Part shown: one piece after another, positions 1 through 64,000 of the stretch
Position numbering within the stretch: position 1 is the stretch's first letter
How the letters are laid out: each line of letters begins with the position of its first letter
From: a virus
Reading direction: 5' to 3' (one strand)
Virus record (IMG/VR): IMGVR_UViG_3300000216_000003
Span: 42,481 to 106,480 of that record
DNA length: 64,000 nucleotides
Made by a program: the position numbers and the translations under genes
Notes under the pieces: model-generated
The model's database searches: none
What the model was told of the DNA's origin: nothing
What the model saw: the letters and a program-made list of their open reading frames with translations, nothing else

Positions 1-389
1 ACATCATCATTACCACGTAAAGCCTTAAATAATTTAATATATTTTTCAGGATTAATAATATGTAGATTAATATCAGGACCAAGAAGCTCACTAACATCAA
101 TATTAATAACAGCGGTACCTTTATTAATAGACTGATTAATAGTACTATTACTAATAGTAATTACACCAGTTTTTTCCAGAATACTGAGTAGTTTAGCTAA
201 TTGATCCCATTCAGCAGGACTAATCTTAGCCAGTAGAGTCTGCCCTTCTCCAAGAGCAACAGCCGGTGTGGCTACTGGTGTAGCCTCTGGTGTAGCAGCC
301 AAAGGAGCAGTTTCTTGAAGTTCAGGCATAATTAATTCTTGGGTTGGTGAAGCCTCTGCTGGAGTAGTAGATGCGAAGACGTTTGTCAT
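1..389 (-). CDS. Protein running off the window edge; Pro/Ala/Thr-rich N-terminus then a possible sliding-clamp (gp45-like) domain
   Basis: Not in ORF track. ATG at 389 overlaps the TGA of the 386..748 gene; open to base 1: MTNVFASTTPAEASP...LLSILEKTGVITISNSTINQSINKGTAVINIDVSELLGPDINLHIINPEKYIKLFKAL. The clamp call is a weak pattern match only. Confidence 0.55.
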   Translation of the reverse strand, partial: MTNVFASTTPAEASPTQELIMPELQETAPLAATPEATPVATPAVALGEGQTLLAKISPAEWDQLAKLLSILEKTGVITISNSTINQSINKGTAVINIDVSELLGPDINLHIINPEKYIKLFKALRGNDD

Positions 390-748
390 TTAGTTTCCTT
401 TTCAGTCATGATTTTATTGAAAGTGTATTTTTCCCGATTTTTATTTATAATATCTTGAATAGTTGAACATGGTTCTGTAACTTTAATATTTACGATAATG
501 CTTCCATTTGAATAATATTCTTTTTCTCTTCTAATAGTATATATACATCCGACTGATGACTTTTCTACCATCGATTCTGTTAGCCAATATTCATCGCTAT
601 GAGGATTGGTATGTAACAATACTAACCCAACACTACTAAGAATTAAGAGTGCGCTAAAAAACCAGGTTCCATAAGGAAAATTTTCAACAAAAAACATAAT
701 AGTAAAAAATAAGGACATTATACATATTATCGGTAGTGCTATTTCCAT
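386..748 (-). CDS. Two-TM membrane protein, paralog of 749..1117
   Basis: Two N-terminal hydrophobic helices; shares C-x-Y...PCSTIQ..I..NR.KY with its neighbour. Confidence 0.75.
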   Translation of the reverse strand: MEIALPIICIMSLFFTIMFFVENFPYGTWFFSALLILSSVGLVLLHTNPHSDEYWLTESMVEKSSVGCIYTIRREKEYYSNGSIIVNIKVTEPCSTIQDIINKNREKYTFNKIMTEKETK

Positions 749-1117
749 TTAATTATCACCTTCTGTACGTATGGTACTATTTAATATTTTATACTTTTTC
801 CGGTTCTCATCTATAGTAGATTGAATAGTGGAACATGGTTTATCAATATTGATAATTGTAATATCCTGTCTAGAAATACTCCATCCTTTATGTTTTCGTA
901 GTGAATAATAACAATTATTAGGGAGTTGTTGTATATATTCTTTATAATAATATGTTGGACTCCCTTTCATAATATCATAAGATTTGCCACCGGCTGCTAT
1001 TCCACCTAATAAAAACATCAAACCAACAAAATAGTGGGTTGTTTTGTTTGCGGTTAATATAAAAATTATTGCTAATGTAAGCAATACAACAGCTACAATT
1101 ATAAGAATAATATCCAT
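749..1117 (-). CDS. Two-TM membrane protein, paralog of 386..748
   Basis: Hydrophobic N-terminus; PCSTIQSTIDENRKKY. Confidence 0.75.
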   Translation of the reverse strand: MDIILIIVAVVLLTLAIIFILTANKTTHYFVGLMFLLGGIAAGGKSYDIMKGSPTYYYKEYIQQLPNNCYYSLRKHKGWSISRQDITIINIDKPCSTIQSTIDENRKKYKILNSTIRTEGDN

Positions 1118-1531
1118 TTAACAAACCTCGATTATTTCATCTGAATTTAGAAAATTCCGACGTTCAATTACTCCGAAAGTGCTATTATCAATAGTATAAT
1201 ATATCCGTTTTAATCCTATTTTATTTAAATAGTTCATACAGTGTTTACATGGTTTCGCTAGTCTGAATTTATTTGCTTTATCGATTCTAACGACTAACAT
1301 TTCCAATCCTTTTAGATCTATATATGCATTTAATACTGCGTCCTGCTCTGCATGAAGACTCCCTACCCATTTCATATATTTAGGATGTAGACGTCTTTTA
1401 CTTCTCTGAGCTGTGTTTTTACCTTTAGATATGATTTTTGATTTATTAAATATAATAGCACCTAGTTTAAATTGGTGGTCTACTTTTTTAGCTTCTTTAA
1501 CAGCCGCCGTAATGAAACTCTTTTTAAACAT
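1118..1531 (-). CDS. CMP/dCMP-type zinc-dependent deaminase
   Basis: HAE (SLHAEQDAV) and PCxxC (PCKHC) motifs. Confidence 0.85.
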   Translation of the reverse strand: MFKKSFITAAVKEAKKVDHQFKLGAIIFNKSKIISKGKNTAQRSKRRLHPKYMKWVGSLHAEQDAVLNAYIDLKGLEMLVVRIDKANKFRLAKPCKHCMNYLNKIGLKRIYYTIDNSTFGVIERRNFLNSDEIIEVC

Positions 1532-1564
1532 AAACCCCTCTTTCTATTCATTAATATGTAATTT

Positions 1565-1576
1565 ATTATATCTATA
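1565..1576 (-). promoter_or_regulatory. Phage promoter motif TATAGATAT(A/T)AT (first of 20 exact copies)
   Basis: Minus copies: 1565, 1707, 2364, 6545, 10949, 11652, 13476. Plus copies: 2434, 10991, 14066, 14690, 18555, 18763, 24947, 30623, 37380, 41573, 47030, 47746, 58953. One-mismatch variants at 61683 and 63595. All co-oriented with the downstream unit. Confidence 0.85.
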
Positions 1577-1595
1577 TATTAATAAATAAAAACAA

Positions 1596-1701
1596 GTAAA
1601 AGATCATCAATAACCGAGGTTATTAATGAAGACACAATCTTAAACTCCAGGGATTAACCCGAAGGTTAAATCTGTGAGAACTAGGACAAGTCCTAATTCT
1701 T
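1596..1701 (-). ncRNA. Candidate small structured RNA (three hairpins)
   Basis: Own promoter motif at 1707-1718; three stems including a C(UUCG)G loop; G.U pairs form only on the minus strand; U-rich tail; no ORF. Confidence 0.55.
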
Positions 1702-1748
1702 TATATATAATATCTATATCAAATCTTTGAAAACGTGGTGATTCTATA

Positions 1749-2267
1749 TTAGAAAGAATTACCAGTTACTGCACTAAATGCACTAAAGTCAACATCAGAG
1801 AACTCTAAATTATGTGAAGCAATAGTATATTCAATTGATTGTTCTTGTGCACCAAGAGTGGGTAATAGATTTCCAGTTATAGGATCTACATCCAAATTTC
1901 CATTACCAAGTGCAATAATAATTGGAAGATCTGGATTAGAATACATAAACATTGAAGTATATAGTGTGAATGCTGTTTCTACTACTTCAACATTAGTAGC
2001 GTCCATATCATCATCAACAATAATCTTTAGAAATGTAGGAGATCCATCTCTTGATATCACATTTACATAACTAGCAGCATATGCTCTTATTAATGTAAAT
2101 TTAGTAGCGTTACTTGGAAGAACAATGGACCCACTTAATAGATATTTTGGGTTTGTTAATATTGTTTTTCCACTTGATGATACTAGATCTTGTGATTCTT
2201 GATATGCAGCCCCACCTCCAGCATACTCAATAATTTTTGTTTTAGTTTCAGTGATAAGTTGTTTCAT
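1749..2267 (-). CDS. Hypothetical protein (beta-rich, possibly virion)
   Basis: 172 aa ORF downstream of promoter motif 2364-2375. Confidence 0.65.
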   Translation of the reverse strand: MKQLITETKTKIIEYAGGGAAYQESQDLVSSSGKTILTNPKYLLSGSIVLPSNATKFTLIRAYAASYVNVISRDGSPTFLKIIVDDDMDATNVEVVETAFTLYTSMFMYSNPDLPIIIALGNGNLDVDPITGNLLPTLGAQEQSIEYTIASHNLEFSDVDFSAFSAVTGNSF

Positions 2268-2481
2268 TAAATTATATACCTTTTTATATCATTTAAGAAT
2301 GTTACTAATCCTATATAGTGTATAAGACTTTAAAAAATAATATTAATATTTAGGCCCCAATATATTATATCTATATATTCCTGCTACGTAAATAAAAACA
2401 TACAAGCTATTTTTTACTTTTATCTAGTTTTGATATAGATATAATAAAATACTATTTCCTCTTTTACAAAGGATTTTTACT

Positions 2482-2649
2482 ATGAAAGCATTCCGTATTC
2501 GGAAGAACAACTATTTGTTCCTGGAAGGCTGTATACAAAACCTATTTTACTCAGAAGGAGTACCGCCACATTTCAAATTTCAACAAGAAATGCCATTTAA
2601 AAGACCATCAAAGAAAGGTGTTATATTCTTTTGTAGAAAAAAGACATAA
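2482..2649 (+). CDS. Small hypothetical protein (55 aa)
   Basis: Below ORF-track cutoff. Promoter 2434-2445, AAGGA SD, MKAFRIRKNNYLF...FCRKKT*, then hairpin 2661-2700. Confidence 0.6.
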   Translation: MKAFRIRKNNYLFLEGCIQNLFYSEGVPPHFKFQQEMPFKRPSKKGVIFFCRKKT

Positions 2650-2660
2650 AGAAATAAAGA

Positions 2661-2700
2661 AATAAAAGAGTAATCGTAATAATATACGTTACTCTTTATT
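2661..2700. terminator. Bidirectional terminator-like hairpin between convergent genes
   Basis: aataaaagagtaa...ttactctttatt inverted repeat. Confidence 0.6.
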
Positions 2701-2702
2701 TG

Positions 2703-3041
2703 TTATGACCATTTTAAAATTAGTTTTGTTATTGTTTTTTGATCCAAAGATGATTTACCATCTTTAAGCCTCTGTATCCATTCAATTTTAGATATTTCTT
2801 TATCAATAATATACCATCTATCTGGATTATCATTATTAAATATTATAGCTGGTCCATCTTCTCTATGTAATAACCCATTATTAAACCAATATTTATTTCC
2901 TGTACTTGTATTTACAAAAGCATACCCATCTTCTCTATGTAGTTCTCCGTATGTATTTGTCCATATTAAATGGTCACCATCTTCATCAGTTTCACCTTTA
3001 AGATTAGGTGGATATATGTCAATTGTATAATGTTTACTCAT
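2703..3041 (-). CDS. LHREDGPA-repeat protein
   Basis: Two LHREDG(P/Y)A repeats; tail ITKLILKWS. Confidence 0.8.
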   Translation of the reverse strand: MSKHYTIDIYPPNLKGETDEDGDHLIWTNTYGELHREDGYAFVNTSTGNKYWFNNGLLHREDGPAIIFNNDNPDRWYIIDKEISKIEWIQRLKDGKSSLDQKTITKLILKWS

Positions 3042-3043
3042 TA

Positions 3044-3379
3044 TTAACTATTCTCCAGTATGATTCTGTTGATTGTCTTTTGATCCAGAGAGGATTTACC
3101 ATCTCTTAAGTATTGAATCCATTCATCTTTCGTTATATATTCACCATCAATATACCATTCATTAATATTTCCACTTTTCCAAATGCAAGCAGGACCATCT
3201 TCTCTATGTAACACGCCTCTACAATACCAATATTCGGCACCAGTTTTATAAATAATTGCTGGTCCATTTTCTCTATGAAATAATCCATCAGAATCAGTCC
3301 ATACACGATCACCATATTTACATTCATCCCCATTTAAATTGGGAATAAATAATTCTTCATCGTATATGTCATTTGGCAT
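3044..3379 (-). CDS. LHREDGPA-repeat protein
   Basis: HRENGPA/HREDGPA; tail INRIILENS. Confidence 0.8.
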   Translation of the reverse strand: MPNDIYDEELFIPNLNGDECKYGDRVWTDSDGLFHRENGPAIIYKTGAEYWYCRGVLHREDGPACIWKSGNINEWYIDGEYITKDEWIQYLRDGKSSLDQKTINRIILENS

Positions 3380-3699
3380 TAACTATGCTCCAGTATGAGT
3401 TTTAATTCTGTATTTCGACCTAAACTAGAGGCAGCTTCTTTAAGCCATTGAAGCCACTCATCTTTTGAAATATCTATTCCATAGACATACCATCTAAGAT
3501 CATATGATTCATCAACAGCTGGACCATCTTCTCGATGTAACCACCCATGATAGAACCAATTAACATGCCCATCTGGATATATAATAGCTGGACCATCTTC
3601 ACGATGCCATCTACCTTCAGAATCAGTCCATATCATATCTCCATCTTGGTCTAATTCACCTTTAATATTGGGTTTAGTGCGTACAGTTGTATTATTCAT
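3379..3699 (-). CDS. LHREDGPA-repeat protein
   Basis: Two HREDGPA repeats; tail LKLILEHS. Confidence 0.8.
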   Translation of the reverse strand: MNNTTVRTKPNIKGELDQDGDMIWTDSEGRWHREDGPAIIYPDGHVNWFYHGWLHREDGPAVDESYDLRWYVYGIDISKDEWLQWLKEAASSLGRNTELKLILEHS

Positions 3700-4004
3700 A
3701 TATTAAGACATTTCTTAATAGATTTAATAGCAGCTTCCATCTTTAGACGGGCAGAAGAATTAGCACTATGAACTTTTAATTTGGGGCATTTAAAACTTTT
3801 ATTTAAGTGTACTTGTTCTTCAATGTATAATAAAACATCATAACCAGTACCAATACCTTCATCGTCTCCTAAGTCATGATCTAAACTAATTACAGATATC
3901 CTTTCTGGATGTTTTAGTAATGTTATTACTTCTTTAGGGGTTTTTAATAGTATCCAAGTATTATCATATGGAGTTCTTTCATCATCGAGATATATTTTCA
4001 TCAT
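3696..4004 (-). CDS. Stand-alone divergent receiver-like domain (cyclic-phosphate-processing REC type)
   Basis: KIYLDDERTP, ISLDHDLG, TGYDVL, VHSAN signature. Confidence 0.7.
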   Translation of the reverse strand: MMKIYLDDERTPYDNTWILLKTPKEVITLLKHPERISVISLDHDLGDDEGIGTGYDVLLYIEEQVHLNKSFKCPKLKVHSANSSARLKMEAAIKSIKKCLNI

Positions 4005-4264
4005 GAATTCTCCAATATTAGACGAGTAATTTTATCAATTGAAATACTCGGATTACCAGATTTAAGCCATTGTATCCATTGTTTCTTAGTCATAATATTA
4101 CCGTGATTGTAATATATTTCGAATTTATTATTAGTAATCATAGCCGGGCCATCTTCTCGATGTAGTTCTCCTTTATCATCACACCAAATTAAACCACCAT
4201 CTACAGTAGCGACACCTTGTACATTACGACGACTATGTTTTATACTATCTTCATTAAATGTCAT
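4001..4264 (-). CDS. LHREDGPA-repeat protein
   Basis: LHREDGPA; tail ITRLILENS. Confidence 0.8.
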   Translation of the reverse strand: MTFNEDSIKHSRRNVQGVATVDGGLIWCDDKGELHREDGPAMITNNKFEIYYNHGNIMTKKQWIQWLKSGNPSISIDKITRLILENS

Positions 4265-6241
4265 GATTCCTCCAATATTAATCCAATTAATTCATTTCGC
4301 TCTTTTCTTGTTATATTTTTAATATTATCTAAAATATACCTAGCATCTTCTCCCCTCAATTCTGAAGTTTTTATATTTATAACAACTCCATTATCCCAAA
4401 TATTTAATAATCCATGCATAATATCTAATATTTTTCTAAAATCTAAATCATAATCATCAAACTCATTTGTAAAAATAGTTATATCCATATTACTAGAATA
4501 CTTATTCTCATCTAAACATACTCTAAATAATTCAGTTTCTAGTGTAATTTTGATCATTTTAGTAACATATGTAATAACTTTTTCTTCTGCCGCTTCTCGT
4601 CTCGATATCACGATTGCTCCAATAGATGTCTTCTGAGTGAATTCTCTTCTTCTGAAGAAAGATTTTTACTTCTATTTAACATATCTCTAGTTTGACAATT
4701 ATTCAATATATCTGCTCTAACTGATATATTTATTATATCAGCACCGAAAAATACATCAGGGTCTAGAATATCCCTCCTAATTATATTATACCAATATTCT
4801 GATATATTAATATAGGATTCAAAATTCAAATCTTTAATCGGTAGATACCGGATAGAAATAGCCGTAATATTATAATCTGTTGTTGTAGTATATTTTACTA
4901 TAAACAGATTAGATCCGATAGTCTTCTGAACTAGTTTTTTAACTTCTTTTATTAATTGATCAGTTGTCACGATTGTTCCAATAGATGTCTATTTAACATA
5001 TTAGTTTCTTTATTGGAAAGATTTGGTATTATTCGGAATATATCCATTATTTGTTTTTTCTCTAATATATTAGTATTAATAATTAAATGCTTAATTTTAT
5101 TATATGTTTTACTATCTCTAAACATATCTTCTATTTTATGTTTCAAATATTCATCAGTTGGAATAGTTCCAAGTAGAATATTACCTCTCATAATAGTAAT
5201 AACTTCAGATTGTAGATACCATATAGTTAAATACATAGTATTATTAATTCTAGAAGTATCTAATATGAAAAGTCGGTTGCCTAGTATATTTCGACATATA
5301 GTTCTTGTATTTCTAATTATCTCTTTTTCAGTCATGATTGCTCCAATATCACTCTATTTAATCTAATCGTTTCTTTAACTGTAATAGAAGGGATAGTATC
5401 TAAAAGATGTAAAACTGCTGCTTTATTTAATTCTTCAAACACTATCTTTATTCTAATCCCTCTCATATCTCCAGTTTGAACAATTGCACCTCTCATAATT
5501 GGAATCTTCCATTTTACAGAGTTTTGCATCATTCTTCGTTGAATAAACATACGATTATTAGAAGTATTAGCTTCATGATCTACAAATATTCGAATATAAC
5601 AATCAAATGGTTTAATACTGTTCCATTGTATTGTATGGTTATAATCGATTGCAAATAATCTATTTGGCAGTATCATTTTAGCTATCATAGTTACGTCATT
5701 TTTTATCTTATTTAATCTACTTAATCTAGATCTATATACTAATTCACCAGTCTCTCTAGGAGATATAAAAGGGGGTGTTGATATACTACGAGGCATAGCC
5801 GGTATTGCGAATACGGGTATTCCTGGTTCTATGATTGGATTTTCTTCATAAGACTTTATCCACATATCATGAAACGATTTTAAACTAAACATTCTAAGAA
5901 TCCTCCAATATTATACGAGTTAATATATTCTTTTCATAACTAGTAATATCATAAAGAGTATCAAGAAGAGATTGGGCTTCTTCCCTCCCCAATTTATTTA
6001 TGGTTATATCTTCTACTCTTGCTCTTTTATCTGTTATTCCAGTATTTATTAATTGTTGTAGATTGTATAATAAAACAACTGATATTGAATCTTTATTTAT
6101 ATGAGATATTTTAATTTTTACTTCATTATATTTTATACTTTTCTTTATCTTAAATAATCTAGTATTTGTCATTACTTCTATTATATAATACATACTATTC
6201 TTTATTGTATCTAAGTGAACCCTTTTTTGAGAAGATATCAT
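4261..6241 (-). other. Tandem array of five paralogous hypothetical genes (4261-4611, 4608-4970, 4967-5335, 5332-5892, 5894-6241)
   Basis: Shared N-terminal (R/N)LF motif and C-terminal L...N(I/L)(S/T)..E...L.R.(I/L)LE.S; stop/start overlaps. Confidence 0.75.
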
Positions 6242-6510
6242 ATATTTTCCAGTAATGCTTTAGTAATTATATTTAACGGCAACTTTGAATGTTTTTTAAT
6301 CCAATTTCTCCAATCTTCTTTACTAAGACTCCTCCCATGTATGTAAAATAGATCATCCTTATTAATATTTCCTCTTATAATAGCAGGGCCTTCTTCTCTA
6401 TGTAATTTCTTATCTTTTCTGTAATAACAATTACCAAAAGGATCAATATATTGTATATCTAGTGTTATCCTTGCTATCTCAGTTATTACTGTAATATCAT
6501 CCCGATCCAT
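6238..6510 (-). CDS. LHREDGPA-repeat protein, first gene of the operon
   Basis: LHREEGPA; tail ITKALLENI; promoter motif 6545-6556. Confidence 0.8.
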   Translation of the reverse strand: MDRDDITVITEIARITLDIQYIDPFGNCYYRKDKKLHREEGPAIIRGNINKDDLFYIHGRSLSKEDWRNWIKKHSKLPLNIITKALLENI

Positions 6511-6572
6511 ATTAACCCCTATATATAGAATGTGAATATATTGTATTATATCTATATAAGACGAAATAAAAA

Positions 6573-6599
6573 GTGGTGAGACCTTGATGATCTCACCAC
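6573..6599 (-). terminator. Intrinsic terminator
   Basis: gtggtgaga...tctcaccac stem followed by a T-run on the minus strand. Confidence 0.65.
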
Positions 6600-6605
6600 G
6601 GTAAA

Positions 6606-6851
6606 CTAACCGATAACGACTAGTTTTAGTTGTGTATTTTTTGGAGTTGAAGTCATATCAAGAGTAATCTCAATACTATCTTCAGTAATAGTATCGATAC
6701 CCCAATCAAAAGCTTCTTTCCATAATTCTGTTTCTTTATATCTATAATAGACAAAACAAACAACATCTGTTGTATTTAATTCATGATATAATGTATGTTG
6801 AGTTTTATCACAAACCCATTCAAATACTTCCTTCTTTACACAACCGCTCAA
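6606..6851 (-). CDS. Small beta-domain protein (resembles tail-fibre-associated H.L.T.DV repeats)
   Basis: HELNTTDVVCFVY...SIEIT...LKLVVIG. Confidence 0.55.
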   Translation of the reverse strand: MSGCVKKEVFEWVCDKTQHTLYHELNTTDVVCFVYYRYKETELWKEAFDWGIDTITEDSIEITLDMTSTPKNTQLKLVVIG

Positions 6852-7249
6852 GCGACACGCATCAATAGACGATCGCTAAGGACTTTAGCGATACCTGAAT
6901 TAGTTTCTGCTAACTCAGTGTCTGATAAATATGGTAGAAGTTCAATAAAATTAGAACCAATACGAGTAAAGGTAACTGAGTGTTTCGAACTGTAGAAATC
7001 TACAGAGGATACCATATAACCAGAGCTCAACCACATTAGAGTATGGTAATGATGATATTTTCCAGGAGCATCTTTATCTGGATGTGGATCATTAGACCAG
7101 AATAATGCGTTCATATGATCAGTAGCGCTCTTAGGCAATGTAAATCCTAGAATATTCTCTAGTTCTTCCATTGATAATTTAACACGCTGTGTAGTCTTTT
7201 CAGAAAGGTAAGTATGTAATGGTTTGTATTTTGATTTAACCTTCGTCAT
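6848..7249 (-). CDS. Putative DNA-binding protein (SKY.PL..YL...LP.SA...W.N family)
   Basis: SKYKPLHTYL, ELENILGFTLPKSA, FWSN; related domain at the N-terminus of 7529..8287. Confidence 0.6.
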   Translation of the reverse strand: MTKVKSKYKPLHTYLSEKTTQRVKLSMEELENILGFTLPKSATDHMNALFWSNDPHPDKDAPGKYHHYHTLMWLSSGYMVSSVDFYSSKHSVTFTRIGSNFIELLPYLSDTELAETNSGIAKVLSDRLLMRVA

Positions 7250-7496
7250 CTGATAAGTCTCCTTGGGGTTGTGGTGTATCTCTAGAACAATAACGCTCTA
7301 GAAGTAGTGGTTCTTTGTTAAATAATCCAAGTATACATGATACTTCGTTAATAGGTCTGTTTGAATTAAGTGCTTCTTTTTTAATATTTTCTATTTGTTG
7401 TAATTTTTGTTCTTCATGCTTATATCTAAGAACATCTTCAGATGTATCACTTTTATACATAAATATTATCATAACTATAATAGTTAGTGCAACCAT
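7236..7496 (-). CDS. Membrane-anchored hypothetical protein
   Basis: N-terminal hydrophobic helix; the true start may lie slightly upstream. Confidence 0.6.
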   Translation of the reverse strand: MVALTIIVMIIFMYKSDTSEDVLRYKHEEQKLQQIENIKKEALNSNRPINEVSCILGLFNKEPLLLERYCSRDTPQPQGDLSDDEG

Positions 7497-7528
7497 TATA
7501 CCTAATATAATATCACTCCAATTGATAT

Positions 7529-8287
7529 TTATAATGTTCTCGCAATATGTGTAATCAAGGATACTTTCTCTTCTTTATTTAAAGCATCAATCCCATTAAT
7601 AATAATATCATATACTTGCCCTGGTGCATATTGAGCTTCTTGCTCATGTGTTACTACTTCTTGTTCGTGAATAATTGGATTAATATAGTTATTGTAATCT
7701 GCTAATTGTTCATCACGAGGCAAAAGACATTCATGTTTATCAAGATAGTCGAATAGATATTTCTTAAACTTCAATGCTTCATGTTCTGCTGCTTCAATAG
7801 TTCCACAAGAATGTATAGAGAAGAATTTACATAGATCAACACCTGGATTATAATTAATATTCCACCGAACACCAAAATTTTTACCACTTGAAGGTTTTTC
7901 TAAAACATCAGGTCGGCCTTTAACTGTACAACCATTAATCCATGCTGATGGGCGATTACTTTTTTGTTTAGGTGTATCGTAATGTGATCCCCTTTTAATA
8001 ATGTCAACATTTATAATAGTTTCTTCTTTGGTTCTATCTTTATTAGTATTAGGAAATATATCTTTGGGAGTTCGTACTTTATACCCCATACTGAATAAAG
8101 TAATAGACATACGTTGATCTTCTATTGTCCACCAGCGATTATGTCTTCTGGCTGAGGGCGGTAGAGATTGTCCAGTAAATCGTTCAAGAGTATTTAAAGA
8201 TAGTGATGTTTTATCTTTTGAAAAATCATTAGTAATAACTTCAATATATTCTTTTAATAATGGATCACTATAATTAAAATCTGGCAT
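7529..8287 (-). CDS. Two-domain putative DNA-binding protein (LPPSA...WW domain plus AP2-like domain)
   Basis: LERFTGQSLPPSARRHNRWW; KFFSIHSCGTIEAAEHEALKFK. Confidence 0.55.
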   Translation of the reverse strand: MPDFNYSDPLLKEYIEVITNDFSKDKTSLSLNTLERFTGQSLPPSARRHNRWWTIEDQRMSITLFSMGYKVRTPKDIFPNTNKDRTKEETIINVDIIKRGSHYDTPKQKSNRPSAWINGCTVKGRPDVLEKPSSGKNFGVRWNINYNPGVDLCKFFSIHSCGTIEAAEHEALKFKKYLFDYLDKHECLLPRDEQLADYNNYINPIIHEQEVVTHEQEAQYAPGQVYDIIINGIDALNKEEKVSLITHIARTL

Positions 8288-8357
8288 TTAAAAATTTCCT
8301 ATTAAATTAAAACAGACGCAATCGCTAGTATAAGCCGACTGCGCCGTTAGTGGGAAG

Positions 8358-8852
8358 TTAAGGTCTTCTGCAGACCTTTTTACGGCCAGGCCATTGTTTT
8401 TTAGAACAGTCTTGACCAAGTTTTTGTAATTTTTGTATTACTTCGCCTATTGGGTTATTATATGGAAAGAAGCTACCATCATGCATATTCATATTCAATT
8501 CATAATGTATAATAGTACATACTCCAATTCCTTTATCTCCAACTGGAAGTTTAGCAACAAAATGAATATCTTCTTCTCCAGTTAAAATCATTAAACCATG
8601 GCGCAATCGAGATAAGACAATATTCATTTGCTTATCAGAATTAGTTCGACCAATATAGATGGGTGCTCCGGGTTTAATATTTTCTGGGTTCTCTCCAGCC
8701 TTTTTACAGAGTGCGGCAATATAAACTTGATCTTGTTTTTCAATTGGACGGGAATCTGATTTTGAATTTTTCATTGCTACATCTAATACTTTATCAATAG
8801 AAAGCAAATTCACAGTTATAATCCCTAATAAGTTTGAAATGTTGAAATCCAT
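8358..8852 (-). CDS. Hypothetical protein
   Basis: 164 aa ORF followed by a terminator-like hairpin at about 8312-8348. Confidence 0.6.
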   Translation of the reverse strand: MDFNISNLLGIITVNLLSIDKVLDVAMKNSKSDSRPIEKQDQVYIAALCKKAGENPENIKPGAPIYIGRTNSDKQMNIVLSRLRHGLMILTGEEDIHFVAKLPVGDKGIGVCTIIHYELNMNMHDGSFFPYNNPIGEVIQKLQKLGQDCSKKQWPGRKKVCRRP

Positions 8853-10309
8853 TTATCATTAAATGGTGAGATTTGATTATCTTCTTGACTATAACTATCT
8901 TTAGCCATTGTCATATTTACAGCATCAATATACATACTAAAACAACCTTCTTTTGTCTCAAATAATTTTTCATCAATTCCAATATGCAATAATTCTTTTT
9001 CATATTTACGGGCAAGACCAGTATCGATACCAATCTCAATATCTTTAATTTTATCACCGGCTAATTTAAGAGTTAAACCAATTAGCCAATTATTATAATA
9101 ATTAGGATCAAAAGATTCTCCTCTACCAACAGGTTTAAAGTCGAGTAAAGTAATTCTTGCATTTGATAATCCTTGCATATGTGTAATTATATCATAAAAA
9201 TCATGAATAGAGCTACTTCCCATTACATATTGAAAATTAAATTTATAATATTGCGGAGCATCTTTAGTAGTGTTTAATATATCTTCAGAATTAGAGATAC
9301 TAACTGCATAATTAGCTCCTAATTCATCTAATTGTTTTGAATTCTTACGAACATATTCAATATTACGAGTAGTGAAATTAGGAATAATGTCTTGTTTCCG
9401 AAACTGTTCAAGAATCTGTATAAAGTCTGGATGTGTTGTTGGTTCACCTCCTCCAATAGCTACTTCAAAAATATTGGCATCTCCAAGTGTTTTAATAATA
9501 TGAGACATATTATCCAAAGTAGCATGTTTTCCTTTAGTAGAACTACCTTGATAACAAAAACTACAACCAGTTTCACAATAGTCTGTAATCTTTACATCTA
9601 CTAGTTCAGGAGTTGTCGATTTGATATAATCAGGGTGTGAACCATTTAATGTAAACCGTATCTTAGTTCCATTACTTTGATTAAATACAGCCCAATATCC
9701 TTTATCTTTTCTTGCTATTACTTTTAATTTAGCAGCCCCATATGGAACATATTGTTGAATAGCATCTAAAGCATTAGGAGTTTTATACTCATCAGTAACA
9801 TATTCTTCTTTATCTTCATCATAGTATTCAGAATATGTGTCTGCGCTTAAATAATGACCATCCCCATTATCATTTCCACCAAGAATAACAATTTGATCAT
9901 TATTCCCAATATATGCAATAACATCATCTAAAAAATTAGAGTTTGGTTTATTATCCCTATGTGAATATGGAAATGTAAAACTAGACTGATGATCAACATA
10001 AGAGGGCTTAAAACCTTCTACTTCACCTTCATCACCTTCAATATACTGTTTAGCACATTCTTTACCAACACGACGAAAAGTATCTTTTAATGCTCGTCGT
10101 TCAAGAGAGTTCTCTTCTGTTTGTCCTATAATTAAAGATAACATATAATGTTGTTTTGCTATTGGTGAAACTAATGTAAAATCATTCCAACCATATTGAC
10201 CAACATCACTATCTCCAATATCATCAGAGAAAGTATCTTTCTTAAAAACAATTGAGTGACTACTGCTACTATTTGTAGCAAATCCATATCGAATACTAGA
10301 AACTTTCAT
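8825..10309 (-). CDS. Radical SAM protein with N-terminal F.TNSSSSH domain
   Basis: CETGCSFC (CxxxCxxC), GGGEPT; N-terminal RYGFATNSSSSHS. Confidence 0.9.
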   Translation of the reverse strand: MKVSSIRYGFATNSSSSHSIVFKKDTFSDDIGDSDVGQYGWNDFTLVSPIAKQHYMLSLIIGQTEENSLERRALKDTFRRVGKECAKQYIEGDEGEVEGFKPSYVDHQSSFTFPYSHRDNKPNSNFLDDVIAYIGNNDQIVILGGNDNGDGHYLSADTYSEYYDEDKEEYVTDEYKTPNALDAIQQYVPYGAAKLKVIARKDKGYWAVFNQSNGTKIRFTLNGSHPDYIKSTTPELVDVKITDYCETGCSFCYQGSSTKGKHATLDNMSHIIKTLGDANIFEVAIGGGEPTTHPDFIQILEQFRKQDIIPNFTTRNIEYVRKNSKQLDELGANYAVSISNSEDILNTTKDAPQYYKFNFQYVMGSSSIHDFYDIITHMQGLSNARITLLDFKPVGRGESFDPNYYNNWLIGLTLKLAGDKIKDIEIGIDTGLARKYEKELLHIGIDEKLFETKEGCFSMYIDAVNMTMAKDSYSQEDNQISPFNDKWISTFQTY

Positions 10310-10712
10310 CTATATCTACCTCTATAGTTTTAACTTTCTCAAGTTGATGTGTTGAATTAAATACATCATCAACTGGAATAGAAACCTTTTTCTCCCCAGT
10401 CATAAATTCCCCAGTCTTCTTATTTCTATATAAGGTAACATGAAAAGAATTAGATGTAATATTTACTAAATTTAATTCAGGATTGCCTTCTTTATGTTCT
10501 CCATCTAATGACCACTGATGTAGTGCAGTACCATCATCAATAGAATCTGTTATATATCCTATTAATGGATACCCAAGTTTACCTTGAGTAGATATAATAT
10601 CTGCTGTATATTCTCCATTAGCTGTCATCATTGGATCTTTTAGTCTTAATAATCGTTTTGAAGCAGATGGTAATCCATTTAACTTTGGTTGTGTAATTGG
10701 AGTATCACTCAT
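10296..10712 (-). CDS. Hypothetical protein, paralog of 10705..10917
   Basis: T..G...I...G..(Y/F)..IGYI...LH.W..DG pattern; start reassigned to MSDTP. Confidence 0.65.
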   Translation of the reverse strand: MSDTPITQPKLNGLPSASKRLLRLKDPMMTANGEYTADIISTQGKLGYPLIGYITDSIDDGTALHQWSLDGEHKEGNPELNLVNITSNSFHVTLYRNKKTGEFMTGEKKVSIPVDDVFNSTHQLEKVKTIEVDIDESF

Positions 10713-10917
10713 TTTGAATACCTTCAAATATTGGTTCTATAATTGAATAATCTTCTACATTATAAACACTATTACCATCATCATCCCAAGCATGTAACTT
10801 ATTATTATCTTCAATATAACCAATATGTCTGAAAGGATGTCTTCCTTTCTTTGTAATATAGTGGATCCAAGATCCAGTTTTTGTTTTAAGTAAAGAAGGG
10901 TTACTCCAGTCGATCAT
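10705..10917 (-). CDS. Hypothetical protein
   Basis: Start MIDWSN has a GGAG SD and follows promoter 10949-10960; the ORF-track extension crosses two promoters. Confidence 0.65.
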   Translation of the reverse strand: MIDWSNPSLLKTKTGSWIHYITKKGRHPFRHIGYIEDNNKLHAWDDDGNSVYNVEDYSIIEPIFEGIQNE

Positions 10918-11057
10918 TATTAGTACTCCAATAAGTAAATTATATTCTATTATATCTATATGAGATAATTGAAAGCTTGAATCAAAAATATATAGATATA
11001 ATATATTAGAATCTAATATTTTTAGATTTTTCATTTTACCTTTAAGGAGCCTAACCT

Positions 11058-11408
11058 ATGTCTGAAGAAAATACACCTACCCACGAAGCACAGTCTGATA
11101 CTCAAACAGAGCCCACAGAAGAACAAAAACAATTATTTATGCAGAAGATGCAAATGAAAGCTCAACAAGAAGCTTTACTAAAACATCAAATTGTTCAGTC
11201 TGCGTCTACAATTTTAGCTGGCATTTTTTCAAATACAACATCAAGTGTCGGTGGAATTAATAGTGATCCAACTAAGAATCTAGCTATTCGCAATAAGAGA
11301 CTAGAAAAAGTCGGAGTTGCCGTAGATACTGCTATTACACTTATTTCTTATGTTAATGGTCTTGATCTTGATAAAGATGTCAAGAAGATGGGCCAAGAAA
11401 AGAAATAA
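11058..11408 (+). CDS. Hypothetical protein
   Basis: Promoter 10991-11002, AAGGAG SD, downstream inverted repeat. Confidence 0.75.
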   Translation: MSEENTPTHEAQSDTQTEPTEEQKQLFMQKMQMKAQQEALLKHQIVQSASTILAGIFSNTTSSVGGINSDPTKNLAIRNKRLEKVGVAVDTAITLISYVNGLDLDKDVKKMGQEKK

Positions 11409-11426
11409 AATATATTTTTATTTTAC

Positions 11427-11473
11427 AAGTAATAACTCAGGTTACTATCTCGAGTAAACCTGAGTTATTACTT
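11427..11473. terminator. Long inverted repeat, probable bidirectional terminator
   Basis: aagtaataactcaggtt...aacctgagttattactt. Confidence 0.7.
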
Positions 11474-11645
11474 CATTTCATGGACAACTCTACCCCCATG
11501 AAATACTACCATAATTTTAAGCATTATCTTTATAATAGAGACAATGCTGCCGTAAGTTAACATGGGTAAAGTTAAAACTCACACCAGTATAATACTTAAA
11601 CTATAGCGGGCCACCGACTTATAGAGTATAGTGGCGGTAGCTTGA
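11427..11645 (-). ncRNA. Candidate structured ncRNA (about 170-220 nt)
   Basis: Own promoter 11652-11663; no convincing ORF; several stems with minus-strand G.U pairs; ends at the terminator. Confidence 0.5.
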
Positions 11646-11693
11646 TATTATATTATATCTATATCAAATCCTTTAAAAAATAAAGGACGTTTT

Positions 11694-13322
11694 TTACGCC
11701 CAGTACAGTTTATTATATCTAATTACATTTTCTGTTGGATCTCCAATCATTTCTATAGCATAAGGAGAACGTCTGCAAATAGCATATGCATTCTCTTCGA
11801 TTGGGGTATCTCTAAATTTTATTAATATATTTACCCAAATATTATCCCAATATCTCCAAGACTTATTATCTAATAATAATGTATATGCATAGGATAATCT
11901 CATTTTTAACTCCAATATAATTTATTATAGTTTTCGACTGCTGTTGTTGGATTCTTAATTACTTCTATAGTATGGTCTGCTACTCTACATATTTTATATG
12001 CATTCTCTTCAGTTGGTGTTTTCTCAAATTCTAATAGTAATAATTTCCATTTAATATCCCAAGAAGTATGTGGTGGTTCTTTTAACATTTGAACAAATTT
12101 ATCAGATAATTCCACTATTAACTCCAATATAATTTATTATAAGTTTCGACTGCTGGTGTTGGATCTTTAATATTATTAATAGATTTAGGAAAAAATTTAC
12201 AAACAATACATGCATTCTCTTCACTTGGTTTTCTGTGAAAATTCAATAAAGCTTGTTTATACCCCCTATTATTTCTTTTCTTCCTCCATTTTTTATTTAT
12301 AATCTTAATAGATTCTTCGGATAATTTCATTAAGACCACCACATCTTATGATATGTTATGACTGTTTCTGGGACATCTTTACAATACTTCAATATATCTG
12401 GATATACTTGTATTAATTTATTTATATCAGAAATTGATATATCTTCATACTTATATGATTCTTTATTCTTAAACCATTCATAATAACCATGTGAATTTAA
12501 CATAATATGTAGAGATGCTGTTAGTCTATTTTGACTATCGGGGATATAATCAACAGGACATTCAATAGTCGCTTTTTTTACCGTTGTATTTATTTGCATT
12601 ATACCTCCTGTAGTTTTATATATGTCTTTAGTTCTTGAGTAGGGTTTATAACCCAAGCATAGAATGTGTTGCTCCATGTTTGTTGTTCTGAATGTCTTTG
12701 TCTAAACATATGATATATATTTATAGCGTTTTCGAACGTTGGATCGGCTGCCATCTTAAAGAATCCGTCTCGCCATTCAATTTCATCTGGAGTGGTAGAG
12801 TGCCAGGATTGAGTAATTATGTCTTCTCGTAAGTGCATTAAGACTCCATTAGTTTTACGTAGTTGATTAGTTCTTGAGATGGGTCTTCGAACCAGGTGAA
12901 GAAAGAACCCTTATCCCATATATCATTATCGAAATTATTAATTTTATATTGGTATATATTTATGGCATTTTCGAATGTTGGATTATTGTGGAATATTAAA
13001 AACACTTCTTTCCAATCATCATGTTTCCATACATCTTCATCAACATCTATTAAATCGCAAAGTACTTCTTTTGATAATTGCATTAGGAATCCATTAGTTT
13101 TACGTAGTTGATTAGTTCTTGAGATGGGTCTTCGAACCAAGAGAGGAAGCCGATTGAAGTCCATGCGTTATTCTCAAAATGTTTCGATTTTAAATGATAT
13201 ATATTTATAGCATTTTCAAGTGTAGGCTCTTTCATAAATAATATAAAACTATTTTTCCATTCTGGATCAGTTTTCCAATAGCTATGCATTACTGTATTTT
13301 CTGTATCATGAGTTAGTTTCAT
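11694..13322 (-). other. Tandem array of seven small paralogs (about 11694-11903, 11906-12115, 12118-12330, 12330-12599, 12599-12838, 12838-13083, 13083-13322)
   Basis: Shared P(T/S).ENA motif (six of seven) and C-terminal P....(N/T)Y.KL.(W/E); several ORF-track starts are over-extended. Confidence 0.8.
12845..13139. repeat. 50-bp identical direct repeat (12845-12894 and 13090-13139) at the 3' ends of adjacent paralogs
   Basis: tccattagttttacgtagttgattagttcttgagatgggtcttcgaacca in both. Confidence 0.9.
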
Positions 13323-13487
13323 TATATTTTTCCTTCGTTAATTTATTTAGCTGTAAAAATACATTTTCGCTATATTTTATCAAAGATGAAGAAAATATAA
13401 ACGAAGATACATCAAACACGTCGTTGAGCCTCCCACGGCAAATGAAAAGATTAAATTTAAAACCCTTTCATTAAAATAATATCTATA

Positions 13488-14065
13488 TATTAGTTTTGAA
13501 AACTTGGAAGCGGCCAGGGGATTCCTCTCTTCCTTTATTTTTTATGTATATTCAATAAAAAATCATAAATTTTAATGTAATTATACATAATTTTTATAAA
13601 TCTAACTATTAACTTAAAAAAACAGAGTTTCAGCGCGACGGCGAAACCCTAACAAAAGCTGTTAAGTTTTTAACTATATCAAATACTGAGTTAGACCTCC
13701 CACTTAAAAAATTTTTAGAAAAAAATGCCCCGTAAAACTATTCTAACTTCTATTAAGTAGTTTCACTTCTGAGACCAGAGTGCTACTTTTACTTAGCTCC
13801 TTAGAATAGGAAGAGTTAAGACAACTCACTTTGAATTATCTTAAGTACAAGTTTATTATTTCTATTAATTCTTAGTATTTTATTTTTTAATTTAATTAAC
13901 TTATTGTCTTAGTTTACTTTAAAATCTTTAAGAAAGATATAATGAGTAATAGATACTATCTAGTTCAATTTCTTTTGGTTATGGAATATTATATATATAT
14001 ATTCTTGGTTCTTCACACTTTGACCTAATAAGTCCTTATTTTTACTGTATTTTTTAAAACTTATA
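13488..14065. other. Large AT-rich non-coding region at the strand switch, between divergent promoters (candidate origin/control region)
   Basis: About 580 nt without an ORF; flanked by promoter motifs 13476(-) and 14066(+). Confidence 0.4.
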
Positions 14066-14135
14066 TATAGATATTATAAAGTAAAGAATAGGGTTATTTT
14101 TCAGACTTAACTTAAATACAGGGAGTATACTCAAA

Positions 14136-14633
14136 ATGAATACTGAAGATCAGCATATGCGCGGAGTTAATGAAGTGGTAATTAATAAGGTTCCTTATAT
14201 ATCGGTTACTTATGGGAGACGAGGAAACGATAATTATAGAAACCATCGTATACCTCTTGATGGAAGGTATGATAAAAAAGATGCATTCAAGATAGGGAAA
14301 TTCTTGCGAATGGATATATCATTTGGAAATCCAGATGCAACTGTTGAAAGTACTATAAGAAACCATAAAGAATTATCACATCTAGAATATAGTGGATTAG
14401 ATTCTACAAATACTAGTGGGATTGCTGGGGTTTTTTTTACTAAAAATAACAATAGCTGGCGAGCTTATTTTGGAACACCTAGTACATCTACTCATAAAAG
14501 CGCATCTTTTTCTATTAAAAAATTCGGGAATGATAAAGCCAAACGAAAGGCAATTACTCTAAGAAAATTATGGGAAGGTGGCTCTAATATTACCCGCAAA
14601 GAATTTCTAAAGATGATCTCCGGCGTTTGTTAA
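14136..14633 (+). CDS. AP2-domain DNA-binding protein
   Basis: NTSGIAGV..., SWRAYF, SFSIKKFGNDKAKRKAITLRK; terminator hairpin at about 14646-14670. Confidence 0.7.
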   Translation: MNTEDQHMRGVNEVVINKVPYISVTYGRRGNDNYRNHRIPLDGRYDKKDAFKIGKFLRMDISFGNPDATVESTIRNHKELSHLEYSGLDSTNTSGIAGVFFTKNNNSWRAYFGTPSTSTHKSASFSIKKFGNDKAKRKAITLRKLWEGGSNITRKEFLKMISGVC

Positions 14634-14740
14634 TCTTTTCAACTGCTCCTAGGACTTTCCTAGGGGCTTTTATTTTTGGACCAAAGATATATAGATATAA
14701 TATATTGAAAATAAATTTTTAAGAATTATAGGAATTTAAT

Positions 14741-15997
14741 ATGTGGATTGATGAGAATGATTTAAGAGTATTACATGTATATGATCTCGATCTATTTGAA
14801 CTTGGTCGATTACCGTCTGATAAACAAATACAAAATAATCCAGATGTTGTGTCAATGGAAGACTGCATAGAACTTTTAAACTATGTCGAAGTTGATGAAG
14901 ATGAAGCATTAGAATTAATCCGCAAGTGGAAGTTCACAATTAAATATATTGAGGAACCGACAATTGCAGTTACTAATTATCATACTCTATTATGGGAAGT
15001 TTAAATGATTTCAACTCAAGATGCTAGTGGTATCCATTTTACATTTGATAATAAATTTATATTAAGTATTCAATATGGATATGGTAATTATTGTGAGAAT
15101 AGAAGTGTTGATCAGACATTAGATAAGCCAGTTGATTATTTATCTTTAAATCACAAACCACATAAATCAATAAATGCTGAAATTGCTATATTGCATCAAG
15201 ATAAAGATATTAAATTCTATGAAAATAACGATATGATGACATTTGGCAGAGTTGCTAATGGATTAGATGATGAAGTAGCCGGATGGATCCCTACAGAGAA
15301 GATTATGGATGTAATGGAATGGGTAAGACGATTACCAACTACATATAGACATACTTGTGATATATTAGACTTTCCAATTAAAGGTAGAATAGTAGAAGAT
15401 GACTATCGGAATATTCTCTGGTACCCAAAACCATGGAATAATGAGTTAATATTTAAGGCTATTACTCAATCTGAGGATGCTATTCATTATATTGAATCAC
15501 CATCTATAGATATTCAAAATTATTATAAATTAAAATGGATAGTATAATGCATGTTAATAAAGTAGTATTAAATATTGCAAGAACTAAATTTAATATAGAT
15601 AGTAAACTTAAACATTTAGTACTTAATTTTAATGATAATCCAACTGAAGAGAATGCTTATGAATTTTGTCGCCATTATGAAATCACAATACCGTTATTTA
15701 TTAAGAACCCTACGGATAATGTTCGGAATTATCACAAACTCTTCTGGTCCTAAACAAATGACAGTTAGTCGATTGGTCTATCGTATGATGATTGAAAATA
15801 AACATGCTCCAAATGACCCTGGGACTATTTATTGGTCAACAAACGTTCCAGTTTCTAATACTGAAGTATTGAATATATTAGCATCTGATAGAGGCCTAAT
15901 GCAAAGTACTTTAATGAGTTATCTAAATAATCCAACTCCAGAAGTAACTAAGTTTTGGGAACGTGAACAATTATATAGGAAACTAAAAGAAGTATGA
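14741..15997 (+). other. Array of four genes with the NPT/Y.KL tail family (14741-15004, 15005-15547, 15547-15753, 15758-15997)
   Basis: Tails IEEPTIAVTNYHTLLWEV, IESPSIDIQNYYKLKWIV, IKNPTDNVRNYHKLFWS, LNNPTPEV...YRKLKEV. Confidence 0.75.
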
Positions 15998-17610
15998 TGG
16001 ATTTACCAGTACGATATATTCCAATAAATTATCAAACTTTTAGAGCAGTTATTAAGATAACCGTTAAACCAATGGTAAATACTCTACGGATCGAGTATAG
16101 TTATCATGACCTCAAACAGCCACAACTAATACAAACTGTGGAGAAAGCTTTTCTAGAGGACCCCTCTGCTAATAATATATTTAATACTCTACCACTAGAA
16201 ATGTTATTTAAACATGACATCTCTGTGGCTCAAGCAGCATCTCTGGTTTTTTATCTTGAGAATAAATTAAAAGATCCGAAAGATTTTATCCCGATTGACT
16301 TACCAAATTTAAAATTATATCTACAAAAGTCTCAAATCTATTTAATATATACATTTATTAAATCCGTATCTGAACAATATGAAATAATATTATCTAATTT
16401 AAAAAATGAAGGAAATAATAAAAAGAATGAAGATACTAAAGAGGAGGAAGTAAGTAATGCTAGCAGATCTACTACTTCCGGCGATGTTCGTAACGATGTT
16501 CCTGTTGTTCCTAGTAGAGTTGATAAATCACTGTTGCCCGAGAAGAACGGAGAAATAACAGATATTTTAGAAGAGGCTTTTTCCCTTTCTCCTAATAAAA
16601 TTGTTAATTTCTACTTAACTAAGCAAATCATTAATAATAGTCACAGCTGTATCATAGAAGAGAACGGGAATAATATCACCATTGGGATAATCCCCCTTAT
16701 AGATGTTGAACTTTATAGTTATTCTCTATCTAATGTTAGTGATTTGAATAATGTTATTAATTCTTTTGATATTAATCAAGATGATATTATTATTAAGATT
16801 AAAACAGCATGTCAACATTTAAATTATATAATTAATGAACGGCAAAATGTGAAACCATTATTGTTAACGGCGGCATTACAAGTGGTTTCATTCTTAATCT
16901 ATCTTTACCGTATTAAATTGCCAAATACTAAATCGGATAACTTCGAGAACATTATTAATGGTTCAATTCAAAGAATTATGATTAATGTATTCAAAAGTCA
17001 GACTTCAATCCTCTTTAAGTTTAAAGATTATTTGGAATTAGATTATGATGAAGAAATTAAGACTATTAATTCATCAGTTGAGAAATACAATTATCTATTA
17101 AAAATTGATAAAGATGAATTTATCGATAGTGTACTGGCGGATGTTAAAACATCTAAAACAACTGAAGAAGAATTAGAATTACCCTTGATTAATACACCTA
17201 CTGTGATTGATATTACTAAGTATTTTGGTACTACTATTGATTGGAAAAATGATAAACGTCTTTTGGCATATGAAGTTATTGAAAATCCTAGACACAAAGT
17301 CATTAGTCAGTCATATAATCAATTACTAAAAATTAGCCAAAGTGGTACGAATCTTGCGATAAAAAATATGAATTTGATTGTCTCGAAATATTATGATATA
17401 ATTACAACTAAGATATTTAAAGAAATTGACAATAATCAAGAACTAGTAAAGACTAATGTTAGTACATTATTATTAATGAAAAAGTTTATTATTCCATTTG
17501 TAAGTAAAAGTACAAGTACATATACCCTCCTATTTTTATTATATCAAGTAGTAATACCACATATTCATAATATGCATGGACAAACTCAGTTCATAGATGT
17601 ATTTCACTAA
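15994..17610 (+). CDS. Large helical hypothetical protein (538 aa)
   Basis: Long ORF with no recognisable catalytic motif. Confidence 0.8.
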   Translation: MMDLPVRYIPINYQTFRAVIKITVKPMVNTLRIEYSYHDLKQPQLIQTVEKAFLEDPSANNIFNTLPLEMLFKHDISVAQAASLVFYLENKLKDPKDFIPIDLPNLKLYLQKSQIYLIYTFIKSVSEQYEIILSNLKNEGNNKKNEDTKEEEVSNASRSTTSGDVRNDVPVVPSRVDKSLLPEKNGEITDILEEAFSLSPNKIVNFYLTKQIINNSHSCIIEENGNNITIGIIPLIDVELYSYSLSNVSDLNNVINSFDINQDDIIIKIKTACQHLNYIINERQNVKPLLLTAALQVVSFLIYLYRIKLPNTKSDNFENIINGSIQRIMINVFKSQTSILFKFKDYLELDYDEEIKTINSSVEKYNYLLKIDKDEFIDSVLADVKTSKTTEEELELPLINTPTVIDITKYFGTTIDWKNDKRLLAYEVIENPRHKVISQSYNQLLKISQSGTNLAIKNMNLIVSKYYDIITTKIFKEIDNNQELVKTNVSTLLLMKKFIIPFVSKSTSTYTLLFLLYQVVIPHIHNMHGQTQFIDVFH

Positions 17611-17620
17611 TGAGGTTATA

Positions 17621-17794
17621 ATGATTGAAGAACTAAGACTTGAAATCGAAGGATTTCACAATGAACATAATATAGAAGCAGTAGCAGATAAAATTAATGA
17701 AATAATTCAATATTTAAATGCATTAGAAGAACAATTTGGTAATATGGCAGATGTGCTTGCTGAAATACCAAAAGATGCTGAGGACTGGGATTGA
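17621..17794 (+). CDS. Small acidic helical protein
   Basis: GAGG SD before MIEELR. Confidence 0.6.
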   Translation: MIEELRLEIEGFHNEHNIEAVADKINEIIQYLNALEEQFGNMADVLAEIPKDAEDWD

Positions 17795-17797
17795 GTA

Positions 17798-17914
17798 ATG
17801 CTATATTCAATATTTAAATATATGATAATTGTATTCTCACTTATCATATTTCTGACTGTGGGATCTGCTAGTCTTATACAGGTCATATATGTATTAATAC
17901 AAACGTTATCATAA
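17798..17914 (+). CDS. 38-aa single-TM peptide
   Basis: Fills the gap between genes; MLYSIFKYMIIVFSLIIFLTVG... Confidence 0.5.
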   Translation: MLYSIFKYMIIVFSLIIFLTVGSASLIQVIYVLIQTLS

Positions 17915-17929
17915 ATAAGGTATTTACTA

Positions 17930-18268
17930 ATGATTAAAGCATGTAAAAATTGTAGATGGGCTGGTAAGAAGCAGTTATTTATTATGAAATATCGAACTAT
18001 GATATGTAAAAATATAAAGAATGTCGGTTGGCGTGTAGAACCGCAAAATGAGACGGATTATACTACAGGAACGACTAAATATAATAATGGAGAATATATG
18101 ACATGTAATGTTGCTAGACTAGAACATCAGTCTTGTGGTAAAGAAGGTAAACATTTTGAGGCATATGATTCTATCATTAGTAAGATTAAATCATATGGGG
18201 GCACATTTATTATAATAGAAATTATAATATTAATAGAAGCCATATTTGTATTGAATATGTTTTTATAA
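17930..18268 (+). CDS. Cys-rich protein with C-terminal TM
   Basis: CKNC...C...CGKEGKHFE; hydrophobic tail. Confidence 0.7.
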   Translation: MIKACKNCRWAGKKQLFIMKYRTMICKNIKNVGWRVEPQNETDYTTGTTKYNNGEYMTCNVARLEHQSCGKEGKHFEAYDSIISKIKSYGGTFIIIEIIILIEAIFVLNMFL

Positions 18269-18279
18269 GGAATAAAATA

Positions 18280-18531
18280 ATGGCAGTATCGAAGATGATT
18301 ATCTGTAAAGTATGTAAAAAAGAAAAGTATGTTACCTATTCACTTGGATATTGTGGTCTAGATCCATCTACTTGTAATGAATGCGAGAAACTAGCAAAGG
18401 CAAAAGAGAAATCTCAATATTTATTGGCATTGGCTAATAAACCAATTATAGAAAGGCTAGCTGCGATTGAAGAATGGATGTATAAAGAAGATCGCAAACC
18501 AAAATACGATAATGAACGAATATTATATTAA
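18280..18531 (+). CDS. Zinc-ribbon protein
   Basis: CKVC...CNEC. Confidence 0.7.
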   Translation: MAVSKMIICKVCKKEKYVTYSLGYCGLDPSTCNECEKLAKAKEKSQYLLALANKPIIERLAAIEEWMYKEDRKPKYDNERILY

Positions 18532-18566
18532 AATTTAAGTTTTCATCAATCTTATATAGATATAAT

Positions 18567-18720
18567 CAATTGTAGTAATAAGAATCCTTATTAAAAATAA
18601 ATTAAGGACTAAATAATTGATTCAAGCATCAACTGAAGGATCAGGCGGCTGGGTTGGGGCTGACTGATATATTAAAGATTGGACGATATTCGAAAGAGTG
18701 TCGTCCAATTTATTATATTT
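18567..18720 (+). ncRNA. Candidate small RNA (or 16-aa sORF unit) with own promoter and GAAA-capped terminal hairpin
   Basis: Promoter 18555-18566; hairpin attggacgatattc-GAAA-gagtgtcgtccaat with plus-strand G.U pairs; next promoter at 18763. Confidence 0.45.
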
Positions 18721-18887
18721 GTTCATAGAAAAAGTCCACAACTACGTTTTGAAATATGTTCCTATAGATATAATATATTGAAAGGTAATTTTTTTGTTAT
18801 TTACATTTATATTTTTATAGGAAGAACTTAGGGCTCCTCCCAGTTCTTTCCTATAATTTTTCAACTTTACATAAAAGGATAATTAAT

Positions 18888-19199
18888 ATGGATATTGATA
18901 CTCGTTTAATACTTGATTTTAGTCCTGGTACTAAAATTAACGTTATATCTGCTACTAATGGACAAAAAAGTGTACATGCTCTCACAAGTAAAGAACTATT
19001 ACTAACTAGAGCTCACTTATATGAAATTCCCATCACTAATAAAGAACTTAATTATAAAGATTATCATGTAATTAAAGTAGAAGGTGATATTTCCGAAAGA
19101 ATACACATTTTAAATGTTAGAGATGGTATGATTGTTATAGAAGCGATTGTTCATCTTGCCAAACTTAAAGATCAAATGGTTATTGGAAAAGTAATTTAA
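18888..19199 (+). CDS. Hypothetical protein
   Basis: AAGGA SD; first gene of the beta' operon. Confidence 0.7.
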   Translation: MDIDTRLILDFSPGTKINVISATNGQKSVHALTSKELLLTRAHLYEIPITNKELNYKDYHVIKVEGDISERIHILNVRDGMIVIEAIVHLAKLKDQMVIGKVI

Positions 19200-19215
19200 T
19201 TATTAGGATTTCGTA

Positions 19216-19401
19216 ATGAAACTGAACGTAACAAAAAAAGAATTAAAATTTTTAGATGTTACAGATACTATTATTATAGAAACTAGAGATAAAAAATTAT
19301 TGAAAATAAAGCCTATTGGAAAAGGGTTTAATATTAGTATCGATGATATTATATACGATGTGAGTGATGGAACCATTAAAAAAATAGGGACTAATGATTA
19401 A
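19216..19401 (+). CDS. Hypothetical protein
   Basis: Overlaps the beta' start. Confidence 0.6.
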   Translation: MKLNVTKKELKFLDVTDTIIIETRDKKLLKIKPIGKGFNISIDDIIYDVSDGTIKKIGTND

Positions 19402-22400
19402 TAAACAAGATCTACCTGAAATTACATCATCAAAATTATATTTAGATAGTAAGAAGTCGCAAGTAGATCAAGCCGGTTTAATTTCTGAAATTGCCTTTGG
19501 ACCGGTTAAATCTTATAAATGCTCATGTGGTAATCTTAATTCCAAAGTTATTCATGAGAATCAAAGATGTATTAAGTGTAAAGTGGAATGTATTGATAAT
19601 GCTTCTAGGTATACTAGATTTGCTAAAATCAGTTTACCATTTCCAATACTCAAAAAACTCGAAAGACAAAAACTACTCAAATTTGTAAAGCGGAAGAATG
19701 CACACATATTAGATCCGGTTCAGTCAGATCGACTAACAACTACATCATTTTATATTCAATATATTAAAGATACAGATAAACTGGAATTAGTTACTGATTA
19801 TGATGCTGGAAACTGTATACCATTAGTAATAACTGGCTTATTTACATTATATTTAGGATTGTATATTGCACAAGTATACTTTACTTCTAAATCAGCAGAA
19901 GAACTATTATCTAATTTCTTTTTTGATCTTTTAGTTGTCCCTCCAAATACACGTATGTCTATACTTGTAGAGAAGGATAGTAAGATGACTATGATCACTC
20001 ATGAATTAGATAATATTTATATTAAAATTCTAAGACTAAAGCATTATTGCACTAAGTTTGATACATATCAACAGATTCGAGAATATACTGATATGATAAT
20101 TCAATCATTAGATAATAAGATTGGGATTCCAATTACTGATGATATTTTAATTACATTTGATCAATTAACAAGTAAAATTACTTATTATTGCGATGATGTA
20201 TATTCTCATATTACAGGAACTCTTAGTGGAAAGACTGGGTTGATTCGGGATCAATTTTTAGGTAGATCTATTGACTTTAGTAGCAGAGCAGTAATTGTAC
20301 CAGATCCAACTTTAAAAGCTCATGAAATAATAATTCCTCGTAAGATATTCTTAAAACTATGGCTTATAGAATACTATAGATATTTAAGAACTATGCTTAA
20401 AGATGAATGGGCCACTCTTCAGACAGCGAAGATATTATCATCAGTTACGAAGACAGAAAATTCATATACGAATGAATTAGAATATGTTGATGAATTTATT
20501 GAATACTTTTTTAGAGAAAGTGACTATAGACAACGAATTGTACTCGTAAACAGACAACCGACATTGTGGCGATACGGTATGCCCGGAGTTATTGTATCTG
20601 GAATTACAGAAGAGAATGTAATTAAAATTAGCCCTATTAGCACACAACCATTAAATGCTGACTTTGATGGTGATACATATGCTCTTTATCGGTTACATGA
20701 TAGAGGAGCTATTCAAGAAATATCGCAAAATGCTTACACTTTAAATAATATTCAATATGATCATAATACAGCATATCTTAATACTTTATCAATGGAATCT
20801 AAATATAGTTTTGTTCTTCTAACTTACTCCAAGATAAATAATGATTTAGAATATATCACTATAGATTCTTTAAAATCACTACCAATATATGAAGAACCAG
20901 AGTTAAATAAATTAGTACTATTTAATAAGAAGAGATATTCATATGGAGTATGTCTATTAAATAAATGGTGTGGATTTGATAATATTATACTAACTAAAGA
21001 ATCATCATCTGATGATCTTTCGAAAGAAATACATAAAGATAGTTTGTCTAATGAAGATTACTTTAATAGAATAAATAAAGTAAATCAATTGTTAAGTTGG
21101 TTGGTATCTACTCATTCAAAGGAAACATTAACTTTACCTTTTAACGAAGCAATTACTATTGTACATAGTGCACGTGAGAATCATCTTCTCCAACATCTAC
21201 CATCTAATCCACATATAGGGCATCAAGTACATCAAACTTTTGTAAATGATGCATATAAAAATATTCCGGAAGAGTTTAAACTTGCCAAATTAGCCAAGTC
21301 TAAATATAATAAAGTACAATTTTCAAGATCTCTTGTATCTATTGGATATATTGCAGATGATAGAAATATCATCTCACCAGAACCAGTAACGACTGCTCTA
21401 CTTAGTGGATTAACTGAAGAAGAATTTTTCAGAACATCATATGGAAGTCGTAAAGGTATTGTTGACAAGCATGATGCAACACCCCGGTCTGGATACTTGG
21501 AAAGATCATTAGTATTAAACTTATCTCCCATCGAGATAGCAGAAGAAGATTGTAACTCTACTCATGGATTTATGATTAAAATACAAGATATTAGACATTC
21601 TAAAAGTCTAAAGAATAGATATTATAGTAATAATACTGGTTGGGTATTATTTGATGGTGGAGCAGAACATGTTGGAAATAGTTATTCTTTTAGAAGTCCT
21701 ATTACATGTGCCTCTCCAAACTTTAAGATTTGTCAAAAATGTTTTGGTAGATATGAACAACGCTCTAAATTTGTAGGAATATTAGCCGGCCAATATATTG
21801 CTGAACGACTGACTCAGCTAAGTATGAGATCATTTCACACAAGTGGAAGTGCTACACTACCAGTGAACAATAATATAGAAACATTTATTAAAAATCATTT
21901 AGTTGAAATTGTTAATTATGATGATCATTGTAATTTAATATTCGATATTAAAGTAGATAATCATACATATCAAGAGTTTAAGAAAGTTGAAGGCTTTGTT
22001 AAGACAGCGAATTATGATAATATTCTTAGTTATTCTAATACTGGAGAAGTAGACAATTCAGACATTACAAAAGTCATTCAAGATATCAACAATCTACTCA
22101 ATACAGATAAGAACCCTAACCTAGCAGAAACTTATAGTAGTTTTATTACTAATACACTTTCTGTGGGTGATATCTATTCTGTTTACTGTGAAATTGTATT
22201 GGCTAATTTGTTTGTCAATAAAGATAATGTTGTGCTTAGATATGCTCTTGCAAATAGTGCTGATCCGAAAGATTGGGTTGAATATAAGAAATATAGTATT
22301 AGAGAAGTGCATAGTATTTTATCTTCTACATTATCTTTACTATTTCAACCAAATCATAAAACAATAAAGAACTTATATCGTAAACTACAAACAGGTACTG

Positions 22401-22447
22401 TTGATGATGTTAGTATCTTTGAAAGAATATGGGCTAATAAATTATGA
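19394..22447 (+). CDS. rpoC: Multisubunit RNA polymerase beta'-like subunit, unsplit
   Basis: FGP..YKCSCG...CIKC zinc domain, GKTGLIR..LGRSIDFSSRAVI, NRQPTL, NADFDGD, SGYLER, RSPITC/CQKCFG, TQLSMRSFHTSG. Confidence 0.95.
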   Translation: MINKQDLPEITSSKLYLDSKKSQVDQAGLISEIAFGPVKSYKCSCGNLNSKVIHENQRCIKCKVECIDNASRYTRFAKISLPFPILKKLERQKLLKFVKRKNAHILDPVQSDRLTTTSFYIQYIKDTDKLELVTDYDAGNCIPLVITGLFTLYLGLYIAQVYFTSKSAEELLSNFFFDLLVVPPNTRMSILVEKDSKMTMITHELDNIYIKILRLKHYCTKFDTYQQIREYTDMIIQSLDNKIGIPITDDILITFDQLTSKITYYCDDVYSHITGTLSGKTGLIRDQFLGRSIDFSSRAVIVPDPTLKAHEIIIPRKIFLKLWLIEYYRYLRTMLKDEWATLQTAKILSSVTKTENSYTNELEYVDEFIEYFFRESDYRQRIVLVNRQPTLWRYGMPGVIVSGITEENVIKISPISTQPLNADFDGDTYALYRLHDRGAIQEISQNAYTLNNIQYDHNTAYLNTLSMESKYSFVLLTYSKINNDLEYITIDSLKSLPIYEEPELNKLVLFNKKRYSYGVCLLNKWCGFDNIILTKESSSDDLSKEIHKDSLSNEDYFNRINKVNQLLSWLVSTHSKETLTLPFNEAITIVHSARENHLLQHLPSNPHIGHQVHQTFVNDAYKNIPEEFKLAKLAKSKYNKVQFSRSLVSIGYIADDRNIISPEPVTTALLSGLTEEEFFRTSYGSRKGIVDKHDATPRSGYLERSLVLNLSPIEIAEEDCNSTHGFMIKIQDIRHSKSLKNRYYSNNTGWVLFDGGAEHVGNSYSFRSPITCASPNFKICQKCFGRYEQRSKFVGILAGQYIAERLTQLSMRSFHTSGSATLPVNNNIETFIKNHLVEIVNYDDHCNLIFDIKVDNHTYQEFKKVEGFVKTANYDNILSYSNTGEVDNSDITKVIQDINNLLNTDKNPNLAETYSSFITNTLSVGDIYSVYCEIVLANLFVNKDNVVLRYALANSADPKDWVEYKKYSIREVHSILSSTLSLLFQPNHKTIKNLYRKLQTGTVDDVSIFERIWANKL

Positions 22448-22645
22448 TCTTTGAATTATTACTAGATTTGATTTCATTTAATCGGACAATCCATCCAATA
22501 ATATTTATAATAGGTGTTATTATTGTTATTGGATTAGTTATGGCAACATATGGGATCTAAATTAAATGAAGATATTGTATTAATAGTTATGATAGGTATT
22601 GGAATTGCCGTTATTATATATGAAATTATTAAATTATTAGAATGA
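22444..22645 (+). other. Two short single-TM ORFs (22444-22560, 22550-22645)
   Basis: Coupled hydrophobic 38 and 31 aa ORFs filling the gap. Confidence 0.5.
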
Positions 22646-23139
22646 TTTACTTTACATCAGATACTCACTTTAATCATGCTAAGTGTATTGAATATGATAA
22701 TAGACCATTTAGAGATGTTGAAGATATGAATAGTAGTATTATAAGAAACTGGAATAATGTTATCTCCCCCATGGATGAAGTTTACCATTTAGGGGATGTT
22801 GCATTTGGTAGAGGTGATGAGTGCCTAGAAATTTTAAATAGTTTGAACGGCACTATCTATCTCTTAAAAGGTAATCATGAGAAAACAGCTCTTAATAGTT
22901 CTTCATCCAGATTTACATGGGTGAAGGATTATTATGAACTTAAATATAATAAACAGGTATTTGTACTTTGTCATTATCCATTTGCAACTTGGAATCGTTC
23001 TCATTATGGTTCAATGAATTTACATGGACATTGTCACGGTACCTATCTAGATCTTAGAAACCAAGTAGATGTTGGCACCATGTGTCATAATTATACACCA
23101 ATTTCAATTAACCAACTAATGGAGAATTTTAGAATATGA
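22642..23139 (+). CDS. Calcineurin-like metallophosphoesterase
   Basis: SDTH, LGD, GNHE, HGHCH motifs. Confidence 0.9.
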   Translation: MIYFTSDTHFNHAKCIEYDNRPFRDVEDMNSSIIRNWNNVISPMDEVYHLGDVAFGRGDECLEILNSLNGTIYLLKGNHEKTALNSSSSRFTWVKDYYELKYNKQVFVLCHYPFATWNRSHYGSMNLHGHCHGTYLDLRNQVDVGTMCHNYTPISINQLMENFRI

Positions 23140-23447
23140 AAGTTGTATCATTCATGTTAACAAATAATAGAGAAATTATTGGCACCCTTATCGAAGATAA
23201 AGAGTCAGTGATTATTCTTAAGAATGTGATAAGTATTGTAGTTTCTCAGAATCCAGAGACTCAAGAATTGAAGAAAGAATTCGCTCCACTTACTATGTTT
23301 GCAAAAAATGGTGAGAAAGGTATTAAAATGGATTTACCTAGAACATCTGTACTATTTTCATATGCATTGGATACTACATTAGAAGCGGCATATACTACAT
23401 TTGTTACAGGTATTGCTACACCTCCAAAACCTAAAATTATTGTATAA
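23136..23447 (+). CDS. Possible Sm/LSm-fold protein
   Basis: V.FML.N.REIIG.L..., all-beta pattern. Confidence 0.45.
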   Translation: MKVVSFMLTNNREIIGTLIEDKESVIILKNVISIVVSQNPETQELKKEFAPLTMFAKNGEKGIKMDLPRTSVLFSYALDTTLEAAYTTFVTGIATPPKPKIIV

Positions 23448-24930
23448 TGGATCATAAACTTAATAATATCATAGATAAGCATCTTGAATTATTAGCGGAT
23501 AATAAATTCGAAGAATGTAATAAAATATTAAAACGAACTAGAATAAAGACTACTAAAACGGAAGAGTTACTCACTCATATGCAAGCAACAGTAGCCTTTA
23601 AAGATGAATTACCTTATTATAATACATTATATACTGAATCAGTTAAACATATGAAAAGAAGGAAAGAATTTACTGAAGCCTTAATCGAAGGATTATAGTA
23701 TGTCTACTGAACAAGATAATAAACTAGTTTGGAACGCATTTAAGATTATTATGGCTTTTGGAATAGCTATATATATTGCAGTTGTTGTATTTAACAAAGG
23801 TAATAATACAGCTACACAGTATTACACAAAGACAATTACTAATAAATTTTTAGCTACTGATTGTCTTAAATATGATCAAAAAACTGGTAAATTAGTAGGA
23901 AATAATTCTTCCGAAACATGTAATCATAAAAAGAATACAAATGATATTATAGTATTATTTAATATATTAAATAAATAATATGGAGATAAATACTAATGAG
24001 ATGAGATTATTATATGGGAAAGATATGAATATGACGTCTCTTATTGATCATATTAAAGAAGTAAGAGACCAGAAAATTCAAGAAGTAGCTAATGGAAGTG
24101 ATGCCCGCTCTACGACTAGTGTCGTGGAGCAGGTTCAATTTCGTAATCAAGTAGAACTTGACCGAGGAATCGGACATAGTATTAACATTAAAGTTTAAGT
24201 GGAATCCCCACTTTTTATTTGTCAATCAGACTAAGGATGATAATCAAGCATGAAAATTTATAGAATTAATAAGCATAAAGTAAGTGATGGCCTAATGATA
24301 GATCATAGCCCTTTTCATAAAATTGTACTTGGAAAAGGTAAAGACAAGCGTTCAACTTGGATGCCAATCGGTACTAAAGATGTACCTCAAATTACAGAAG
24401 AAGTTGATATTTGCCCACAGAGAGGGAAGTTTGTTACAGAAGTAGGGGAAGGTGTATCTAAGAATTGTCGTTTATGCGGTGAAATTCTAAATACTGATGG
24501 TAACCATCCGGATGCTGGTATGACTCGAAGAATTAATAAAGCTAATGTATTATTCTTAAGAGATAAAGAGACCGGTAAGAGAACTGGTAAATATTTATTA
24601 GTGGCTCCAAGAGAAAATATAGATGATGATAGTGATCGTGTACTAGTATTGTGGAGAGTCCCATTTAGTTCTGCCGTTACTATTAGTTCTACAACAAATG
24701 CAAAGATTGTAGCAATGGATGTAAATACTACACATAGCTTGGAAACTGCAGAATGTTTTGCTATTCTTAATAAAGGGCAATCATTAACCGCTGAAGTCCA
24801 TGGTCAACAATATGGTACATTAACATATTCAGGAAAACAATTAGATGCAAAAGAACCTTTATTTAAAACAGAGTTTATTAAAACTAATGACATTGTAATC
24901 CCAGAAGAAGCTGTTGAAGAAGCTGCTTGA
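23447..24930 (+). other. Four hypothetical genes (23447-23698, 23700-23978 with TM, 23980-24198, 24250-24930)
   Basis: Contiguous ORFs with no assignable function. Confidence 0.65.
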
Positions 24931-24991
24931 GTATTGATAAATTTGATATAGATATAATGGAATTCAATCACTCTTAAATAGGATTATTTAT

Positions 24992-25297
24992 ATGTCAGAT
25001 ATAAATGTATTAGAACCCGAATTGAAGAATAAGAAAAAGGTAAAAGAACCAACATTCTGGAAAGTAATATTAAAGAATGATGATTTTACTCCTATGAATT
25101 TTGTTATTGATGTACTGCAAAAATTCTTTGGAAAATCAGCAGGAGTAGCTGAACAGATTATGATGAATGTCCATGAGCAAGGACAGGGTATCGCTGGTCT
25201 ATATACTCATGAAATTGCAGAAACCAAAGTAGAACAAGTTAATACGTATGCTAAACAGCATAATCATCCATTTACTGTAACAATGCAGGAGAACTAG
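24992..25297 (+). CDS. clpS: ATP-dependent Clp protease adaptor ClpS
   Basis: WKVILKNDDFTPMNFVIDVL, IMMNVHEQGQG, EIAETKV, HPF. Confidence 0.95.
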   Translation: MSDINVLEPELKNKKKVKEPTFWKVILKNDDFTPMNFVIDVLQKFFGKSAGVAEQIMMNVHEQGQGIAGLYTHEIAETKVEQVNTYAKQHNHPFTVTMQEN

Positions 25298-25298
25298 A

Positions 25299-26589
25299 TT
25301 GTCGAATTCCCCCATTTATGATGGTATGCAAGATTTTATCAATTATTTAAAACAAGAAGTTGAAGATATTCAAGTATATGGATTATATACATCTACTAAT
25401 AGCTTGGATACCTTTAAACAAACTCTTAAAGTATGTAATGATATGATTAAAACATTACCTATTAAAAGTGTCGCATCGATTTAATGTTTATTGGCGATGC
25501 GGTAACTGTCAAGAAGTGATTATTACTTCAGCAGTTACCGCAGAGTCTTTTACTAAACATAGATCCTCACAATCTGAGTATTCTATGAATTATAGGCATC
25601 ATGCATGTTTAAATACCGAAGTTATTGGTATATTGATTCCCTTTAAATTTGAAAAGGATATAATAACACATGAACAATCCAGATTGCTTAACTAAATGTT
25701 ATAATTATCAAGGTATTCAAAATGATTTAGAATCGATGGCGGCCATATTATATAATATATGTACACATAAAAAACATAATAGTAGTGCTTTAGAATGGTT
25801 ATCAAAGAATTATCCAGATTTATTTGAAAAATTAAAAGAATCAGATAATCAAAATAATTATAAACCTGGGTTTGATCATGGAATACAAACAAATGATAAG
25901 TAAAGAATTTACATATTGACTTTAAGGGTATTTTGAAATAGGAAGGTAAAAATTAAATGGGAATGTTTGATACGTTTATCGTTGAATATAAAGGACGAGA
26001 ACTAGAAATCCAGACTAAACGATTCGGTTCTAATATGGATGAATGGCGAATTGGAGATGTTGTTGAAGGATCCCCTGTTGGTATTCACACATATTATGAG
26101 ACAGTATGGGCTGATAGTGAAGGTAATATTAAACATACAAAAGACGTTACAAGTATAGAAATATATATTACACTTGCTAGTTTTGTTTTTGTTGATGCTA
26201 TTGTAGTAGTTAAAGAAAAAGAATCCGAAAAGAAAGATATCCTTATTACTATTGGATCTTTAAATAGTAAATGGTCAGATACTAATACTTTTATTAATTT
26301 TGCAGTAGGGCAACTATTTAAAAAACAACAACAAATTAAAAAATTAGATAATATTATTACATCCACCCTTGCTGATATTAAATATTGGAAACGAGATCAT
26401 ACAAAAGAAGAATCAACCCATTATGTATTAAGAAGTATTACTAAATTACATCATGGAGAGTTTCTAAAGCTACTTACAGATTCTGAATTTATAGATGCGC
26501 TATATAATAAAATAGAAAAGAATAAAAATATACAAGTTATTACAACCACATTAGAAATTGAAAGTGAATTAGAACAATATAAACTTTAA
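25299..26589 (+). other. Four hypothetical genes (25299-25484, 25468-25695 with CxxC, 25670-25903, 25957-26589)
   Basis: Overlapping plus-strand ORFs. Confidence 0.6.
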
Positions 26590-26627
26590 AGAGGGTAATA
26601 CCTCTTTTTATTTTAAGGATTTAAAAT

Positions 26628-27674
26628 TTGAAATTACAAGATGCATCCAAAGTTATTTATGAACAAAAATATCAATTAAAAGATTTACATGGAAATCAAG
26701 TTGATAAAGATGTAAATGATACATTTAGACGAGTGGCTAAAGCAGTCGCTAGTGTAGAAGTTAATATGCCAGTAAAATGTAATATATGCTTTGGTTCAGG
26801 CGTATGTGTAAAGCCATTAATAGCCCCAGAACCTCCAGATGTACCATGTCCTAATGGATGTAAAAAATCTGAAGGAGATTTTGATTTAGTAACATTCTGG
26901 GAAGGACAATTTAACTGGGCACTAAATAATGGACTACTTGGCGCTGGTCGTATCATGGCTAATGCTGGAGCCGAAGAATATAAACCAGGGACAAGTCTAA
27001 TTAATTGCACAGTTTCAGATACTATGCCTGATAGTATGGAGGGTATCTTTAAAGTATTGAATCAAGCAGCACTTACACTGAAAAGTGGTGCCGGAATCGG
27101 TTATGAATTTAGTACCCTTCGCCCAAAAGGTGCGATGGTTAATGGTGTGGGGGCAAGTACCTCCGGACCTTTGAGTTTTAGCGACATATTTGAGGCGATG
27201 TGTCGGACGATTAGTAGCGCCGGCGGTAGACGTGGAGCTCAGATGATGACGTTTTCAATTTCACATCCTGATATTGAAGAAGTTATTAATGTTAAACGTG
27301 AAGATGGTCGTCTTCGCAAGTTCAATATTTCCATTCTTATTACTAAAGATTTTATGGAAGCAGTTAAAGATGATGCTGATTGGGATTTATATTTTCCAAT
27401 GTCTAAGGCTGAGGATCCGACTAAAGTAAAGACTATTGCTAAAGAATGGCCAATATACGATAAAAATCATCTATATTATGAATCTCCTGAACCTGAAAAT
27501 AAAAGAGAAGCTATTTGCAGGGTATATAAAACTGTTAAAGCCCGAGATTTATATAATAAGATAATGAAATCTACTTATGATTATGGAGATCCCGGATTTA
27601 TTCTAATTGACGAATATAATGATAAGAATAATCTATGGTGGGCTGAACTTATTAGAGCAACTAACCCGTGTGGT
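26628..27674 (+). CDS. nrdJa: Class II (B12-dependent) ribonucleotide reductase NrdJa, exon 1
   Basis: AGRIMANAG, SLINC, GAGIGYEFSTLRP, GGRRGAQM; ends at ATNPCG. Confidence 0.93.
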
Positions 27675-28534
27675 AGGTAAATTGTTTGCCTCACGTTAAA
27701 AAATTCTGTTAATTGCTGGAAGCCTTAACTGGTAATCAGCAGCCAAACCTAATTAATAGTAGGAAGGTTCAGAGACTACAGGTAATGACATCAATTTAAA
27801 GGAAAGTAATTCCAATGGAAATACTAACATCAAAACAGATTAAAAAAATAATTTTAGGTATTTTAGTATCTGATGGGTATATTATAAAAGAACAAAGATT
27901 TGGGTTTGGAAATAAATCAAAAGAATATGTTGATTATACAAAGAGTGTATTGGATCAAATAACTGGTGTGAATTCAAGTATTACTAAACGATTTTATAAA
28001 AATTACAGTACTACTGGGCATCAATTAAACAATACAAATAAACATCCTTATTTTCGAAAACTACGCAAGATCTTTTACCCAAATGGGAAAAAAACACTTA
28101 CTCCATACATCTGTAATAGATTAGATGCGCAAGCATTTGCCCATATATGGATGGGAGATGGTACGTTGAAACATACAAAAAACAGAGTAAAAAATACTAT
28201 TCAAAATAATGGTATTCTCTGTTTAGAGAGTTTTACAATTCCAGAATTAGAATTATTAGTTAATCGTTTAAATTTATTTAATATCCATTCAACACTTATA
28301 AAAGTACCATGGGGACATGGATACAGAGTTCGTTTTATGGGACCACATTTACAAAGATTTATGTCTTTGGTGTATCCTTATATATTGGATGATTTCAAAT
28401 ACAAGACTCGTCTATATTATAAAACGAAATTATATGTTGATATGTCATTACCGAATGCAGAACATTATGTGATAGAATATTCACATATTGATGATATAGT
28501 CCGATCTTCTTAGAAATAAGAAGTTAACATTTTG
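27675..28534 (+). mobile_element. Group I intron in nrdJa
   Basis: Exon ends in U and intron ends in G; IGS GCCUCAC (27688-94) gives U.G at the 5' splice site; UUGUUU pairs with exon-2 GAACAA (P10); P AAUUGCUGGAAA, Q AAUCAGCAG, R UCAGAGACUA, S GAUAUAGUCC; GAAA-capped P9; splicing restores NPCG-EQ. Confidence 0.93.
27815..28513 (+). CDS. Intron-encoded double-motif LAGLIDADG homing endonuclease
   Basis: ILGILVSDG and FAHIWMGDG motifs; lies between R and S elements and overlaps S. Confidence 0.88.
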   Translation: MEILTSKQIKKIILGILVSDGYIIKEQRFGFGNKSKEYVDYTKSVLDQITGVNSSITKRFYKNYSTTGHQLNNTNKHPYFRKLRKIFYPNGKKTLTPYICNRLDAQAFAHIWMGDGTLKHTKNRVKNTIQNNGILCLESFTIPELELLVNRLNLFNIHSTLIKVPWGHGYRVRFMGPHLQRFMSLVYPYILDDFKYKTRLYYKTKLYVDMSLPNAEHYVIEYSHIDDIVRSS

Positions 28535-29740
28535 GAACAAGGTTTACCCGCCCATGGAGCATGCTTACTTGGCTCTATTAATTTAACTCATTTTGTTAAT
28601 AACCCATTTAGTATTAATCCGCAATTTGATAGTGAAAAGTTTAAGAAAGTCATCGCTATTGCTACAAGATTCTTAGATAATGTTGTTGAAATTAATGGAC
28701 TCCCATTAGATGAGCAACAGAAAGAACTATATAGAAAACGCAGACATGGTCTGGGTATTGCTGGACTTGGAAGTACACTATGTATGTTAAAAACTAAATA
28801 TGGCTCACCAACTGCTATTAAATTCACAGAAAAAATAACTAAGATTATGGCAATTCAAAGTTATGAAACTGGTGTTGAATTAGCAAAAGAAAAAGGTGCT
28901 GCTCCTATTTTACTTGAAACATTTCCAATTAATTTTGAAATTGAAAATCGTTTAGAAGAAGCTGGTATGGATTCTGACTATATTAGTTTAAGTTCTCCAA
29001 AAGAAGGGGAAGTTAAAGGTAGTTGGCTTATGGCATCTTCGAAGTATTTTAAAGATTTTCCAAAACAGTTAGTAGATGATATTGGAGCATATGGTTGTAG
29101 ATTTAGTCATGCTACTAGTATTGCACCAACAGGTACTATTAGTTTAAGTTTCTTTAATAATTGCAGTAATGGAATTGAACCATCATTTAGTCATTATTAT
29201 CAACGTAATATTATTAAAGAAGGTAAAAATACTAAAGATATGGTAGATGTTTATAGTTATGAAATTCTAAAATATAAAGAATTTCTAGATAATACTGATA
29301 ACCCCCATACAGTAGTAGATAATAAGATTGAAGATATTATTGCTAATGGATTACCTGATTACTTTGTAGCTGCGCATGATGTTTCTCCAAAAGAACATAT
29401 TGATATGCAAGCCGCAGCTCAACGATGGATTGATTCAAGTATCAGTAAAACTGTAAATATCCCTACTGATTATCCATATGAGAAATTTCAAGATTTATAT
29501 ATGTATGCTTACGAACAAGGACTTAAAGGATTAGCAGCATATAGACATAATCCTGACGGTGGTCAAGTAGGCGTATTAGTAAAGAAAGATGAATTAGCAA
29601 AGCAGAAATATAGATTTAATCTTGAAGATGGTTCAACTGTTGAATTATCTGGTGATGAAGAAATTGAATATGATGGACAAATGCATAATGTTGCAAATCT
29701 TCACGAGTCACTAAAAGAAGGGTTGTATGGCAAAATGTGA
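28535..29740 (+). CDS. nrdJa: Class II ribonucleotide reductase NrdJa, exon 2
   Basis: EQGLP..GACLLGSINL, RRHGLG, SIAPTGTISL, SNGIEP, DSSISKT; C-terminus EEIEYDG...LKEGLYGK typical of split NrdJa. Confidence 0.93.
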   Translation, partial: EQGLPAHGACLLGSINLTHFVNNPFSINPQFDSEKFKKVIAIATRFLDNVVEINGLPLDEQQKELYRKRRHGLGIAGLGSTLCMLKTKYGSPTAIKFTEKITKIMAIQSYETGVELAKEKGAAPILLETFPINFEIENRLEEAGMDSDYISLSSPKEGEVKGSWLMASSKYFKDFPKQLVDDIGAYGCRFSHATSIAPTGTISLSFFNNCSNGIEPSFSHYYQRNIIKEGKNTKDMVDVYSYEILKYKEFLDNTDNPHTVVDNKIEDIIANGLPDYFVAAHDVSPKEHIDMQAAAQRWIDSSISKTVNIPTDYPYEKFQDLYMYAYEQGLKGLAAYRHNPDGGQVGVLVKKDELAKQKYRFNLEDGSTVELSGDEEIEYDGQMHNVANLHESLKEGLYGKM

Positions 29741-30356
29741 TCATTCTGATCTATTGAGCCTTGATGAAATGCCTTCGGCTTCGGTCGAAGGTACTTCTGA
29801 AAATAATGATTATACTTTAGAAATTAAAGGGAAAACAATATATATTCCAAATACTCATCTTGTTGGTATTGGATTAATATGTTCAATGATTGATATTAAT
29901 GGTTATCCTATGTATAAATCATTAAAGAGAAATGGCCCAGTATTGGATCAAGTTATAAAAAAACAGATATTAACAGTATTACTAGAAACTGAATCCGAGT
30001 CTAATTTTAAAAATGAAATAACTAGAGAATTATTGGAGTTAAATTAAATGTTAGAAATAGGCGGTTTTAAAGTACAAGCGAATGGTAGAATATTAATTTA
30101 TAGTACCCCGTCTGGGCGAAATAATGGAATATATAAAGCTATGATACAAAGAATGTCTGTCCGGGAAATACGTGAATCTATTGATAATTGTTTATATGGA
30201 ACTGGAGATAGTATGATATATGGTATATTAACAGAAGTTATTTATAGAATCCATAATAATGCAGATAAAATACTTGTTATTAAAGGGGTATCTCCTCATA
30301 TTGAATCATCTAAATATAAGAATAAAATTACTAAACAATTATTGGAGTTAAATTAA
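29727..30356 (+). other. Two hypothetical genes (29727-30047, 30048-30356) with shared C-terminal tail
   Basis: KNEITRELLELN / KNKITKQLLELN; 23 identical nt at 30028-30050 and 30337-30359. Confidence 0.7.
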
Positions 30357-30605
30357 ATGCCACTTTATGGATTTAAATGTGAAGGTTGTAATTACGAAGA
30401 AGAAATTGCAGCTAAAATAGCAGATAGAGATAAACCACAACTATGCCCAAGTTGCAAATTATGTAATATGAAAAGGGATTTATTAATTGGAGCAGTAGTG
30501 TATAGCAATAGAATGTTTAGGGCTATTACTAAAAGCGATACTCCAACAGAAAAACCAAGTCGGACAGCGGTGAAGAAGCATTCAAGATATGCTGGCGAAG
30601 ATTAA
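30357..30605 (+). CDS. FmdB-family zinc-ribbon protein
   Basis: MPLYGFKCEGC...CPSC. Confidence 0.8.
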   Translation: MPLYGFKCEGCNYEEEIAAKIADRDKPQLCPSCKLCNMKRDLLIGAVVYSNRMFRAITKSDTPTEKPSRTAVKKHSRYAGED

Positions 30606-30641
30606 CGTTTTAAAAGATCTAATATAGATATTATAATTTTT

Positions 30642-30719
30642 ACTCCAGTAGCTTAAAGGTAAAGCCGCCCGCTCATAACGGGCCGAGTGCATACGGTTCG
30701 AGTCCGGCCTGGAGTACCA
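30642..30719 (+). tRNA. tRNA with CAU anticodon (elongator Met or Ile2), atypical T-stem
   Basis: ACTCCAG/CTGGAGT acceptor stem plus ACCA; D stem GCTT/AAGC; anticodon arm GCCCG-CTCATAA-CGGGC; TTCGAGT loop; promoter motif 30623-30634. Confidence 0.9.
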
Positions 30720-30820
30720 TAAATTACCAATGTTGTAATCATTATTAACACTAGTCTTAGACTTCAAAACTCTAAGGCTAGTATTATTTTTATTTTTACA
30801 ATGACTCTAAAAGGAATAAT

Positions 30821-31081
30821 ATGACTCACCCAAATGGACCAGTTTTTTATATAAACACTGAATATGCACTTCCCAATATATTAACTGAACAAGAAAAAAA
30901 AGCATATATTAATATTATATTATTTGCAAAAAAAGATAAAAAGAAATATGATATGTTGACTCTTATTACTCGTGAATGTCGAAATAAAGATAAAAAAGAT
31001 ATGTTAACACTTTTATATTCACATATTAAGAAGAATAAAATCAAAAAACTCATTCTAAAAGATATAAAGGAATTATCATGA
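30821..31081 (+). CDS. Basic hypothetical protein
   Basis: AAGGA SD; internal KDKK..DMLTL repeat. Confidence 0.65.
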   Translation: MTHPNGPVFYINTEYALPNILTEQEKKAYINIILFAKKDKKKYDMLTLITRECRNKDKKDMLTLLYSHIKKNKIKKLILKDIKELS

Positions 31082-31377
31082 GTTACGAAGGTACTGAAGA
31101 AATTCTATGTGAAAATGGACATCATGAAGCATTTGATTGTTATATGGCTCCAAATCTTAATAGTTGGAAATGTGGAGTATGTGGTAAAAAAGCAGTCTGG
31201 TGGAATGCAATCGATGAGACTAATGGCATCGATGAAGATACTGGAGTTTGTCCTGGTACTGTTGAATTAGAATTAGTAAAAGATTCGAATGAACCTCTTA
31301 CAACTTGTCCGACATGTAAATGTAATACATATAAAATTCCAGTTTATAAAATACCAGAATTAGGGAGAAGAGATTGA
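31078..31377 (+). CDS. Zinc-finger protein
   Basis: CENGH, CGVC, CPTC. Confidence 0.7.
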   Translation: MSYEGTEEILCENGHHEAFDCYMAPNLNSWKCGVCGKKAVWWNAIDETNGIDEDTGVCPGTVELELVKDSNEPLTTCPTCKCNTYKIPVYKIPELGRRD

Positions 31378-32006
31378 CATTATCACTATCCAGTAAAATT
31401 GTATCGTCAGAGTTGTTAAAAAATGATAATCCTTCAATTATAGTAAAACCCGAAAGTACTAATCAACTTACAATTATTGAGAGACCTGATTGTTTAGATG
31501 GTAGTACTTATAAACTTAAAACCCCTTTAACTGAACATGCTCATTATATTACAATTAATAATATCGAGATTGAAGGCAAACTTTATCCATTTGAAATATT
31601 TATTAACTCAAAACAAATGTCGGCTCAGGAATACGTAGTCGCACTAACACGGGTTATTTCAAGTGTATTTAGAAATTCTCTTCATTTTAAAGATGGTGCT
31701 ACTTTTCTAGTTGAAGAATTACAGGCTGTATTTAGTCCTGGTGGGGGATACTTAAAACAAGGTAGGAGAGTACCATCTATTATTGCTGAATTTGGAGATG
31801 TTCTTGAAATCCATTTAGAAAAAATCGGATGTGTGCCAAAACCAGAAGAATTGCCTGAATATGTACAAGAAAAACGGAAGCAGGCATTAAACACTCCTGG
31901 AATAATTGCAAATGCCAGTCAGTGTTTAGTTTGTCTGAAGATTGCCGTTGTCCGAATGGATAATTGTGATACTTGTCTGGAGTGTGGTGATGGGAAGTGT
32001 GGTTAA
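31374..32006 (+). CDS. nrdJb: Class II RNR C-terminal subunit NrdJb
   Basis: ERP..L.GSTYKLKTP, PFEIFINSK, ALTRVISSVFR, FLVEELQAVF, C-terminal CxxC...CDTCLECGDGKCG. Confidence 0.9.
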   Translation: MTLSLSSKIVSSELLKNDNPSIIVKPESTNQLTIIERPDCLDGSTYKLKTPLTEHAHYITINNIEIEGKLYPFEIFINSKQMSAQEYVVALTRVISSVFRNSLHFKDGATFLVEELQAVFSPGGGYLKQGRRVPSIIAEFGDVLEIHLEKIGCVPKPEELPEYVQEKRKQALNTPGIIANASQCLVCLKIAVVRMDNCDTCLECGDGKCG

Positions 32007-32117
32007 TAAAACGTATATTAATCCAAATATATTTAAGAGTTCGATAAAATGGCTAACAATTAAACCAAAAGTAAGTTTAACTTGGTATAAGAAAGTAACT
32101 GGGTGTAATTTTTACTA

Positions 32118-32686
32118 ATGGAAATTACTCCAGGTGTATATGTAACAGAGGTAGATAAATCTAGTATAATGCCAATGAGATATACAACACTTACACAAAA
32201 AAGATGTCGGAATTTCATACTTCGTTGTTGTGGAGTTAATTCTGAAGATATTGAAGTACTGCAAGATATATATCGAACAGAGTATGATCTAGACCTTCTA
32301 AAAATGAAGTGGAATACTATTAAACCTCGAATAAGTTATGATTGGTATAACTCTATTAGTGATTCACCAGGCATAATGCCTATGATACTGTCTGGACCCA
32401 TATGATGAGAACTAGAACATATAGGCCTCAAATGAGGGCTACCCGAAATTTTATCTTATATTATTTAGGTGTCTCTAAACCCAATATAGAAATATTAGAG
32501 GATATATACTTAACTAATTATAAAGACCCTGTAATATTAAAAATGAAATGGAATACTGTTAAAAACGCTCCCTCATATAAGTGGTTTGGGTATATGTGTT
32601 GGGAATTTGGACCACAGAGAGTAAATTTAGTCAGTATGGATCTTGGATTTATAGAAGCTTGTCAAAGGGAAGATGATGAAAAATAA
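32118..32686 (+). other. Paralog pair (32118-32405, 32402-32686)
   Basis: Shared RNFIL...GV....IE.L.DIY.T.Y....LKMKWNT.K...SY.W. Confidence 0.7.
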
Positions 32687-32861
32687 AAGGTTAGATTCTT
32701 ATAGAATCATAGATATTGAACTTTCGAATTGTTGTAGTAATTGTAATAATTATATGCTAGCAATGACTCTTGATTATGTGTGTGTTGTAGAACCACCTAC
32801 AACTCCTATTGTTAAATGGAATGGATTATGCGAATTTTATACTTCAATGAGGGATGAATGA
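32673..32861 (+). CDS. Small Cys-rich protein
   Basis: CCSNC...C...C. Confidence 0.55.
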   Translation: MMKNKRLDSYRIIDIELSNCCSNCNNYMLAMTLDYVCVVEPPTTPIVKWNGLCEFYTSMRDE

Positions 32862-33982
32862 ATCTTCTTAAAAGAGAAGTAGATAATAGTGAATCAAATA
32901 TATTAGGATATAGAAAATACCAATATGAATTAATTCCTGATTTCTTTAATATATGCTTTCAGTATATGGAAACTATGGGATTCAAATTCGATAGAAGCCA
33001 AATAAAATATGATATTATAGATGATTATGCATATTATAGTCAGAATCATTATTCTGTTAAAGTTGTAAAAATTTACTTACAAAAAACAGATCCTACTCCA
33101 TTTCTACATATTACAATTCCAACACTATTACATGATACATTCTTTAAGATGAATGGTTGTTTCTATGTGCCAGCATTTTATGTTGCAGACTTTCCAATTA
33201 CAATCAAGAAAAATTCATATAAAGTTGAATCATTATTTAAACCACTAACAATCTATTCTAAAGATGGTCGTATTATCTTCCTGGGATCGAATATTCCAGT
33301 TTCTAGATTCTTAAGACTATACTATCCAGATGCGGAAGTACGAGATATAGTTAGTGATACATTTAATACTGGATACATAGAAGAAGATTTCGACACTGTT
33401 CGTAGAAATATTGCAAGTATTATTGGTACCTCTGATAATTTAACTGATATTACTACTAGAATCGATGATTTATTCTTTGATAATTGGACTCGTGAACTAT
33501 ACCAGACTTGTTATAAATTAGAGAATCCATCAATAAAAAATATACTTGACTTAATTATCAAACGTAAAGTTAAAAGAAATTCTTTTATTGACTTAGATCA
33601 TAAAAGAATTGTATTTATTGAGTGGTTGATGAAGCCATTATTTGAAGCAGTATCTAAAGCTGTTAATGGTCTAGTTGCAGGGACTCAGCCGAAGAACATT
33701 AACATTGAAGTTGGTGCTATCACAAATCACTTCTTTAGTAAAACAGGACTAGGTAGAAATTTCTTCTATGACACCACTAATGGATTTAGTAGTCTACTTG
33801 CTATGAAAGCATCATTTAAAAATCCAGGGGGTAAAAGTGAACTTCCAGCGGAAGTATCTAATATTCATAAGTCGCATAAAGGTAGAGTATGTCCAGTGAC
33901 TATTAGTAATGCCGCTCCTGGGCAAGTTGTATCATTAGTACCTAACCAAAATATCAATCTTAAATTTGGAATATTCCAATGA
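32858..33982 (+). CDS. rpoB: RNA polymerase beta-like subunit, N-terminal part
   Basis: IP....FFKMNG, DLDHKRI, EVSNIHKSHKGRVCP (cf. EVRDVHPTHYGRVCP), GQVVSL. Confidence 0.85.
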   Translation: MNLLKREVDNSESNILGYRKYQYELIPDFFNICFQYMETMGFKFDRSQIKYDIIDDYAYYSQNHYSVKVVKIYLQKTDPTPFLHITIPTLLHDTFFKMNGCFYVPAFYVADFPITIKKNSYKVESLFKPLTIYSKDGRIIFLGSNIPVSRFLRLYYPDAEVRDIVSDTFNTGYIEEDFDTVRRNIASIIGTSDNLTDITTRIDDLFFDNWTRELYQTCYKLENPSIKNILDLIIKRKVKRNSFIDLDHKRIVFIEWLMKPLFEAVSKAVNGLVAGTQPKNINIEVGAITNHFFSKTGLGRNFFYDTTNGFSSLLAMKASFKNPGGKSELPAEVSNIHKSHKGRVCPVTISNAAPGQVVSLVPNQNINLKFGIFQ

Positions 33983-34287
33983 AAAAATGGATATATTTAG
34001 TATTAGTATTATTTATTCCTGCATGTAGTTGTAGTGTAAATGTTAATCATGATGATGAATTAGAATTAGAGAAAGAAGATCTCCCGATTTTTAGGATGGA
34101 TAAAAACATGATAATAAAAACTAATACTGGGAATTGTTACGAAGTAGTATATGGATATATAAGCCATAATAATCATGGATATAAAATTTCAGGAATGTCT
34201 ATGATTAATTGCAGATACTATGATGCTCAACAGGAGAAGAGTAATGAGAAAAAGACTGATGTTATTGATGATATTGTTATTCGTTAG
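33979..34287 (+). CDS. Putative lipoprotein
   Basis: MKKWIYLVLVLFIPAC signal with lipobox-like Cys. Confidence 0.65.
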   Translation: MKKWIYLVLVLFIPACSCSVNVNHDDELELEKEDLPIFRMDKNMIIKTNTGNCYEVVYGYISHNNHGYKISGMSMINCRYYDAQQEKSNEKKTDVIDDIVIR

Positions 34288-34334
34288 TGGAATTGATTGT
34301 AATTTTTATAAAGGTATTGATTAGATAACAAAAA

Positions 34335-35414
34335 ATGAGAATTATATATAAATTTATAAATAGAATAAATGGCAAACAATATATAGGGAAAACAATCGGA
34401 TCTGTTGAAAAACGGAAACAAAGACATATGGAAGATGTTAATAATGGATCTGATTGTATTTTCCATAGAGCCATTCGTAAATATGGTATAGATAATTTCG
34501 ACTTTAAAATTTATGACTATACAGGATTAGTAACGGAAAAAGAATTATTAGAGATAGAACAAGATGAAATATTAAGATTCCGTACTTATGTTAATTTTGA
34601 AGATAGTAATGGATATAATATGACTCTTGGTGGAGAAGGTTCTTCTGGTGCAAATACAAAACAAGTTAAACAATATGATTTAAAGACCGGTAAAATAATT
34701 AAAATATTTAAATCGATAACAGAAGCATCTATAGAAACTAATAATAACAGAGTTAATATATCTGCTTGTTGTAGAAATCCAGAAGACTTTAAATCATGTG
34801 GTGGATATGGGTGGTGTTTTATTGATGATGCCCCACCCATATATACTAATTTATGTTTAACAAAAGTTAAACAGTATGATTTAAAAACATTAGAAGTAAT
34901 TAAAGTATGGGATTCTATTATCGAAGCAAGAGATCTTTTAAAGATTACTAATATTTCATCATGTGTCAATGGACAAATTAAATCGGCCGGTGGATTTGGA
35001 TGGTGTCATATTAATGACTCCCCTATAATATATAGTAATAATAAAATAAGAAAAATTAAGCAGTACAATTTAAAAACATTAGAAGTAATTAAAGTATGGG
35101 ATTCAATGACCCAGATAGAAGATATCTTAAAAATACCAGTATCTAATATATCAAATATTTGTAATAATAAAAGAAAATCAAGCAGAGGGTTTGGCTTTTG
35201 TTTTGATACAGAAACCCCGGTTAAATTATCTAGAAGAACAACAAATAAGCCTATTAATCAAATAGATTTAAAAACTGGAAAAATAATTAAAACATGGTGT
35301 TCACAAACTAAAGCTAAAAAAGAACTAAATATATCAACAATTACGAATTGTTTAACAAAAAAAATTAAAACAGCCGGCGGGTTTAAATGGGAATACTTAA
35401 ATAAGGAAGAATAA
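34335..35414 (+). CDS. Free-standing GIY-YIG homing endonuclease with NUMOD1-like repeats
   Basis: IIYKF.NRINGKQYIGKT, GYNMTLGGEG; four (V/I).Q.(D/N)LKT..IK...S...GG(F/Y).W repeats. Confidence 0.9.
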   Translation: MRIIYKFINRINGKQYIGKTIGSVEKRKQRHMEDVNNGSDCIFHRAIRKYGIDNFDFKIYDYTGLVTEKELLEIEQDEILRFRTYVNFEDSNGYNMTLGGEGSSGANTKQVKQYDLKTGKIIKIFKSITEASIETNNNRVNISACCRNPEDFKSCGGYGWCFIDDAPPIYTNLCLTKVKQYDLKTLEVIKVWDSIIEARDLLKITNISSCVNGQIKSAGGFGWCHINDSPIIYSNNKIRKIKQYNLKTLEVIKVWDSMTQIEDILKIPVSNISNICNNKRKSSRGFGFCFDTETPVKLSRRTTNKPINQIDLKTGKIIKTWCSQTKAKKELNISTITNCLTKKIKTAGGFKWEYLNKEE

Positions 35415-37331
35415 ATGATTATATCATCTGCACTTTCATCAATTCCATTAATATCATTAACGGATTCAACTAGACTACAGATGTCTTCTAAACAACTAGG
35501 GCAATGTGTTACACATGTTAATTGTCGCCGACCATATGTAATTGGAGATGATTGGAAATATTTATCTCATAGTACAGCTATGTCTAAAAAAGTAGCCGGT
35601 GTGTCTGGAAATATTGTATATACAAATGATGATATTATGGTGGTTGTATTTGATAATAAACCAGATCTTAAAATAGAAGTATTTGAAATACCAACTGTAA
35701 TGTCTACTGCTTTTAGTTTTGGAAGTAAACTTAGATATAAAAGAGATCCAGGAGAATTTGAAAAAGGGGATTTACTTTTCGAATATGATAATTTCATCGA
35801 AAATACCCCCTGCTACGGATATAATGTGAATGTTGCTTTCATGCCTTGGATGGGATTTAACTATGAAGATGCCGTGGTTATCAGTGAAAGTCTAAGTCAT
35901 CTTTGTCGCTCTCTAAAGAAAGAAACGATAACAATTCCTATATATAGTCATACATTATTAAAAAGTCTATATAAAGATAGTAAATACCAATTCATACCTG
36001 AAGTTGGGCAAGAGATAAATAAACGAATATTATCAACTGAATACATTCCAAGAAGTTCAAATAAAAAACAAGTTCTTCAATCATTAAACTTAGTAGATTT
36101 CAGTTTGATTGGAGATAATGACTTCCAGTTTAATAGTCAACACATACTATCAAAATTAAACAATGCAAAAATATCTAGAATTAAGGCACATAGAATTAAT
36201 CCCAATATAAAAGCATTAGATCCAAATCTACAAACAATAGTAGATATGTTATGTTCTGAATATAAAATCAATAATGCACAGATATACCAGGATGTTGCTT
36301 CATTACTTGGAAAAGATTATGCTAAGAAACTAATCAGTAACCATTATATAATGTTGAAACCATCTATAAAGACAAATGATTTAATTGCAGTATTGGAGAT
36401 TGATTTAATCAAAGATAGTGCAACTGAAGTAGGAGATAAATTCGCTAATCGCTTTGCAAATAAAGGTGTTGTATCTTTAATAATACCAGATGAGTTACGA
36501 CCATTGGATAATTCTGGTAACCCCATTGATATGATACTTAGTCCGCTCTCAGTATTCAGTAGAATGAACTTAGGACAACTACTAGAAGGTCTCATAGGAA
36601 AAGCAATACGAAAGGCAGAAGAACAAATTAAGAATGGCGATGTTTTCGCCCCTCTTGAAAATATTGCTAAATTATCAGACGCTATTGGTACGACTAAATA
36701 TAGTATTGAAATAAGAGAATTACTAGAAACTGTTAAAACCAATCAACAACTATTAGATAAATTTATTAGATCTGTAGAGATTGGTGGGTTATACTTTGAA
36801 GTACCAGGATTTACTAATTTTGATACTAAAGAAATTTACGATACTGTTAAAGAGTTGTTTGATGTTACTCCTAATGATAATATAACAGCATCCAAAGAAC
36901 TTCTTACATATATGAGAACAAAATTACAATTAGAAAATGATATTGCATTACCAACTAAAGATGTAATATATAAAGATATTTTCAATGCTCCAATATATAC
37001 ACTTAAACTTATGCAGTTATCAGAAAGTAAGTTAAATGCTAGAGACTGGGGAGAATATAGTGCTAGTAGCAAAACCCCTACTATTAAAGGTAAAAGTAGT
37101 ATTGGTAAAGCATCTAGAATTGGCAATATGGAATTCGACGCACTACTTGGTCATGATGCTATACAAGCAGTTAAAGAGATTAGAACTGTAAAGTCTGATG
37201 CGTTACATCTGAAATCAGACTTAGTTAATCAAATGCTTAATACTGGAACCTATAATTTACCAAATGATAAATCTAAATCATATACCAAAACCATCATTGA
37301 TAGTTTAATGGTATTTATAAACGAAAACTAA
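35415..37331 (+). CDS. rpoB: RNA polymerase beta-like subunit, C-terminal part
   Basis: D..RLQMSSKQ..Q, GYNVNVAFMPWMGFNYEDA, GDKFANRFANKGVVS, SRMNLGQ, Y.LKL, RIGNME. Confidence 0.95.
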   Translation: MIISSALSSIPLISLTDSTRLQMSSKQLGQCVTHVNCRRPYVIGDDWKYLSHSTAMSKKVAGVSGNIVYTNDDIMVVVFDNKPDLKIEVFEIPTVMSTAFSFGSKLRYKRDPGEFEKGDLLFEYDNFIENTPCYGYNVNVAFMPWMGFNYEDAVVISESLSHLCRSLKKETITIPIYSHTLLKSLYKDSKYQFIPEVGQEINKRILSTEYIPRSSNKKQVLQSLNLVDFSLIGDNDFQFNSQHILSKLNNAKISRIKAHRINPNIKALDPNLQTIVDMLCSEYKINNAQIYQDVASLLGKDYAKKLISNHYIMLKPSIKTNDLIAVLEIDLIKDSATEVGDKFANRFANKGVVSLIIPDELRPLDNSGNPIDMILSPLSVFSRMNLGQLLEGLIGKAIRKAEEQIKNGDVFAPLENIAKLSDAIGTTKYSIEIRELLETVKTNQQLLDKFIRSVEIGGLYFEVPGFTNFDTKEIYDTVKELFDVTPNDNITASKELLTYMRTKLQLENDIALPTKDVIYKDIFNAPIYTLKLMQLSESKLNARDWGEYSASSKTPTIKGKSSIGKASRIGNMEFDALLGHDAIQAVKEIRTVKSDALHLKSDLVNQMLNTGTYNLPNDKSKSYTKTIIDSLMVFINEN

Positions 37332-37336
37332 TAAGT

Positions 37337-37372
37337 GGGAGGAGTGTAAAAACTCCTCTCCCTTTTATTTCT
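37337..37372 (+). terminator. Intrinsic terminator
   Basis: gggaggagt...actcctctccc followed by a T-run. Confidence 0.7.
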
Positions 37373-37411
37373 TTTTATATATAGATATAATATGATTTAA
37401 TACTAAAGGAG

Positions 37412-38166
37412 ATGATGATGTTATTTGAACTAGAAAGATCTATTGCTCGAGATTTAAAAGAAAATCCGGATGATTGGGTATTTGATAATGAAGAAACTGG
37501 TGAAGGTGGATGTATAGATATTCAATATAGGCCACATTCAATATATAATAAAAATAAAGATATGTATGTATGGATATGTAACGGATTCTTTTTTTACTGT
37601 ATATCTGCACTGGGTGGGAAGACAGTGCAAAGATTCTCATTAATTGGAAAACTAATTTTTGCAATAGCTTATTTTAAATGGCAAAGTAAGAGAACTATAA
37701 CATATAAATATCTTATAAAATTATATAAAAACCACTATGCTGTAAGTAAAGATGATCTATTAACTAGATTTAAATAGGGGTTGATATAATGTCTACTCGA
37801 TTACGACAAGAACTTATAACTCAAATTGAAAGATTCAAAGAACATAATAATACAAATTATTACGGTAGTGGACCCGCTTATTTTGATCTTATATCTAAAC
37901 CTAAAAAAAATATTTTTATTAATATAAGTAGACGGGCTGAAAATATAAATATTAATGGAATATATTACAATACGTATGTTGACATTCTTTATACTATTGT
38001 GTTTTGTAGTAGCCGCAAAACAAAAATATTTGAAACTAAAGACTTTAATAAATTATGTAATAAGCTAGCCCGTCATAAATTAACAACCCTTGTTACTGAT
38101 GATTTTAGACGGCAATCAAATCGAATTGAAGCTGAAATCATATATAATAAACTAAAAGAGGTGTAA
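37412..38166 (+). other. Two hypothetical genes (37412-37777, 37789-38166)
   Basis: Follow promoter 37380; the second ends IIYNKLKEV. Confidence 0.65.
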
Positions 38167-39959
38167 TGAATAAAGAACAGCTGCAGGAGGCTATTAAATA
38201 TCATAATAGATTATACTGGGAAGATAACAACCCAGAAATAACAGATATTGAATATGATTCCTTAATAAACCAATTAAAAAGTATCGATCCAACTAATTAT
38301 TTAGTAGTAGATGTTGATGGACCTATTGCGGTAGGAGACACTATTAAACACCCTAAAATGATGCTATCTCTTGATAAAGCATTTAGTCTAGAAGAGATAC
38401 TTAAATGGGGGAGTAAAATTATTAGGTCTCCAAAAGAAAAATTTAGTCTTTCTCCAAAGTTCGATGGTATTGCTAGTACATATTATCATAAGAAACAATT
38501 ATTAGTCACTAGAGGTAGAGATGGATTACATGGAGAGAATGTAACTCATAAATTACCACTTATTGATCTTGAATCAGATCAAGATGCTGCTTCTACTGAT
38601 ATAATTGGAGAAGTATTAGTAAAAAAATCTGAATTTAAAAATACTAAAGCAACCCGCAAGAGCGGTGAACCATTTAAAACTGAACGGAATATGGCAGCAG
38701 GTATAATGACTCCTGCTAGAAAAGATACAGCAGAATTAATTGGTATTGTAAAATTAACAATGGTTGATTATAAGAAGTTTGAAATATCAACGGAATATCA
38801 ATATTTAGAGAAGAATTGGGAAACTATAGTTGAGCGATTTAAAGACTCTGATTATCCTTTAGATGGGGTAGTTATTCGAGTTACAGATGAACAGTATCAT
38901 GAATCTCTTGGAGTCACATCCCATCATCCTCGAGGATCGATTGCTTTTAAATTTAATGATAATAGTAAACGTACTATTGTTAGAGATATTAAATGGCAAG
39001 TTGGACGAACTAGAAAACTAACACCTGTAGCCGTTATAGATCCTATTGTTGTTAATGGAGTTACTATTGAAAGTCCAACTTTACATAATGCTAAACGAGT
39101 CATCGACTTTAATCTCCATATTGGAGATATTGCATATGTATCAAGACATGGTGATGTTATTCCACATGTTGATAGTATAGAACCGGGAGATAATAGGGTT
39201 CCAATTAAGATTGATAATTGTCCTAACTGCGATGGCGCTTTAGACTATCAAGAGCCAGAATTATACTGCTTGAATTTAGATTGTGGTGGCTCTCTCGTAC
39301 GACAACTAGTACATGCAGTAAAGACAGTTTCTATAGAAGAACTAGGCGAACCTACAATTCAGAAGATGGTAGATGACTTAGAAGTTAAATCATTAGCAGA
39401 TATACTATCATTAGAATATGAGGATATATTAACCCTTGACGGCTTTGCTGAGACATCTGCCAATACATTATATGATAATATTCAGTTAGTTATTAAGAAA
39501 GTGGAAGATTGGAAGATTTTGGCAAGTTTAAATATTAAAGGTATAGGTAAGACTTTAGCTAAACAATTATTCTCTAAAATGACGTTTAGTGAATTGACAA
39601 ATTTATCTCTTGAAGAATTAGAAATGCAACCAAACTTTAGTTTTGAAAGAAGTTATACCTTAATTAAAGGGTTAGAAGAAAATTCTGAACTAATCGGTGA
39701 ACTATATGGATTGATGAGTGTAGTTAATACTAAATTAACAGCAGCCGATACTAGAAAAACTATATGTTTTAGTGGAAGTCTTCCTCAAAAGAAGTCATTC
39801 TATAAATCAATCGCCGATACTAAAGGATTGAATGTAGTAGCTAGTGTGACAAGTAAATTAACGTACTTAGTATCATCTGGTGAACAAACCTCTAAATTGG
39901 ATAAAGCTCAGAAGAGAGGCATTCCAATTCTAACAATTGAAGAATTTCTAGAATTGTAA
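38166..39959 (+). CDS. ligA: NAD+-dependent DNA ligase
   Basis: YHNRLYW..NPEITD.EYD, MLSLDK, KFDG, DGVV, AFKF, zinc finger, HhH, C-terminal BRCT. Confidence 0.96.
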   Translation: MNKEQLQEAIKYHNRLYWEDNNPEITDIEYDSLINQLKSIDPTNYLVVDVDGPIAVGDTIKHPKMMLSLDKAFSLEEILKWGSKIIRSPKEKFSLSPKFDGIASTYYHKKQLLVTRGRDGLHGENVTHKLPLIDLESDQDAASTDIIGEVLVKKSEFKNTKATRKSGEPFKTERNMAAGIMTPARKDTAELIGIVKLTMVDYKKFEISTEYQYLEKNWETIVERFKDSDYPLDGVVIRVTDEQYHESLGVTSHHPRGSIAFKFNDNSKRTIVRDIKWQVGRTRKLTPVAVIDPIVVNGVTIESPTLHNAKRVIDFNLHIGDIAYVSRHGDVIPHVDSIEPGDNRVPIKIDNCPNCDGALDYQEPELYCLNLDCGGSLVRQLVHAVKTVSIEELGEPTIQKMVDDLEVKSLADILSLEYEDILTLDGFAETSANTLYDNIQLVIKKVEDWKILASLNIKGIGKTLAKQLFSKMTFSELTNLSLEELEMQPNFSFERSYTLIKGLEENSELIGELYGLMSVVNTKLTAADTRKTICFSGSLPQKKSFYKSIADTKGLNVVASVTSKLTYLVSSGEQTSKLDKAQKRGIPILTIEEFLEL

Positions 39960-40204
39960 TGAATATAATACATGAATATAAAGAAAGTATTAGATCATAT
40001 ATAACTAATATAACTAAAGATGGTGGCTATTGTGGTGGAATGGAATCATATGTGATTGTCTATATTAAAAATAATAAAGATGAAATTATATATGAAACAG
40101 ATGGGTCAACACTTAAAGAAGCTTATCAAAAAGCACTAAACTTATACGGTTTGCCTCCTAAAATTAAACATAAATTACAAAAACTTATTTTAAATATTAT
40201 TTAA
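39959..40204 (+). CDS. Hypothetical protein
   Basis: Coupled ORF; tail KHKLQKLILNII. Confidence 0.65.
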   Translation: MNIIHEYKESIRSYITNITKDGGYCGGMESYVIVYIKNNKDEIIYETDGSTLKEAYQKALNLYGLPPKIKHKLQKLILNII

Positions 40205-40270
40205 TAATGCAAACCGAAAACTTTTAAGCATGGCTTAACCGCCATGTTTTATTTATTAAGGAAATAACAA

Positions 40271-41563
40271 ATGGCAGCAGCAACACCGCCAAATAATTAT
40301 AGTATAGAGTTAAAAATGTTACTCAATGGACAAGAAATGGTAACGAAGGATGTTAATACTTTTTATGTATATCGGACTCCATTGGTTAAATATGCCAGTT
40401 TCGCTACTGTAACTTTGCCGTTACCTACTGGTAATTTCTTAAATATAAGCGATACATTAAAAAAAGGCGAAGACTTACAGTTAACATTAACAATAACATT
40501 ACTAAATAAATTAAAAGATGGCCTCGATACTCGGGAACGTAAAGATGATAAATTAATAACTAGAAAAACATATAAGATATTATATATTGAATCAAGGGAA
40601 AAGGTAGGTGCAGAAAATCAATTAATGAATTGTACTATGTATTTAACTAATCCTGTATTGTTCTATTTATCCACTGTTAATAGTTTTAATAAGATAATCG
40701 AAAATTCTAATTCATTAGATGCCCTAAAAGAATTTGAAGGATTTATGAGTCAGTATGGAGATATTAGTTTTGATCATAAGATTGGAGTATCTACCTTTAA
40801 TACTAAAATACACGAACAGATAATGGTTAGATCTAAGAATGATCTCACCATTCCTACCCTTCTCCAATCCAACTTTAAGGTTATCGATCACTTTGCTTAT
40901 TACTTCTGGGATGACTTTAGAATAACAGATGATAATAGTTCTGATATTTGTGGAATCTTTATTTCATTTAATAATTTACCAGAATTTAATAAAGCTAATG
41001 TATTTTCAGATGGTGTTGCTGATTTTCAAATGGGGTCCAAAGAAGTCGGTATTACTCCAATTCAAGATGTTTTTGATTCATTGCTTGAAAATGATGCAAC
41101 TATGATCGCTACTAATTATGAAACATTCTTTAAAAAATATAAAGGTAATGATCCATCAGTTCCTAAAACTAAATCAAAAGTAACACCATCTTCTATAAAT
41201 GAAGATAGAAAAATTAATGCTGTTGAAGCCACTCACTCATCAGTTACCGTGCCCACAACTAAACAATTTTCTATTTATTCCTCAGACCCTACTGGTCTTC
41301 ATAAATCTGATAATGCTATGACTAGGTTTTCAAATATGTCTAAATTTGTAAGAGAAGAAGTTCAGGATGTGTATGATTTTCAGAATGATGATTGTCACCC
41401 TGATTATTTACAATTCGATAGAATATATGCCTTTGACTTACATGTTCCTTTTGATTTAAAATATATTCCGATTAGTATAGTTAATATCTTTTCAAAAGAG
41501 AACCCAAGAGAGACTATTATGAAACATTCAGCTAAATGGCAATGTTTAAGATTTAATTTATAG
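40271..41563 (+). CDS. Hypothetical protein, possibly baseplate/tail structural
   Basis: 430 aa with AAGGA SD; structural role is a guess. Confidence 0.6.
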   Translation: MAAATPPNNYSIELKMLLNGQEMVTKDVNTFYVYRTPLVKYASFATVTLPLPTGNFLNISDTLKKGEDLQLTLTITLLNKLKDGLDTRERKDDKLITRKTYKILYIESREKVGAENQLMNCTMYLTNPVLFYLSTVNSFNKIIENSNSLDALKEFEGFMSQYGDISFDHKIGVSTFNTKIHEQIMVRSKNDLTIPTLLQSNFKVIDHFAYYFWDDFRITDDNSSDICGIFISFNNLPEFNKANVFSDGVADFQMGSKEVGITPIQDVFDSLLENDATMIATNYETFFKKYKGNDPSVPKTKSKVTPSSINEDRKINAVEATHSSVTVPTTKQFSIYSSDPTGLHKSDNAMTRFSNMSKFVREEVQDVYDFQNDDCHPDYLQFDRIYAFDLHVPFDLKYIPISIVNIFSKENPRETIMKHSAKWQCLRFNL

Positions 41564-42170
41564 TTTATTTGATATAGATATAATAGAGTTTAACGGCAAT
41601 ATTGGGAGATAATCGATGCTAACCAGATCTGAAATATATAAAATAGTATGTTTGATACCAAGTGAAGAGTGGCAGGAATTCATTAAGACTGTGCATTATA
41701 AGTATGATATATCAGATGACTATACTACTTGGTCTCAAACTCTTGCAGAGAGTCCAGATATCAAGGATATTAGTACTGCTCTATTAAAGCTAAAACTAAG
41801 ATATTCATAATAGGTTGGAGATAAGTCAATGACTGCTGAAGATGTTTTTGATGTACTAAAAATTGTTAAATCTGAAAGGTGGGCGGAATTTACTGATTAT
41901 ATTGTAGATAATTATGAAGTTGATAGAGATAGCACTACTTGGATAGAGGCGTTATCAAAAAGTCCAGATCATGAATTAATTCATAAAGAGTTATTGCGTT
42001 TAAAATTAGAAGTATGTTAATGACTGAATTAGAAATTGCTAATCTAATTATAAATTTACCAATTACAGATACAAATTATGAAGAATGGCATGATTATATA
42101 TGTGGATTGTTTAAAATTTATAATATTCAAGGCACTGGGGCTTATAGTTTTGAAATTTATAAATCTATTC

Positions 42171-42607
42171 ATAAAGAAAAACTAATTAGGGATATAAACA
42201 GATGGAAACTTCTACACTCATGAAACACGAATCGTTTGAACCTCAAAACGCTGAAGAACAGGTAAGGATGTTCAGAATTATTGCTACACGATTAATTGAA
42301 ACCGATGAACGATTTAAAGACTCTAAAATTTTCATAGAAAAGGTTAATGATGAGAACTATGTTTTCGGATTCACTGTTAAAAATGATAATATACTTGATT
42401 TGGTTCTTAATGATTTCTTTGATGAAATGTTTGAAGAAAAAGGTCCATTTCACGATGCTGAGTTTATATTCTCTGGGGACCTCGATGCTGCCCCAGACTA
42501 TATTGAAAAAAAGAATAGCTATAGTTTTGCCATGAGAACCCTCTGGTAGAAATATAAAGAAAAAGTAATTAGTGATATATTAAGATGGAAACTTCTACAC
42601 TCATGAA
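42171..42607 (+). repeat. 54-bp direct repeat (42171-42224, 42554-42607; 49/54 identical, last 25 nt identical)
   Basis: ...agatggaaacttctacactcatgaa in both; a third related copy at about 42783-42806. Confidence 0.9.
42220..42549 (+). CDS. Acidic hypothetical protein unrelated to the surrounding array
   Basis: MKHESFEPQ...AMRTLW*; flanked by 54-bp direct repeats. Confidence 0.7.
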   Translation: MKHESFEPQNAEEQVRMFRIIATRLIETDERFKDSKIFIEKVNDENYVFGFTVKNDNILDLVLNDFFDEMFEEKGPFHDAEFIFSGDLDAAPDYIEKKNSYSFAMRTLW

Positions 42608-45193
42608 TCATATGTCGGAAAAGAAACTTGAAAAATTAATAATGACAATTCCAAGTGGTAGGGATTGGCATTCATATATCTTCGAACTATTCAAACAATA
42701 TAATATTACATATACTAAACCACCATACAGTGAACTAATCTGGAACTCTCATCATCGTGAATCAATTATTAAGGATATACTAAGATGGAAACTCCTGCAC
42801 TCGTAACTCTTCAAGAATTCAAAAATATGTTCTATAAACATGCTAGTGCTGTTCATAATTGGACTCCTAAATATAAATATGATGATGAACTGCATATGGC
42901 AGTCGCAACTTATATAATGGATGGTAGAGATAGAAGTACTTCATTATATAATAGCAGTAAAAAAGATTTGTTTATTCAAGATATGTTAAAAGTTAAATTA
43001 GAGAGGATTTAATGGATATATCATCTGAAGAAATTAAAGATTTAATAGATGATATATCTTTTCCTAAATGGTATAGGTTTATCTCAGATGCTCATATTAT
43101 CTATGATGTTGAATGGAATGGCCATTCATGGAGTAGTTCATTTATGGAAAGTAAGGATTTTAAACTTATTATTAATGAACTAATGCGTATAAGATTATCG
43201 GAGATATAATGTATGTTTCAGACGAAGAAATGATAGATCTAATAATGGATATTGATGAAGATGATTGGCGATTTTTTCTTCCTCGTATTAGTGATGAGTA
43301 TAATATAATATTTAACAATAAGAACTGGAGTAGTTCATTTAGGGAAAATAAAAATTTTAAATATATTGTTAATGAATTAAGACGAATGAGGTTATTGAGA
43401 TCATGACCACTCCAAGTCGAAAAGATTGGGAACAATTATGCGATTCTTTTTATAAGAGAGCTAGTCATCTTAATAGGATAAATAAAGGCACCAGTCATTG
43501 GAATATATTTTGGAAAAATATGGCTATTTATTATAATATTACTCGCCCATATTCAATTAATAGTGTACCAGATTCTCCAATATTTAAAAAGATATATAAT
43601 CATATGTTAAAGGCTAAGTTGGAGTTAGAGTAGTGAATATAAGTGATCAAGAGATTAATAAATTGATACATAATATTTCTAGCGCATTGTGGGATTTCTC
43701 GTTTGATGGAGATGGTGATAAAAAATGGTTGGAGGTTTTAGAATATATTCAATGGGAATATGGAGTAACTTTTATGGTTGATAGATATCTTATTGATGAT
43801 TTTAAAGCTTCTGGTAATATGAAACAAATAATTCAGTATTTAAATAAAAAGAAATTGGAATTGTTATGACATATGATGAAATTAGAAAATTAGGATTGGA
43901 TATATGTCAGAATTTTAAAGGAGATACCGAACTTAAAGATTTTGATTTGTATCTACAAACGAAATATGGTATATGGGACTATGAATTATTCTTTCCAGCT
44001 GATCAGATATATGATCACTGTGAAGTATCTAAAATAGTTAATGATATGTTGAAATTTAAATTGAGTTTATTATGACATTTAATGAATTTATGCTTCAAAT
44101 TAGTGTTATTCGAAAATCAACACACTATCTTAATTGGTGTAGGTTCGTAAAAAATCTAGAAACTGATTATCCAAAAATCAGATTCTCATTATATGGAGAT
44201 GAAAGATGGGTCGAATTATATGGTTCCCCTCAATTTAAAGAAGTATATAATAAAATAGTGAAGTTTAAATTGAGCCTATCTTGACTAACTTAGATATTGA
44301 AAATTTAATAAGAACTATCTATGAAAATTTTAAAGGTGGTTCGGGGCTACAAGATCTTGAAACCTATTTAAACAATGTTTATGGTATTTGGGATGATAAT
44401 ATATATTTTCCAATAGAACAAATATGTAGCCATACAGAAAAAAATAAGATAATCAAGGATTTATTAAAATTTAGATTAGGGCAATTATGAATATTTCAAT
44501 AAAAGAGCTTGATAAATTAATATTTTGGATTTTAAATCGAGTTACTATTTCAATAGAGGTTTTGGATGAATTAGATGAAGAACTTAGAAGGGATTATAAT
44601 ATCTGGTCTGATTATGATTATTTACCAACAGATCAGATAATACAGAACCCAAAAAAAGAACAAGTGATTCAGAGGTTACTTCAATTTAAACTATTATACT
44701 CATAACTGGAATTAATATGACGCCTAAAGAATTTTTTGAGTTTCGAATTAGTATATATGATTCTTTTGAATATGGAGATAGAAAATGGCATATATTTAAA
44801 AGTAAGTTGTTTAAGAAGTTAAACTTAAAAGAACCGGATAATTCAGATGATTGGGATAATCTAATATTAACACCATATTTTGATTATATAATTAAAGAAT
44901 TCTTAAGATTTAAATTGGAAAATGCATGAACTATCAAGATCTTCTTGATCTATATGGGGATATAAATGCTGGATTATCACCTGGTGAATCTTATATATTC
45001 TGGTCTAATTTAGCACGAAAATATAATCTATACTCACCATCTATTTATATAATACTTGAAAGCATGGATAAAGATAAAATAGTTAAAGATTTATTAAGAC
45101 AGAAATTGTTATTATTATGAAGAGCTTAAAACTAAAATACAGTTAAACTTAGACCTATTATTAATTTAATAGGTTTTATTTTCAGGAGTAGTT

Positions 45194-45646
45194 ATGATTA
45201 ATCAAATAGTCAAAATAGTAAATGCAAGTAGTAATGAATTACCTCAATATTCAAAAATTGGAGATAGTGGCATTGATGTACGAGCAAATTTACCAAATGG
45301 ACCAGTTCAGATTATATCAGGAGAACGATTATTAATTGATACTGGCCTAAGTGTAGCTATTCCAGAAGGCTATGAGATCCAGGTCCGTCCTCGTAGTGGA
45401 TTAGCATATAAAGAAGGTATCACAGTTCTTAATACCCCAGGTACCATTGATTCTAATTACAGAGGTAATATTGGAGTTATTTTAATGAATCATAATAATA
45501 ATATTGAACCTTTTGTGGTTAAGCATGGAGATCGGATTGCACAATTAGTATTAACTCCAGTTAACGGTATTATATGGAATATAGTTAAATCATTAGAAGA
45601 TACTAATCGAGGCGAAGATGGTTTTGGATCAACAGGAGTAAAATAA
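45194..45646 (+). CDS. dut: Trimeric dUTPase
   Basis: SGIDV, RPRSGLA, GTIDSNYRG, GDRIAQL, RGEDGFGSTG. Confidence 0.97.
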   Translation: MINQIVKIVNASSNELPQYSKIGDSGIDVRANLPNGPVQIISGERLLIDTGLSVAIPEGYEIQVRPRSGLAYKEGITVLNTPGTIDSNYRGNIGVILMNHNNNIEPFVVKHGDRIAQLVLTPVNGIIWNIVKSLEDTNRGEDGFGSTGVK

Positions 45647-46041
45647 TGCATATAAATAGTTACATTTCAGAAATATCTAAGTCAATTGAACAGGCAAAAT
45701 ATGTCCATTTGTCTAAAGTTGTTTATAATGAATGGAATAGAGTAACTCAGAAGTCAGATGGACCTGAACGATCTAAGTTTTTAGAAGATTGTGAAATAGA
45801 TGTATATAGTTTTCCTCAGACTTGGGGAAGTACCGCTCTTGGATTTGGTGGCCTTGGTGGTTCTGCTATGACGAATGCAGTAACCGTCGTTATAACTAGC
45901 CATATGAGTAGTGAAGCTGTCGTTTACTTTGGTGGGCGATTTGCATATAAGATTGAAAAATATAATTCAAAATTCATACAAGATATCTCAAACCATAGGA
46001 TGGCAAGTAGGCAGGATCATAATGCATATGAGGCTGAATAA
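45646..46041 (+). CDS. Phage hypothetical protein
   Basis: FPQTWGSTALGFGG.GG.AMT motif. Confidence 0.7.
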   Translation: MHINSYISEISKSIEQAKYVHLSKVVYNEWNRVTQKSDGPERSKFLEDCEIDVYSFPQTWGSTALGFGGLGGSAMTNAVTVVITSHMSSEAVVYFGGRFAYKIEKYNSKFIQDISNHRMASRQDHNAYEAE

Positions 46042-47013
46042 ATGGCTATTAGCCATTATTTAAAATATAGAGTCAATTTAAAAGGTATTCATGAGTTACT
46101 TCATAGTAAATATAAAAAAGTAAATATATTTATAGACATGCCAAGTATCGCCCGCGGATTTTATAATCAGAATGTGATGTTAATGGAGATTGATAATTAT
46201 GTCACAAATAAGGCAATGCCTGTATTATTCCTTAATGAACTTAAAGAATTTCTAAATAGTCTGTATACATCTTTTAAATATTACGACCCTCGTTTTATTA
46301 TTCATTTTGATAATGGTGTAAATAAACAAAATAGTACAGTACTAAAAGGTTATAAAGAAGGACGCCAATCTTCAGGATATCATATTCTTGAAGATGAGCA
46401 AATGCAACTGTTTAAAACTATTAAAAGTTATTATTATCAAGAAGTAGAAAATAAATTCATTAAACCAAACCTATCAACAGTTATATATTTAAAAGATTAC
46501 GAAGCTGATTTAGTTCCACATTATTGTATTTCTAATAACTATATGAATTCACAAAATGAAGATACATTGAATGTTGTATTGAGTGTAGATAAAGATTTAC
46601 TCCAATGTTGTAAATTTAATAACACAATACAAGCAGTATCTGTATATAAGAAAAGTGAAGGTAGAATTGATATGCAAATATATGATAATAGGAATGCTCT
46701 TATGTTTATGCATAAAGGATTTAAACCTGGAATAGTAACAGCATCCCATGTTCCATTGGTACTTGCATTAGCTGGAGATAAAGCTGATGGAATTAAAGGA
46801 TTAAAAGGAGTAGGCAATGCAAAGGCAATCGCTCTAATAATGAAGCATCGACTACCAGCTGAATATCCAAGAGAACTACCATCAGAACTTTCCCCTTACT
46901 TAAAACAAATACAACAAAACTATAAAGTAACAGACTTTGGAATGCAGGCTAGTCGTATCGATATGGTTACTACTAATACCGTTGATGATAAATTGAAAGT
47001 ATTAAGAGTTTAA
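46042..47013 (+). CDS. 5'-3' exonuclease / flap endonuclease (T4 RNase H / Pol I N-terminal type)
   Basis: YKEGR, EAD, SVDKDLLQ, LAGDKADGIKGLKGVG (H3TH). Confidence 0.88.
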   Translation: MAISHYLKYRVNLKGIHELLHSKYKKVNIFIDMPSIARGFYNQNVMLMEIDNYVTNKAMPVLFLNELKEFLNSLYTSFKYYDPRFIIHFDNGVNKQNSTVLKGYKEGRQSSGYHILEDEQMQLFKTIKSYYYQEVENKFIKPNLSTVIYLKDYEADLVPHYCISNNYMNSQNEDTLNVVLSVDKDLLQCCKFNNTIQAVSVYKKSEGRIDMQIYDNRNALMFMHKGFKPGIVTASHVPLVLALAGDKADGIKGLKGVGNAKAIALIMKHRLPAEYPRELPSELSPYLKQIQQNYKVTDFGMQASRIDMVTTNTVDDKLKVLRV

Positions 47014-47093
47014 GTTTTCATCTATAATATATAGATATAATAAAGTCCAAAGAGCAGTTTTCTTTTTCTAAAAAGTAATGGGAGTAATAACAT

Positions 47094-47669
47094 ATGTTTA
47101 CAATTTCTTCAAATGGAAATAAAAATACTATGATATATTGCAATAAGGAAATGTCAGATTCTACTTTAGTTCCAATATTAAATCATATTGGAATCGATGT
47201 ATCAAAACAAAAAGTAGTCACTGTGGATCCTGTTACTTATATGATTTGTAATAGTGAAGGTTTTAATGTTTACATTGAGAATGGAGATTAAATGAATATA
47301 CCAGAAAATAACCAAGAAGATATTAAAGAAGCTATAGGTGAAGTTCTTGAAGGGGATATTATCGATGATAATATTCCACCACCGCCACCTCAACCGGAAA
47401 TGTCTCCGGAACAGTTAGTATTGCAACAGTCTATGATGAATGATATCAAGACTGGTGGAACTACTACAATTCCGGATGGTATGAATGCACAAGATTTTGT
47501 GAATAGTATGCAGGCTGGTGGAAGCGGTGCCTCTGATCCTCGAATGGCTGCGATGGTTGAGAAGATGAAACAAAAAGAAGCTATTCGGACGATGGAAAAA
47601 CAAAAACAAAAAACAAAAAATCGAGCTGCTGCTAAAGTAGCAAAAGCCTCACGTAAGGCTAATCGATAA
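47094..47669 (+). other. Two hypothetical genes (47094-47291; 47292-47669 with poly-Pro and basic tail)
   Basis: Promoter 47030; terminator at about 47681-47722. Confidence 0.65.
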
Positions 47670-47812
47670 ATCTATATTGTTTGAGGCCAGTCACATCTCT
47701 TGTGGTTGGTCTCAAATTTTTATTGCCTAGTGTGAACCAAAAATATATAGATATAATATTTTAGGAATAGTTTTTATATTTTTCGAAATTTCAAAATTGA
47801 TAAGGAACACTA

Positions 47813-48223
47813 ATGAATCATTCAGAAGTTAATAGTAATATCAGAGAAGTAGTTGCGGACTTATTAAGTAGGGGTCATAAAAAGACTAATATCGGAAAAT
47901 CCTTATTAGGACCATCTGGATATACTCAGTTACTGAAATTTTTAGATGAAGATATGACAACCCGTTCTGATTTTGGTATTAAACCACTACAGAAAATTGC
48001 TAATTTATTAGACTGTGAAGTTCAAATTGTATTTGTAGATAAAGAATTTCAAGATGGTGATATATTAAAGAACCAAAATCATAAATTTATAAACGAACTA
48101 AAAGATGGTATTGCTAATTTCTTATCAGAAAATACAAGTGGCCCATCTATTCATCAAGAAAATATTAAGCGTAGAACTAAGCTGGATGATATTATTGATG
48201 AGGTGTTAGAAGAAGAGGTATAG
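47813..48223 (+). CDS. XRE/Cro-like HTH transcription regulator
   Basis: L..RG.KKT.IG..L...Y.QL..., LQKIANLLDCEVQIVFV. Confidence 0.55.
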   Translation: MNHSEVNSNIREVVADLLSRGHKKTNIGKSLLGPSGYTQLLKFLDEDMTTRSDFGIKPLQKIANLLDCEVQIVFVDKEFQDGDILKNQNHKFINELKDGIANFLSENTSGPSIHQENIKRRTKLDDIIDEVLEEEV

Positions 48224-48232
48224 TAAAAATAT

Positions 48233-48937
48233 ATGGCATATTATCAAAATTATAATAGTTTAGTGAAGCATTGTAAAGATGCTCTTGGCGCTCCTGTGAA
48301 CTCGATTGAGTTGACAGATGATGAAATAGCAGATAAAATTAGAGATAGTGTTTTACCTGAATTTAGTCAATATGTACCATTTAACAGCTATGTAAAAATA
48401 GCTCAAAATGATAAAGTTGATAATCCAGACACTATTAATACTGAAACTTATATTATTCCAAATGAAAATGAAGACCATATTAATTCAATATCAGAAGCCT
48501 ATTATGCATCTCAAGGAATAAATTCAAGTATTATATCTTACTATGCTGACCCAAGAGACACTGTGATGGCGAACACATACTCTGATATGATTAGTAGCTT
48601 GCAGGAAGTGCAGAATTATGAATTTATTCAACCAGATAAAGTAATGTTTGGTACCCCTTTAGATGGGAATGCTGTCATACTTAAATTGAATATAATTCCT
48701 CAAAGATTAGACCAAGTGCCTAGTGATTTATATATTAAATTACTTAAACCTATGGCTGAAAAATCTATTCTTGAAGTTATATTAAACAGAAGAACTAAGT
48801 TTCAAAATCTATCTACTCCATTTGGAGAAGTAGCTTTGGATGTCGATACTCTTAGAATGAGAATTGATGTCTTAAAGCAAGAGATTAATGAGAAGTTGGA
48901 TTGGTTACCAACCAAGCATTTAATAGAGTTTTTATAA
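48233..48937 (+). CDS. Neck protein, T4 gp13-like
   Basis: ALGAPVNSIELTDDEI..., matching the LGAP.I.VELT..QI motif of gp13. Confidence 0.7.
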   Translation: MAYYQNYNSLVKHCKDALGAPVNSIELTDDEIADKIRDSVLPEFSQYVPFNSYVKIAQNDKVDNPDTINTETYIIPNENEDHINSISEAYYASQGINSSIISYYADPRDTVMANTYSDMISSLQEVQNYEFIQPDKVMFGTPLDGNAVILKLNIIPQRLDQVPSDLYIKLLKPMAEKSILEVILNRRTKFQNLSTPFGEVALDVDTLRMRIDVLKQEINEKLDWLPTKHLIEFL

Positions 48938-49120
48938 TTTAAAATAGAAGACAGCGATTAATTACCGTTGATAGTAGCTCCTACCTATTATCTTATTCTT
49001 AATTATTAAATTGATATTGGGACTATATTAAATGAAAGTATTAAACTGAAATATCAAAATGACAATCGTTGAATATTAGAATCAATTCTCTACTCATAAA
49101 TTTAAGAAAGGAAGTAAACT

Positions 49121-49846
49121 ATGTCTTTTAATTCTAGGGGGGCATTAACCAACGAGTATGCCTTTTCATTACCCAGTTCTAGTCTTCTTATGGTGCAGCT
49201 TATGCACGAAGCCCCCCAAGTTACTAATACTAAATATGTAAATCAAAAATCCGAGCGCTTTATCTTCGTCAATATAGTGCCGGGGGTGGGAGGACGAGAA
49301 AATAGAACTTTTGATTGGAAATCGCAACTATCTATTAAATATTCAATTACGGAATTATCTGGACTCTCTTTTGTATTAAAACATACTGCATCTGGAAATA
49401 GTAGGAATGTTCTTCCATATAGTAAATATGCTAGAAGTGATAAAGCTGCAAAGATGGTTACTGTAACCGAAGCAGCAGCTGATCCAAATAAGGCATTTGA
49501 ACCTAGAAAAATATTCTTTACTATGCAAGAAAAAAATAGTGGGGCAAAGCATACTATTGCTATGACTCCAGATCAGGCATATGGATTAGCGGTTCAAATG
49601 GAAAAGATGTCAGAGAAAGCTATGGAATTAGAAGCTGAGAGACAAATAACAGCTCCTAGACAAGCCCCAGAGCAAAATGGGCAGGCATTTGAGCCTCATC
49701 AACAGCAAAATAATCAACCACAATTTCAAACTAGACAGTCTGCGAATCCACCACAACAGCAACAGCCACAAGTAAATCACCAACAACAGCATAATAATGC
49801 CGTTCAAAGTTTTGACGCAATGCTTAACAATAACTTTCAATCATAA
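49121..49846 (+). CDS. Putative ssDNA-binding protein, Whirly/PC4-like fold with Q/N-rich tail
   Basis: FVNIVPGVGGRENRTFDWKSQLSIKYSITEL resembles Whirly QFAPA.G.RQYDWS.KQVFSLSVTEI. Confidence 0.55.
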   Translation: MSFNSRGALTNEYAFSLPSSSLLMVQLMHEAPQVTNTKYVNQKSERFIFVNIVPGVGGRENRTFDWKSQLSIKYSITELSGLSFVLKHTASGNSRNVLPYSKYARSDKAAKMVTVTEAAADPNKAFEPRKIFFTMQEKNSGAKHTIAMTPDQAYGLAVQMEKMSEKAMELEAERQITAPRQAPEQNGQAFEPHQQQNNQPQFQTRQSANPPQQQQPQVNHQQQHNNAVQSFDAMLNNNFQS

Positions 49847-49859
49847 AGGAATACTTATA

Positions 49860-50117
49860 ATGACAACTCCAACTCCAACTTTAAATCTAGAAACAATTCT
49901 TTCAGACTTAATCAAAAACTTCGTAGATAAACCTGAATCAATCCAAATTAATACCGAAGAAGGTGAAAATACGGTATCTCTTAATATTATTTCAGATCCA
50001 AGTGATGCTGGAAAAATTATTGGTAAAGGTGGAAAGACAATTGATTCACTTCGCCAAATTGCCAGAGTTATTGGTTATAGATTAGATAAGCGTGTTATTC
50101 TACATGTTGTTGACTAA
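49860..50117 (+). CDS. khpA: KH-domain RNA-binding protein KhpA
   Basis: FVDKPE.I, D.SDAGKIIGKGGKTIDSLR (GxxG); start reassigned to MTTPTP (AAGGA SD). Confidence 0.85.
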   Translation: MTTPTPTLNLETILSDLIKNFVDKPESIQINTEEGENTVSLNIISDPSDAGKIIGKGGKTIDSLRQIARVIGYRLDKRVILHVVD

Positions 50118-50133
50118 ATAAAATAAGCACCCA

Positions 50134-50162
50134 AGGGACGGAGTAAAATCCGTCCTTTTTAT
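50134..50162 (+). terminator. Intrinsic terminator
   Basis: agggacgga-gtaaaa-tccgtcctt followed by a T-run. Confidence 0.75.
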
Positions 50163-50189
50163 ATTTCCAACTAAAATAAAAGAGTACCA

Positions 50190-51512
50190 ATGTTAAAAAA
50201 TAATTACATCCATACTGGTTCCCCTAACCTCAACCAGGCTTTTACTCAAAATGTTTTCAATATTACTGGTACTTCATTAATTAGTTTAATTAGTGCTTTA
50301 AATAGTAATAGTTTTGGGTATGATACATTATTTAGATTTGATCAAAATATTAGAAAATTTAATGATCAATATTTAGGAACATCTATTAAGTTTAGAGACT
50401 CTGGTGGTTATTCCATTATTGTTGGAGATGTAAATCCTAATGATATTGGTAAATTTATTAATTGTTATGTTAAACATTTACAAGACAGTAGTGATACTTT
50501 TGATTATGTCTTTAGTTTGGATATTCCATTTTTTATTGGACAAGATAATTACAATACTGTTGAATATATTGAACGGCAAAATCGGGAATCATTATCCAGA
50601 ACTATTGAAGCAATACAAGATAATCCAGAATTAAAAGATAAGATGTTATTTGTTCATCAGTTTAAAATGCATAATCAACATGCTATATGGCAGCGATTAT
50701 ATAAAGAGTTAGAGATCCCCAAATATTTTAATCATCAGGCAATTGGGGGGATGGTGGGTTTGATTGGGTTTACAAAGATTAATTTCGCACCTTTCCTAGG
50801 TCCAATTTTTATGACATTATATAATTATATTAACAATGATGAACGGCCAGATACTATGTATGTGCATTTATTGGGTGTGTATCATGGATTTAGTAGATTT
50901 ATGATATTCTTTATTCAGAAATTATTCAATCATTATATATCTGAAGGAAAGTATGGGAAAGAATGTTATATTAGTTATGATACTATTAATTATTTCTTAA
51001 GTGCCCAATATAAAGCTAGAGATGGTGCGCTATACTTCAATTATGAAAATCAAGAGATGGAGGCACATACCAAAGTATCAAGTATACCTCGACATGTTCT
51101 TGAAGATGTTTATCAAAGTGATAATGAATTACAAATTGTTGATGAAAATATAACGGCAATTCAGAATGGTAATAAGTTAACAGATGTTAACTATGCAGTT
51201 CCTATGTATATTAAATCTCAGTTAAATTTAGATGATTTTTATAGTGATATTATAGATAAATTTAAAATGGTTGAAATATTTACAGATGCACCAAATATAC
51301 GCAATCTAAGAAATAAATTTAATCCAATATTAACAGGGCTTAAAGGAAAATATAGCTTTATAACTAGTTCATTTGCAAATCAAGTAATGGATAGTATTTT
51401 AATATCTTATCAATTTCATCATTGGTATATGAAAGATAAGACAGAAGCAAAACTAGAAGATTTACTTACTAGATTTAATAATAAGATTAATTTTCCGGTT
51501 GACTTGACATGA
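50190..51512 (+). CDS. tRNA-guanine transglycosylase-fold protein (DpdA/TGT-like)
   Basis: DSGGY, SLDIP, AIGG, HLLGV, SYD in TGT order. Confidence 0.7.
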   Translation: MLKNNYIHTGSPNLNQAFTQNVFNITGTSLISLISALNSNSFGYDTLFRFDQNIRKFNDQYLGTSIKFRDSGGYSIIVGDVNPNDIGKFINCYVKHLQDSSDTFDYVFSLDIPFFIGQDNYNTVEYIERQNRESLSRTIEAIQDNPELKDKMLFVHQFKMHNQHAIWQRLYKELEIPKYFNHQAIGGMVGLIGFTKINFAPFLGPIFMTLYNYINNDERPDTMYVHLLGVYHGFSRFMIFFIQKLFNHYISEGKYGKECYISYDTINYFLSAQYKARDGALYFNYENQEMEAHTKVSSIPRHVLEDVYQSDNELQIVDENITAIQNGNKLTDVNYAVPMYIKSQLNLDDFYSDIIDKFKMVEIFTDAPNIRNLRNKFNPILTGLKGKYSFITSSFANQVMDSILISYQFHHWYMKDKTEAKLEDLLTRFNNKINFPVDLT

Positions 51513-52380
51513 GAAAGCCAGATGTAAACTATGGATATAGAATCGGTGTATTAGATGATAAAAATTGTTTATTATATGGTACTACTGAAGATTTAAAAAT
51601 TACAAAAGAAATGGCTCAGACTCGGCTATTTAAAAATTATAAATTTGAAAATTTTTTATATATAGATTGTACTAAATATGAAATAGAAGATAATTTTAAA
51701 ATTAGCCCGGGAAAATATACTAAAATAAGTAAACAATTCGCAATTCCAGATTCCTCTATAATTGTTGAATTATATTCGGAATTACATATACCAACTAATA
51801 TAGATTTAAATACATTTGAATCATATTTCGAATCTAGAATTCAAACACTATGGAACACATATTCAAGTTTAAAGAAATTAGATATTGAGAAATGGAAAAA
51901 AGTATGTGCACATTTCTTTATCTATGAGAATAAATACACATATTTTAAACTAACTCCTTCATCTGTAAAAAGATTATATACTCTGCTTAATACATTTAAA
52001 GAAAACAATAACCCAAATCATAAAGATATATCTGAAAAAACTACTGAATTACATAATTTATTATTAAATATACAATCTAAAATACCAAATATAGTTAAAG
52101 ATGATAATCCATGGGTATTAAGTGATAATAAAAATATCCCAGCGCCGATATATTATAATATGACATTAGATGGGGTTTTTTCACAGTTACCAATAAGTTT
52201 AAAAATAGTAGTGGGCAAATTACCCCATTAAAAGCATATTACAGAGTTGGTGACATTCGTAAATATATAGAACCTAAACAAATGATTAATACTACACAAT
52301 TTGTTTCGTTTCTTATTAATCAGAATTTATATACGAAAGTTATTAATAGACTAACAAAGGAATTATTGAAAATTACATGA
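51509..52380 (+). pseudogene. Frameshifted hypothetical gene (0 frame stops at 52231; -1 frame continues to 52380)
   Basis: -1 frame open from about 52159 to a TGA overlapping the next ATG; ends INRLTKELLKIT; GGGGTTTTTT at 52172-52181. Confidence 0.6.
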
Positions 52381-53243
52381 TTTATCCCCACTTAGGGCTT
52401 TTTTGTTTAATAGAAAAGCAAAAAGTAAAAGTGTTCTATTCGATTCCAGGATTTCACACTTCGTTATCAGATATCAAGAAGATAACGAAGTGTGAGGATC
52501 TCACTGAATATTCGACTAGTGATTTAAATGTGTTAATACCCAAGTATATGACCTTTAAATTAACAAATAAACAGCTAAATATTAATTATAGTTTTTATAT
52601 TAAAAACTCAAATGTATTAATTAAATTTGATAAAGTATTTAGCATTAGCAAACTAAAATTCGGAGAAGCCGAATCTTTTATTTCTAAACAGATTTCAAAT
52701 CTAAAAAAAATTAGAAAACAATTAAATGCTATTTCAAACTGGTTAGATATTATTAAATTCATTTCAAATAAAGATAATGATATATATACTATATTTGATT
52801 TATCATATAATAGAATGCCTCATTTCTTAAAATTCATAGATAATTGTCATATTAATAAATTTAAAAAATATTATGATATTGATAGTAATGAATGTTCTGA
52901 TGAGTTTAAAAAAGAGTCTGAAGAATGTGTTACTCTTATATATAAATTAATGGATCGTATTATGGAGTCAACTGAAATATCTTTTAGTGGTTATGGGGGT
53001 ATTGCTTTTTATATAGAAAAAACTCGGAATAACGGAATAATACGTTCTCATTTTAAAAAGGCATGGGCAACAGCTGAAGATGCCTCTTTTGGATATAAGC
53101 CTATTAGCCAATCTACTGAAGAATTTACACATGAATATAACTTACCCAGAGAAATATATAAATATCTAGCTTATTATAAAATGATAGGAAGTTTAGATAA
53201 ATTTAAACATAAACTACAACAGGAAATCTTAAAACTAATATGA
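52377..53243 (+). CDS. Hypothetical protein
   Basis: 288 aa; tail KHKLQQEILKLI. Confidence 0.75.
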   Translation: MIYPHLGLFCLIEKQKVKVFYSIPGFHTSLSDIKKITKCEDLTEYSTSDLNVLIPKYMTFKLTNKQLNINYSFYIKNSNVLIKFDKVFSISKLKFGEAESFISKQISNLKKIRKQLNAISNWLDIIKFISNKDNDIYTIFDLSYNRMPHFLKFIDNCHINKFKKYYDIDSNECSDEFKKESEECVTLIYKLMDRIMESTEISFSGYGGIAFYIEKTRNNGIIRSHFKKAWATAEDASFGYKPISQSTEEFTHEYNLPREIYKYLAYYKMIGSLDKFKHKLQQEILKLI

Positions 53244-53500
53244 ACTATGTATCATGTCCAGGATGTAAGAGTTTCTTTACCAGAGAACAAAACCATATGG
53301 AAGGTGGGCTCTGTATTGTATGTGGAGATAAACCTAAGCCAATTCCATTATATGAAGCAGATGAAATTATGAGAAATAGATATTATAAATGTCGTAATTG
53401 TAATAGTTATTTTGATTTTCATAATAGACACATACGACAAGATAGATGTCCAATTGATAGTCATAAAATGTCAGTAGTATCCAGAATTGATGGATATTAA
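53240..53500 (+). CDS. Double zinc-ribbon protein
   Basis: CPGC, CIVC, CRNC. Confidence 0.7.
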   Translation: MNYVSCPGCKSFFTREQNHMEGGLCIVCGDKPKPIPLYEADEIMRNRYYKCRNCNSYFDFHNRHIRQDRCPIDSHKMSVVSRIDGY

Positions 53501-53503
53501 AAA

Positions 53504-54658
53504 ATGTCTCCCATATTATCCCAAGAAGAGGTAATTTATAGATGTAAACAAGTTCATGGTGATAAATATGATTATAGTAAAGTAGTTTATAAAGGTAGCC
53601 ATAAAAAACTAATAATTATATGTAGAATACATGGAGAGTTTCAACAAACATATAATAAACACTTCTATAGCAAAACTGGTTGTTACTATTGTGGGAAAGA
53701 AAAATCTTCTAAATATCGTACCCTATCACAAGATGTTGCAATAGCACAATGTAAAGATATTCATGGTGATAAATATGATTATAGTAAATCAATTTATAAA
53801 GATTCTGCTTATCGGAAAATAATTATAATATGTAAAATACATGGAGAGTTCACACAAACACATGCTAGCCATATTAAAGGTTCTGGTTGCCCATTATGCG
53901 CAAAAAATCAACATGGAAAAATATTAATATTGACTCAAGAAGAAGTAATTAAACGATGTATTAATACACATGGTAATAAATATGATTATAGTAAATCAGT
54001 TTATAAAGATTCGCATACAAAAATGAGTATTGGATGTTTAATTAATCCAGAACATGGGGTATTTAAGCAAACATATGCTAATCATATACCTAATGGAGGG
54101 TGTCCTAAATGTGGTTACGAAAAGACCAGAAGTGCTTTAGCTTTATCTCAGAAAGATGTGATCTACAGATGTCGACAAGTTCATGGTGATAAATATGACT
54201 ATAGTAATGTTAAATATATTAATGCTCATACGAAAATAAAAATTCAATGTTTAGTTAATTTAAACCATGGCAATTTTTATCAAACATATGCCAGTCATAT
54301 TAATGGTGCTGGTTGTCCTATATGTGGAACAGAAAATAATCCAGGGGTATATACTTATTCATTATTAGAAAATAACCTAGAACTAAAAAATAAACCGGCT
54401 ATTTACTATATGTTTTTACTTAGTAATAAGAATGAGAAATTTATTAAGAAAGGTATTACTATTCAAAATTCATCTAAAAATAGAAGTTATTCTATTCCAT
54501 ATACAGTAGAAATTTTAAAAGAAGAGTATATGAGTCTATATGACGCATTTTGTAAAGAGCAAGAGGAAAAAGAAAAATATAAACATTTAAAATATGAACC
54601 TATTATTCATTTTGGTGGGCATACTGAATGTTTTACATTAGAAATATTACAACAGTAA
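53504..54658 (+). CDS. Putative homing endonuclease with four zinc-binding HGDKYDYS repeats and a GIY-YIG-like C-terminus
   Basis: Four C..(V/I/T)HG(D/N)KYDYS...C..HG.F.QT...GCxxC repeats; IYYMF..FIKKGIT; FGGHTECF. Confidence 0.75.
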   Translation: MSPILSQEEVIYRCKQVHGDKYDYSKVVYKGSHKKLIIICRIHGEFQQTYNKHFYSKTGCYYCGKEKSSKYRTLSQDVAIAQCKDIHGDKYDYSKSIYKDSAYRKIIIICKIHGEFTQTHASHIKGSGCPLCAKNQHGKILILTQEEVIKRCINTHGNKYDYSKSVYKDSHTKMSIGCLINPEHGVFKQTYANHIPNGGCPKCGYEKTRSALALSQKDVIYRCRQVHGDKYDYSNVKYINAHTKIKIQCLVNLNHGNFYQTYASHINGAGCPICGTENNPGVYTYSLLENNLELKNKPAIYYMFLLSNKNEKFIKKGITIQNSSKNRSYSIPYTVEILKEEYMSLYDAFCKEQEEKEKYKHLKYEPIIHFGGHTECFTLEILQQ

Positions 54659-54671
54659 ATAGGACTTAATT

Positions 54672-55949
54672 ATGCAGTTACAATTATTAGATGTAAATCG
54701 TTTTATTGATAATAAAGGACTACAAGAGGTCACTTCTACAAAGCCTCCTAGTGCCCATGGTTTTGAACTAGGATCATTATGGGATCCTCAAATTTTTGGA
54801 CAAGTTGGTAGTTTTGATAGACGTAGTAGGTTTGCATATATAAATCTAAAGACTAAATTAATACATCCACAAGCATACTCTATTCTTAAATCTACTTCTG
54901 AATCTATTAATAAAATTATGAGTCAGAAAGCGGCATATGTTGTTCAGAATAAAAAATATATTGAAGATGAAACAGGAGAAACTGGATTATCTTTCCTAAT
55001 TAGAACTCTCAATGATGTAGATATAACTACAATTGCAAAAAAAGATAAGATAGCTGATGCTGAGTTTCTACAAAAAAATAAAAGATTAATTCTTGTTGAT
55101 AAGTGGGTAGTAATGCCAGCTGGATCTAGAGATATTGATATTAGTAGGAAAAATGCCCAGGCGACAATGTCTGAAGTAAATGAATTCTATAAGCGACTCA
55201 TATACCTTAGTGGGGAAATCAGTGGTGAAGAAAGCTATGACGCTATTATTATAGATAAACTTCAAAAAACTCTTCAACAAATTATATCATGGGTAAAAGA
55301 TTCCCTTAAGGGTAAGAAAGGTGTATTTAGATCTAATATGCTAAAGAAAACGTTAGATTACTCTACTCGCCTAGTATTAACATCGTCCCCTGGTGTAAAT
55401 CTGGGGGAGATTGGTCTTCCTTGGTCTACTCTGGTCTTGATATATGAGCCTATTATATCTCATTATGTGTTTAAAGATGATTCTGATATTTTACCCGATA
55501 TCAAGAAATCTATGAATAATGAAAATAATATAGACTATCATGACCTTCATAAATTTTTAGAAAGTGTTAATAAAAATCCAGATTTGATTGATATTGACCT
55601 TAAAACTAAATTAATTAATATTGTGAATATTATTATTAAAGATGCACAAGTTATTTGTAAACGTGATCCTGCAGCCTCACGGGATAGTTGGTTTGCAGCG
55701 AAACCAATCATTACAGATGGTCGGGTAGCGGTTGTTAGTTCACTTGATTTGAAGCCTATTGGAGGTGATTGTGATGGAGACACTTTAGAAATTTTACCTC
55801 TATTTACAGAAGAAGCGAAAGAGCAAGCTAAGAAAACTATGAATCCCCAACATTCAAAATCCAAATGGAATAATACTATCAATTCAGGAAGATCTACATA
55901 TTCTATTAATGATGACGCAGTCTCTACTATTTTTGCAACTACAATGTAA
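54672..55949 (+). CDS. rpoC: Second RNA polymerase beta'-like subunit, N-terminal/catalytic part
   Basis: L.DPQIFG, RFAYINL, V.P...R, LKGKKGVFRSNML.KTLDYSTR, KRDP, GGDCDGD. Confidence 0.88.
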   Translation: MQLQLLDVNRFIDNKGLQEVTSTKPPSAHGFELGSLWDPQIFGQVGSFDRRSRFAYINLKTKLIHPQAYSILKSTSESINKIMSQKAAYVVQNKKYIEDETGETGLSFLIRTLNDVDITTIAKKDKIADAEFLQKNKRLILVDKWVVMPAGSRDIDISRKNAQATMSEVNEFYKRLIYLSGEISGEESYDAIIIDKLQKTLQQIISWVKDSLKGKKGVFRSNMLKKTLDYSTRLVLTSSPGVNLGEIGLPWSTLVLIYEPIISHYVFKDDSDILPDIKKSMNNENNIDYHDLHKFLESVNKNPDLIDIDLKTKLINIVNIIIKDAQVICKRDPAASRDSWFAAKPIITDGRVAVVSSLDLKPIGGDCDGDTLEILPLFTEEAKEQAKKTMNPQHSKSKWNNTINSGRSTYSINDDAVSTIFATTM

Positions 55950-55961
55950 TATAGGTTATAT

Positions 55962-57830
55962 ATGAAACAGGAAAAGATAGAAGAATTATATGGATTAACT
56001 AATAATTCAACTTTTAATTCAAATACTGGGCAAGTTAAATTTGGAAAACTTGATCATGGATTCCAGTCAAGTGGATATACAAATAAAAGTAGTGGGATGA
56101 CTCGTAATTTAAATCTCGGAAAAATAAAATATTCGAATGCACCATGGCAAGATAATATTGCTATTAATATACTTAAAAAAAGAGATACGTTTGTTGTAAT
56201 TCCACCTGCCGGAGGAAAAACTGGGCCAGTATTAGATGCCTGGTTAAGTTCTTTTAAAGCATCATTAGGAGGAACTACAAAATTAAATCCAAGTCATAAG
56301 GATTTCTTTAGAGTATTATTTTGTGCTCCTACTAAACAATTAGCAGCCCAATTGGCACACCAAGATTTTAAACCTAAACTATTTGAATTAATAACAACAA
56401 ATCAGGATTTTAAAAATTTAGTTTTAAATACAACAAATATGCACGGCTCTACCGGAAATAATACACCATTAACAGCTAAAGAGCTGCCTGTAATTTATGA
56501 TTTTATTAGAGATATTTGCGATGATATTGTAGGTAGTGATGATAAAAATAGCCATAAGTTAAGATCCAAAAATTTTGGAAATACCATTAAGCCTATATTA
56601 TGCTGTACTTATGAATCAACTGCTAGAATATTAGCATCTCATGGTAATATGATCAACTTGGTAGTTATTGATGAAGTACAAAATACAATACCTCTACCAG
56701 AGACGACATTAATAAAACCAGAAGATTATAAAAAATATGAAGCATATAATAGAATAATTATGACGGCTAAAAAGTCTGGGGCAACTACTGTATTAATGAC
56801 TGGATCTATGAATAAAGGAACAGTTGATGAATTAGCAGAATTTTTCGATTCATCATATGGAACTAACTTTTCAAAAAATAAAATTTTTGCTTTTAATACT
56901 CCCGGCGATGAAGCGAAGAATAGAGGAGATGTTATAGTCGCTCCTATTGAAAGTATGAAACATAGAGATAGTAAATTAAAAATAATACAGAATATTGTTA
57001 ATTCTAAACAAAAGAACAGTGCCATGATCTTATTTGGAATGAGAATGTCTTCTACACAAGGAATTTTTCCATTATTAACTGATGTTATTCCAAAACTCCC
57101 TCCAAGAGATCCTAAATCATTATTCAGTGATGCTAATATTACTATGTCTGATTTTGAAAAAGATCCACATAATAAACCTATGACATTCGATAGACTTAAT
57201 AGTATAGAAGATCCAGATACAAATTTCGTTAGCCAAAATAGAATGAACCCTCTTCCTGTTAAAGGTGTAAGACGAAATCCAGCTAAAACAGATATTGAGG
57301 AACTATTATACTTTAACTTACAGGGAGTTGAAGGACATGATGGTAAAGAAAGCGACGGAGGAAACTTACTAAGAAGGGCAGATCCGAATAATCTATTATA
57401 TCAGTCTGTTTTAAGAGGAATTGGTTTTATTGTTGGTGGAATGGCGCAATCACAAAAAGTGGTTATTCAAAAATTATTCAGAAGTGGGAAGATATACTTA
57501 CTACTAGCAACCGACTCTGTTGGTATTGGTGCTAATTTAACAGTTAAACATTTATATATCCCATCTACTATTAAACCCCCACATTTTACTAAAATAGATA
57601 CTTCTTCACTTGTTCAATTAGTCAATAGAGCCGGTCGCAAAGCCGATATGCCGGGTACTATTTATGTCCCTCTTGAAGATTATGAACATACTAAAATGAT
57701 GTTTGATAGTAATCCAGCAGAAAGTGTTGGAAGAGTTTCTGCTATACCAATGGGTTCATTTAAAAAAGCAAGAGTATATATGGGTCTAAGTCGGTTATCT
57801 CATATTGCTTGGCAAATATTTTCTAAATAG
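55962..57830 (+). CDS. SF2 (Ski2-like DExx) helicase
   Basis: PPAGGKT, APTKQLA, DEVQ, MTGS, ATDSVGIGAN, QLVNRAGR. Confidence 0.9.
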   Translation: MKQEKIEELYGLTNNSTFNSNTGQVKFGKLDHGFQSSGYTNKSSGMTRNLNLGKIKYSNAPWQDNIAINILKKRDTFVVIPPAGGKTGPVLDAWLSSFKASLGGTTKLNPSHKDFFRVLFCAPTKQLAAQLAHQDFKPKLFELITTNQDFKNLVLNTTNMHGSTGNNTPLTAKELPVIYDFIRDICDDIVGSDDKNSHKLRSKNFGNTIKPILCCTYESTARILASHGNMINLVVIDEVQNTIPLPETTLIKPEDYKKYEAYNRIIMTAKKSGATTVLMTGSMNKGTVDELAEFFDSSYGTNFSKNKIFAFNTPGDEAKNRGDVIVAPIESMKHRDSKLKIIQNIVNSKQKNSAMILFGMRMSSTQGIFPLLTDVIPKLPPRDPKSLFSDANITMSDFEKDPHNKPMTFDRLNSIEDPDTNFVSQNRMNPLPVKGVRRNPAKTDIEELLYFNLQGVEGHDGKESDGGNLLRRADPNNLLYQSVLRGIGFIVGGMAQSQKVVIQKLFRSGKIYLLLATDSVGIGANLTVKHLYIPSTIKPPHFTKIDTSSLVQLVNRAGRKADMPGTIYVPLEDYEHTKMMFDSNPAESVGRVSAIPMGSFKKARVYMGLSRLSHIAWQIFSK

Positions 57831-57839
57831 GTAAATGAT

Positions 57840-58940
57840 ATGACATTAACAACATTAGAAGAAGTATATGAAGAATTAAAAAAAGAAGAAGTTACTATTA
57901 ATTCTATCTATTCCTTTAGCCATCCTAAAAAGACTAAAGGAAAATCAAATAACATGAAGATTGGTAGAATATGGTTTAATATATTATTACCAGATAATTT
58001 TCGATTAATAGATGAAGCTGTCAATAAACAAGTATTAGGCGATATTATTTCTGAAATAGGAAAGAAGTATGAGCCAATGGAAGCCTCTAGAGTTGTATCA
58101 TTAATAAATAAAGAAGCTTTTAAAATGTCTAGTATTAATCCTGTTAGTTTTAGTGCGACAGCTTTTATCTTACCAGAACATATAAAAAAGAAGAAAGAAG
58201 AGATTGTATCGAAAGAACTGGATGCAGTTGAATTTAATGTTCAAATATTAAAATTGGTAAATGAATTAATAGATCATATGAAAGATAATGACGAAGGATT
58301 ATATAAATTCATAATGTCTAAAGCTAGTGGTAAAGCAAGACCTCAAGATATTGCTCTATTATTACTTGCTAAAGGGGCCGCAGTAGATATTGAGAATATC
58401 ACATCTCCAGTTTCTACAAATAGTGTTACTGATGGATTTACTCTTAAAGAGTTTTATAATAATGCGGCTGAGGCTAGAGGAGCACTATTTATTAGATCTT
58501 CTGGTGCCGCCGAACCGGGAGCATTGGCTAGAGATGTAGTATATGCTAATTCAAATACTATGATTGAAGGTGATGACTGTAAGACAAAAAAATATTTAAA
58601 TGTAGTAGTGACAGCCTCTATTGCTAATACAATTAAAAATAGATATTATATTAATCCCAAAACAAATGCATTAGATACTATTAAAGACCCCTCAAAATTA
58701 ATTGGAAAAACTATACAACTAAGATCCCCATTATACTGCAAACAAAAAAATAATAACATATGTAAAATATGTTATGGTGAACTTAGTAAAAACATCGATA
58801 CTAAATACATCGGGGTTCTTACCTCAGCTATTATTAATACTGAAGGATTAGAGGGTTACGCTATGGCTGCCCGACATTCGGCTAGTCGAGTAAGTAAACA
58901 AAAGACAGATTTTAATAAAGATATGATACAGTTGGTGTAA
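57840..58940 (+). CDS. rpoC: Second RNA polymerase beta'-like subunit, middle part
   Basis: IGRIWFN, DGFTLKEFY....ARG, PGALAR, DDC, LRSPLYC, ICKICYG. Confidence 0.85.
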   Translation: MTLTTLEEVYEELKKEEVTINSIYSFSHPKKTKGKSNNMKIGRIWFNILLPDNFRLIDEAVNKQVLGDIISEIGKKYEPMEASRVVSLINKEAFKMSSINPVSFSATAFILPEHIKKKKEEIVSKELDAVEFNVQILKLVNELIDHMKDNDEGLYKFIMSKASGKARPQDIALLLLAKGAAVDIENITSPVSTNSVTDGFTLKEFYNNAAEARGALFIRSSGAAEPGALARDVVYANSNTMIEGDDCKTKKYLNVVVTASIANTIKNRYYINPKTNALDTIKDPSKLIGKTIQLRSPLYCKQKNNNICKICYGELSKNIDTKYIGVLTSAIINTEGLEGYAMAARHSASRVSKQKTDFNKDMIQLV

Positions 58941-59002
58941 TTGATTATTATATATAGATATTATAATCTATAGAACCGTCAATAAATAGGAGAACTAATA
59001 CT

Positions 59003-59847
59003 TTGCTTAATCCATTTCAAATTGTTTCAGAAGAGAAGAATCCACCTGAAAATGATGGGTTCTTCCACTTCTTATTGGAACATACTGGATATACACCAGA
59101 ACAAGGCTATCGATTAAAAGATGGTCACCTCACAGATAGTGGGGACTTTAATTGCACAGTTGAACATGTATTACAAAATAATAAAATTCAAATTTATCTA
59201 TCTTCAGATTCGATTATTAAGATAATTGAAAATGGTTAGATAATACATTCACGGGAGCAGAATTAATGATCGAACAACTATTTCAAATGCCATCTATGGA
59301 AAAGCAAGAAAATGGCGATTACACATATCCAACTAAATATACAAATAAACTATTTAAATCTGGGGATACACTTGTATTCTTTAATCTAAATTCAACAACT
59401 GAATACCCAATTGGATTATATAATTCTGTTTCTGAAGCAATTAAAAAAGACATACTAGACTCTCAACAAGAAGAATTATCAAGTATCGACGCATCTATTA
59501 ATACATTAACATCTGATTTTGAAGACGTTGCTTCTGACACAAAAGATTTTAATTCATCAATATCTAAATTAAGAAATGATCTAAGTGTAGTACAGAAAAA
59601 TCTAGATAGAGTAGAAAGTACTCTTACTCATGTTCAATCGAAAGAAGAAATTCAAGAGGTTATTAGAACTGAAATGGCGGCCGTAAAAGATAATTTTGAT
59701 AGTGTAATGAAAGAAGCGATTAAGAAAGAAGCTGAAAAACTCTTAGCTGATTCAAAAAAAGTCGATCCTATGACTATTCTAATGATGACGAAGCAAGGAA
59801 TGGATATGAAAGATGTGATTGATTTAGCTAAGTCTGGGGTATTGTGA
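59003..59847 (+). other. Two hypothetical genes (59003-59239; 59266-59847 coiled coil)
   Basis: Promoter 58953; SD sequences. Confidence 0.65.
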
Positions 59848-60433
59848 TATTAGAACAGTTTCAAAATACTTGTCATTTTATAATGATGAATCCACATCCT
59901 ATTGATAATAATGAAATACATATTCCATTATCGGATAAATATGATTTAAAATTAAGCACTCTATATATGAGAGGTGGAGCTGTCCCGTTTCCTTATATTA
60001 GATATTGGAATAGATATAGGAAACTATATCAAGTGTTTAATATTCATGGGTATGTGGATATTTATAATTGGTTAATAGAGAAAGAGTTACTAACTCCATC
60101 TCTTACAAATGAGTTAGTAAAATACAAACTGGAGAGGTTATGACTCAGTTTGAATTTCAGGAAGTATGTGATTTTATATTCACAAAGATTAAATATCCAA
60201 AACATATGATTATTCCTTTAAATGAAAAACATGCTATATATGTCGATTCTGCACATTCTACTATGTGGGGCACTTATCCAGCTGTTTGTATTAAAGAGAT
60301 TTTAACCCAAATATGTATAGAAGATACTACTACTGGATGCTATCAGAGTGTTTATGGATATATATTAGATAATGCTGATAAAATAAATGACATATATAAT
60401 GAGTTGTTAAAAAAGAAATTGGAGTTATCATGA
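59844..60433 (+). other. Two paralogs (59844-60143, 60140-60433) of the F..C.FI...IPL family
   Basis: Tails NELVKYKLERL and NELLKKKLELS; third member at 60771-61055. Confidence 0.75.
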
Positions 60434-60774
60434 AAACTATTATAGCTGGAAGTCGTACAATTACTAATCTTGGTACTATATATAAAGCAGTAAATGGTGC
60501 CGGATGGTTTATTACTGAAGTTGTTAGTGGTATGGCTAAAGGTGTCGATTCTCTTGGTGAGCGATGGGCAAGAGAAAATGGTGTACTTGTACGTCAATTT
60601 CCTGCTAATTGGGATCACTATGGTCGGAAAGCAGGGCCAATTAGGAATAGTCAAATGGCGGACTATTCTGATGCTTTAATCGCAGTATGGGATGGTAAAA
60701 GTAGAGGTACTAAACATATGATCTATGATGCTAAAAATAAAGGGTTGAAAACATTTGTATATAGAACACTATGA
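60430..60774 (+). CDS. SLOG-superfamily (YspA/DUF2493-like) protein
   Basis: IIAGSR, VVSG.AKGVD, AGPIRNSQM, WDGKSRGT.HMI. Confidence 0.85.
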   Translation: MKTIIAGSRTITNLGTIYKAVNGAGWFITEVVSGMAKGVDSLGERWARENGVLVRQFPANWDHYGRKAGPIRNSQMADYSDALIAVWDGKSRGTKHMIYDAKNKGLKTFVYRTL

Positions 60775-61055
60775 CTTTTTTTGAATTCTTTGATACTTGT
60801 AAGTATATATTAAATAATATGGATTTAGATGATAATATAGAAATAACACTAAATAAATATCACTCATTTCATTTAAATCCATTATTCGCTCATAGTAATA
60901 CTGGCCCACTCCCATATATTAAACATTTTAATATAGAAACAGAAGAATATCGTATTATGACTGAATGGTCTACAAAAAATATGCATCAATATATTGGAAA
61001 AGATAATAAAAAATTCGATATAGAACTTCTGAGACATAAATTGAGAATAAAATGA
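60771..61055 (+). CDS. Paralog of the 59844/60140 family
   Basis: EFFDTCKYI...ITL..., tail ELLRHKLRIK. Confidence 0.7.
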   Translation: MTFFEFFDTCKYILNNMDLDDNIEITLNKYHSFHLNPLFAHSNTGPLPYIKHFNIETEEYRIMTEWSTKNMHQYIGKDNKKFDIELLRHKLRIK

Positions 61056-61624
61056 AAATCAAAAAAGAACATTTAGTAAATATTTGGTATGAAAATGAAG
61101 ATGGAGAGAAATGGTTTCAAGACCCAGAAGAGCAAGGATTACCTGATCCGCCTAGAGGATTTTGTTATCAGTTTTCTAGATTTTCTAATATATTAAGAGA
61201 ATCTTCATTGTATATAGTTCCTAATGAAAAAGTACGTGACTGTATGCATCCTAAAAAAGAAATCAGACCAACTGGTGGATGGGTTGAAGGTTCTGTAGGA
61301 AGAGAATGTAAATTATGTGGTGGAACACAAGTAAAAGAATGGCAAGAAGAATGGGAAAGTGAATGGGATTCCGGATCTTGTCATCCCCATATAGGATTCG
61401 AATCCTCTTGGTCTTCTGATGCTGTGTTGGCAATAGCTAATAGTGGTGATTATTCATTGGGGGATGCAATCATAATATATGCAACTTCTTGTGAACGATG
61501 TATGAATGTTTTATGTCATACTTATAAAGTACCTTCATATAAAGATAAAAATGTAATTGATGGTTATGCTGAAGGTTCTGAAGAATGGTTAAAATGTGGC
61601 ACTAGTTGTAGGTTTTGTGAGTAA
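61052..61624 (+). CDS. Cys/Trp-rich hypothetical protein
   Basis: CKLC, CERC, CRFC. Confidence 0.7.
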   Translation: MKIKKEHLVNIWYENEDGEKWFQDPEEQGLPDPPRGFCYQFSRFSNILRESSLYIVPNEKVRDCMHPKKEIRPTGGWVEGSVGRECKLCGGTQVKEWQEEWESEWDSGSCHPHIGFESSWSSDAVLAIANSGDYSLGDAIIIYATSCERCMNVLCHTYKVPSYKDKNVIDGYAEGSEEWLKCGTSCRFCE

Positions 61625-61737
61625 ATAATGTTAACGGCGGGATTACTAATATGAGTCAGAAACAATTTTTTCAAAGTTTTGATATAGATATAAATAAGTA
61701 TCAAAAACGTCTGTTAATTAACTCAGAGGAGAGTAAG

Positions 61738-61860
61738 ATGGAATCAAAAGATATGTGTGACTGTGAAGAAACATGTGCAACTTGTCTTTGCCAAGAAAAA
61801 CCTAAGCCGGAAAATCCGGTAAAGTATGAAATGGATGGTATTGATACTATTTGTTTCTAA
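61738..61860 (+). CDS. 40-aa Cys-rich (metallothionein-like) peptide
   Basis: GAGGAG SD after promoter variant 61683; CDCEETCATCLC. Confidence 0.55.
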   Translation: MESKDMCDCEETCATCLCQEKPKPENPVKYEMDGIDTICF

Positions 61861-61873
61861 ACTAGTCTTAATT

Positions 61874-62231
61874 GGGGGTGTACTGGTTTCGACAGGGTAG
61901 TGAACGATGATTAGGCGACTCGGTATAGTGCTACCGTAACAGGCTAAAACTTTAGGTGCCAATGATGAATTCTACGCACCTGTTGCTCTCGCTGCTTAAA
62001 CAGTAAAGAGTAAACGGCGCCCGTCCGGGCGTGGCAACAGAAGGTCGTAAGACCAAATACAAGCTGGATAATAGCCGCCAGTTAATCAAAAGGGCATCGT
62101 GCATCATGACGGTACATGAGTCGAAGAGGATTGCTAGGTTCTTTAGACTATAATACTAGCAAAATAGTCGTATATCCTGATTAATTAAATAGTTATTCTG
62201 GACGCGGGTTCGATTCCCGCCACCTCCACCA
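61874..62231 (+). ncRNA. ssrA: tmRNA (one-piece); tag ANDEFYAPVALAA at 61958-61999
   Basis: GGGGGTG/CACCTCC stem with G3.U, ACCA end, GGTTTCGAC, GACGCGGGTTCGATTCCCGC T-arm, tag ending LAA. Confidence 0.96.
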
Positions 62232-62394
62232 AACAACCTTAAAGAGTAAGTAACATTACTCTTTTATTTGACATTATAAAGAGGTTAATAATGTTACAGT
62301 CAATTTTAATCATATCTTTATTTATTATTATAGTTGTGATTATTATATATTCTAACAATTTAAAATATTAATTATGTAAACCAAAGGTTACTTA

Positions 62395-63051
62395 ATGTTA
62401 AAAACAACGAAGTATTTAGATATAACAGATCATGAAATTGTAGCTAAGAAAAAATGCACCGTCTCTATCAATTTAAAAGAATATGATAAAGAAACGATAC
62501 TTAATACTAATAAATTTATCAATTTGCCAGGTATTATAGACATTTATTTTCCAGATGAAGATGACGTTATTCATATTATTTTAAATTATGATGTTAATCT
62601 AATGAAATCAAAAAATGTAATTGATGAAAAAGATGATATTCATATTAATTATGAAGAAGGTGATATTATCATTCATCAAGAATTTGCAGAGTCTGGATTA
62701 GATATGCGAGTATTGATTAAGTTATTACAGGGTCGTATTAAATACATTAAAGACCCATCAACCCTTCTTCAAATGCTTCAGCAAATGCTTCCTGGTAGTG
62801 ATTTAGTTCATTTGGAATTAATCATATCGAATATGATGAGAACTGATGATGGTAAAGTCTGCCGAGAGAAAGGGAATTATAAAAACTGTAATGTATTAGG
62901 GCAGACTAATATCGCACTAGAAGATTCTTGGCTTTCTGGTATATCATACAGGAATATCGACACTTCTATTTCAAAGGCTTTAGTATCTGAAAAGAATATT
63001 AAAAATAATCCTATTGAAAAAGTGTTAAATGAAGAATTCAGTAAATTATAA
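62395..63051 (+). CDS. rpoC: Second RNA polymerase beta'-like subunit, C-terminal part
   Basis: HLELIISNMMR (cf. HIEVIVRQM), DSWLSGISY (cf. SFISAASF), PIEKVL. Confidence 0.7.
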   Translation: MLKTTKYLDITDHEIVAKKKCTVSINLKEYDKETILNTNKFINLPGIIDIYFPDEDDVIHIILNYDVNLMKSKNVIDEKDDIHINYEEGDIIIHQEFAESGLDMRVLIKLLQGRIKYIKDPSTLLQMLQQMLPGSDLVHLELIISNMMRTDDGKVCREKGNYKNCNVLGQTNIALEDSWLSGISYRNIDTSISKALVSEKNIKNNPIEKVLNEEFSKL

Positions 63052-63062
63052 TCACCAAATTA

Positions 63063-63584
63063 TTGGGAGCAGCAATGTCAGCAGCAACAAAATCAAAAGC
63101 AAAAGGAGGTAAATTTGAAAGAGAAATAGCTAAATCCTTATCTATTTGGCTTTTTAATGATCCTCATATATTGAAGCGAGAGCCAACAAGTGGCGCTCAA
63201 AAAGTTCAGCATTATGTCGGAGATGTAGTTCCAGTCGCTCCTATTAGATGGAGTTCATTTCCGTTTTTAATTGAAGGAAAGAATGGATATAAAGACAACA
63301 TTCCAACCTTTAATAATCAAAAGATGTTACGACAATGGCTTACGAAGTTATTATCAGAACGGACAGAACAGCAATGTATTTGTTGGTTAATAGTAAGATA
63401 CCATGGAAGAGCTCCTTTAATAATTACAGATACTCCTTTTAATTTCTATAGTCCTTTAACTATTAATATTCAAGATAGTGGAAATACTATTCCTTTTCAC
63501 GTCTATGAAATGCGAGATTTATTAAAATATAATTTTTATGAATTATACAAAGATAACTATTTACTCATGGAAATATTTGAGTAA
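63063..63584 (+). CDS. Holliday junction resolvase, Hjc-like PD-(D/E)xK
   Basis: SKAKGGKFEREIA, GD, IEGK. Confidence 0.8.
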   Translation: MGAAMSAATKSKAKGGKFEREIAKSLSIWLFNDPHILKREPTSGAQKVQHYVGDVVPVAPIRWSSFPFLIEGKNGYKDNIPTFNNQKMLRQWLTKLLSERTEQQCICWLIVRYHGRAPLIITDTPFNFYSPLTINIQDSGNTIPFHVYEMRDLLKYNFYELYKDNYLLMEIFE

Positions 63585-63609
63585 ATTTCCAATATAAAGA
63601 TATTATAAT

Positions 63610-63954
63610 ATGAGACGAAGAAGAAATAAGAGAAGTAGGAAAATACCATTCAATGGTGAAATCTTCCATTCTAAATTTGAAATAGGAGTATTTCAAGTAC
63701 TATTAGAATATTTTGATAGATCTAATTTTTCACGTCAGAAAAAGTATCATTCTGATGGAAGAAAACATACCTGTGATTTTTATTTCGAAGAATATAAAGC
63801 ATGGGTAGAGTGTTCCTCATATACAAGTAAACATTATTTAAAGAAAATAGATACTAAACGAAAATGGGTAGAAGATAAAGGAGAGAATTTCTGGTTTATC
63901 GATAATATAACTTCCCTACGGAAACATCTATCTACATTCTTTGAAGACAAATAA
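63610..63954 (+). CDS. Small PD-(D/E)xK-type endonuclease
   Basis: F.SKFE, RQ..Y, CDFYF....WVE. Confidence 0.65.
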   Translation: MRRRRNKRSRKIPFNGEIFHSKFEIGVFQVLLEYFDRSNFSRQKKYHSDGRKHTCDFYFEEYKAWVECSSYTSKHYLKKIDTKRKWVEDKGENFWFIDNITSLRKHLSTFFEDK

Positions 63955-64000
63955 AAAATTGGGTGAGATAAATTAATATCCCACCCAACCACTCAAACTA

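Follow-up and report, generated by a model that had tools for sequence, protein, structure and literature searches.

A register-locked C-terminal tail on unrelated small proteins of a large phage looks like a protein address label

Many of the small genes between positions 2703 and 61055 of the window (the whole stretch of viral DNA that was analysed, 64,000 nucleotides long) encode proteins that have nothing in common except their last residues. The question is what keeps these ends alike: the way the genes are packed, the DNA itself, the needs of the protein fold, or a partner that reads them. The initial annotation had listed such tails on about 40 proteins. All of its example tails are present at the ORFs that it named, and its number agrees with the 33 tagged genes in the window (of 121, every one within 2703-61055) plus about nine looser genes that use the NPT dialect. 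The tagged genes of the window, with the untagged genes and the repeat lying among them, are:

2703..6510, minus strand: array of 10 tagged genes with tails ...[IL]-[TN]-[KR]-x-[IL]-L-E-x-S
2703-3041, 3044-3379, 3379-3699, 4001-4264 and 6238-6510, minus strand: the five genes of that array with LHREDGPA/MORN-like bodies
4261-4611, 4608-4970, 4967-5335, 5332-5892 and 5894-6241, minus strand: the five genes of that array with other bodies
3696-4004: untagged cREC_REC gene within the same array
11694..13164, minus strand: five genes of the NPT dialect, ending P-[TS]-x-x-[VI]-x-x-Y-x-K-[LM]-x-W-S, with K at -5 and L or M at -4
14741..15997, plus strand: three more NPT-dialect genes, across a strand switch, with tails ...YHTLLWEV, ...YYKLKWIV and ...LYRKLKEV
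29727..30356, plus strand: two tagged genes side by side, of 106 and 102 aa, whose bodies are dissimilar and whose tails are ...FKNEITRELLELN and ...YKNKITKQLLELN
30821..31081, plus strand: 86-aa gene with a tag-like stretch four residues further inward (IKKLILKD followed by IKELS)
37789..38166, plus strand: 125-aa gene with tail ...EIIYNKLKEV in an NPT-like dialect, K at -5 and L at -4
39959..40204, plus strand: 81-aa tagged gene with tail ...KIKHKLQKLILNII and no gene within the next 66 nt
41616..45120, plus strand: family C, 15 tagged paralogs of 63-78 aa with tails ...[LM]-[LN]-[KR]-x-[KR]-L-x-x-x
42202-42549, plus strand: untagged, unrelated acidic gene inserted in the family C array
42171-42227 and 42554-42610, plus strand: 57-nt direct repeat, 89% identical, bracketing gene 42202-42549
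52377..53243, plus strand: 288-aa tagged protein with tail ...KFKHKLQQEILKLI, Q at -7, 9.5 bits, no Pfam domain
59844..61055, plus strand: three tagged paralogs (99, 97 and 94 aa) with tails ...LVKYKLERL, ...LLKKKLELS and ...LLRHKLRIK
60430-60774: untagged SLOG/YAcAr gene between those paralogs

The window is part of a 106-kb record, which is 41% of the genome of the phage under study (G000) and is what all tag counts for G000 cover. The consensus at the protein end in this record is phi-K-N-x-[IL]-[TNQ]-[KR]-x-[IL]-L-E-x-S-stop, where positions are counted from the C-terminus. Tagged C-termini are found on 60-66 of the 206 ORFs (about one gene in three) at about 12 genomic locations, so the observation of unrelated bodies with related ends is larger than was first claimed. 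The strict pattern, [ILMVF] at -9, [KR] at -7 and [LM] at -4, occurs at 60 of the 206 C-termini compared with 0.86 expected from internal 9-mers, and Leu at -4 is present in 83. PSSM scores are bimodal, with 65 proteins at 8 bits or above and about 126 below 0. When the PSSM was trained on tags outside the window, 24 of the 121 window C-termini scored at least 8 bits, as against 4 of 17,833 internal windows, and the two genes at 29727..30356 score 18.4 and 12.1 in leave-one-array-out scoring. Shadow ORFs, which served as a control, gave 0 of 218. The tag is found mainly on small proteins (61 of 148 of 150 aa or less). Only 2 of 32 proteins of at least 250 aa have it, neither with a Pfam domain, which bears out the earlier statement that the core enzymes lack the tail.

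The tail is register-locked: the Leu is always at -4, with exactly three residues after it. A PSSM of positions -14 to -4 places the motif in 63 proteins so that exactly three residues follow it; offsets 0-2 and 4-8 gave no protein, and of 30,049 internal windows 5 matched. In the family C alignment L(-4) is the sole invariant column. The module is 14-17 residues long and consists of an N-cap Ser or Thr followed by a helix of about 13-14 residues. The NPT dialect is not strictly register-locked because two of its genes (14741-15004 and 15005-15547) have one extra residue after the Leu, and at 11694..13164 it is a family-specific C-terminal region that is loosely related to the main tag.

We have compared G000 with a complete 315-kb relative (G001) and a 95%-complete 285-kb relative (G002). 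In G001 the tag is on about 75-78 of 522 ORFs, compared with 4.8 expected, and in 77 cases the motif is at exactly three residues. The dialect differs, with Gln at -8, a polar residue at -2 and an aliphatic residue at -1. The last three residues are E-x-[LIV] in G001 and E-x-S in G000; of the G001 tags 96% have a hydrophobic last residue, and in G000 this residue is most commonly Ser. The whole genome of G002 has no tag (5 of 454, 4.2 expected), and the PSSMs of G000 and G001 recognise each other's C-termini but not those of G002. In 80 related loci (1140 ORFs) there were 6 matches compared with 5.4 expected, and the C-terminal profile was flat. The tag is thus lineage-specific, yet common to two deeply diverged phages in different dialects. 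In an RNAP-beta tree G000 and G001 are not sisters and G002 groups with G001, so that loss or transfer of the tag must be assumed. Megablast of two stretches of the window against GenBank phages gave no match, tblastn found only a distant (23%) RNAP beta of the AR9/PBS1 type, and neither a single ligase protein nor the LHREDGPA alignment retrieved related loci from IMG/VR. The tag alone carries about 20 bits of information, too little to stand out from chance among 1.8 billion public proteins.

Could the tail be a by-product of translational coupling in AT-rich DNA? In this case the Shine-Dalgarno sequence (SD) and ATGA overlap of the next gene would fix L-E-x-S, and helix periodicity with a K(-7)-E(-3) salt bridge would give the rest convergently. 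Coupling does leave a strong mark on the codons, since TTG and CTG account for 33 of 64 codons at -4 (12% genome-wide) and the ratio of GAG to GAA at -3 is 24:13 (18% GAG genome-wide), but this SD-driven synonymous choice is seen at codons -4 and -3 only, and about 40% of the L(-4) codons are TTA or CTA. The initial annotation had put the last three or four residues of many tails down to the SD and start of the next gene. This is right for E(-3) and S(-1), which are present in 57% and 55% of overlapping or adjacent genes and drop to 3 of 10 where there is no close downstream gene, but not for the Leu: where the next gene is more than 40 nt away, L(-4) and the core of the motif are retained in all ten tagged genes. 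Untagged genes of the same genome with an overlapping or adjacent downstream start have L(-4) in only 6 of 68 cases, and the equivalent genes of the related loci in 37 of 384 (9.6%). Stop codons of tagged genes vary (TGA 32, TAA 31, TAG 3), as does the stop-start geometry, while the length of the tail does not, and G002 has no tag anywhere in its genome. The probability that coupling explains the tail is negligible, and the enrichment beyond SD and AT bias for which the initial annotation had called holds against internal windows, untagged overlapping genes and G002.

The initial annotation had also suggested a DNA-level junction cassette, in which genes are shuffled by recombination where the end of one meets the start of the next, the peptide being incidental. 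There is one clear case, at 42171-42610, where the 57-nt repeat codes for a family C tail together with the start of the following gene, which overlaps it; the frame of the bracketed gene runs through its TAG stop into the second copy of the tail. An all-against-all blastn of the 93-nt junctions of 66 tagged genes gave only matches of 15-33 nt. All of them were in register, which shared amino acids and codon bias would predict. Since the tails share no longer stretches than these, the cassette is rejected as a general explanation and we consider it most unlikely. Additionally, the third codon positions from -13 to -8 are unconstrained (0.02-0.13 bit). L(-4) is encoded by five Leu codons, K/R(-7) by eight codons and S(-1) by TCN in 29 cases and AGY in 5, Arg and Ser switching between unrelated codon families. 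An SD by-product would likewise have been expected to show nucleotide-level conservation including third positions, which is not what the codons other than -4 and -3 show. Taken together, the data show that the tail is selected as protein and not as DNA, that it is not a by-product of SD or AT bias, and that the SD of the next gene is fitted into it through synonymous codon choice.

Iterative HMM clustering of the proteins without their last 16 aa gave 7 small clusters and 48 tagged singletons, and body identity is at background level both within and between arrays. The tail of 52377..53243, for example, is close to that of 39959-40204 and the bodies are unrelated. A single paralogous family defined by whole-protein homology is rejected, as the bodies cannot be aligned once the tail is removed and AF2 gives two different folds. 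The model of family C (pLDDT 90.8) is a four-helix bundle of four helices, the tail being helix 54-68, and has no Foldseek match in the PDB. The model of an LHREDGPA protein (3044-3379) has beta hairpins plus two helices; its best PDB matches by Foldseek, MORN1 and junctophilin, are weak (E 0.13-0.5), and it has no Pfam match at E 0.01. Pfam and PHROGs searches of 76 tagged proteins found no recurrent family, no PRANC and no F-box. The sole Pfam match among the larger tagged proteins was DUF7662, in the product of a loosely tagged gene, and a 330-aa tagged protein matched only unnamed clusters in the ESM Atlas. The tag sits on unrelated folds. The tail helix has a pLDDT of about 91-97 in both modelled families and, in these models, reads as an ordered part of the domain and not as a loose peptide.

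Such order is what would be expected of a purely structural helix, for capping or oligomerisation, inherited within one explosively diversifying superfamily and with no external reader. The tagged proteins may then dimerise or assemble together, and the three residues after the Leu may be the minimum needed to finish the helix under genome compaction. Consistent with this, the tail is one of only four helices in the 63-78-aa proteins of family C, so that the fold needs it, and family C is paralogous over its whole length. The tails also fall into array-specific dialects (34% identity within arrays, 25% between), as descent predicts; the arrays are probably paralogous and independent acquisitions of the tag far fewer than 66. 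However, the best-conserved positions are a basic residue (-7), Asn or His (-11) and the Leu, which are not packing positions: on an ideal helix, the only geometry used, the conserved and hydrophobic moments are about 110 degrees apart. The same helix ends MORN-like beta proteins whose distant LHREDGPA homologs elsewhere do without it, and the rule is absent from related phages that match in composition and in gene layout. Moreover, the bodies are wholly replaced between G000 and G001 and the tag is retained. We found no body homology between G001 proteins and the 66 tagged G000 bodies (one tagged G001 protein has a DUF7448 body). We therefore regard a purely structural role as rather unlikely.

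The orthologs P0003 (55% identical) and P0114 (60%) keep the tag and the three-residue rule, as do 10 homologs of family C from sister phages. Across deeply diverged phages the tag is conserved while the bodies turn over completely. Conservation at the protein level, different folds and turnover of the bodies together make the tail look like a portable functional module. Our preferred reading, to which we give a probability of about one half, is that it is a portable protein module under purifying selection at the C-terminus of small accessory proteins and is read by a common partner. It would be kept at the very end of such proteins, which form a large library with fast turnover in a clade of phages that have genomes of roughly 300 kb and multisubunit RNA polymerases. 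Judged on an ideal helix, one face (-13, -9, -6/-5, -2) may pack against the protein's own body; a second, better conserved stripe (N/H at -11, T/Q at -8, K/R at -7, L at -4 and the residue at -1), together with the free carboxylate at its fixed distance, would be read by one partner, either a host machine or a phage hub. The many bodies could then be handled as one class, that is delivered, stabilised, removed or assembled together. New members would arise by tandem duplication with rapid divergence of the body, and also by recombination that puts a new body before an existing tail, in support of which the junction duplication at 42171/42554 can be counted. A more ambitious form of the common-partner reading, which we put forward tentatively and at somewhat less than even odds, is an addressing system in which a dialect-specific tag marks 60-80 hypervariable small effectors per genome and a single co-evolving reader, either a phage hub or a host machine, binds all of them through the tag and the free C-terminus.

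The initial annotation had proposed a library of variable domains that plug into one partner by a docking or targeting tail. A portable, protein-level module on different folds agrees with that proposal, but support is partial: the search yielded no reader, and AlphaFold models the tail as ordered, not floppy. Capsid loading and a phage compartment had been suggested as destinations, and the analysis turned up nothing in favour of either; the tagged arrays share their promoter motif with the replication genes, which makes virion cargo less likely. A search for readers present in G000 and G001 and absent from G002 gave four genes only (ThyX, cREC_REC, ClpS and the SLOG protein), none of them convincing. 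No sliding clamp gene was located in the 106 kb, in which clamp-loader subunits are encoded. A weak lead to the partner is ClpS, which is encoded in both tag-bearing genomes and is absent from tag-free G002; in the window it is

24992..25297, plus strand: untagged phage ClpS homolog (PF02617, E 6e-32)

ClpS could point to a C-terminal degron, a special case of the common-partner reading in which early accessory proteins are passed for timed removal to ClpAP, ClpXP or Lon, AAA+ proteases of the host, and the phage ClpS tunes the protease concerned. A locked register and the inclusion of the free carboxylate are typical of C-terminal degrons such as the ssrA and MuA tails, and the last residue in G001 is nearly always hydrophobic. 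On the other hand, the co-occurrence comes from three genomes and is matched by ThyX, cREC_REC and the SLOG protein, and ClpS reads N-termini, not C-termini. In addition, the tag is unlike the LAA-type and RRKKAI-type ClpX motifs, Ser being the commonest last residue in G000, and neither ClpP (absent from G000, G001 and G002) nor ClpA is encoded by the phages. We consider a degron improbable.

A membrane-targeting amphipathic helix of the MinD/FtsA type, bringing small proteins to the membrane, would also be C-terminal and amphipathic with Lys/Arg, and the tails LLKFKLSLL, LLRQKLLLL and LQKLILNII resemble such sequences. Helices of this type are usually disordered off the membrane and would be expected to have no conserved acidic or polar stripe. 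The tag has Glu at -3 in about half of cases (49%), N/H at -11 and T/Q at -8 on its conserved stripe, and a modelled tail pLDDT above 90; an exact three-residue register is no feature of membrane helices. This explanation is very unlikely.

In the phage literature that we searched we found no description of such a tag, which has the look of a protein address label not described before. Every large phage genome consists in good part of small ORFan genes, and these can hardly be studied singly. A tag on a third of them would mean one common working route, and its reader, once found, would make dozens of unknown proteins accessible together. If the addressing system is true, new bodies could join an existing pathway simply by recombining before a tail. 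The tag itself could be used as a naturally occurring peptide in pull-downs, to localise proteins or to control their stability. With a dialect that changes between two deeply diverged phages and one relative that is tag-free, the question can be addressed by comparative genomics and by simple tag mutants.

Several known systems have features in common with the tag. The degrons ssrA (LAA) and MuA (RRKKAI) and the C-terminal ClpX-binding peptide of SspB are likewise register-locked to a free C-terminus, and the phage encodes the Clp adaptor ClpS. The degrons differ in sequence and are unstructured, in contrast with the ordered helix modelled here; by sequence the tags do not match a ClpX/ClpA degron, as they end in E-x-S or E-x-[LIV] and not in an LAA-like or RRKKAI-like end. 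Clamp-binding peptides (the tails of T4 gp43, gp33 and gp55 on gp45, the PIP-box Qxx[LIM]xx[FY][FY] and bacterial QL[SD]LF) are also short C-terminal peptides on unlike proteins, which there dock on one hub, and the G001 dialect begins with Gln at -8. They serve a handful of DNA-related clients, compared with 60-80 small ORFan proteins here. The column profile of the 66 G000 tags has no Gln column and no aromatic pair at -2/-1, and G001 has Q at -8 with a polar -2 and an aliphatic -1, so neither the PIP-box nor the QL[SD]LF pattern matches.

Legionella Dot/Icm substrates have a C-terminal translocation signal with a hydrophobic residue at -3/-4 and a Glu-rich 'E-block'. As with the tag, many unrelated proteins of one genome bear a short signal counted from the C-terminus, which there is read by one machine. 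That signal is degenerate and disordered and serves type IV secretion, whereas the tag is a defined helix with an invariant L(-4) on phage proteins of 60-150 aa, for which no export or injection machine is implicated. Finally, poxvirus ankyrin proteins end in a PRANC/F-box-like domain, and cellular F-box and SOCS-box adaptors are similar. PRANC has about 40-50 aa, F-box homology and Skp1 as its partner, whereas the tag has 14-17 aa and no homology detectable with Pfam or PHROGs; the docking domain itself (PF09372 and F-box profiles) is absent from the 76 tagged proteins. What the poxvirus proteins and the adaptors have in common with the tagged proteins is a variable body, target-binding in the former, joined to a conserved C-terminal element, in expanded and fast-evolving families within one virus genome.

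The record is 106,480 bp long (G+C about 30%) and the window is its bases 42,481-106,480. Contigs as long as 284.6 kb carry an identical copy, so the record amounts to about 40% of the genome of an uncultured jumbo phage, here called G000; ENA/Logan has contigs of 284,355 and 284,614 bp for this phage and its sister genome. ORFs were taken as a greedy, non-overlapping set of 206 over the whole record; the tails depend on stop codons alone, and the tag counts for G000 cover about 41% of the genome. Encoded in the window are multisubunit RNA polymerases (RNAP) with split beta and beta' subunits, as well as NAD-dependent ligase, ribonucleotide reductase, ThyX, dUTPase, topoisomerase II, clamp-loader subunits, RNase H, QueC/D/E and homing endonucleases. 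Compared with AR9/PBS1-type jumbo phages, the RNAP beta subunit of G000 reaches only about 23% identity. The beta/beta' pieces (window 19394-22447, 54672-55949 and 57840-58940) comprise one 1017-aa subunit and split pieces, and correspond to the pair of RNAP sets usual in this phage group; an HNH/NUMOD endonuclease gene (window 53504-54658) lies between them, upstream of the split pieces. There is also a 494-aa radical SAM protein (window 8825-10309, minus strand) with a 200-aa N-terminal extension of no assigned function, distinct from the QueE-like enzyme encoded elsewhere in the genome.

A promoter-like 12-nt motif, TATAGATATWAT, has 33 matches in the window with at most one mismatch, against 11 expected, and is found upstream of both the small-gene arrays and the enzyme operons.

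Examples of sites matching the promoter-like motif (window coordinates)
6545-6556, minus strand, motif match
13476-13487, minus strand, motif match
14690-14701, plus strand, motif match
41573-41584, plus strand, motif match

The C-terminal helix that the initial annotation described on small proteins of the window is real and is more widespread than was claimed. In the 206 right-aligned C-termini, Leu(-4) occurs in 83, K/R(-7) in 81 and I/L(-9) in 91 (positions counted back from the last residue, -1), and the pattern [ILMVF](-9), [KR](-7), [LM](-4) is present at 60 C-termini when 0.86 are predicted from internal 9-mers. Scores against a 14-column PSSM are bimodal: 65 proteins reach at least 8 bits, about 126 score below 0 and few fall in between. 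When the last three columns are removed, 63 proteins have the motif at a distance of exactly three residues from the C-terminus, with zero matches at the other offsets from 0 to 8 and only five among 30,049 internal windows. A PSSM trained solely on tags outside the window recovers 24 of the 121 window C-termini as against 4/17,833 internal windows, and the test works in the opposite direction too; the similarity across arrays is therefore not circular. Among proteins of up to 150 aa, 61/148 carry the tag, against 2/32 among those of at least 250 aa, and, as had been stated for the core enzymes, it is absent from every protein with a recognisable enzymatic domain. It is also absent from all 218 discarded shadow ORFs. 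The earlier count of about 40 tagged proteins agrees with ours: 33 of the 121 window genes are tagged, all inside 2703-61055, and about nine more carry the looser dialect of the NPT family. One protein encoded outside the window, of 478 aa and without a Pfam family (genome 27604-29040; minus strand, 7607-9040 of locus L002), contains the sole strong tag-like stretch at an internal position, KKIKQLTKWLLNPS (residues 18-31, 11.3 bits), which may be what is left of a tagged gene after fusion to the next gene.

Composition and the Shine-Dalgarno (SD) sequence of the next gene were considered as sources of the tag, and both are ruled out by relatives and by controls within the genome. In 80 metagenomic loci around RNAP-beta homologs (20-36% G+C, 1140 ORFs) the pattern occurs six times against 5.4 expected and the C-terminal profile is flat; Leu(-4) is found in 9.6% of the 384 ORFs there with an overlapping or adjacent downstream start. 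In G002, a relative of 285,572 bp that is 95% complete, the pattern is at chance (5/454 against 4.2 expected), and the tag is absent from two partial relatives. Within G000, untagged genes with an overlapping or adjacent downstream start have Leu(-4) in only 6/68 cases, whereas tagged genes more than 40 nt from the next gene keep it in 10/10. Third codon positions from -13 to -8 hold 0.02-0.13 bit each; Leu(-4) is written as TTG, TTA, CTA, CTG or CTT, K/R(-7) with eight codons and Ser(-1) with both TCN (29 cases) and AGY (five). The enrichment thus persists after control for AT bias and SD overlap. The initial annotation had attributed the last residues to the SD of the next gene, and this holds for part of the signal. 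TTG and CTG make up 52% of codons at -4 against 12% genome-wide, and GAG:GAA is 24:13 at the tag where GAG is 18% genome-wide. In the tagged genes more than 40 nt from the next gene, E/D(-3) falls from 57% to 3/10 and S/T(-1) from 55% to 3/10. The SD is written into the tag synonymously and favours Glu(-3) and Ser(-1), but is not what creates the tag. Across varying stop codons (TGA 32, TAA 31, TAG 3) and start-stop geometries, the three-residue rule is constant. TAG is a genuine stop in G000, because three tags end three residues ahead of it.

The tagged bodies are not one family, in agreement with the earlier statement that they do not align with each other. Iterative HMM clustering without the last 16 residues gave seven small clusters and 48 tagged singletons, and global identity of the bodies stays at background level (0.25-0.26), whether they are compared within an array, across arrays or with untagged proteins. 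For the tails, identity is 34% inside an array, 25% from one array to another and 8% against untagged tails. No Pfam or PHROGs family recurs among 76 tagged proteins. AlphaFold2 models of two bodies have different folds: a member of family C, a set of 63-78-aa paralogs, is predicted as a four-helix bundle (window 44281-44487, pLDDT 90.8) and an LHREDGPA-repeat protein as beta hairpins followed by two helices (window 3044-3379, pLDDT 89.3). In both, the tag is the last helix (residues 54-68 and 100-110, respectively). The best structural matches to the LHREDGPA model are MORN-repeat proteins, and are weak. LHREDGPA-repeat proteins from elsewhere (P0004-P0011) have different C-terminal ends; the tail is found nearly unchanged only in close relatives, P0002 and P0003 (55% identity, 284-kb contig).

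Column information, computed with equal weight per array, is highest at L(-4) (3.3 bits, 96% Leu), followed by K/R(-7) (2.7 bits), L/I(-9) (2.1 bits) and N/H(-11) (1.7 bits) and then, in descending order, by I/L/K(-5), E(-3), S(-1), T/Q/N(-8) and K(-12). Projected on an ideal helix, the direction of the hydrophobic moment is about 5-15 degrees (-13, -9, -6/-5, -2) and that of the conservation moment about 122 degrees (-11, -8, -7, -4, -1). This geometry suggests a packing face and a separate conserved stripe. The main rival explanation is that the tag is a structural or oligomerisation helix with no external reader, and the high AlphaFold2 confidence of the tail supports this. Arguing against it are the basic and polar residues among the conserved positions, the MORN homologs that lack the tail, and the full replacement of bodies under a constant tag.

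The initial annotation had offered a DNA-level junction cassette as an alternative. Tails share only in-register nucleotide matches of 15-33 nt, so a cassette is ruled out as a general account. There is one 57-nt direct repeat (window 42171-42227 and 42554-42610, 89% identical) that encodes a family C tail and the overlapping start of the next gene (METSTLM). Its copies bracket an unrelated acidic gene, 42202-42549, whose frame goes on beyond the gene's TAG stop and enters the second copy of the tail. To judge from the repeat, this event shows that a foreign body can land in front of an existing tail. In the acidic gene the tail was either removed by the stop or never joined, and the arrangement (42171-42610) could be gene insertion at the junction, tag loss via a nonsense codon, or readthrough.

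The tag is also found in other phages. P0114, an ortholog of the 146-aa family (60% identical), keeps it. The family C profile matched only 27 proteins among 1.84 billion representatives, 24 of them of 63-78 aa; ten are not encoded by G000, and all ten keep h(-9), K/R(-7), K/R(-5) and L(-4) plus three residues. In G001, a complete IMG/VR phage (314,837 bp, terminal repeats, RNAP beta 36% identical), h-x-[KR]-x-x-[ILVM]-x-x-x-stop is present on 78/522 ORFs where 4.8 are expected. The G001 dialect, [IML]-Q-K-[YFL]-[LIV]-[IL]-E-x-[LIV], is also locked in register (77 at three residues and two at four; 21/90,720 internal windows). The G000 PSSM finds 18 G001 C-termini at 8 bits or more against 19/90,720 internal windows and the G001 PSSM finds 12 G000 C-termini against 4/30,049, while on the 454 G002 C-termini they find 0 and 1, respectively, at 5 bits or more. 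No body homolog of the 66 tagged G000 proteins was detectable among the 522 G001 proteins; one tagged G001 protein has a DUF7448 body. In the RNAP-beta tree G000 and G001 fall in different, fully supported clades and the tag-free G002 groups with G001, so the tag was either ancestral and lost, or transferred. On these sequence comparisons, the tag is old and conserved, with dialects. A 93-aa ORF in L012 (19454-19735, plus strand), a clade I relative neighbouring G000 on the tree and seen over 22 kb, ends in LITLLRKEILLRS, which matches the G000 tag well (15.8 bits); the L012 phage probably has the tag too. In L004, which among the loci has the RNAP beta most similar to that of G000 (48% identity), three small ORFs around the RNAP beta gene (5216-5404, 6909-7136 and 9074-9286) have tails of the form ...EExLLxx[FL], which may be another dialect.

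Taken together, these results show that a large, fast-evolving set of small proteins carries the tag as a portable C-terminal helix module, locked in register and defined at the protein level. One common partner would recognise the conserved stripe together with the free C-terminus, whose distance is fixed, a reading to which we give about even odds. The promoter motif TATAGATATWAT is common to the arrays and the replication genes, which makes capsid loading unlikely. A membrane-targeting helix is likewise unlikely, since Glu, Asn and Thr are conserved and the model is ordered. It is possible that the tag is a degron read by host Clp or Lon protease, which would be a specific version of recognition by a partner. 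The sole hint is a phage ClpS homolog (window 24992-25297, plus strand, PF02617, E 6e-32) that is present in both tag-bearing genomes (G001 copy, 32805-33044) and absent from G002; however, ThyX, cREC_REC and SLOG proteins share this distribution, and a comparison of three genomes carries little weight. ClpP was found in none of the five records. Two untagged genes with known domains lie within tagged arrays, cREC_REC (PF20274; 3696-4004, minus strand) and SLOG/YAcAr (PF10686; 60430-60774, plus strand). Both have homologs in G001 and none in G002, and the G001 SLOG gene (228678-229139) also adjoins tagged genes.

A search of the phage literature gave no description of such a tag. Although the G000 tag does not have the defining sequence features of any of them, the closest principles are the Dot/Icm C-terminal translocation signals of large effector sets, the poxvirus PRANC/F-box adaptors, clamp-binding C-terminal peptides and C-terminal degrons.

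Follow-up and report, generated by a model that had tools for sequence, protein, structure and literature searches.

An uncultured marine giant phage very probably carries two paralogous multisubunit RNA polymerases (RNAPs) of bacterial type, fragmented to unequal degrees. The DNA analysed here, called the window, is 64,000 nt long (positions 42,481-106,480 of IMGVR_UViG_3300000216_000003), and the RNAP pieces, with the features between and beside them, lie on its plus strand. The first enzyme, set A, would consist of an unsplit beta' of 1017 amino acids (aa) with a Zn ribbon and a beta in two pieces, beta-N (374 aa) and beta-C (638 aa). The second, set B, would comprise beta'N (425 aa), beta'M (366 aa) and beta'C (218 aa), together with a beta of about 1540 aa expected past the end of the contig. 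Phages with two RNAPs, a virion beta' in three pieces and the unsplit enzymes of mReC phages have all been published already. What is new is the partner of set B: a whole beta' combined with a two-piece beta, a mixed layout. Since its set A beta' is whole and its set B beta' fragmented, we place this phage between phages whose RNAP genes are all whole and those in which all are split.

The unsplit beta' of set A (19394-22447) was characterized by Pfam and PHROG searches, motifs and trees. An earlier note on this DNA had described it as an intact chain of 1017 aa; its coordinates hold, as do the others given there, and the protein matches Rpb1_2 (2.3e-19) and Rpb1_5 (9e-19). It has an N-terminal Zn ribbon, the sequence NADFDGD, a second Zn site, a bridge helix and a trigger loop. 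Residues C43, C45, C59 and C62 and residues D423, D425 and D427 are invariant across 22 homologues. Its family counts about 50 metagenomic clusters (35-50% identity, most of them unsplit) and forms a clade with support of 100 in our trees. The suggestion that an unsplit copy marks a lineage distinct from phiKZ and AR9 stands, but the unsplit copy is not unique: these clusters share the beta', and mReC RNAPs are entirely unsplit.

The beta of set A is found in two pieces. The first, beta-N (32858-33982), ends after the HKSHKGRVCP...PG motif in beta region D. The second, beta-C (35415-37331), matches Rpb2_6 (8e-36) and, below threshold, Rpb2_7 (24.1 bits against a cut-off of 32.1). Between them lie a 102-aa ORF with a lipoprotein-like signal, predicted from sequence alone (33979-34287), and a GIY-YIG/NUMOD homing endonuclease identified by Pfam and PHROG (34335-35414). 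The only significant PDB match of the beta-N family profile is the beta-N of the AR9 non-virion RNAP (nvRNAP; 7s00_c, E 4.3e-11), and the end points of the two proteins coincide; beta-N also maps onto an unsplit beta of 999 aa. The C piece can be aligned from end to end with AR9 nvRNAP beta-C. Its nearest protein in Erwinia phage RAY is nvRNAP beta subunit 2 (6.5e-11), with no match to a virion RNAP (vRNAP) beta.

A whole beta' together with a beta cut at the AR9 nvRNAP site (PDB 7S00/7UM0) points to a non-virion-type enzyme that is half fragmented: its beta would have been cut as in AR9, its beta' never. In its PHROG preferences, 2987/3015 over 2986/2962, the set A beta' follows the nv-type families (AR9; phiKZ 7OGP/8QUE), and set B shows the opposite preference. 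Set A is presumably the second enzyme of the phage, made after infection to transcribe middle and late genes. Known nvRNAPs, those of AR9 and phiKZ among them, have a beta' cut after the DPBB, whereas the beta' of set A has a bacterial-type Zn ribbon and forms a single chain of 1017 aa. Set A is also much less diverged from bacterial beta' and beta, and, unlike in those phages, no gp68/gp226-like fifth subunit was recognised for it. A conserved 440-aa neighbour proved to be DpdA/TGT-like.

Might set A instead be a bacterial- or mReC-like polymerase, acquired independently and slow to evolve, whose AR9-like beta cut arose by convergence? With bacterial beta' the set A beta' reaches 121 bits (E 2e-34), against just 24 bits (2.7e-7) with RAY nvRNAP, and for this reason it could be a separate acquisition. 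We built two trees. The family nearest to the set A beta' is the mReC 'b' beta', to which it is sister and in which it is not nested (SH-aLRT 91). The position of RAY nvRNAP differs between the trees: in one it joins set A on a very long branch (SH-aLRT 56, with a single Chimalliviridae genome sampled), and in the other it lies beside the bacteria, apart from set A. We nevertheless judge it unlikely that set A is anything but the counterpart of the jumbo-phage nvRNAP. The coincident ends of the two beta-N proteins and the affinity of beta-C for RAY nvRNAP beta2, to the exclusion of vRNAP beta, speak against convergence. Moreover, mReC phages, the clade of the window and the Chimalliviridae each have exactly one v-type set and one other set, for which a single ancient pair of paralogues is the simpler account.

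The unit containing the unsplit beta' is headed by a promoter-like motif, TATAGATATAAT (18763-18774), with a second copy at 18555-18566. There are 33 matches to this motif against 11 expected, including one 19 nt upstream of the tRNA-Met at 30623. Because the motif precedes genes of both sets, it does not discriminate between the two polymerases.

Set B appears to be the orthologue of the phiKZ/SPN3US-type vRNAP and, as such, would be packaged in the virion, injected and used to transcribe early genes. The virion-type beta'N (54672-55949), which immediately follows an HNH homing endonuclease gene (53504-54658), is recognised by Rpb1_2 (1.4e-08) and PHROG. It carries the catalytic sequence DCDGD and has neither a Zn ribbon nor any Cys in its N-terminus, so that the N-terminal Cys4 zinc domain is confined to the intact beta', as the earlier note had it. 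In phmmer searches of the annotated RAY genome, beta'N matches vRNAP beta' subunit 1 (3.6e-22) and no nvRNAP protein; against unsplit v-type beta' the E-value is 5.6e-50. An SF2 helicase gene (DEAD and Helicase_C; 55962-57830) comes next and holds the same position in all four relatives; no link between it and the SWI/SNF helicases of RAY was detectable. The following piece, beta'M (57840-58940), matches PHROG beta'C families and corresponds to about residues 665-900 of bacterial beta'. It contains the bridge helix, the second Zn site and the first trigger-loop helix, and ends about 17 residues past the trigger-loop His. Its RAY match is to vRNAP beta' subunit 2 (1.3e-14), above nvRNAP (2.6e-7).

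The piece whose kinship to beta' had seemed doubtful is beta'C, or p218 (62395-63051). Direct Pfam, PHROG, PDB and BLAST searches with it returned no match, and its identification comes from fused homologues, profile-profile comparison and AF2/Foldseek analysis. In four relatives M and C are fused as one protein of 587-599 aa, and p218 aligns to about residues 372-590 of these ORFs (E 5e-19 to 3e-41). A further alignment places it on residues 778-996 of the unsplit beta' proteins of 999-1007 aa in which mReC-type phages hold N, M and C together; the pieces in the window come to 425+366+218 = 1009 aa. In profile-profile comparison, p218 falls at the very C-terminal end of beta' families that are unsplit (98%, E 2e-13; 89%, E 2e-6). 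The AF2 model has a pLDDT of 85.9, and its top Foldseek matches are beta' chains. A p218 HMM matches RAY gp168 (3.9e-9), encoded 2.5 kb downstream of vRNAP beta1. In p218, a beta-rich domain occupies the SI3 position and is accompanied by the second trigger-loop helix and by region H. We conclude that 62395-63051 encodes the C-terminus of beta' and is the counterpart of SPN3US gp244 and RAY gp168; this point is proven. Read as a 'Rosetta stone', the natural M+C and N+M+C fusions give strong proof that the small virion protein of gp244 type forms the C-terminus of beta', an assignment based in 2016 on an HMM E-value of 0.05.

The second beta' is thus colinear with both fused and unsplit homologues, and its pieces are separated by a helicase, small genes and a tmRNA, in agreement with the earlier note. 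Its division into three is no oddity; it is the canonical N/M/C layout of virion RNAPs, published for SPN3US gp240/gp42/gp244 (PMC5105663, PMC7598289).

The break between M and C maps inside the trigger loop, at the site of SI3 in E. coli. The set B beta' is therefore in pieces at two sites, one behind the catalytic double-psi barrel and the other within the trigger loop. The first site is that of the cyanobacterial gamma/beta' split (PMC7598289). The second is where SI3 is inserted in E. coli and cyanobacteria, and p218 itself begins with a beta-rich domain; in cells, however, the domain is inserted at the loop tip and the chain stays single, whereas here the chain itself is broken. With the break at this place the two trigger helices lie on different polypeptides and would have to pair non-covalently, and a two-polypeptide trigger loop is of mechanistic interest for RNAP catalysis.

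What separates the two halves is a block of 3.45 kb (58941-62394) that the four relatives lack in their fused genes. A copy of the promoter-like motif stands at its start (58953-58964), followed by eight small ORFs, one of them a YspA/SLOG ORF (60430-60774). At its end is a tmRNA (61874-62231; 114.6 bits) with the tag ANDEFYAPVALAA, behind which we read by eye a terminator-like hairpin, AAGAGTAA/TTACTCTT, with a T-rich run (62242-62270). One RNA-library contig in the tmRNA gene covers 61883-62229 exactly, and others touch beta'N, beta'M and the p218 region; DNA carry-over in these libraries is possible. Logan contigs from two runs cover 53759-64000 and show no discrepancy, so that the layout cannot be ascribed to mis-assembly by one assembler.

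An insertion of this kind, with its own promoter-like motif and placed exactly in the M/C break, could mean that the three-piece beta' was broken recently, has no function and leaves the phage dependent on set A alone. Homing endonucleases are abundant in the window, the RNR gene is likewise in pieces, and the first trigger-loop helix of set B is degenerate relative to bacteria, all of which would fit. We regard a dead set B as very improbable all the same. No residues are shared or repeated across the break, and the pieces are all clean ORFs, each with a start and a stop. The DxDGD motif and the Zn2 cysteines are retained. The p218 family includes about 46 stand-alone homologues of 200-250 aa, beside 17 fused proteins of about 550-600 aa and two of about 1010 aa. 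The 15 closest stand-alone homologues are all 216-222 aa long at 36-49% identity, and so many of like length, in at least 15 clusters, argue that the split state is inherited and has long been under selection. In SPN3US, finally, a beta' in the same three pieces is both functional and essential (PMC5105663).

The pieces might also be exons, joined as RNA or protein by a group I or II intron, trans-splicing or an intein, so that the mature chains are single. Introns are known in RNAP genes of AR9 and SPN3US type, according to PMC5105663, and the GIY-YIG endonuclease in the beta gap is in frame with beta-C. Such joining is so improbable as to be nearly negligible. Rfam at gathering scores found no intron in the window, no intein motifs are present, and the gaps contain entire genes of their own, along with the tmRNA, a promoter-like motif and a terminator-like hairpin. 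All pieces begin at a start codon of their own and end at a stop, and stand-alone homologues of equal length are common. Among the RNA-library sequences, in the form of contigs, no joint of 58940 to about 62395 or of 33982 to about 35415 occurs. We infer instead that the pieces would assemble, as separate chains, into an enzyme.

The single beta of 374+638 aa noted earlier remains the only one: no second beta is present in the whole 106-kb record, and no small beta-C of the SPN3US gp218 type (about 220 aa) was found there. Downstream of beta'C is a PD-(D/E)XK nuclease gene (p173; 63063-63584), which in relatives is found after beta'C and before the large v-type beta. In all four, open frames of 1504-1555 aa for a large beta follow the p173 homologue, directly in three (L014, L018 and L020); in G003 some 3 kb separate the homologue from the Rpb2_6 match downstream. 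Against RAY, the large beta of the relatives hits vRNAP beta1 (1.2e-25). By this synteny the large beta of set B, about 1540 aa, is expected just past the contig end.

Orthology suggests the virion and non-virion assignments, the two kinds already named in the earlier note, in this uncultured phage. Set B groups with vRNAPs (support 97-98) as sister to RAY vRNAP, with mReC-a outside (98). The phiKZ-like vRNAPs consist of gp240/gp42/gp244 and gp241/gp218 in SPN3US, gp180/gp80/gp176 and gp178/gp149 in phiKZ, and gp163/gp270/gp168 and gp164/gp154 in RAY. Set B shares with them the N/M/C pieces (425/366/218 against 519/431/240), a beta'M that ends at the equal profile position (PHROG 2962, 424/433), the absence of a Zn ribbon and, in the relatives, a large beta with a long N-terminal extension (about 1540 against 1401-1527 aa). 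The vRNAP subunits are its nearest sequences, yet identity is only about 21-28%. Unlike in the phiKZ-like phages, sister phages here keep M and C fused, and a tmRNA cassette with a promoter-like motif occupies the gap.

At the other extreme stand the mReC phages (multisubunit-RNAP-encoding Caudovirales), which are uncultured and largely aquatic and have large genomes (three published contigs exceed 200 kb) with two RNAP sets (Weinheimer and Aylward 2020, PMC7481178). Their 'a' set (beta' about 1005 aa, beta about 1364 aa) is v-type, and their 'b' set (about 903 and 1017 aa) is nv-type. The pieces in the window map colinearly onto these subunits; in mReC, however, the four genes are whole and the pairs adjacent, whereas here three pieces of v-type beta' and two of nv-type beta are dispersed. 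The beta of set A and the beta' of set B are not the single proteins of at least 800 aa with NADxDGD by which mReC is defined, and relatives of the window are absent from the mReC tables examined.

These comparisons bear on two questions: did vRNAP and nvRNAP originate in a duplication or in two separate acquisitions (PMC7598289, PMC13282480), and is an enzyme in many pieces the ancestral condition (Iyer et al. 2021, PMC7824862) or a derived one? In a single radiation, the v-type beta' is found as one chain (about 1005 aa), two (430+590) or three (425+366+218), and the nv-type enzyme is whole, half cut or fully cut. Tentatively, and at slightly less than an even chance, the lineage may be a living intermediate, with mReC phages and their two whole polymerases on one side and the Chimalliviridae and AR9, which have both fragmented, on the other. 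If so, the splits are derived, recurrent fissions caused by inserted DNA and not relics of a pre-LUCA multi-piece enzyme, and the trigger-loop tip is a permissive hot spot for fission, cut independently here and in phiKZ-like phages. The breaks do look derived and recurrent, as if made by inserting mobile or cassette DNA: homing endonucleases lie at or beside several of them, and the promoter-bearing tmRNA cassette sits in the M/C break. Break points vary among relatives: in these the nv-type beta' is interrupted elsewhere, at places where an HNH endonuclease is found. In the window, homing endonuclease genes are found at 34335, 53504 and 27815.

The earlier note's observation that this phage encodes one intact beta' and one in three dispersed pieces is correct and complete. 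The dispersed subunit (set B) comprises an N-terminal piece of 425 aa (beta'N, 54672-55949), which contains DCDGD; a middle piece of 366 aa (beta'M, 57840-58940), whose alignment spans residues 655-817 in the intact copy and approximately 665-900 in bacterial beta'; and a piece of 218 aa (p218, 62395-63051). As claimed, set B has no zinc ribbon: beta'N lacks N-terminal cysteines. p218 gave no BLASTP match to the intact beta', no match in Pfam or PHROGs, no PDB match with phmmer and no tblastn match among 50,697 phage records; IMG/VR pattern scans with p218 and with the intact beta' found nothing. It was identified only via relatives, seven of them retrieved from IMG/VR by alignment of the intact-beta' family, and via a full HMMER scan. 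For locus scans, a broad alignment of p218 homologues proved too heterogeneous; a narrower one gave only two distant loci.

Fused and unsplit homologues, profile comparisons and fold identify p218 as beta'C, bearing out the beta' similarity proposed for 62395-63051. In four relatives, a single ORF of 587-599 aa covers both beta'M (residues ~4-361; 37-38% identity, E 1e-63 to 1e-75) and p218 (residues ~372-590; 29-36% identity, E 5e-19 to 3e-41), and the junction is clean, with zero overlap or duplication. The three colinear pieces make up one beta': in phages of the mReC type (multisubunit-RNAP-encoding Caudovirales), one beta' of 999-1007 aa takes all of them in order (E 5.6e-50, 1.1e-37 and 8.4e-15), and the p218-family HMM matches residues 778-996 of this unsplit protein (5.9e-62). 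In profile-profile comparison, the p218 family aligns with the very C-terminal end of two families of unsplit beta' (98%, E 2e-13; 89%, E 2e-6). The AF2 model (pLDDT 85.9) has a beta-rich N-terminal half and a helical C-terminal half; Foldseek ranks phiKZ gp74 and AR9 nvRNAP beta'C highest for this model, and nearly all further matches are bacterial beta' chains.

Where is the subunit cut between beta'M and beta'C? Aligned with E. coli, beta'M stops shortly past MRTFH(936)IGG, just beyond the trigger-loop histidine. p218 starts within the segment occupying the SI3 site and supplies the second trigger helix ('GLDMRVLIKLLQGR' versus 'GGLPRVADLFEAR') and region H. Since one piece ends and the next starts within the trigger loop, this loop is predicted to be built from two polypeptides. 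Among the 104 homologues of p218 from the HMMER scan, about 46 stand alone at 200-250 aa, the 15 closest of these being 36-49% identical and all 216-222 aa long; 17 fused homologues have 550-600 aa and two have ~1010 aa. Given these homologues, the split p218 is an inherited form under selection and no fresh lesion. Two uncultured jumbo phages of 223 and 275 kb (L115:3612-8456 and L116:3852-8378) encode a protein of 1508-1614 aa whose last ~600 residues are virion-type beta' M+C, following a ~900-aa N-terminal part; a separate 310-aa beta'N lies before this protein.

In phiKZ-like phages, the virion RNAP has a beta' in three pieces and the non-virion enzyme is made of four pieces (PMC5105663, PMC7598289). 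The virion beta' of SPN3US consists of gp240 (519 aa, N), gp42 (431 aa, M) and gp244 (240 aa, C), and its beta of gp241 (1401 aa) and gp218 (222 aa) (PMC5105663). A three-piece beta' is thus ordinary for a virion RNAP, and set B (425/366/218 aa) has the SPN3US-type virion layout (519/431/240 aa). As reference for the comparison we used the annotated genome of Erwinia phage RAY. beta'N matches only RAY vRNAP beta'1 (3.6e-22), beta'M matches vRNAP beta'2 (1.3e-14) better than nvRNAP beta'2 (2.6e-7), and the p218 HMM matches RAY gp168 (3.9e-9), an unannotated 241-aa protein encoded 2.5 kb downstream of vRNAP beta1. In trees, set B groups with RAY vRNAP and the mReC 'a' set with SH-aLRT 97-98. Set A, the intact beta' with a two-piece beta, has a beta-C that matches only RAY nvRNAP beta2 (6.5e-11), and the PHROG families favored by its beta' are a different pair from those favored by set B. 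Its placement relative to RAY nvRNAP is weakly supported (SH-aLRT 56), with a very long RAY branch; set A is much nearer to bacterial beta' and beta than the Chimalliviridae enzymes are. The claim that the phage has two RNAPs, one of each kind, holds in this graded form: judged from sequence, set B can be classed as virion-type with good confidence and set A as non-virion-type with moderate confidence. A sigma-like factor upstream of beta'N was considered and rejected: the protein of 440 aa encoded at 50190-51512, which relatives conserve immediately ahead of beta'N, is DpdA/TGT-like. Structure matches in the Atlas (TM 0.6-0.9) liken it to a DpdA/TGT-type transglycosylase, which suggests 7-deazaguanine modification of the phage DNA.

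The intact beta' (19394-22447, 1017 aa; Pfam Rpb1_2 and Rpb1_5) has the N-terminal Cys4 zinc domain ascribed to it, a CxC...CxxC ribbon at residues 43-62. Further elements are NADFDGD at residues 421-427, a second four-cysteine site, the bridge helix and the trigger loop; like the ribbon, they do not vary across 22 homologues. An identical protein is carried on a 284,614-bp contig, and its roughly 50 homologue clusters, 35-50% identical, lie on contigs of up to 317 kb. Two of the seven IMG/VR relatives are near-complete, at 285 kb (95%) and, with terminal repeats, 315 kb (100%). In two relatives the non-virion-type beta' is itself cut (L019:2333-6848, L023:1-3375), at residue ~298 and/or ~380, before NADFDGD and unlike the canonical split after the DPBB domain; the gap in one of them (G002) holds an HNH-like ORF.

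The beta of set A is encoded as beta-N (32858-33982, 374 aa), which lacks a Pfam match and terminates in HKSHKGRVCPVTISNAAPG (region D), and beta-C (35415-37331, 638 aa), which matches Rpb2_6 and, below the Pfam cut-off, Rpb2_7. The beta-N family profile matches AR9 nvRNAP beta-N (4.3e-11) with an identical end point, and an unsplit 999-aa beta accommodates both pieces. Between them lie a lipoprotein-like ORF and a GIY-YIG/NUMOD endonuclease. Three relatives (L015, L019 and L022, in genomes G005, G002 and G001) have their two non-virion-type beta genes in the order beta-C then beta-N, the reverse of the window and of protein order.

The earlier note was right that only this beta is in the window, and no second beta was found in the whole 106-kb record. 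The window is the final 64 kb of that 106,480-bp record, whose completeness is 41% (CheckV). A homologue of the PD-(D/E)XK nuclease at 63063-63584 is followed by a large beta gene in four of four relatives, directly in three. These genes are open frames of 1504-1555 aa, and the 1542-aa product matches RAY vRNAP beta1 (1.2e-25). A search with RAY gp154, a small beta-C, found no partner. In the window, a 114-aa resolvase-like ORF (63610-63954) separates the nuclease from the contig end. It matches Holliday-junction resolvase families weakly and occupies the place where relatives start the large beta gene; upstream of it, the promoter-like motif recurs with one mismatch. Synteny predicts a second beta of ~1540 aa a short way past 63954.

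Positions 53759-64000 are reproduced without any difference by Logan contigs from two runs; the record itself may derive from these samples, which are hence not independent. One Logan contig runs 11.5 kb beyond the window end. The window's last 40 bases had no match in a metagenome scan. The DNA (GC ~30%) is present in marine metagenomes, and no near relative was found among 50,697 deposited phage genomes. Its phage genes include NAD ligase, a virion structural protein, RNR, homing endonucleases, tmRNA and tRNA-Met.

beta'M and beta'C are separated by a 3.45-kb block that begins 13 nt past the beta'M stop. At its start stands a perfect match to the genome's promoter-like motif TATAGATATWAT; the block contains eight small ORFs and has the tmRNA (61874-62231, tag ANDEFYAPVALAA) and a terminator-like hairpin at its 3' end. 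The motif was rejected as an early/late discriminator: it lies upstream of units of both sets and therefore does not separate early from late genes. A helicase profile search found no partner, and the window gave no Rfam intron match at the gathering threshold. Metatranscriptome contigs from the same study, in which DNA carry-over is possible, cover the tmRNA exactly (61883-62229, 347 nt) and short parts of beta'N, the helicase, beta'M, the cassette and the p218 region. In both RNA libraries, no feature has deeper coverage than the tmRNA; several unrelated contigs match just its final 30-40 bases. Several paralogous ORFs of 94-106 aa with similar C-terminal tails (…KYKLERL, …KKKLELS, …QLLELN) fill both this cassette (59844-61055) and an RNR gap (29727-30356).

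How did the splits arise? Homing endonuclease genes occur between the two beta pieces, ahead of beta'N and within the RNR gene, and break points vary among relatives. These features and the promoter-headed cassette favor repeated insertion-driven fission, in which originally whole genes would have been cut. The tip of the trigger loop, which tolerates large insertions in cells, would be one permissive place. In trees with a long RAY branch, RAY vRNAP is sister to the window clade, which still includes fused M+C forms; because of this, the M/C cut may, tentatively, have happened more than once. The class II-type RNR likewise consists of three scattered pieces (26628-27680, 28532-29740 and 31374-32006, the last with a TSCPD-type C-terminus); its first gap holds a LAGLIDADG endonuclease (27815-28513) and its second small ORFs and tRNA-Met. 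In relatives, RNR is one protein of 800-928 aa between helicase and beta'C.

The earlier note took the unsplit beta' as the sign of a distinct lineage. This is upheld with respect to phiKZ/AR9, and the combination of a whole zinc-ribbon beta' with a beta in two pieces is a new variant. Wholly unsplit mReC enzymes are already published. The next closest beta' family (~900 aa, 27-30% identity) comes from phages with two wholly unsplit sets, in which beta' of 889-922 aa goes with beta of 999-1069 and beta' of 999-1008 with beta of 1361-1375; in one genome (G008), the beta' of the larger set shows a shorter 783-aa frame. These are the published mReC phages, since one contig among them (149,482 bp, metagenome 3300017989) is an entry in the supplement of Weinheimer and Aylward 2020, which lists 'a' pairs of 1364/1005 and 'b' pairs of 1017/903. 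Their text does not equate the 'a' and 'b' sets with virion and non-virion enzymes. The window lineage is useful for tracing how jumbo-phage polymerases became fragmented. In the cultured marine Cobetia phage Carin-5 (155 kb), the beta' of 1083 aa and the beta of 927 aa are both unsplit, and a sigma factor is encoded immediately upstream of them; trees place this beta' with those of Rhizobium phage TM30 and bacteria.
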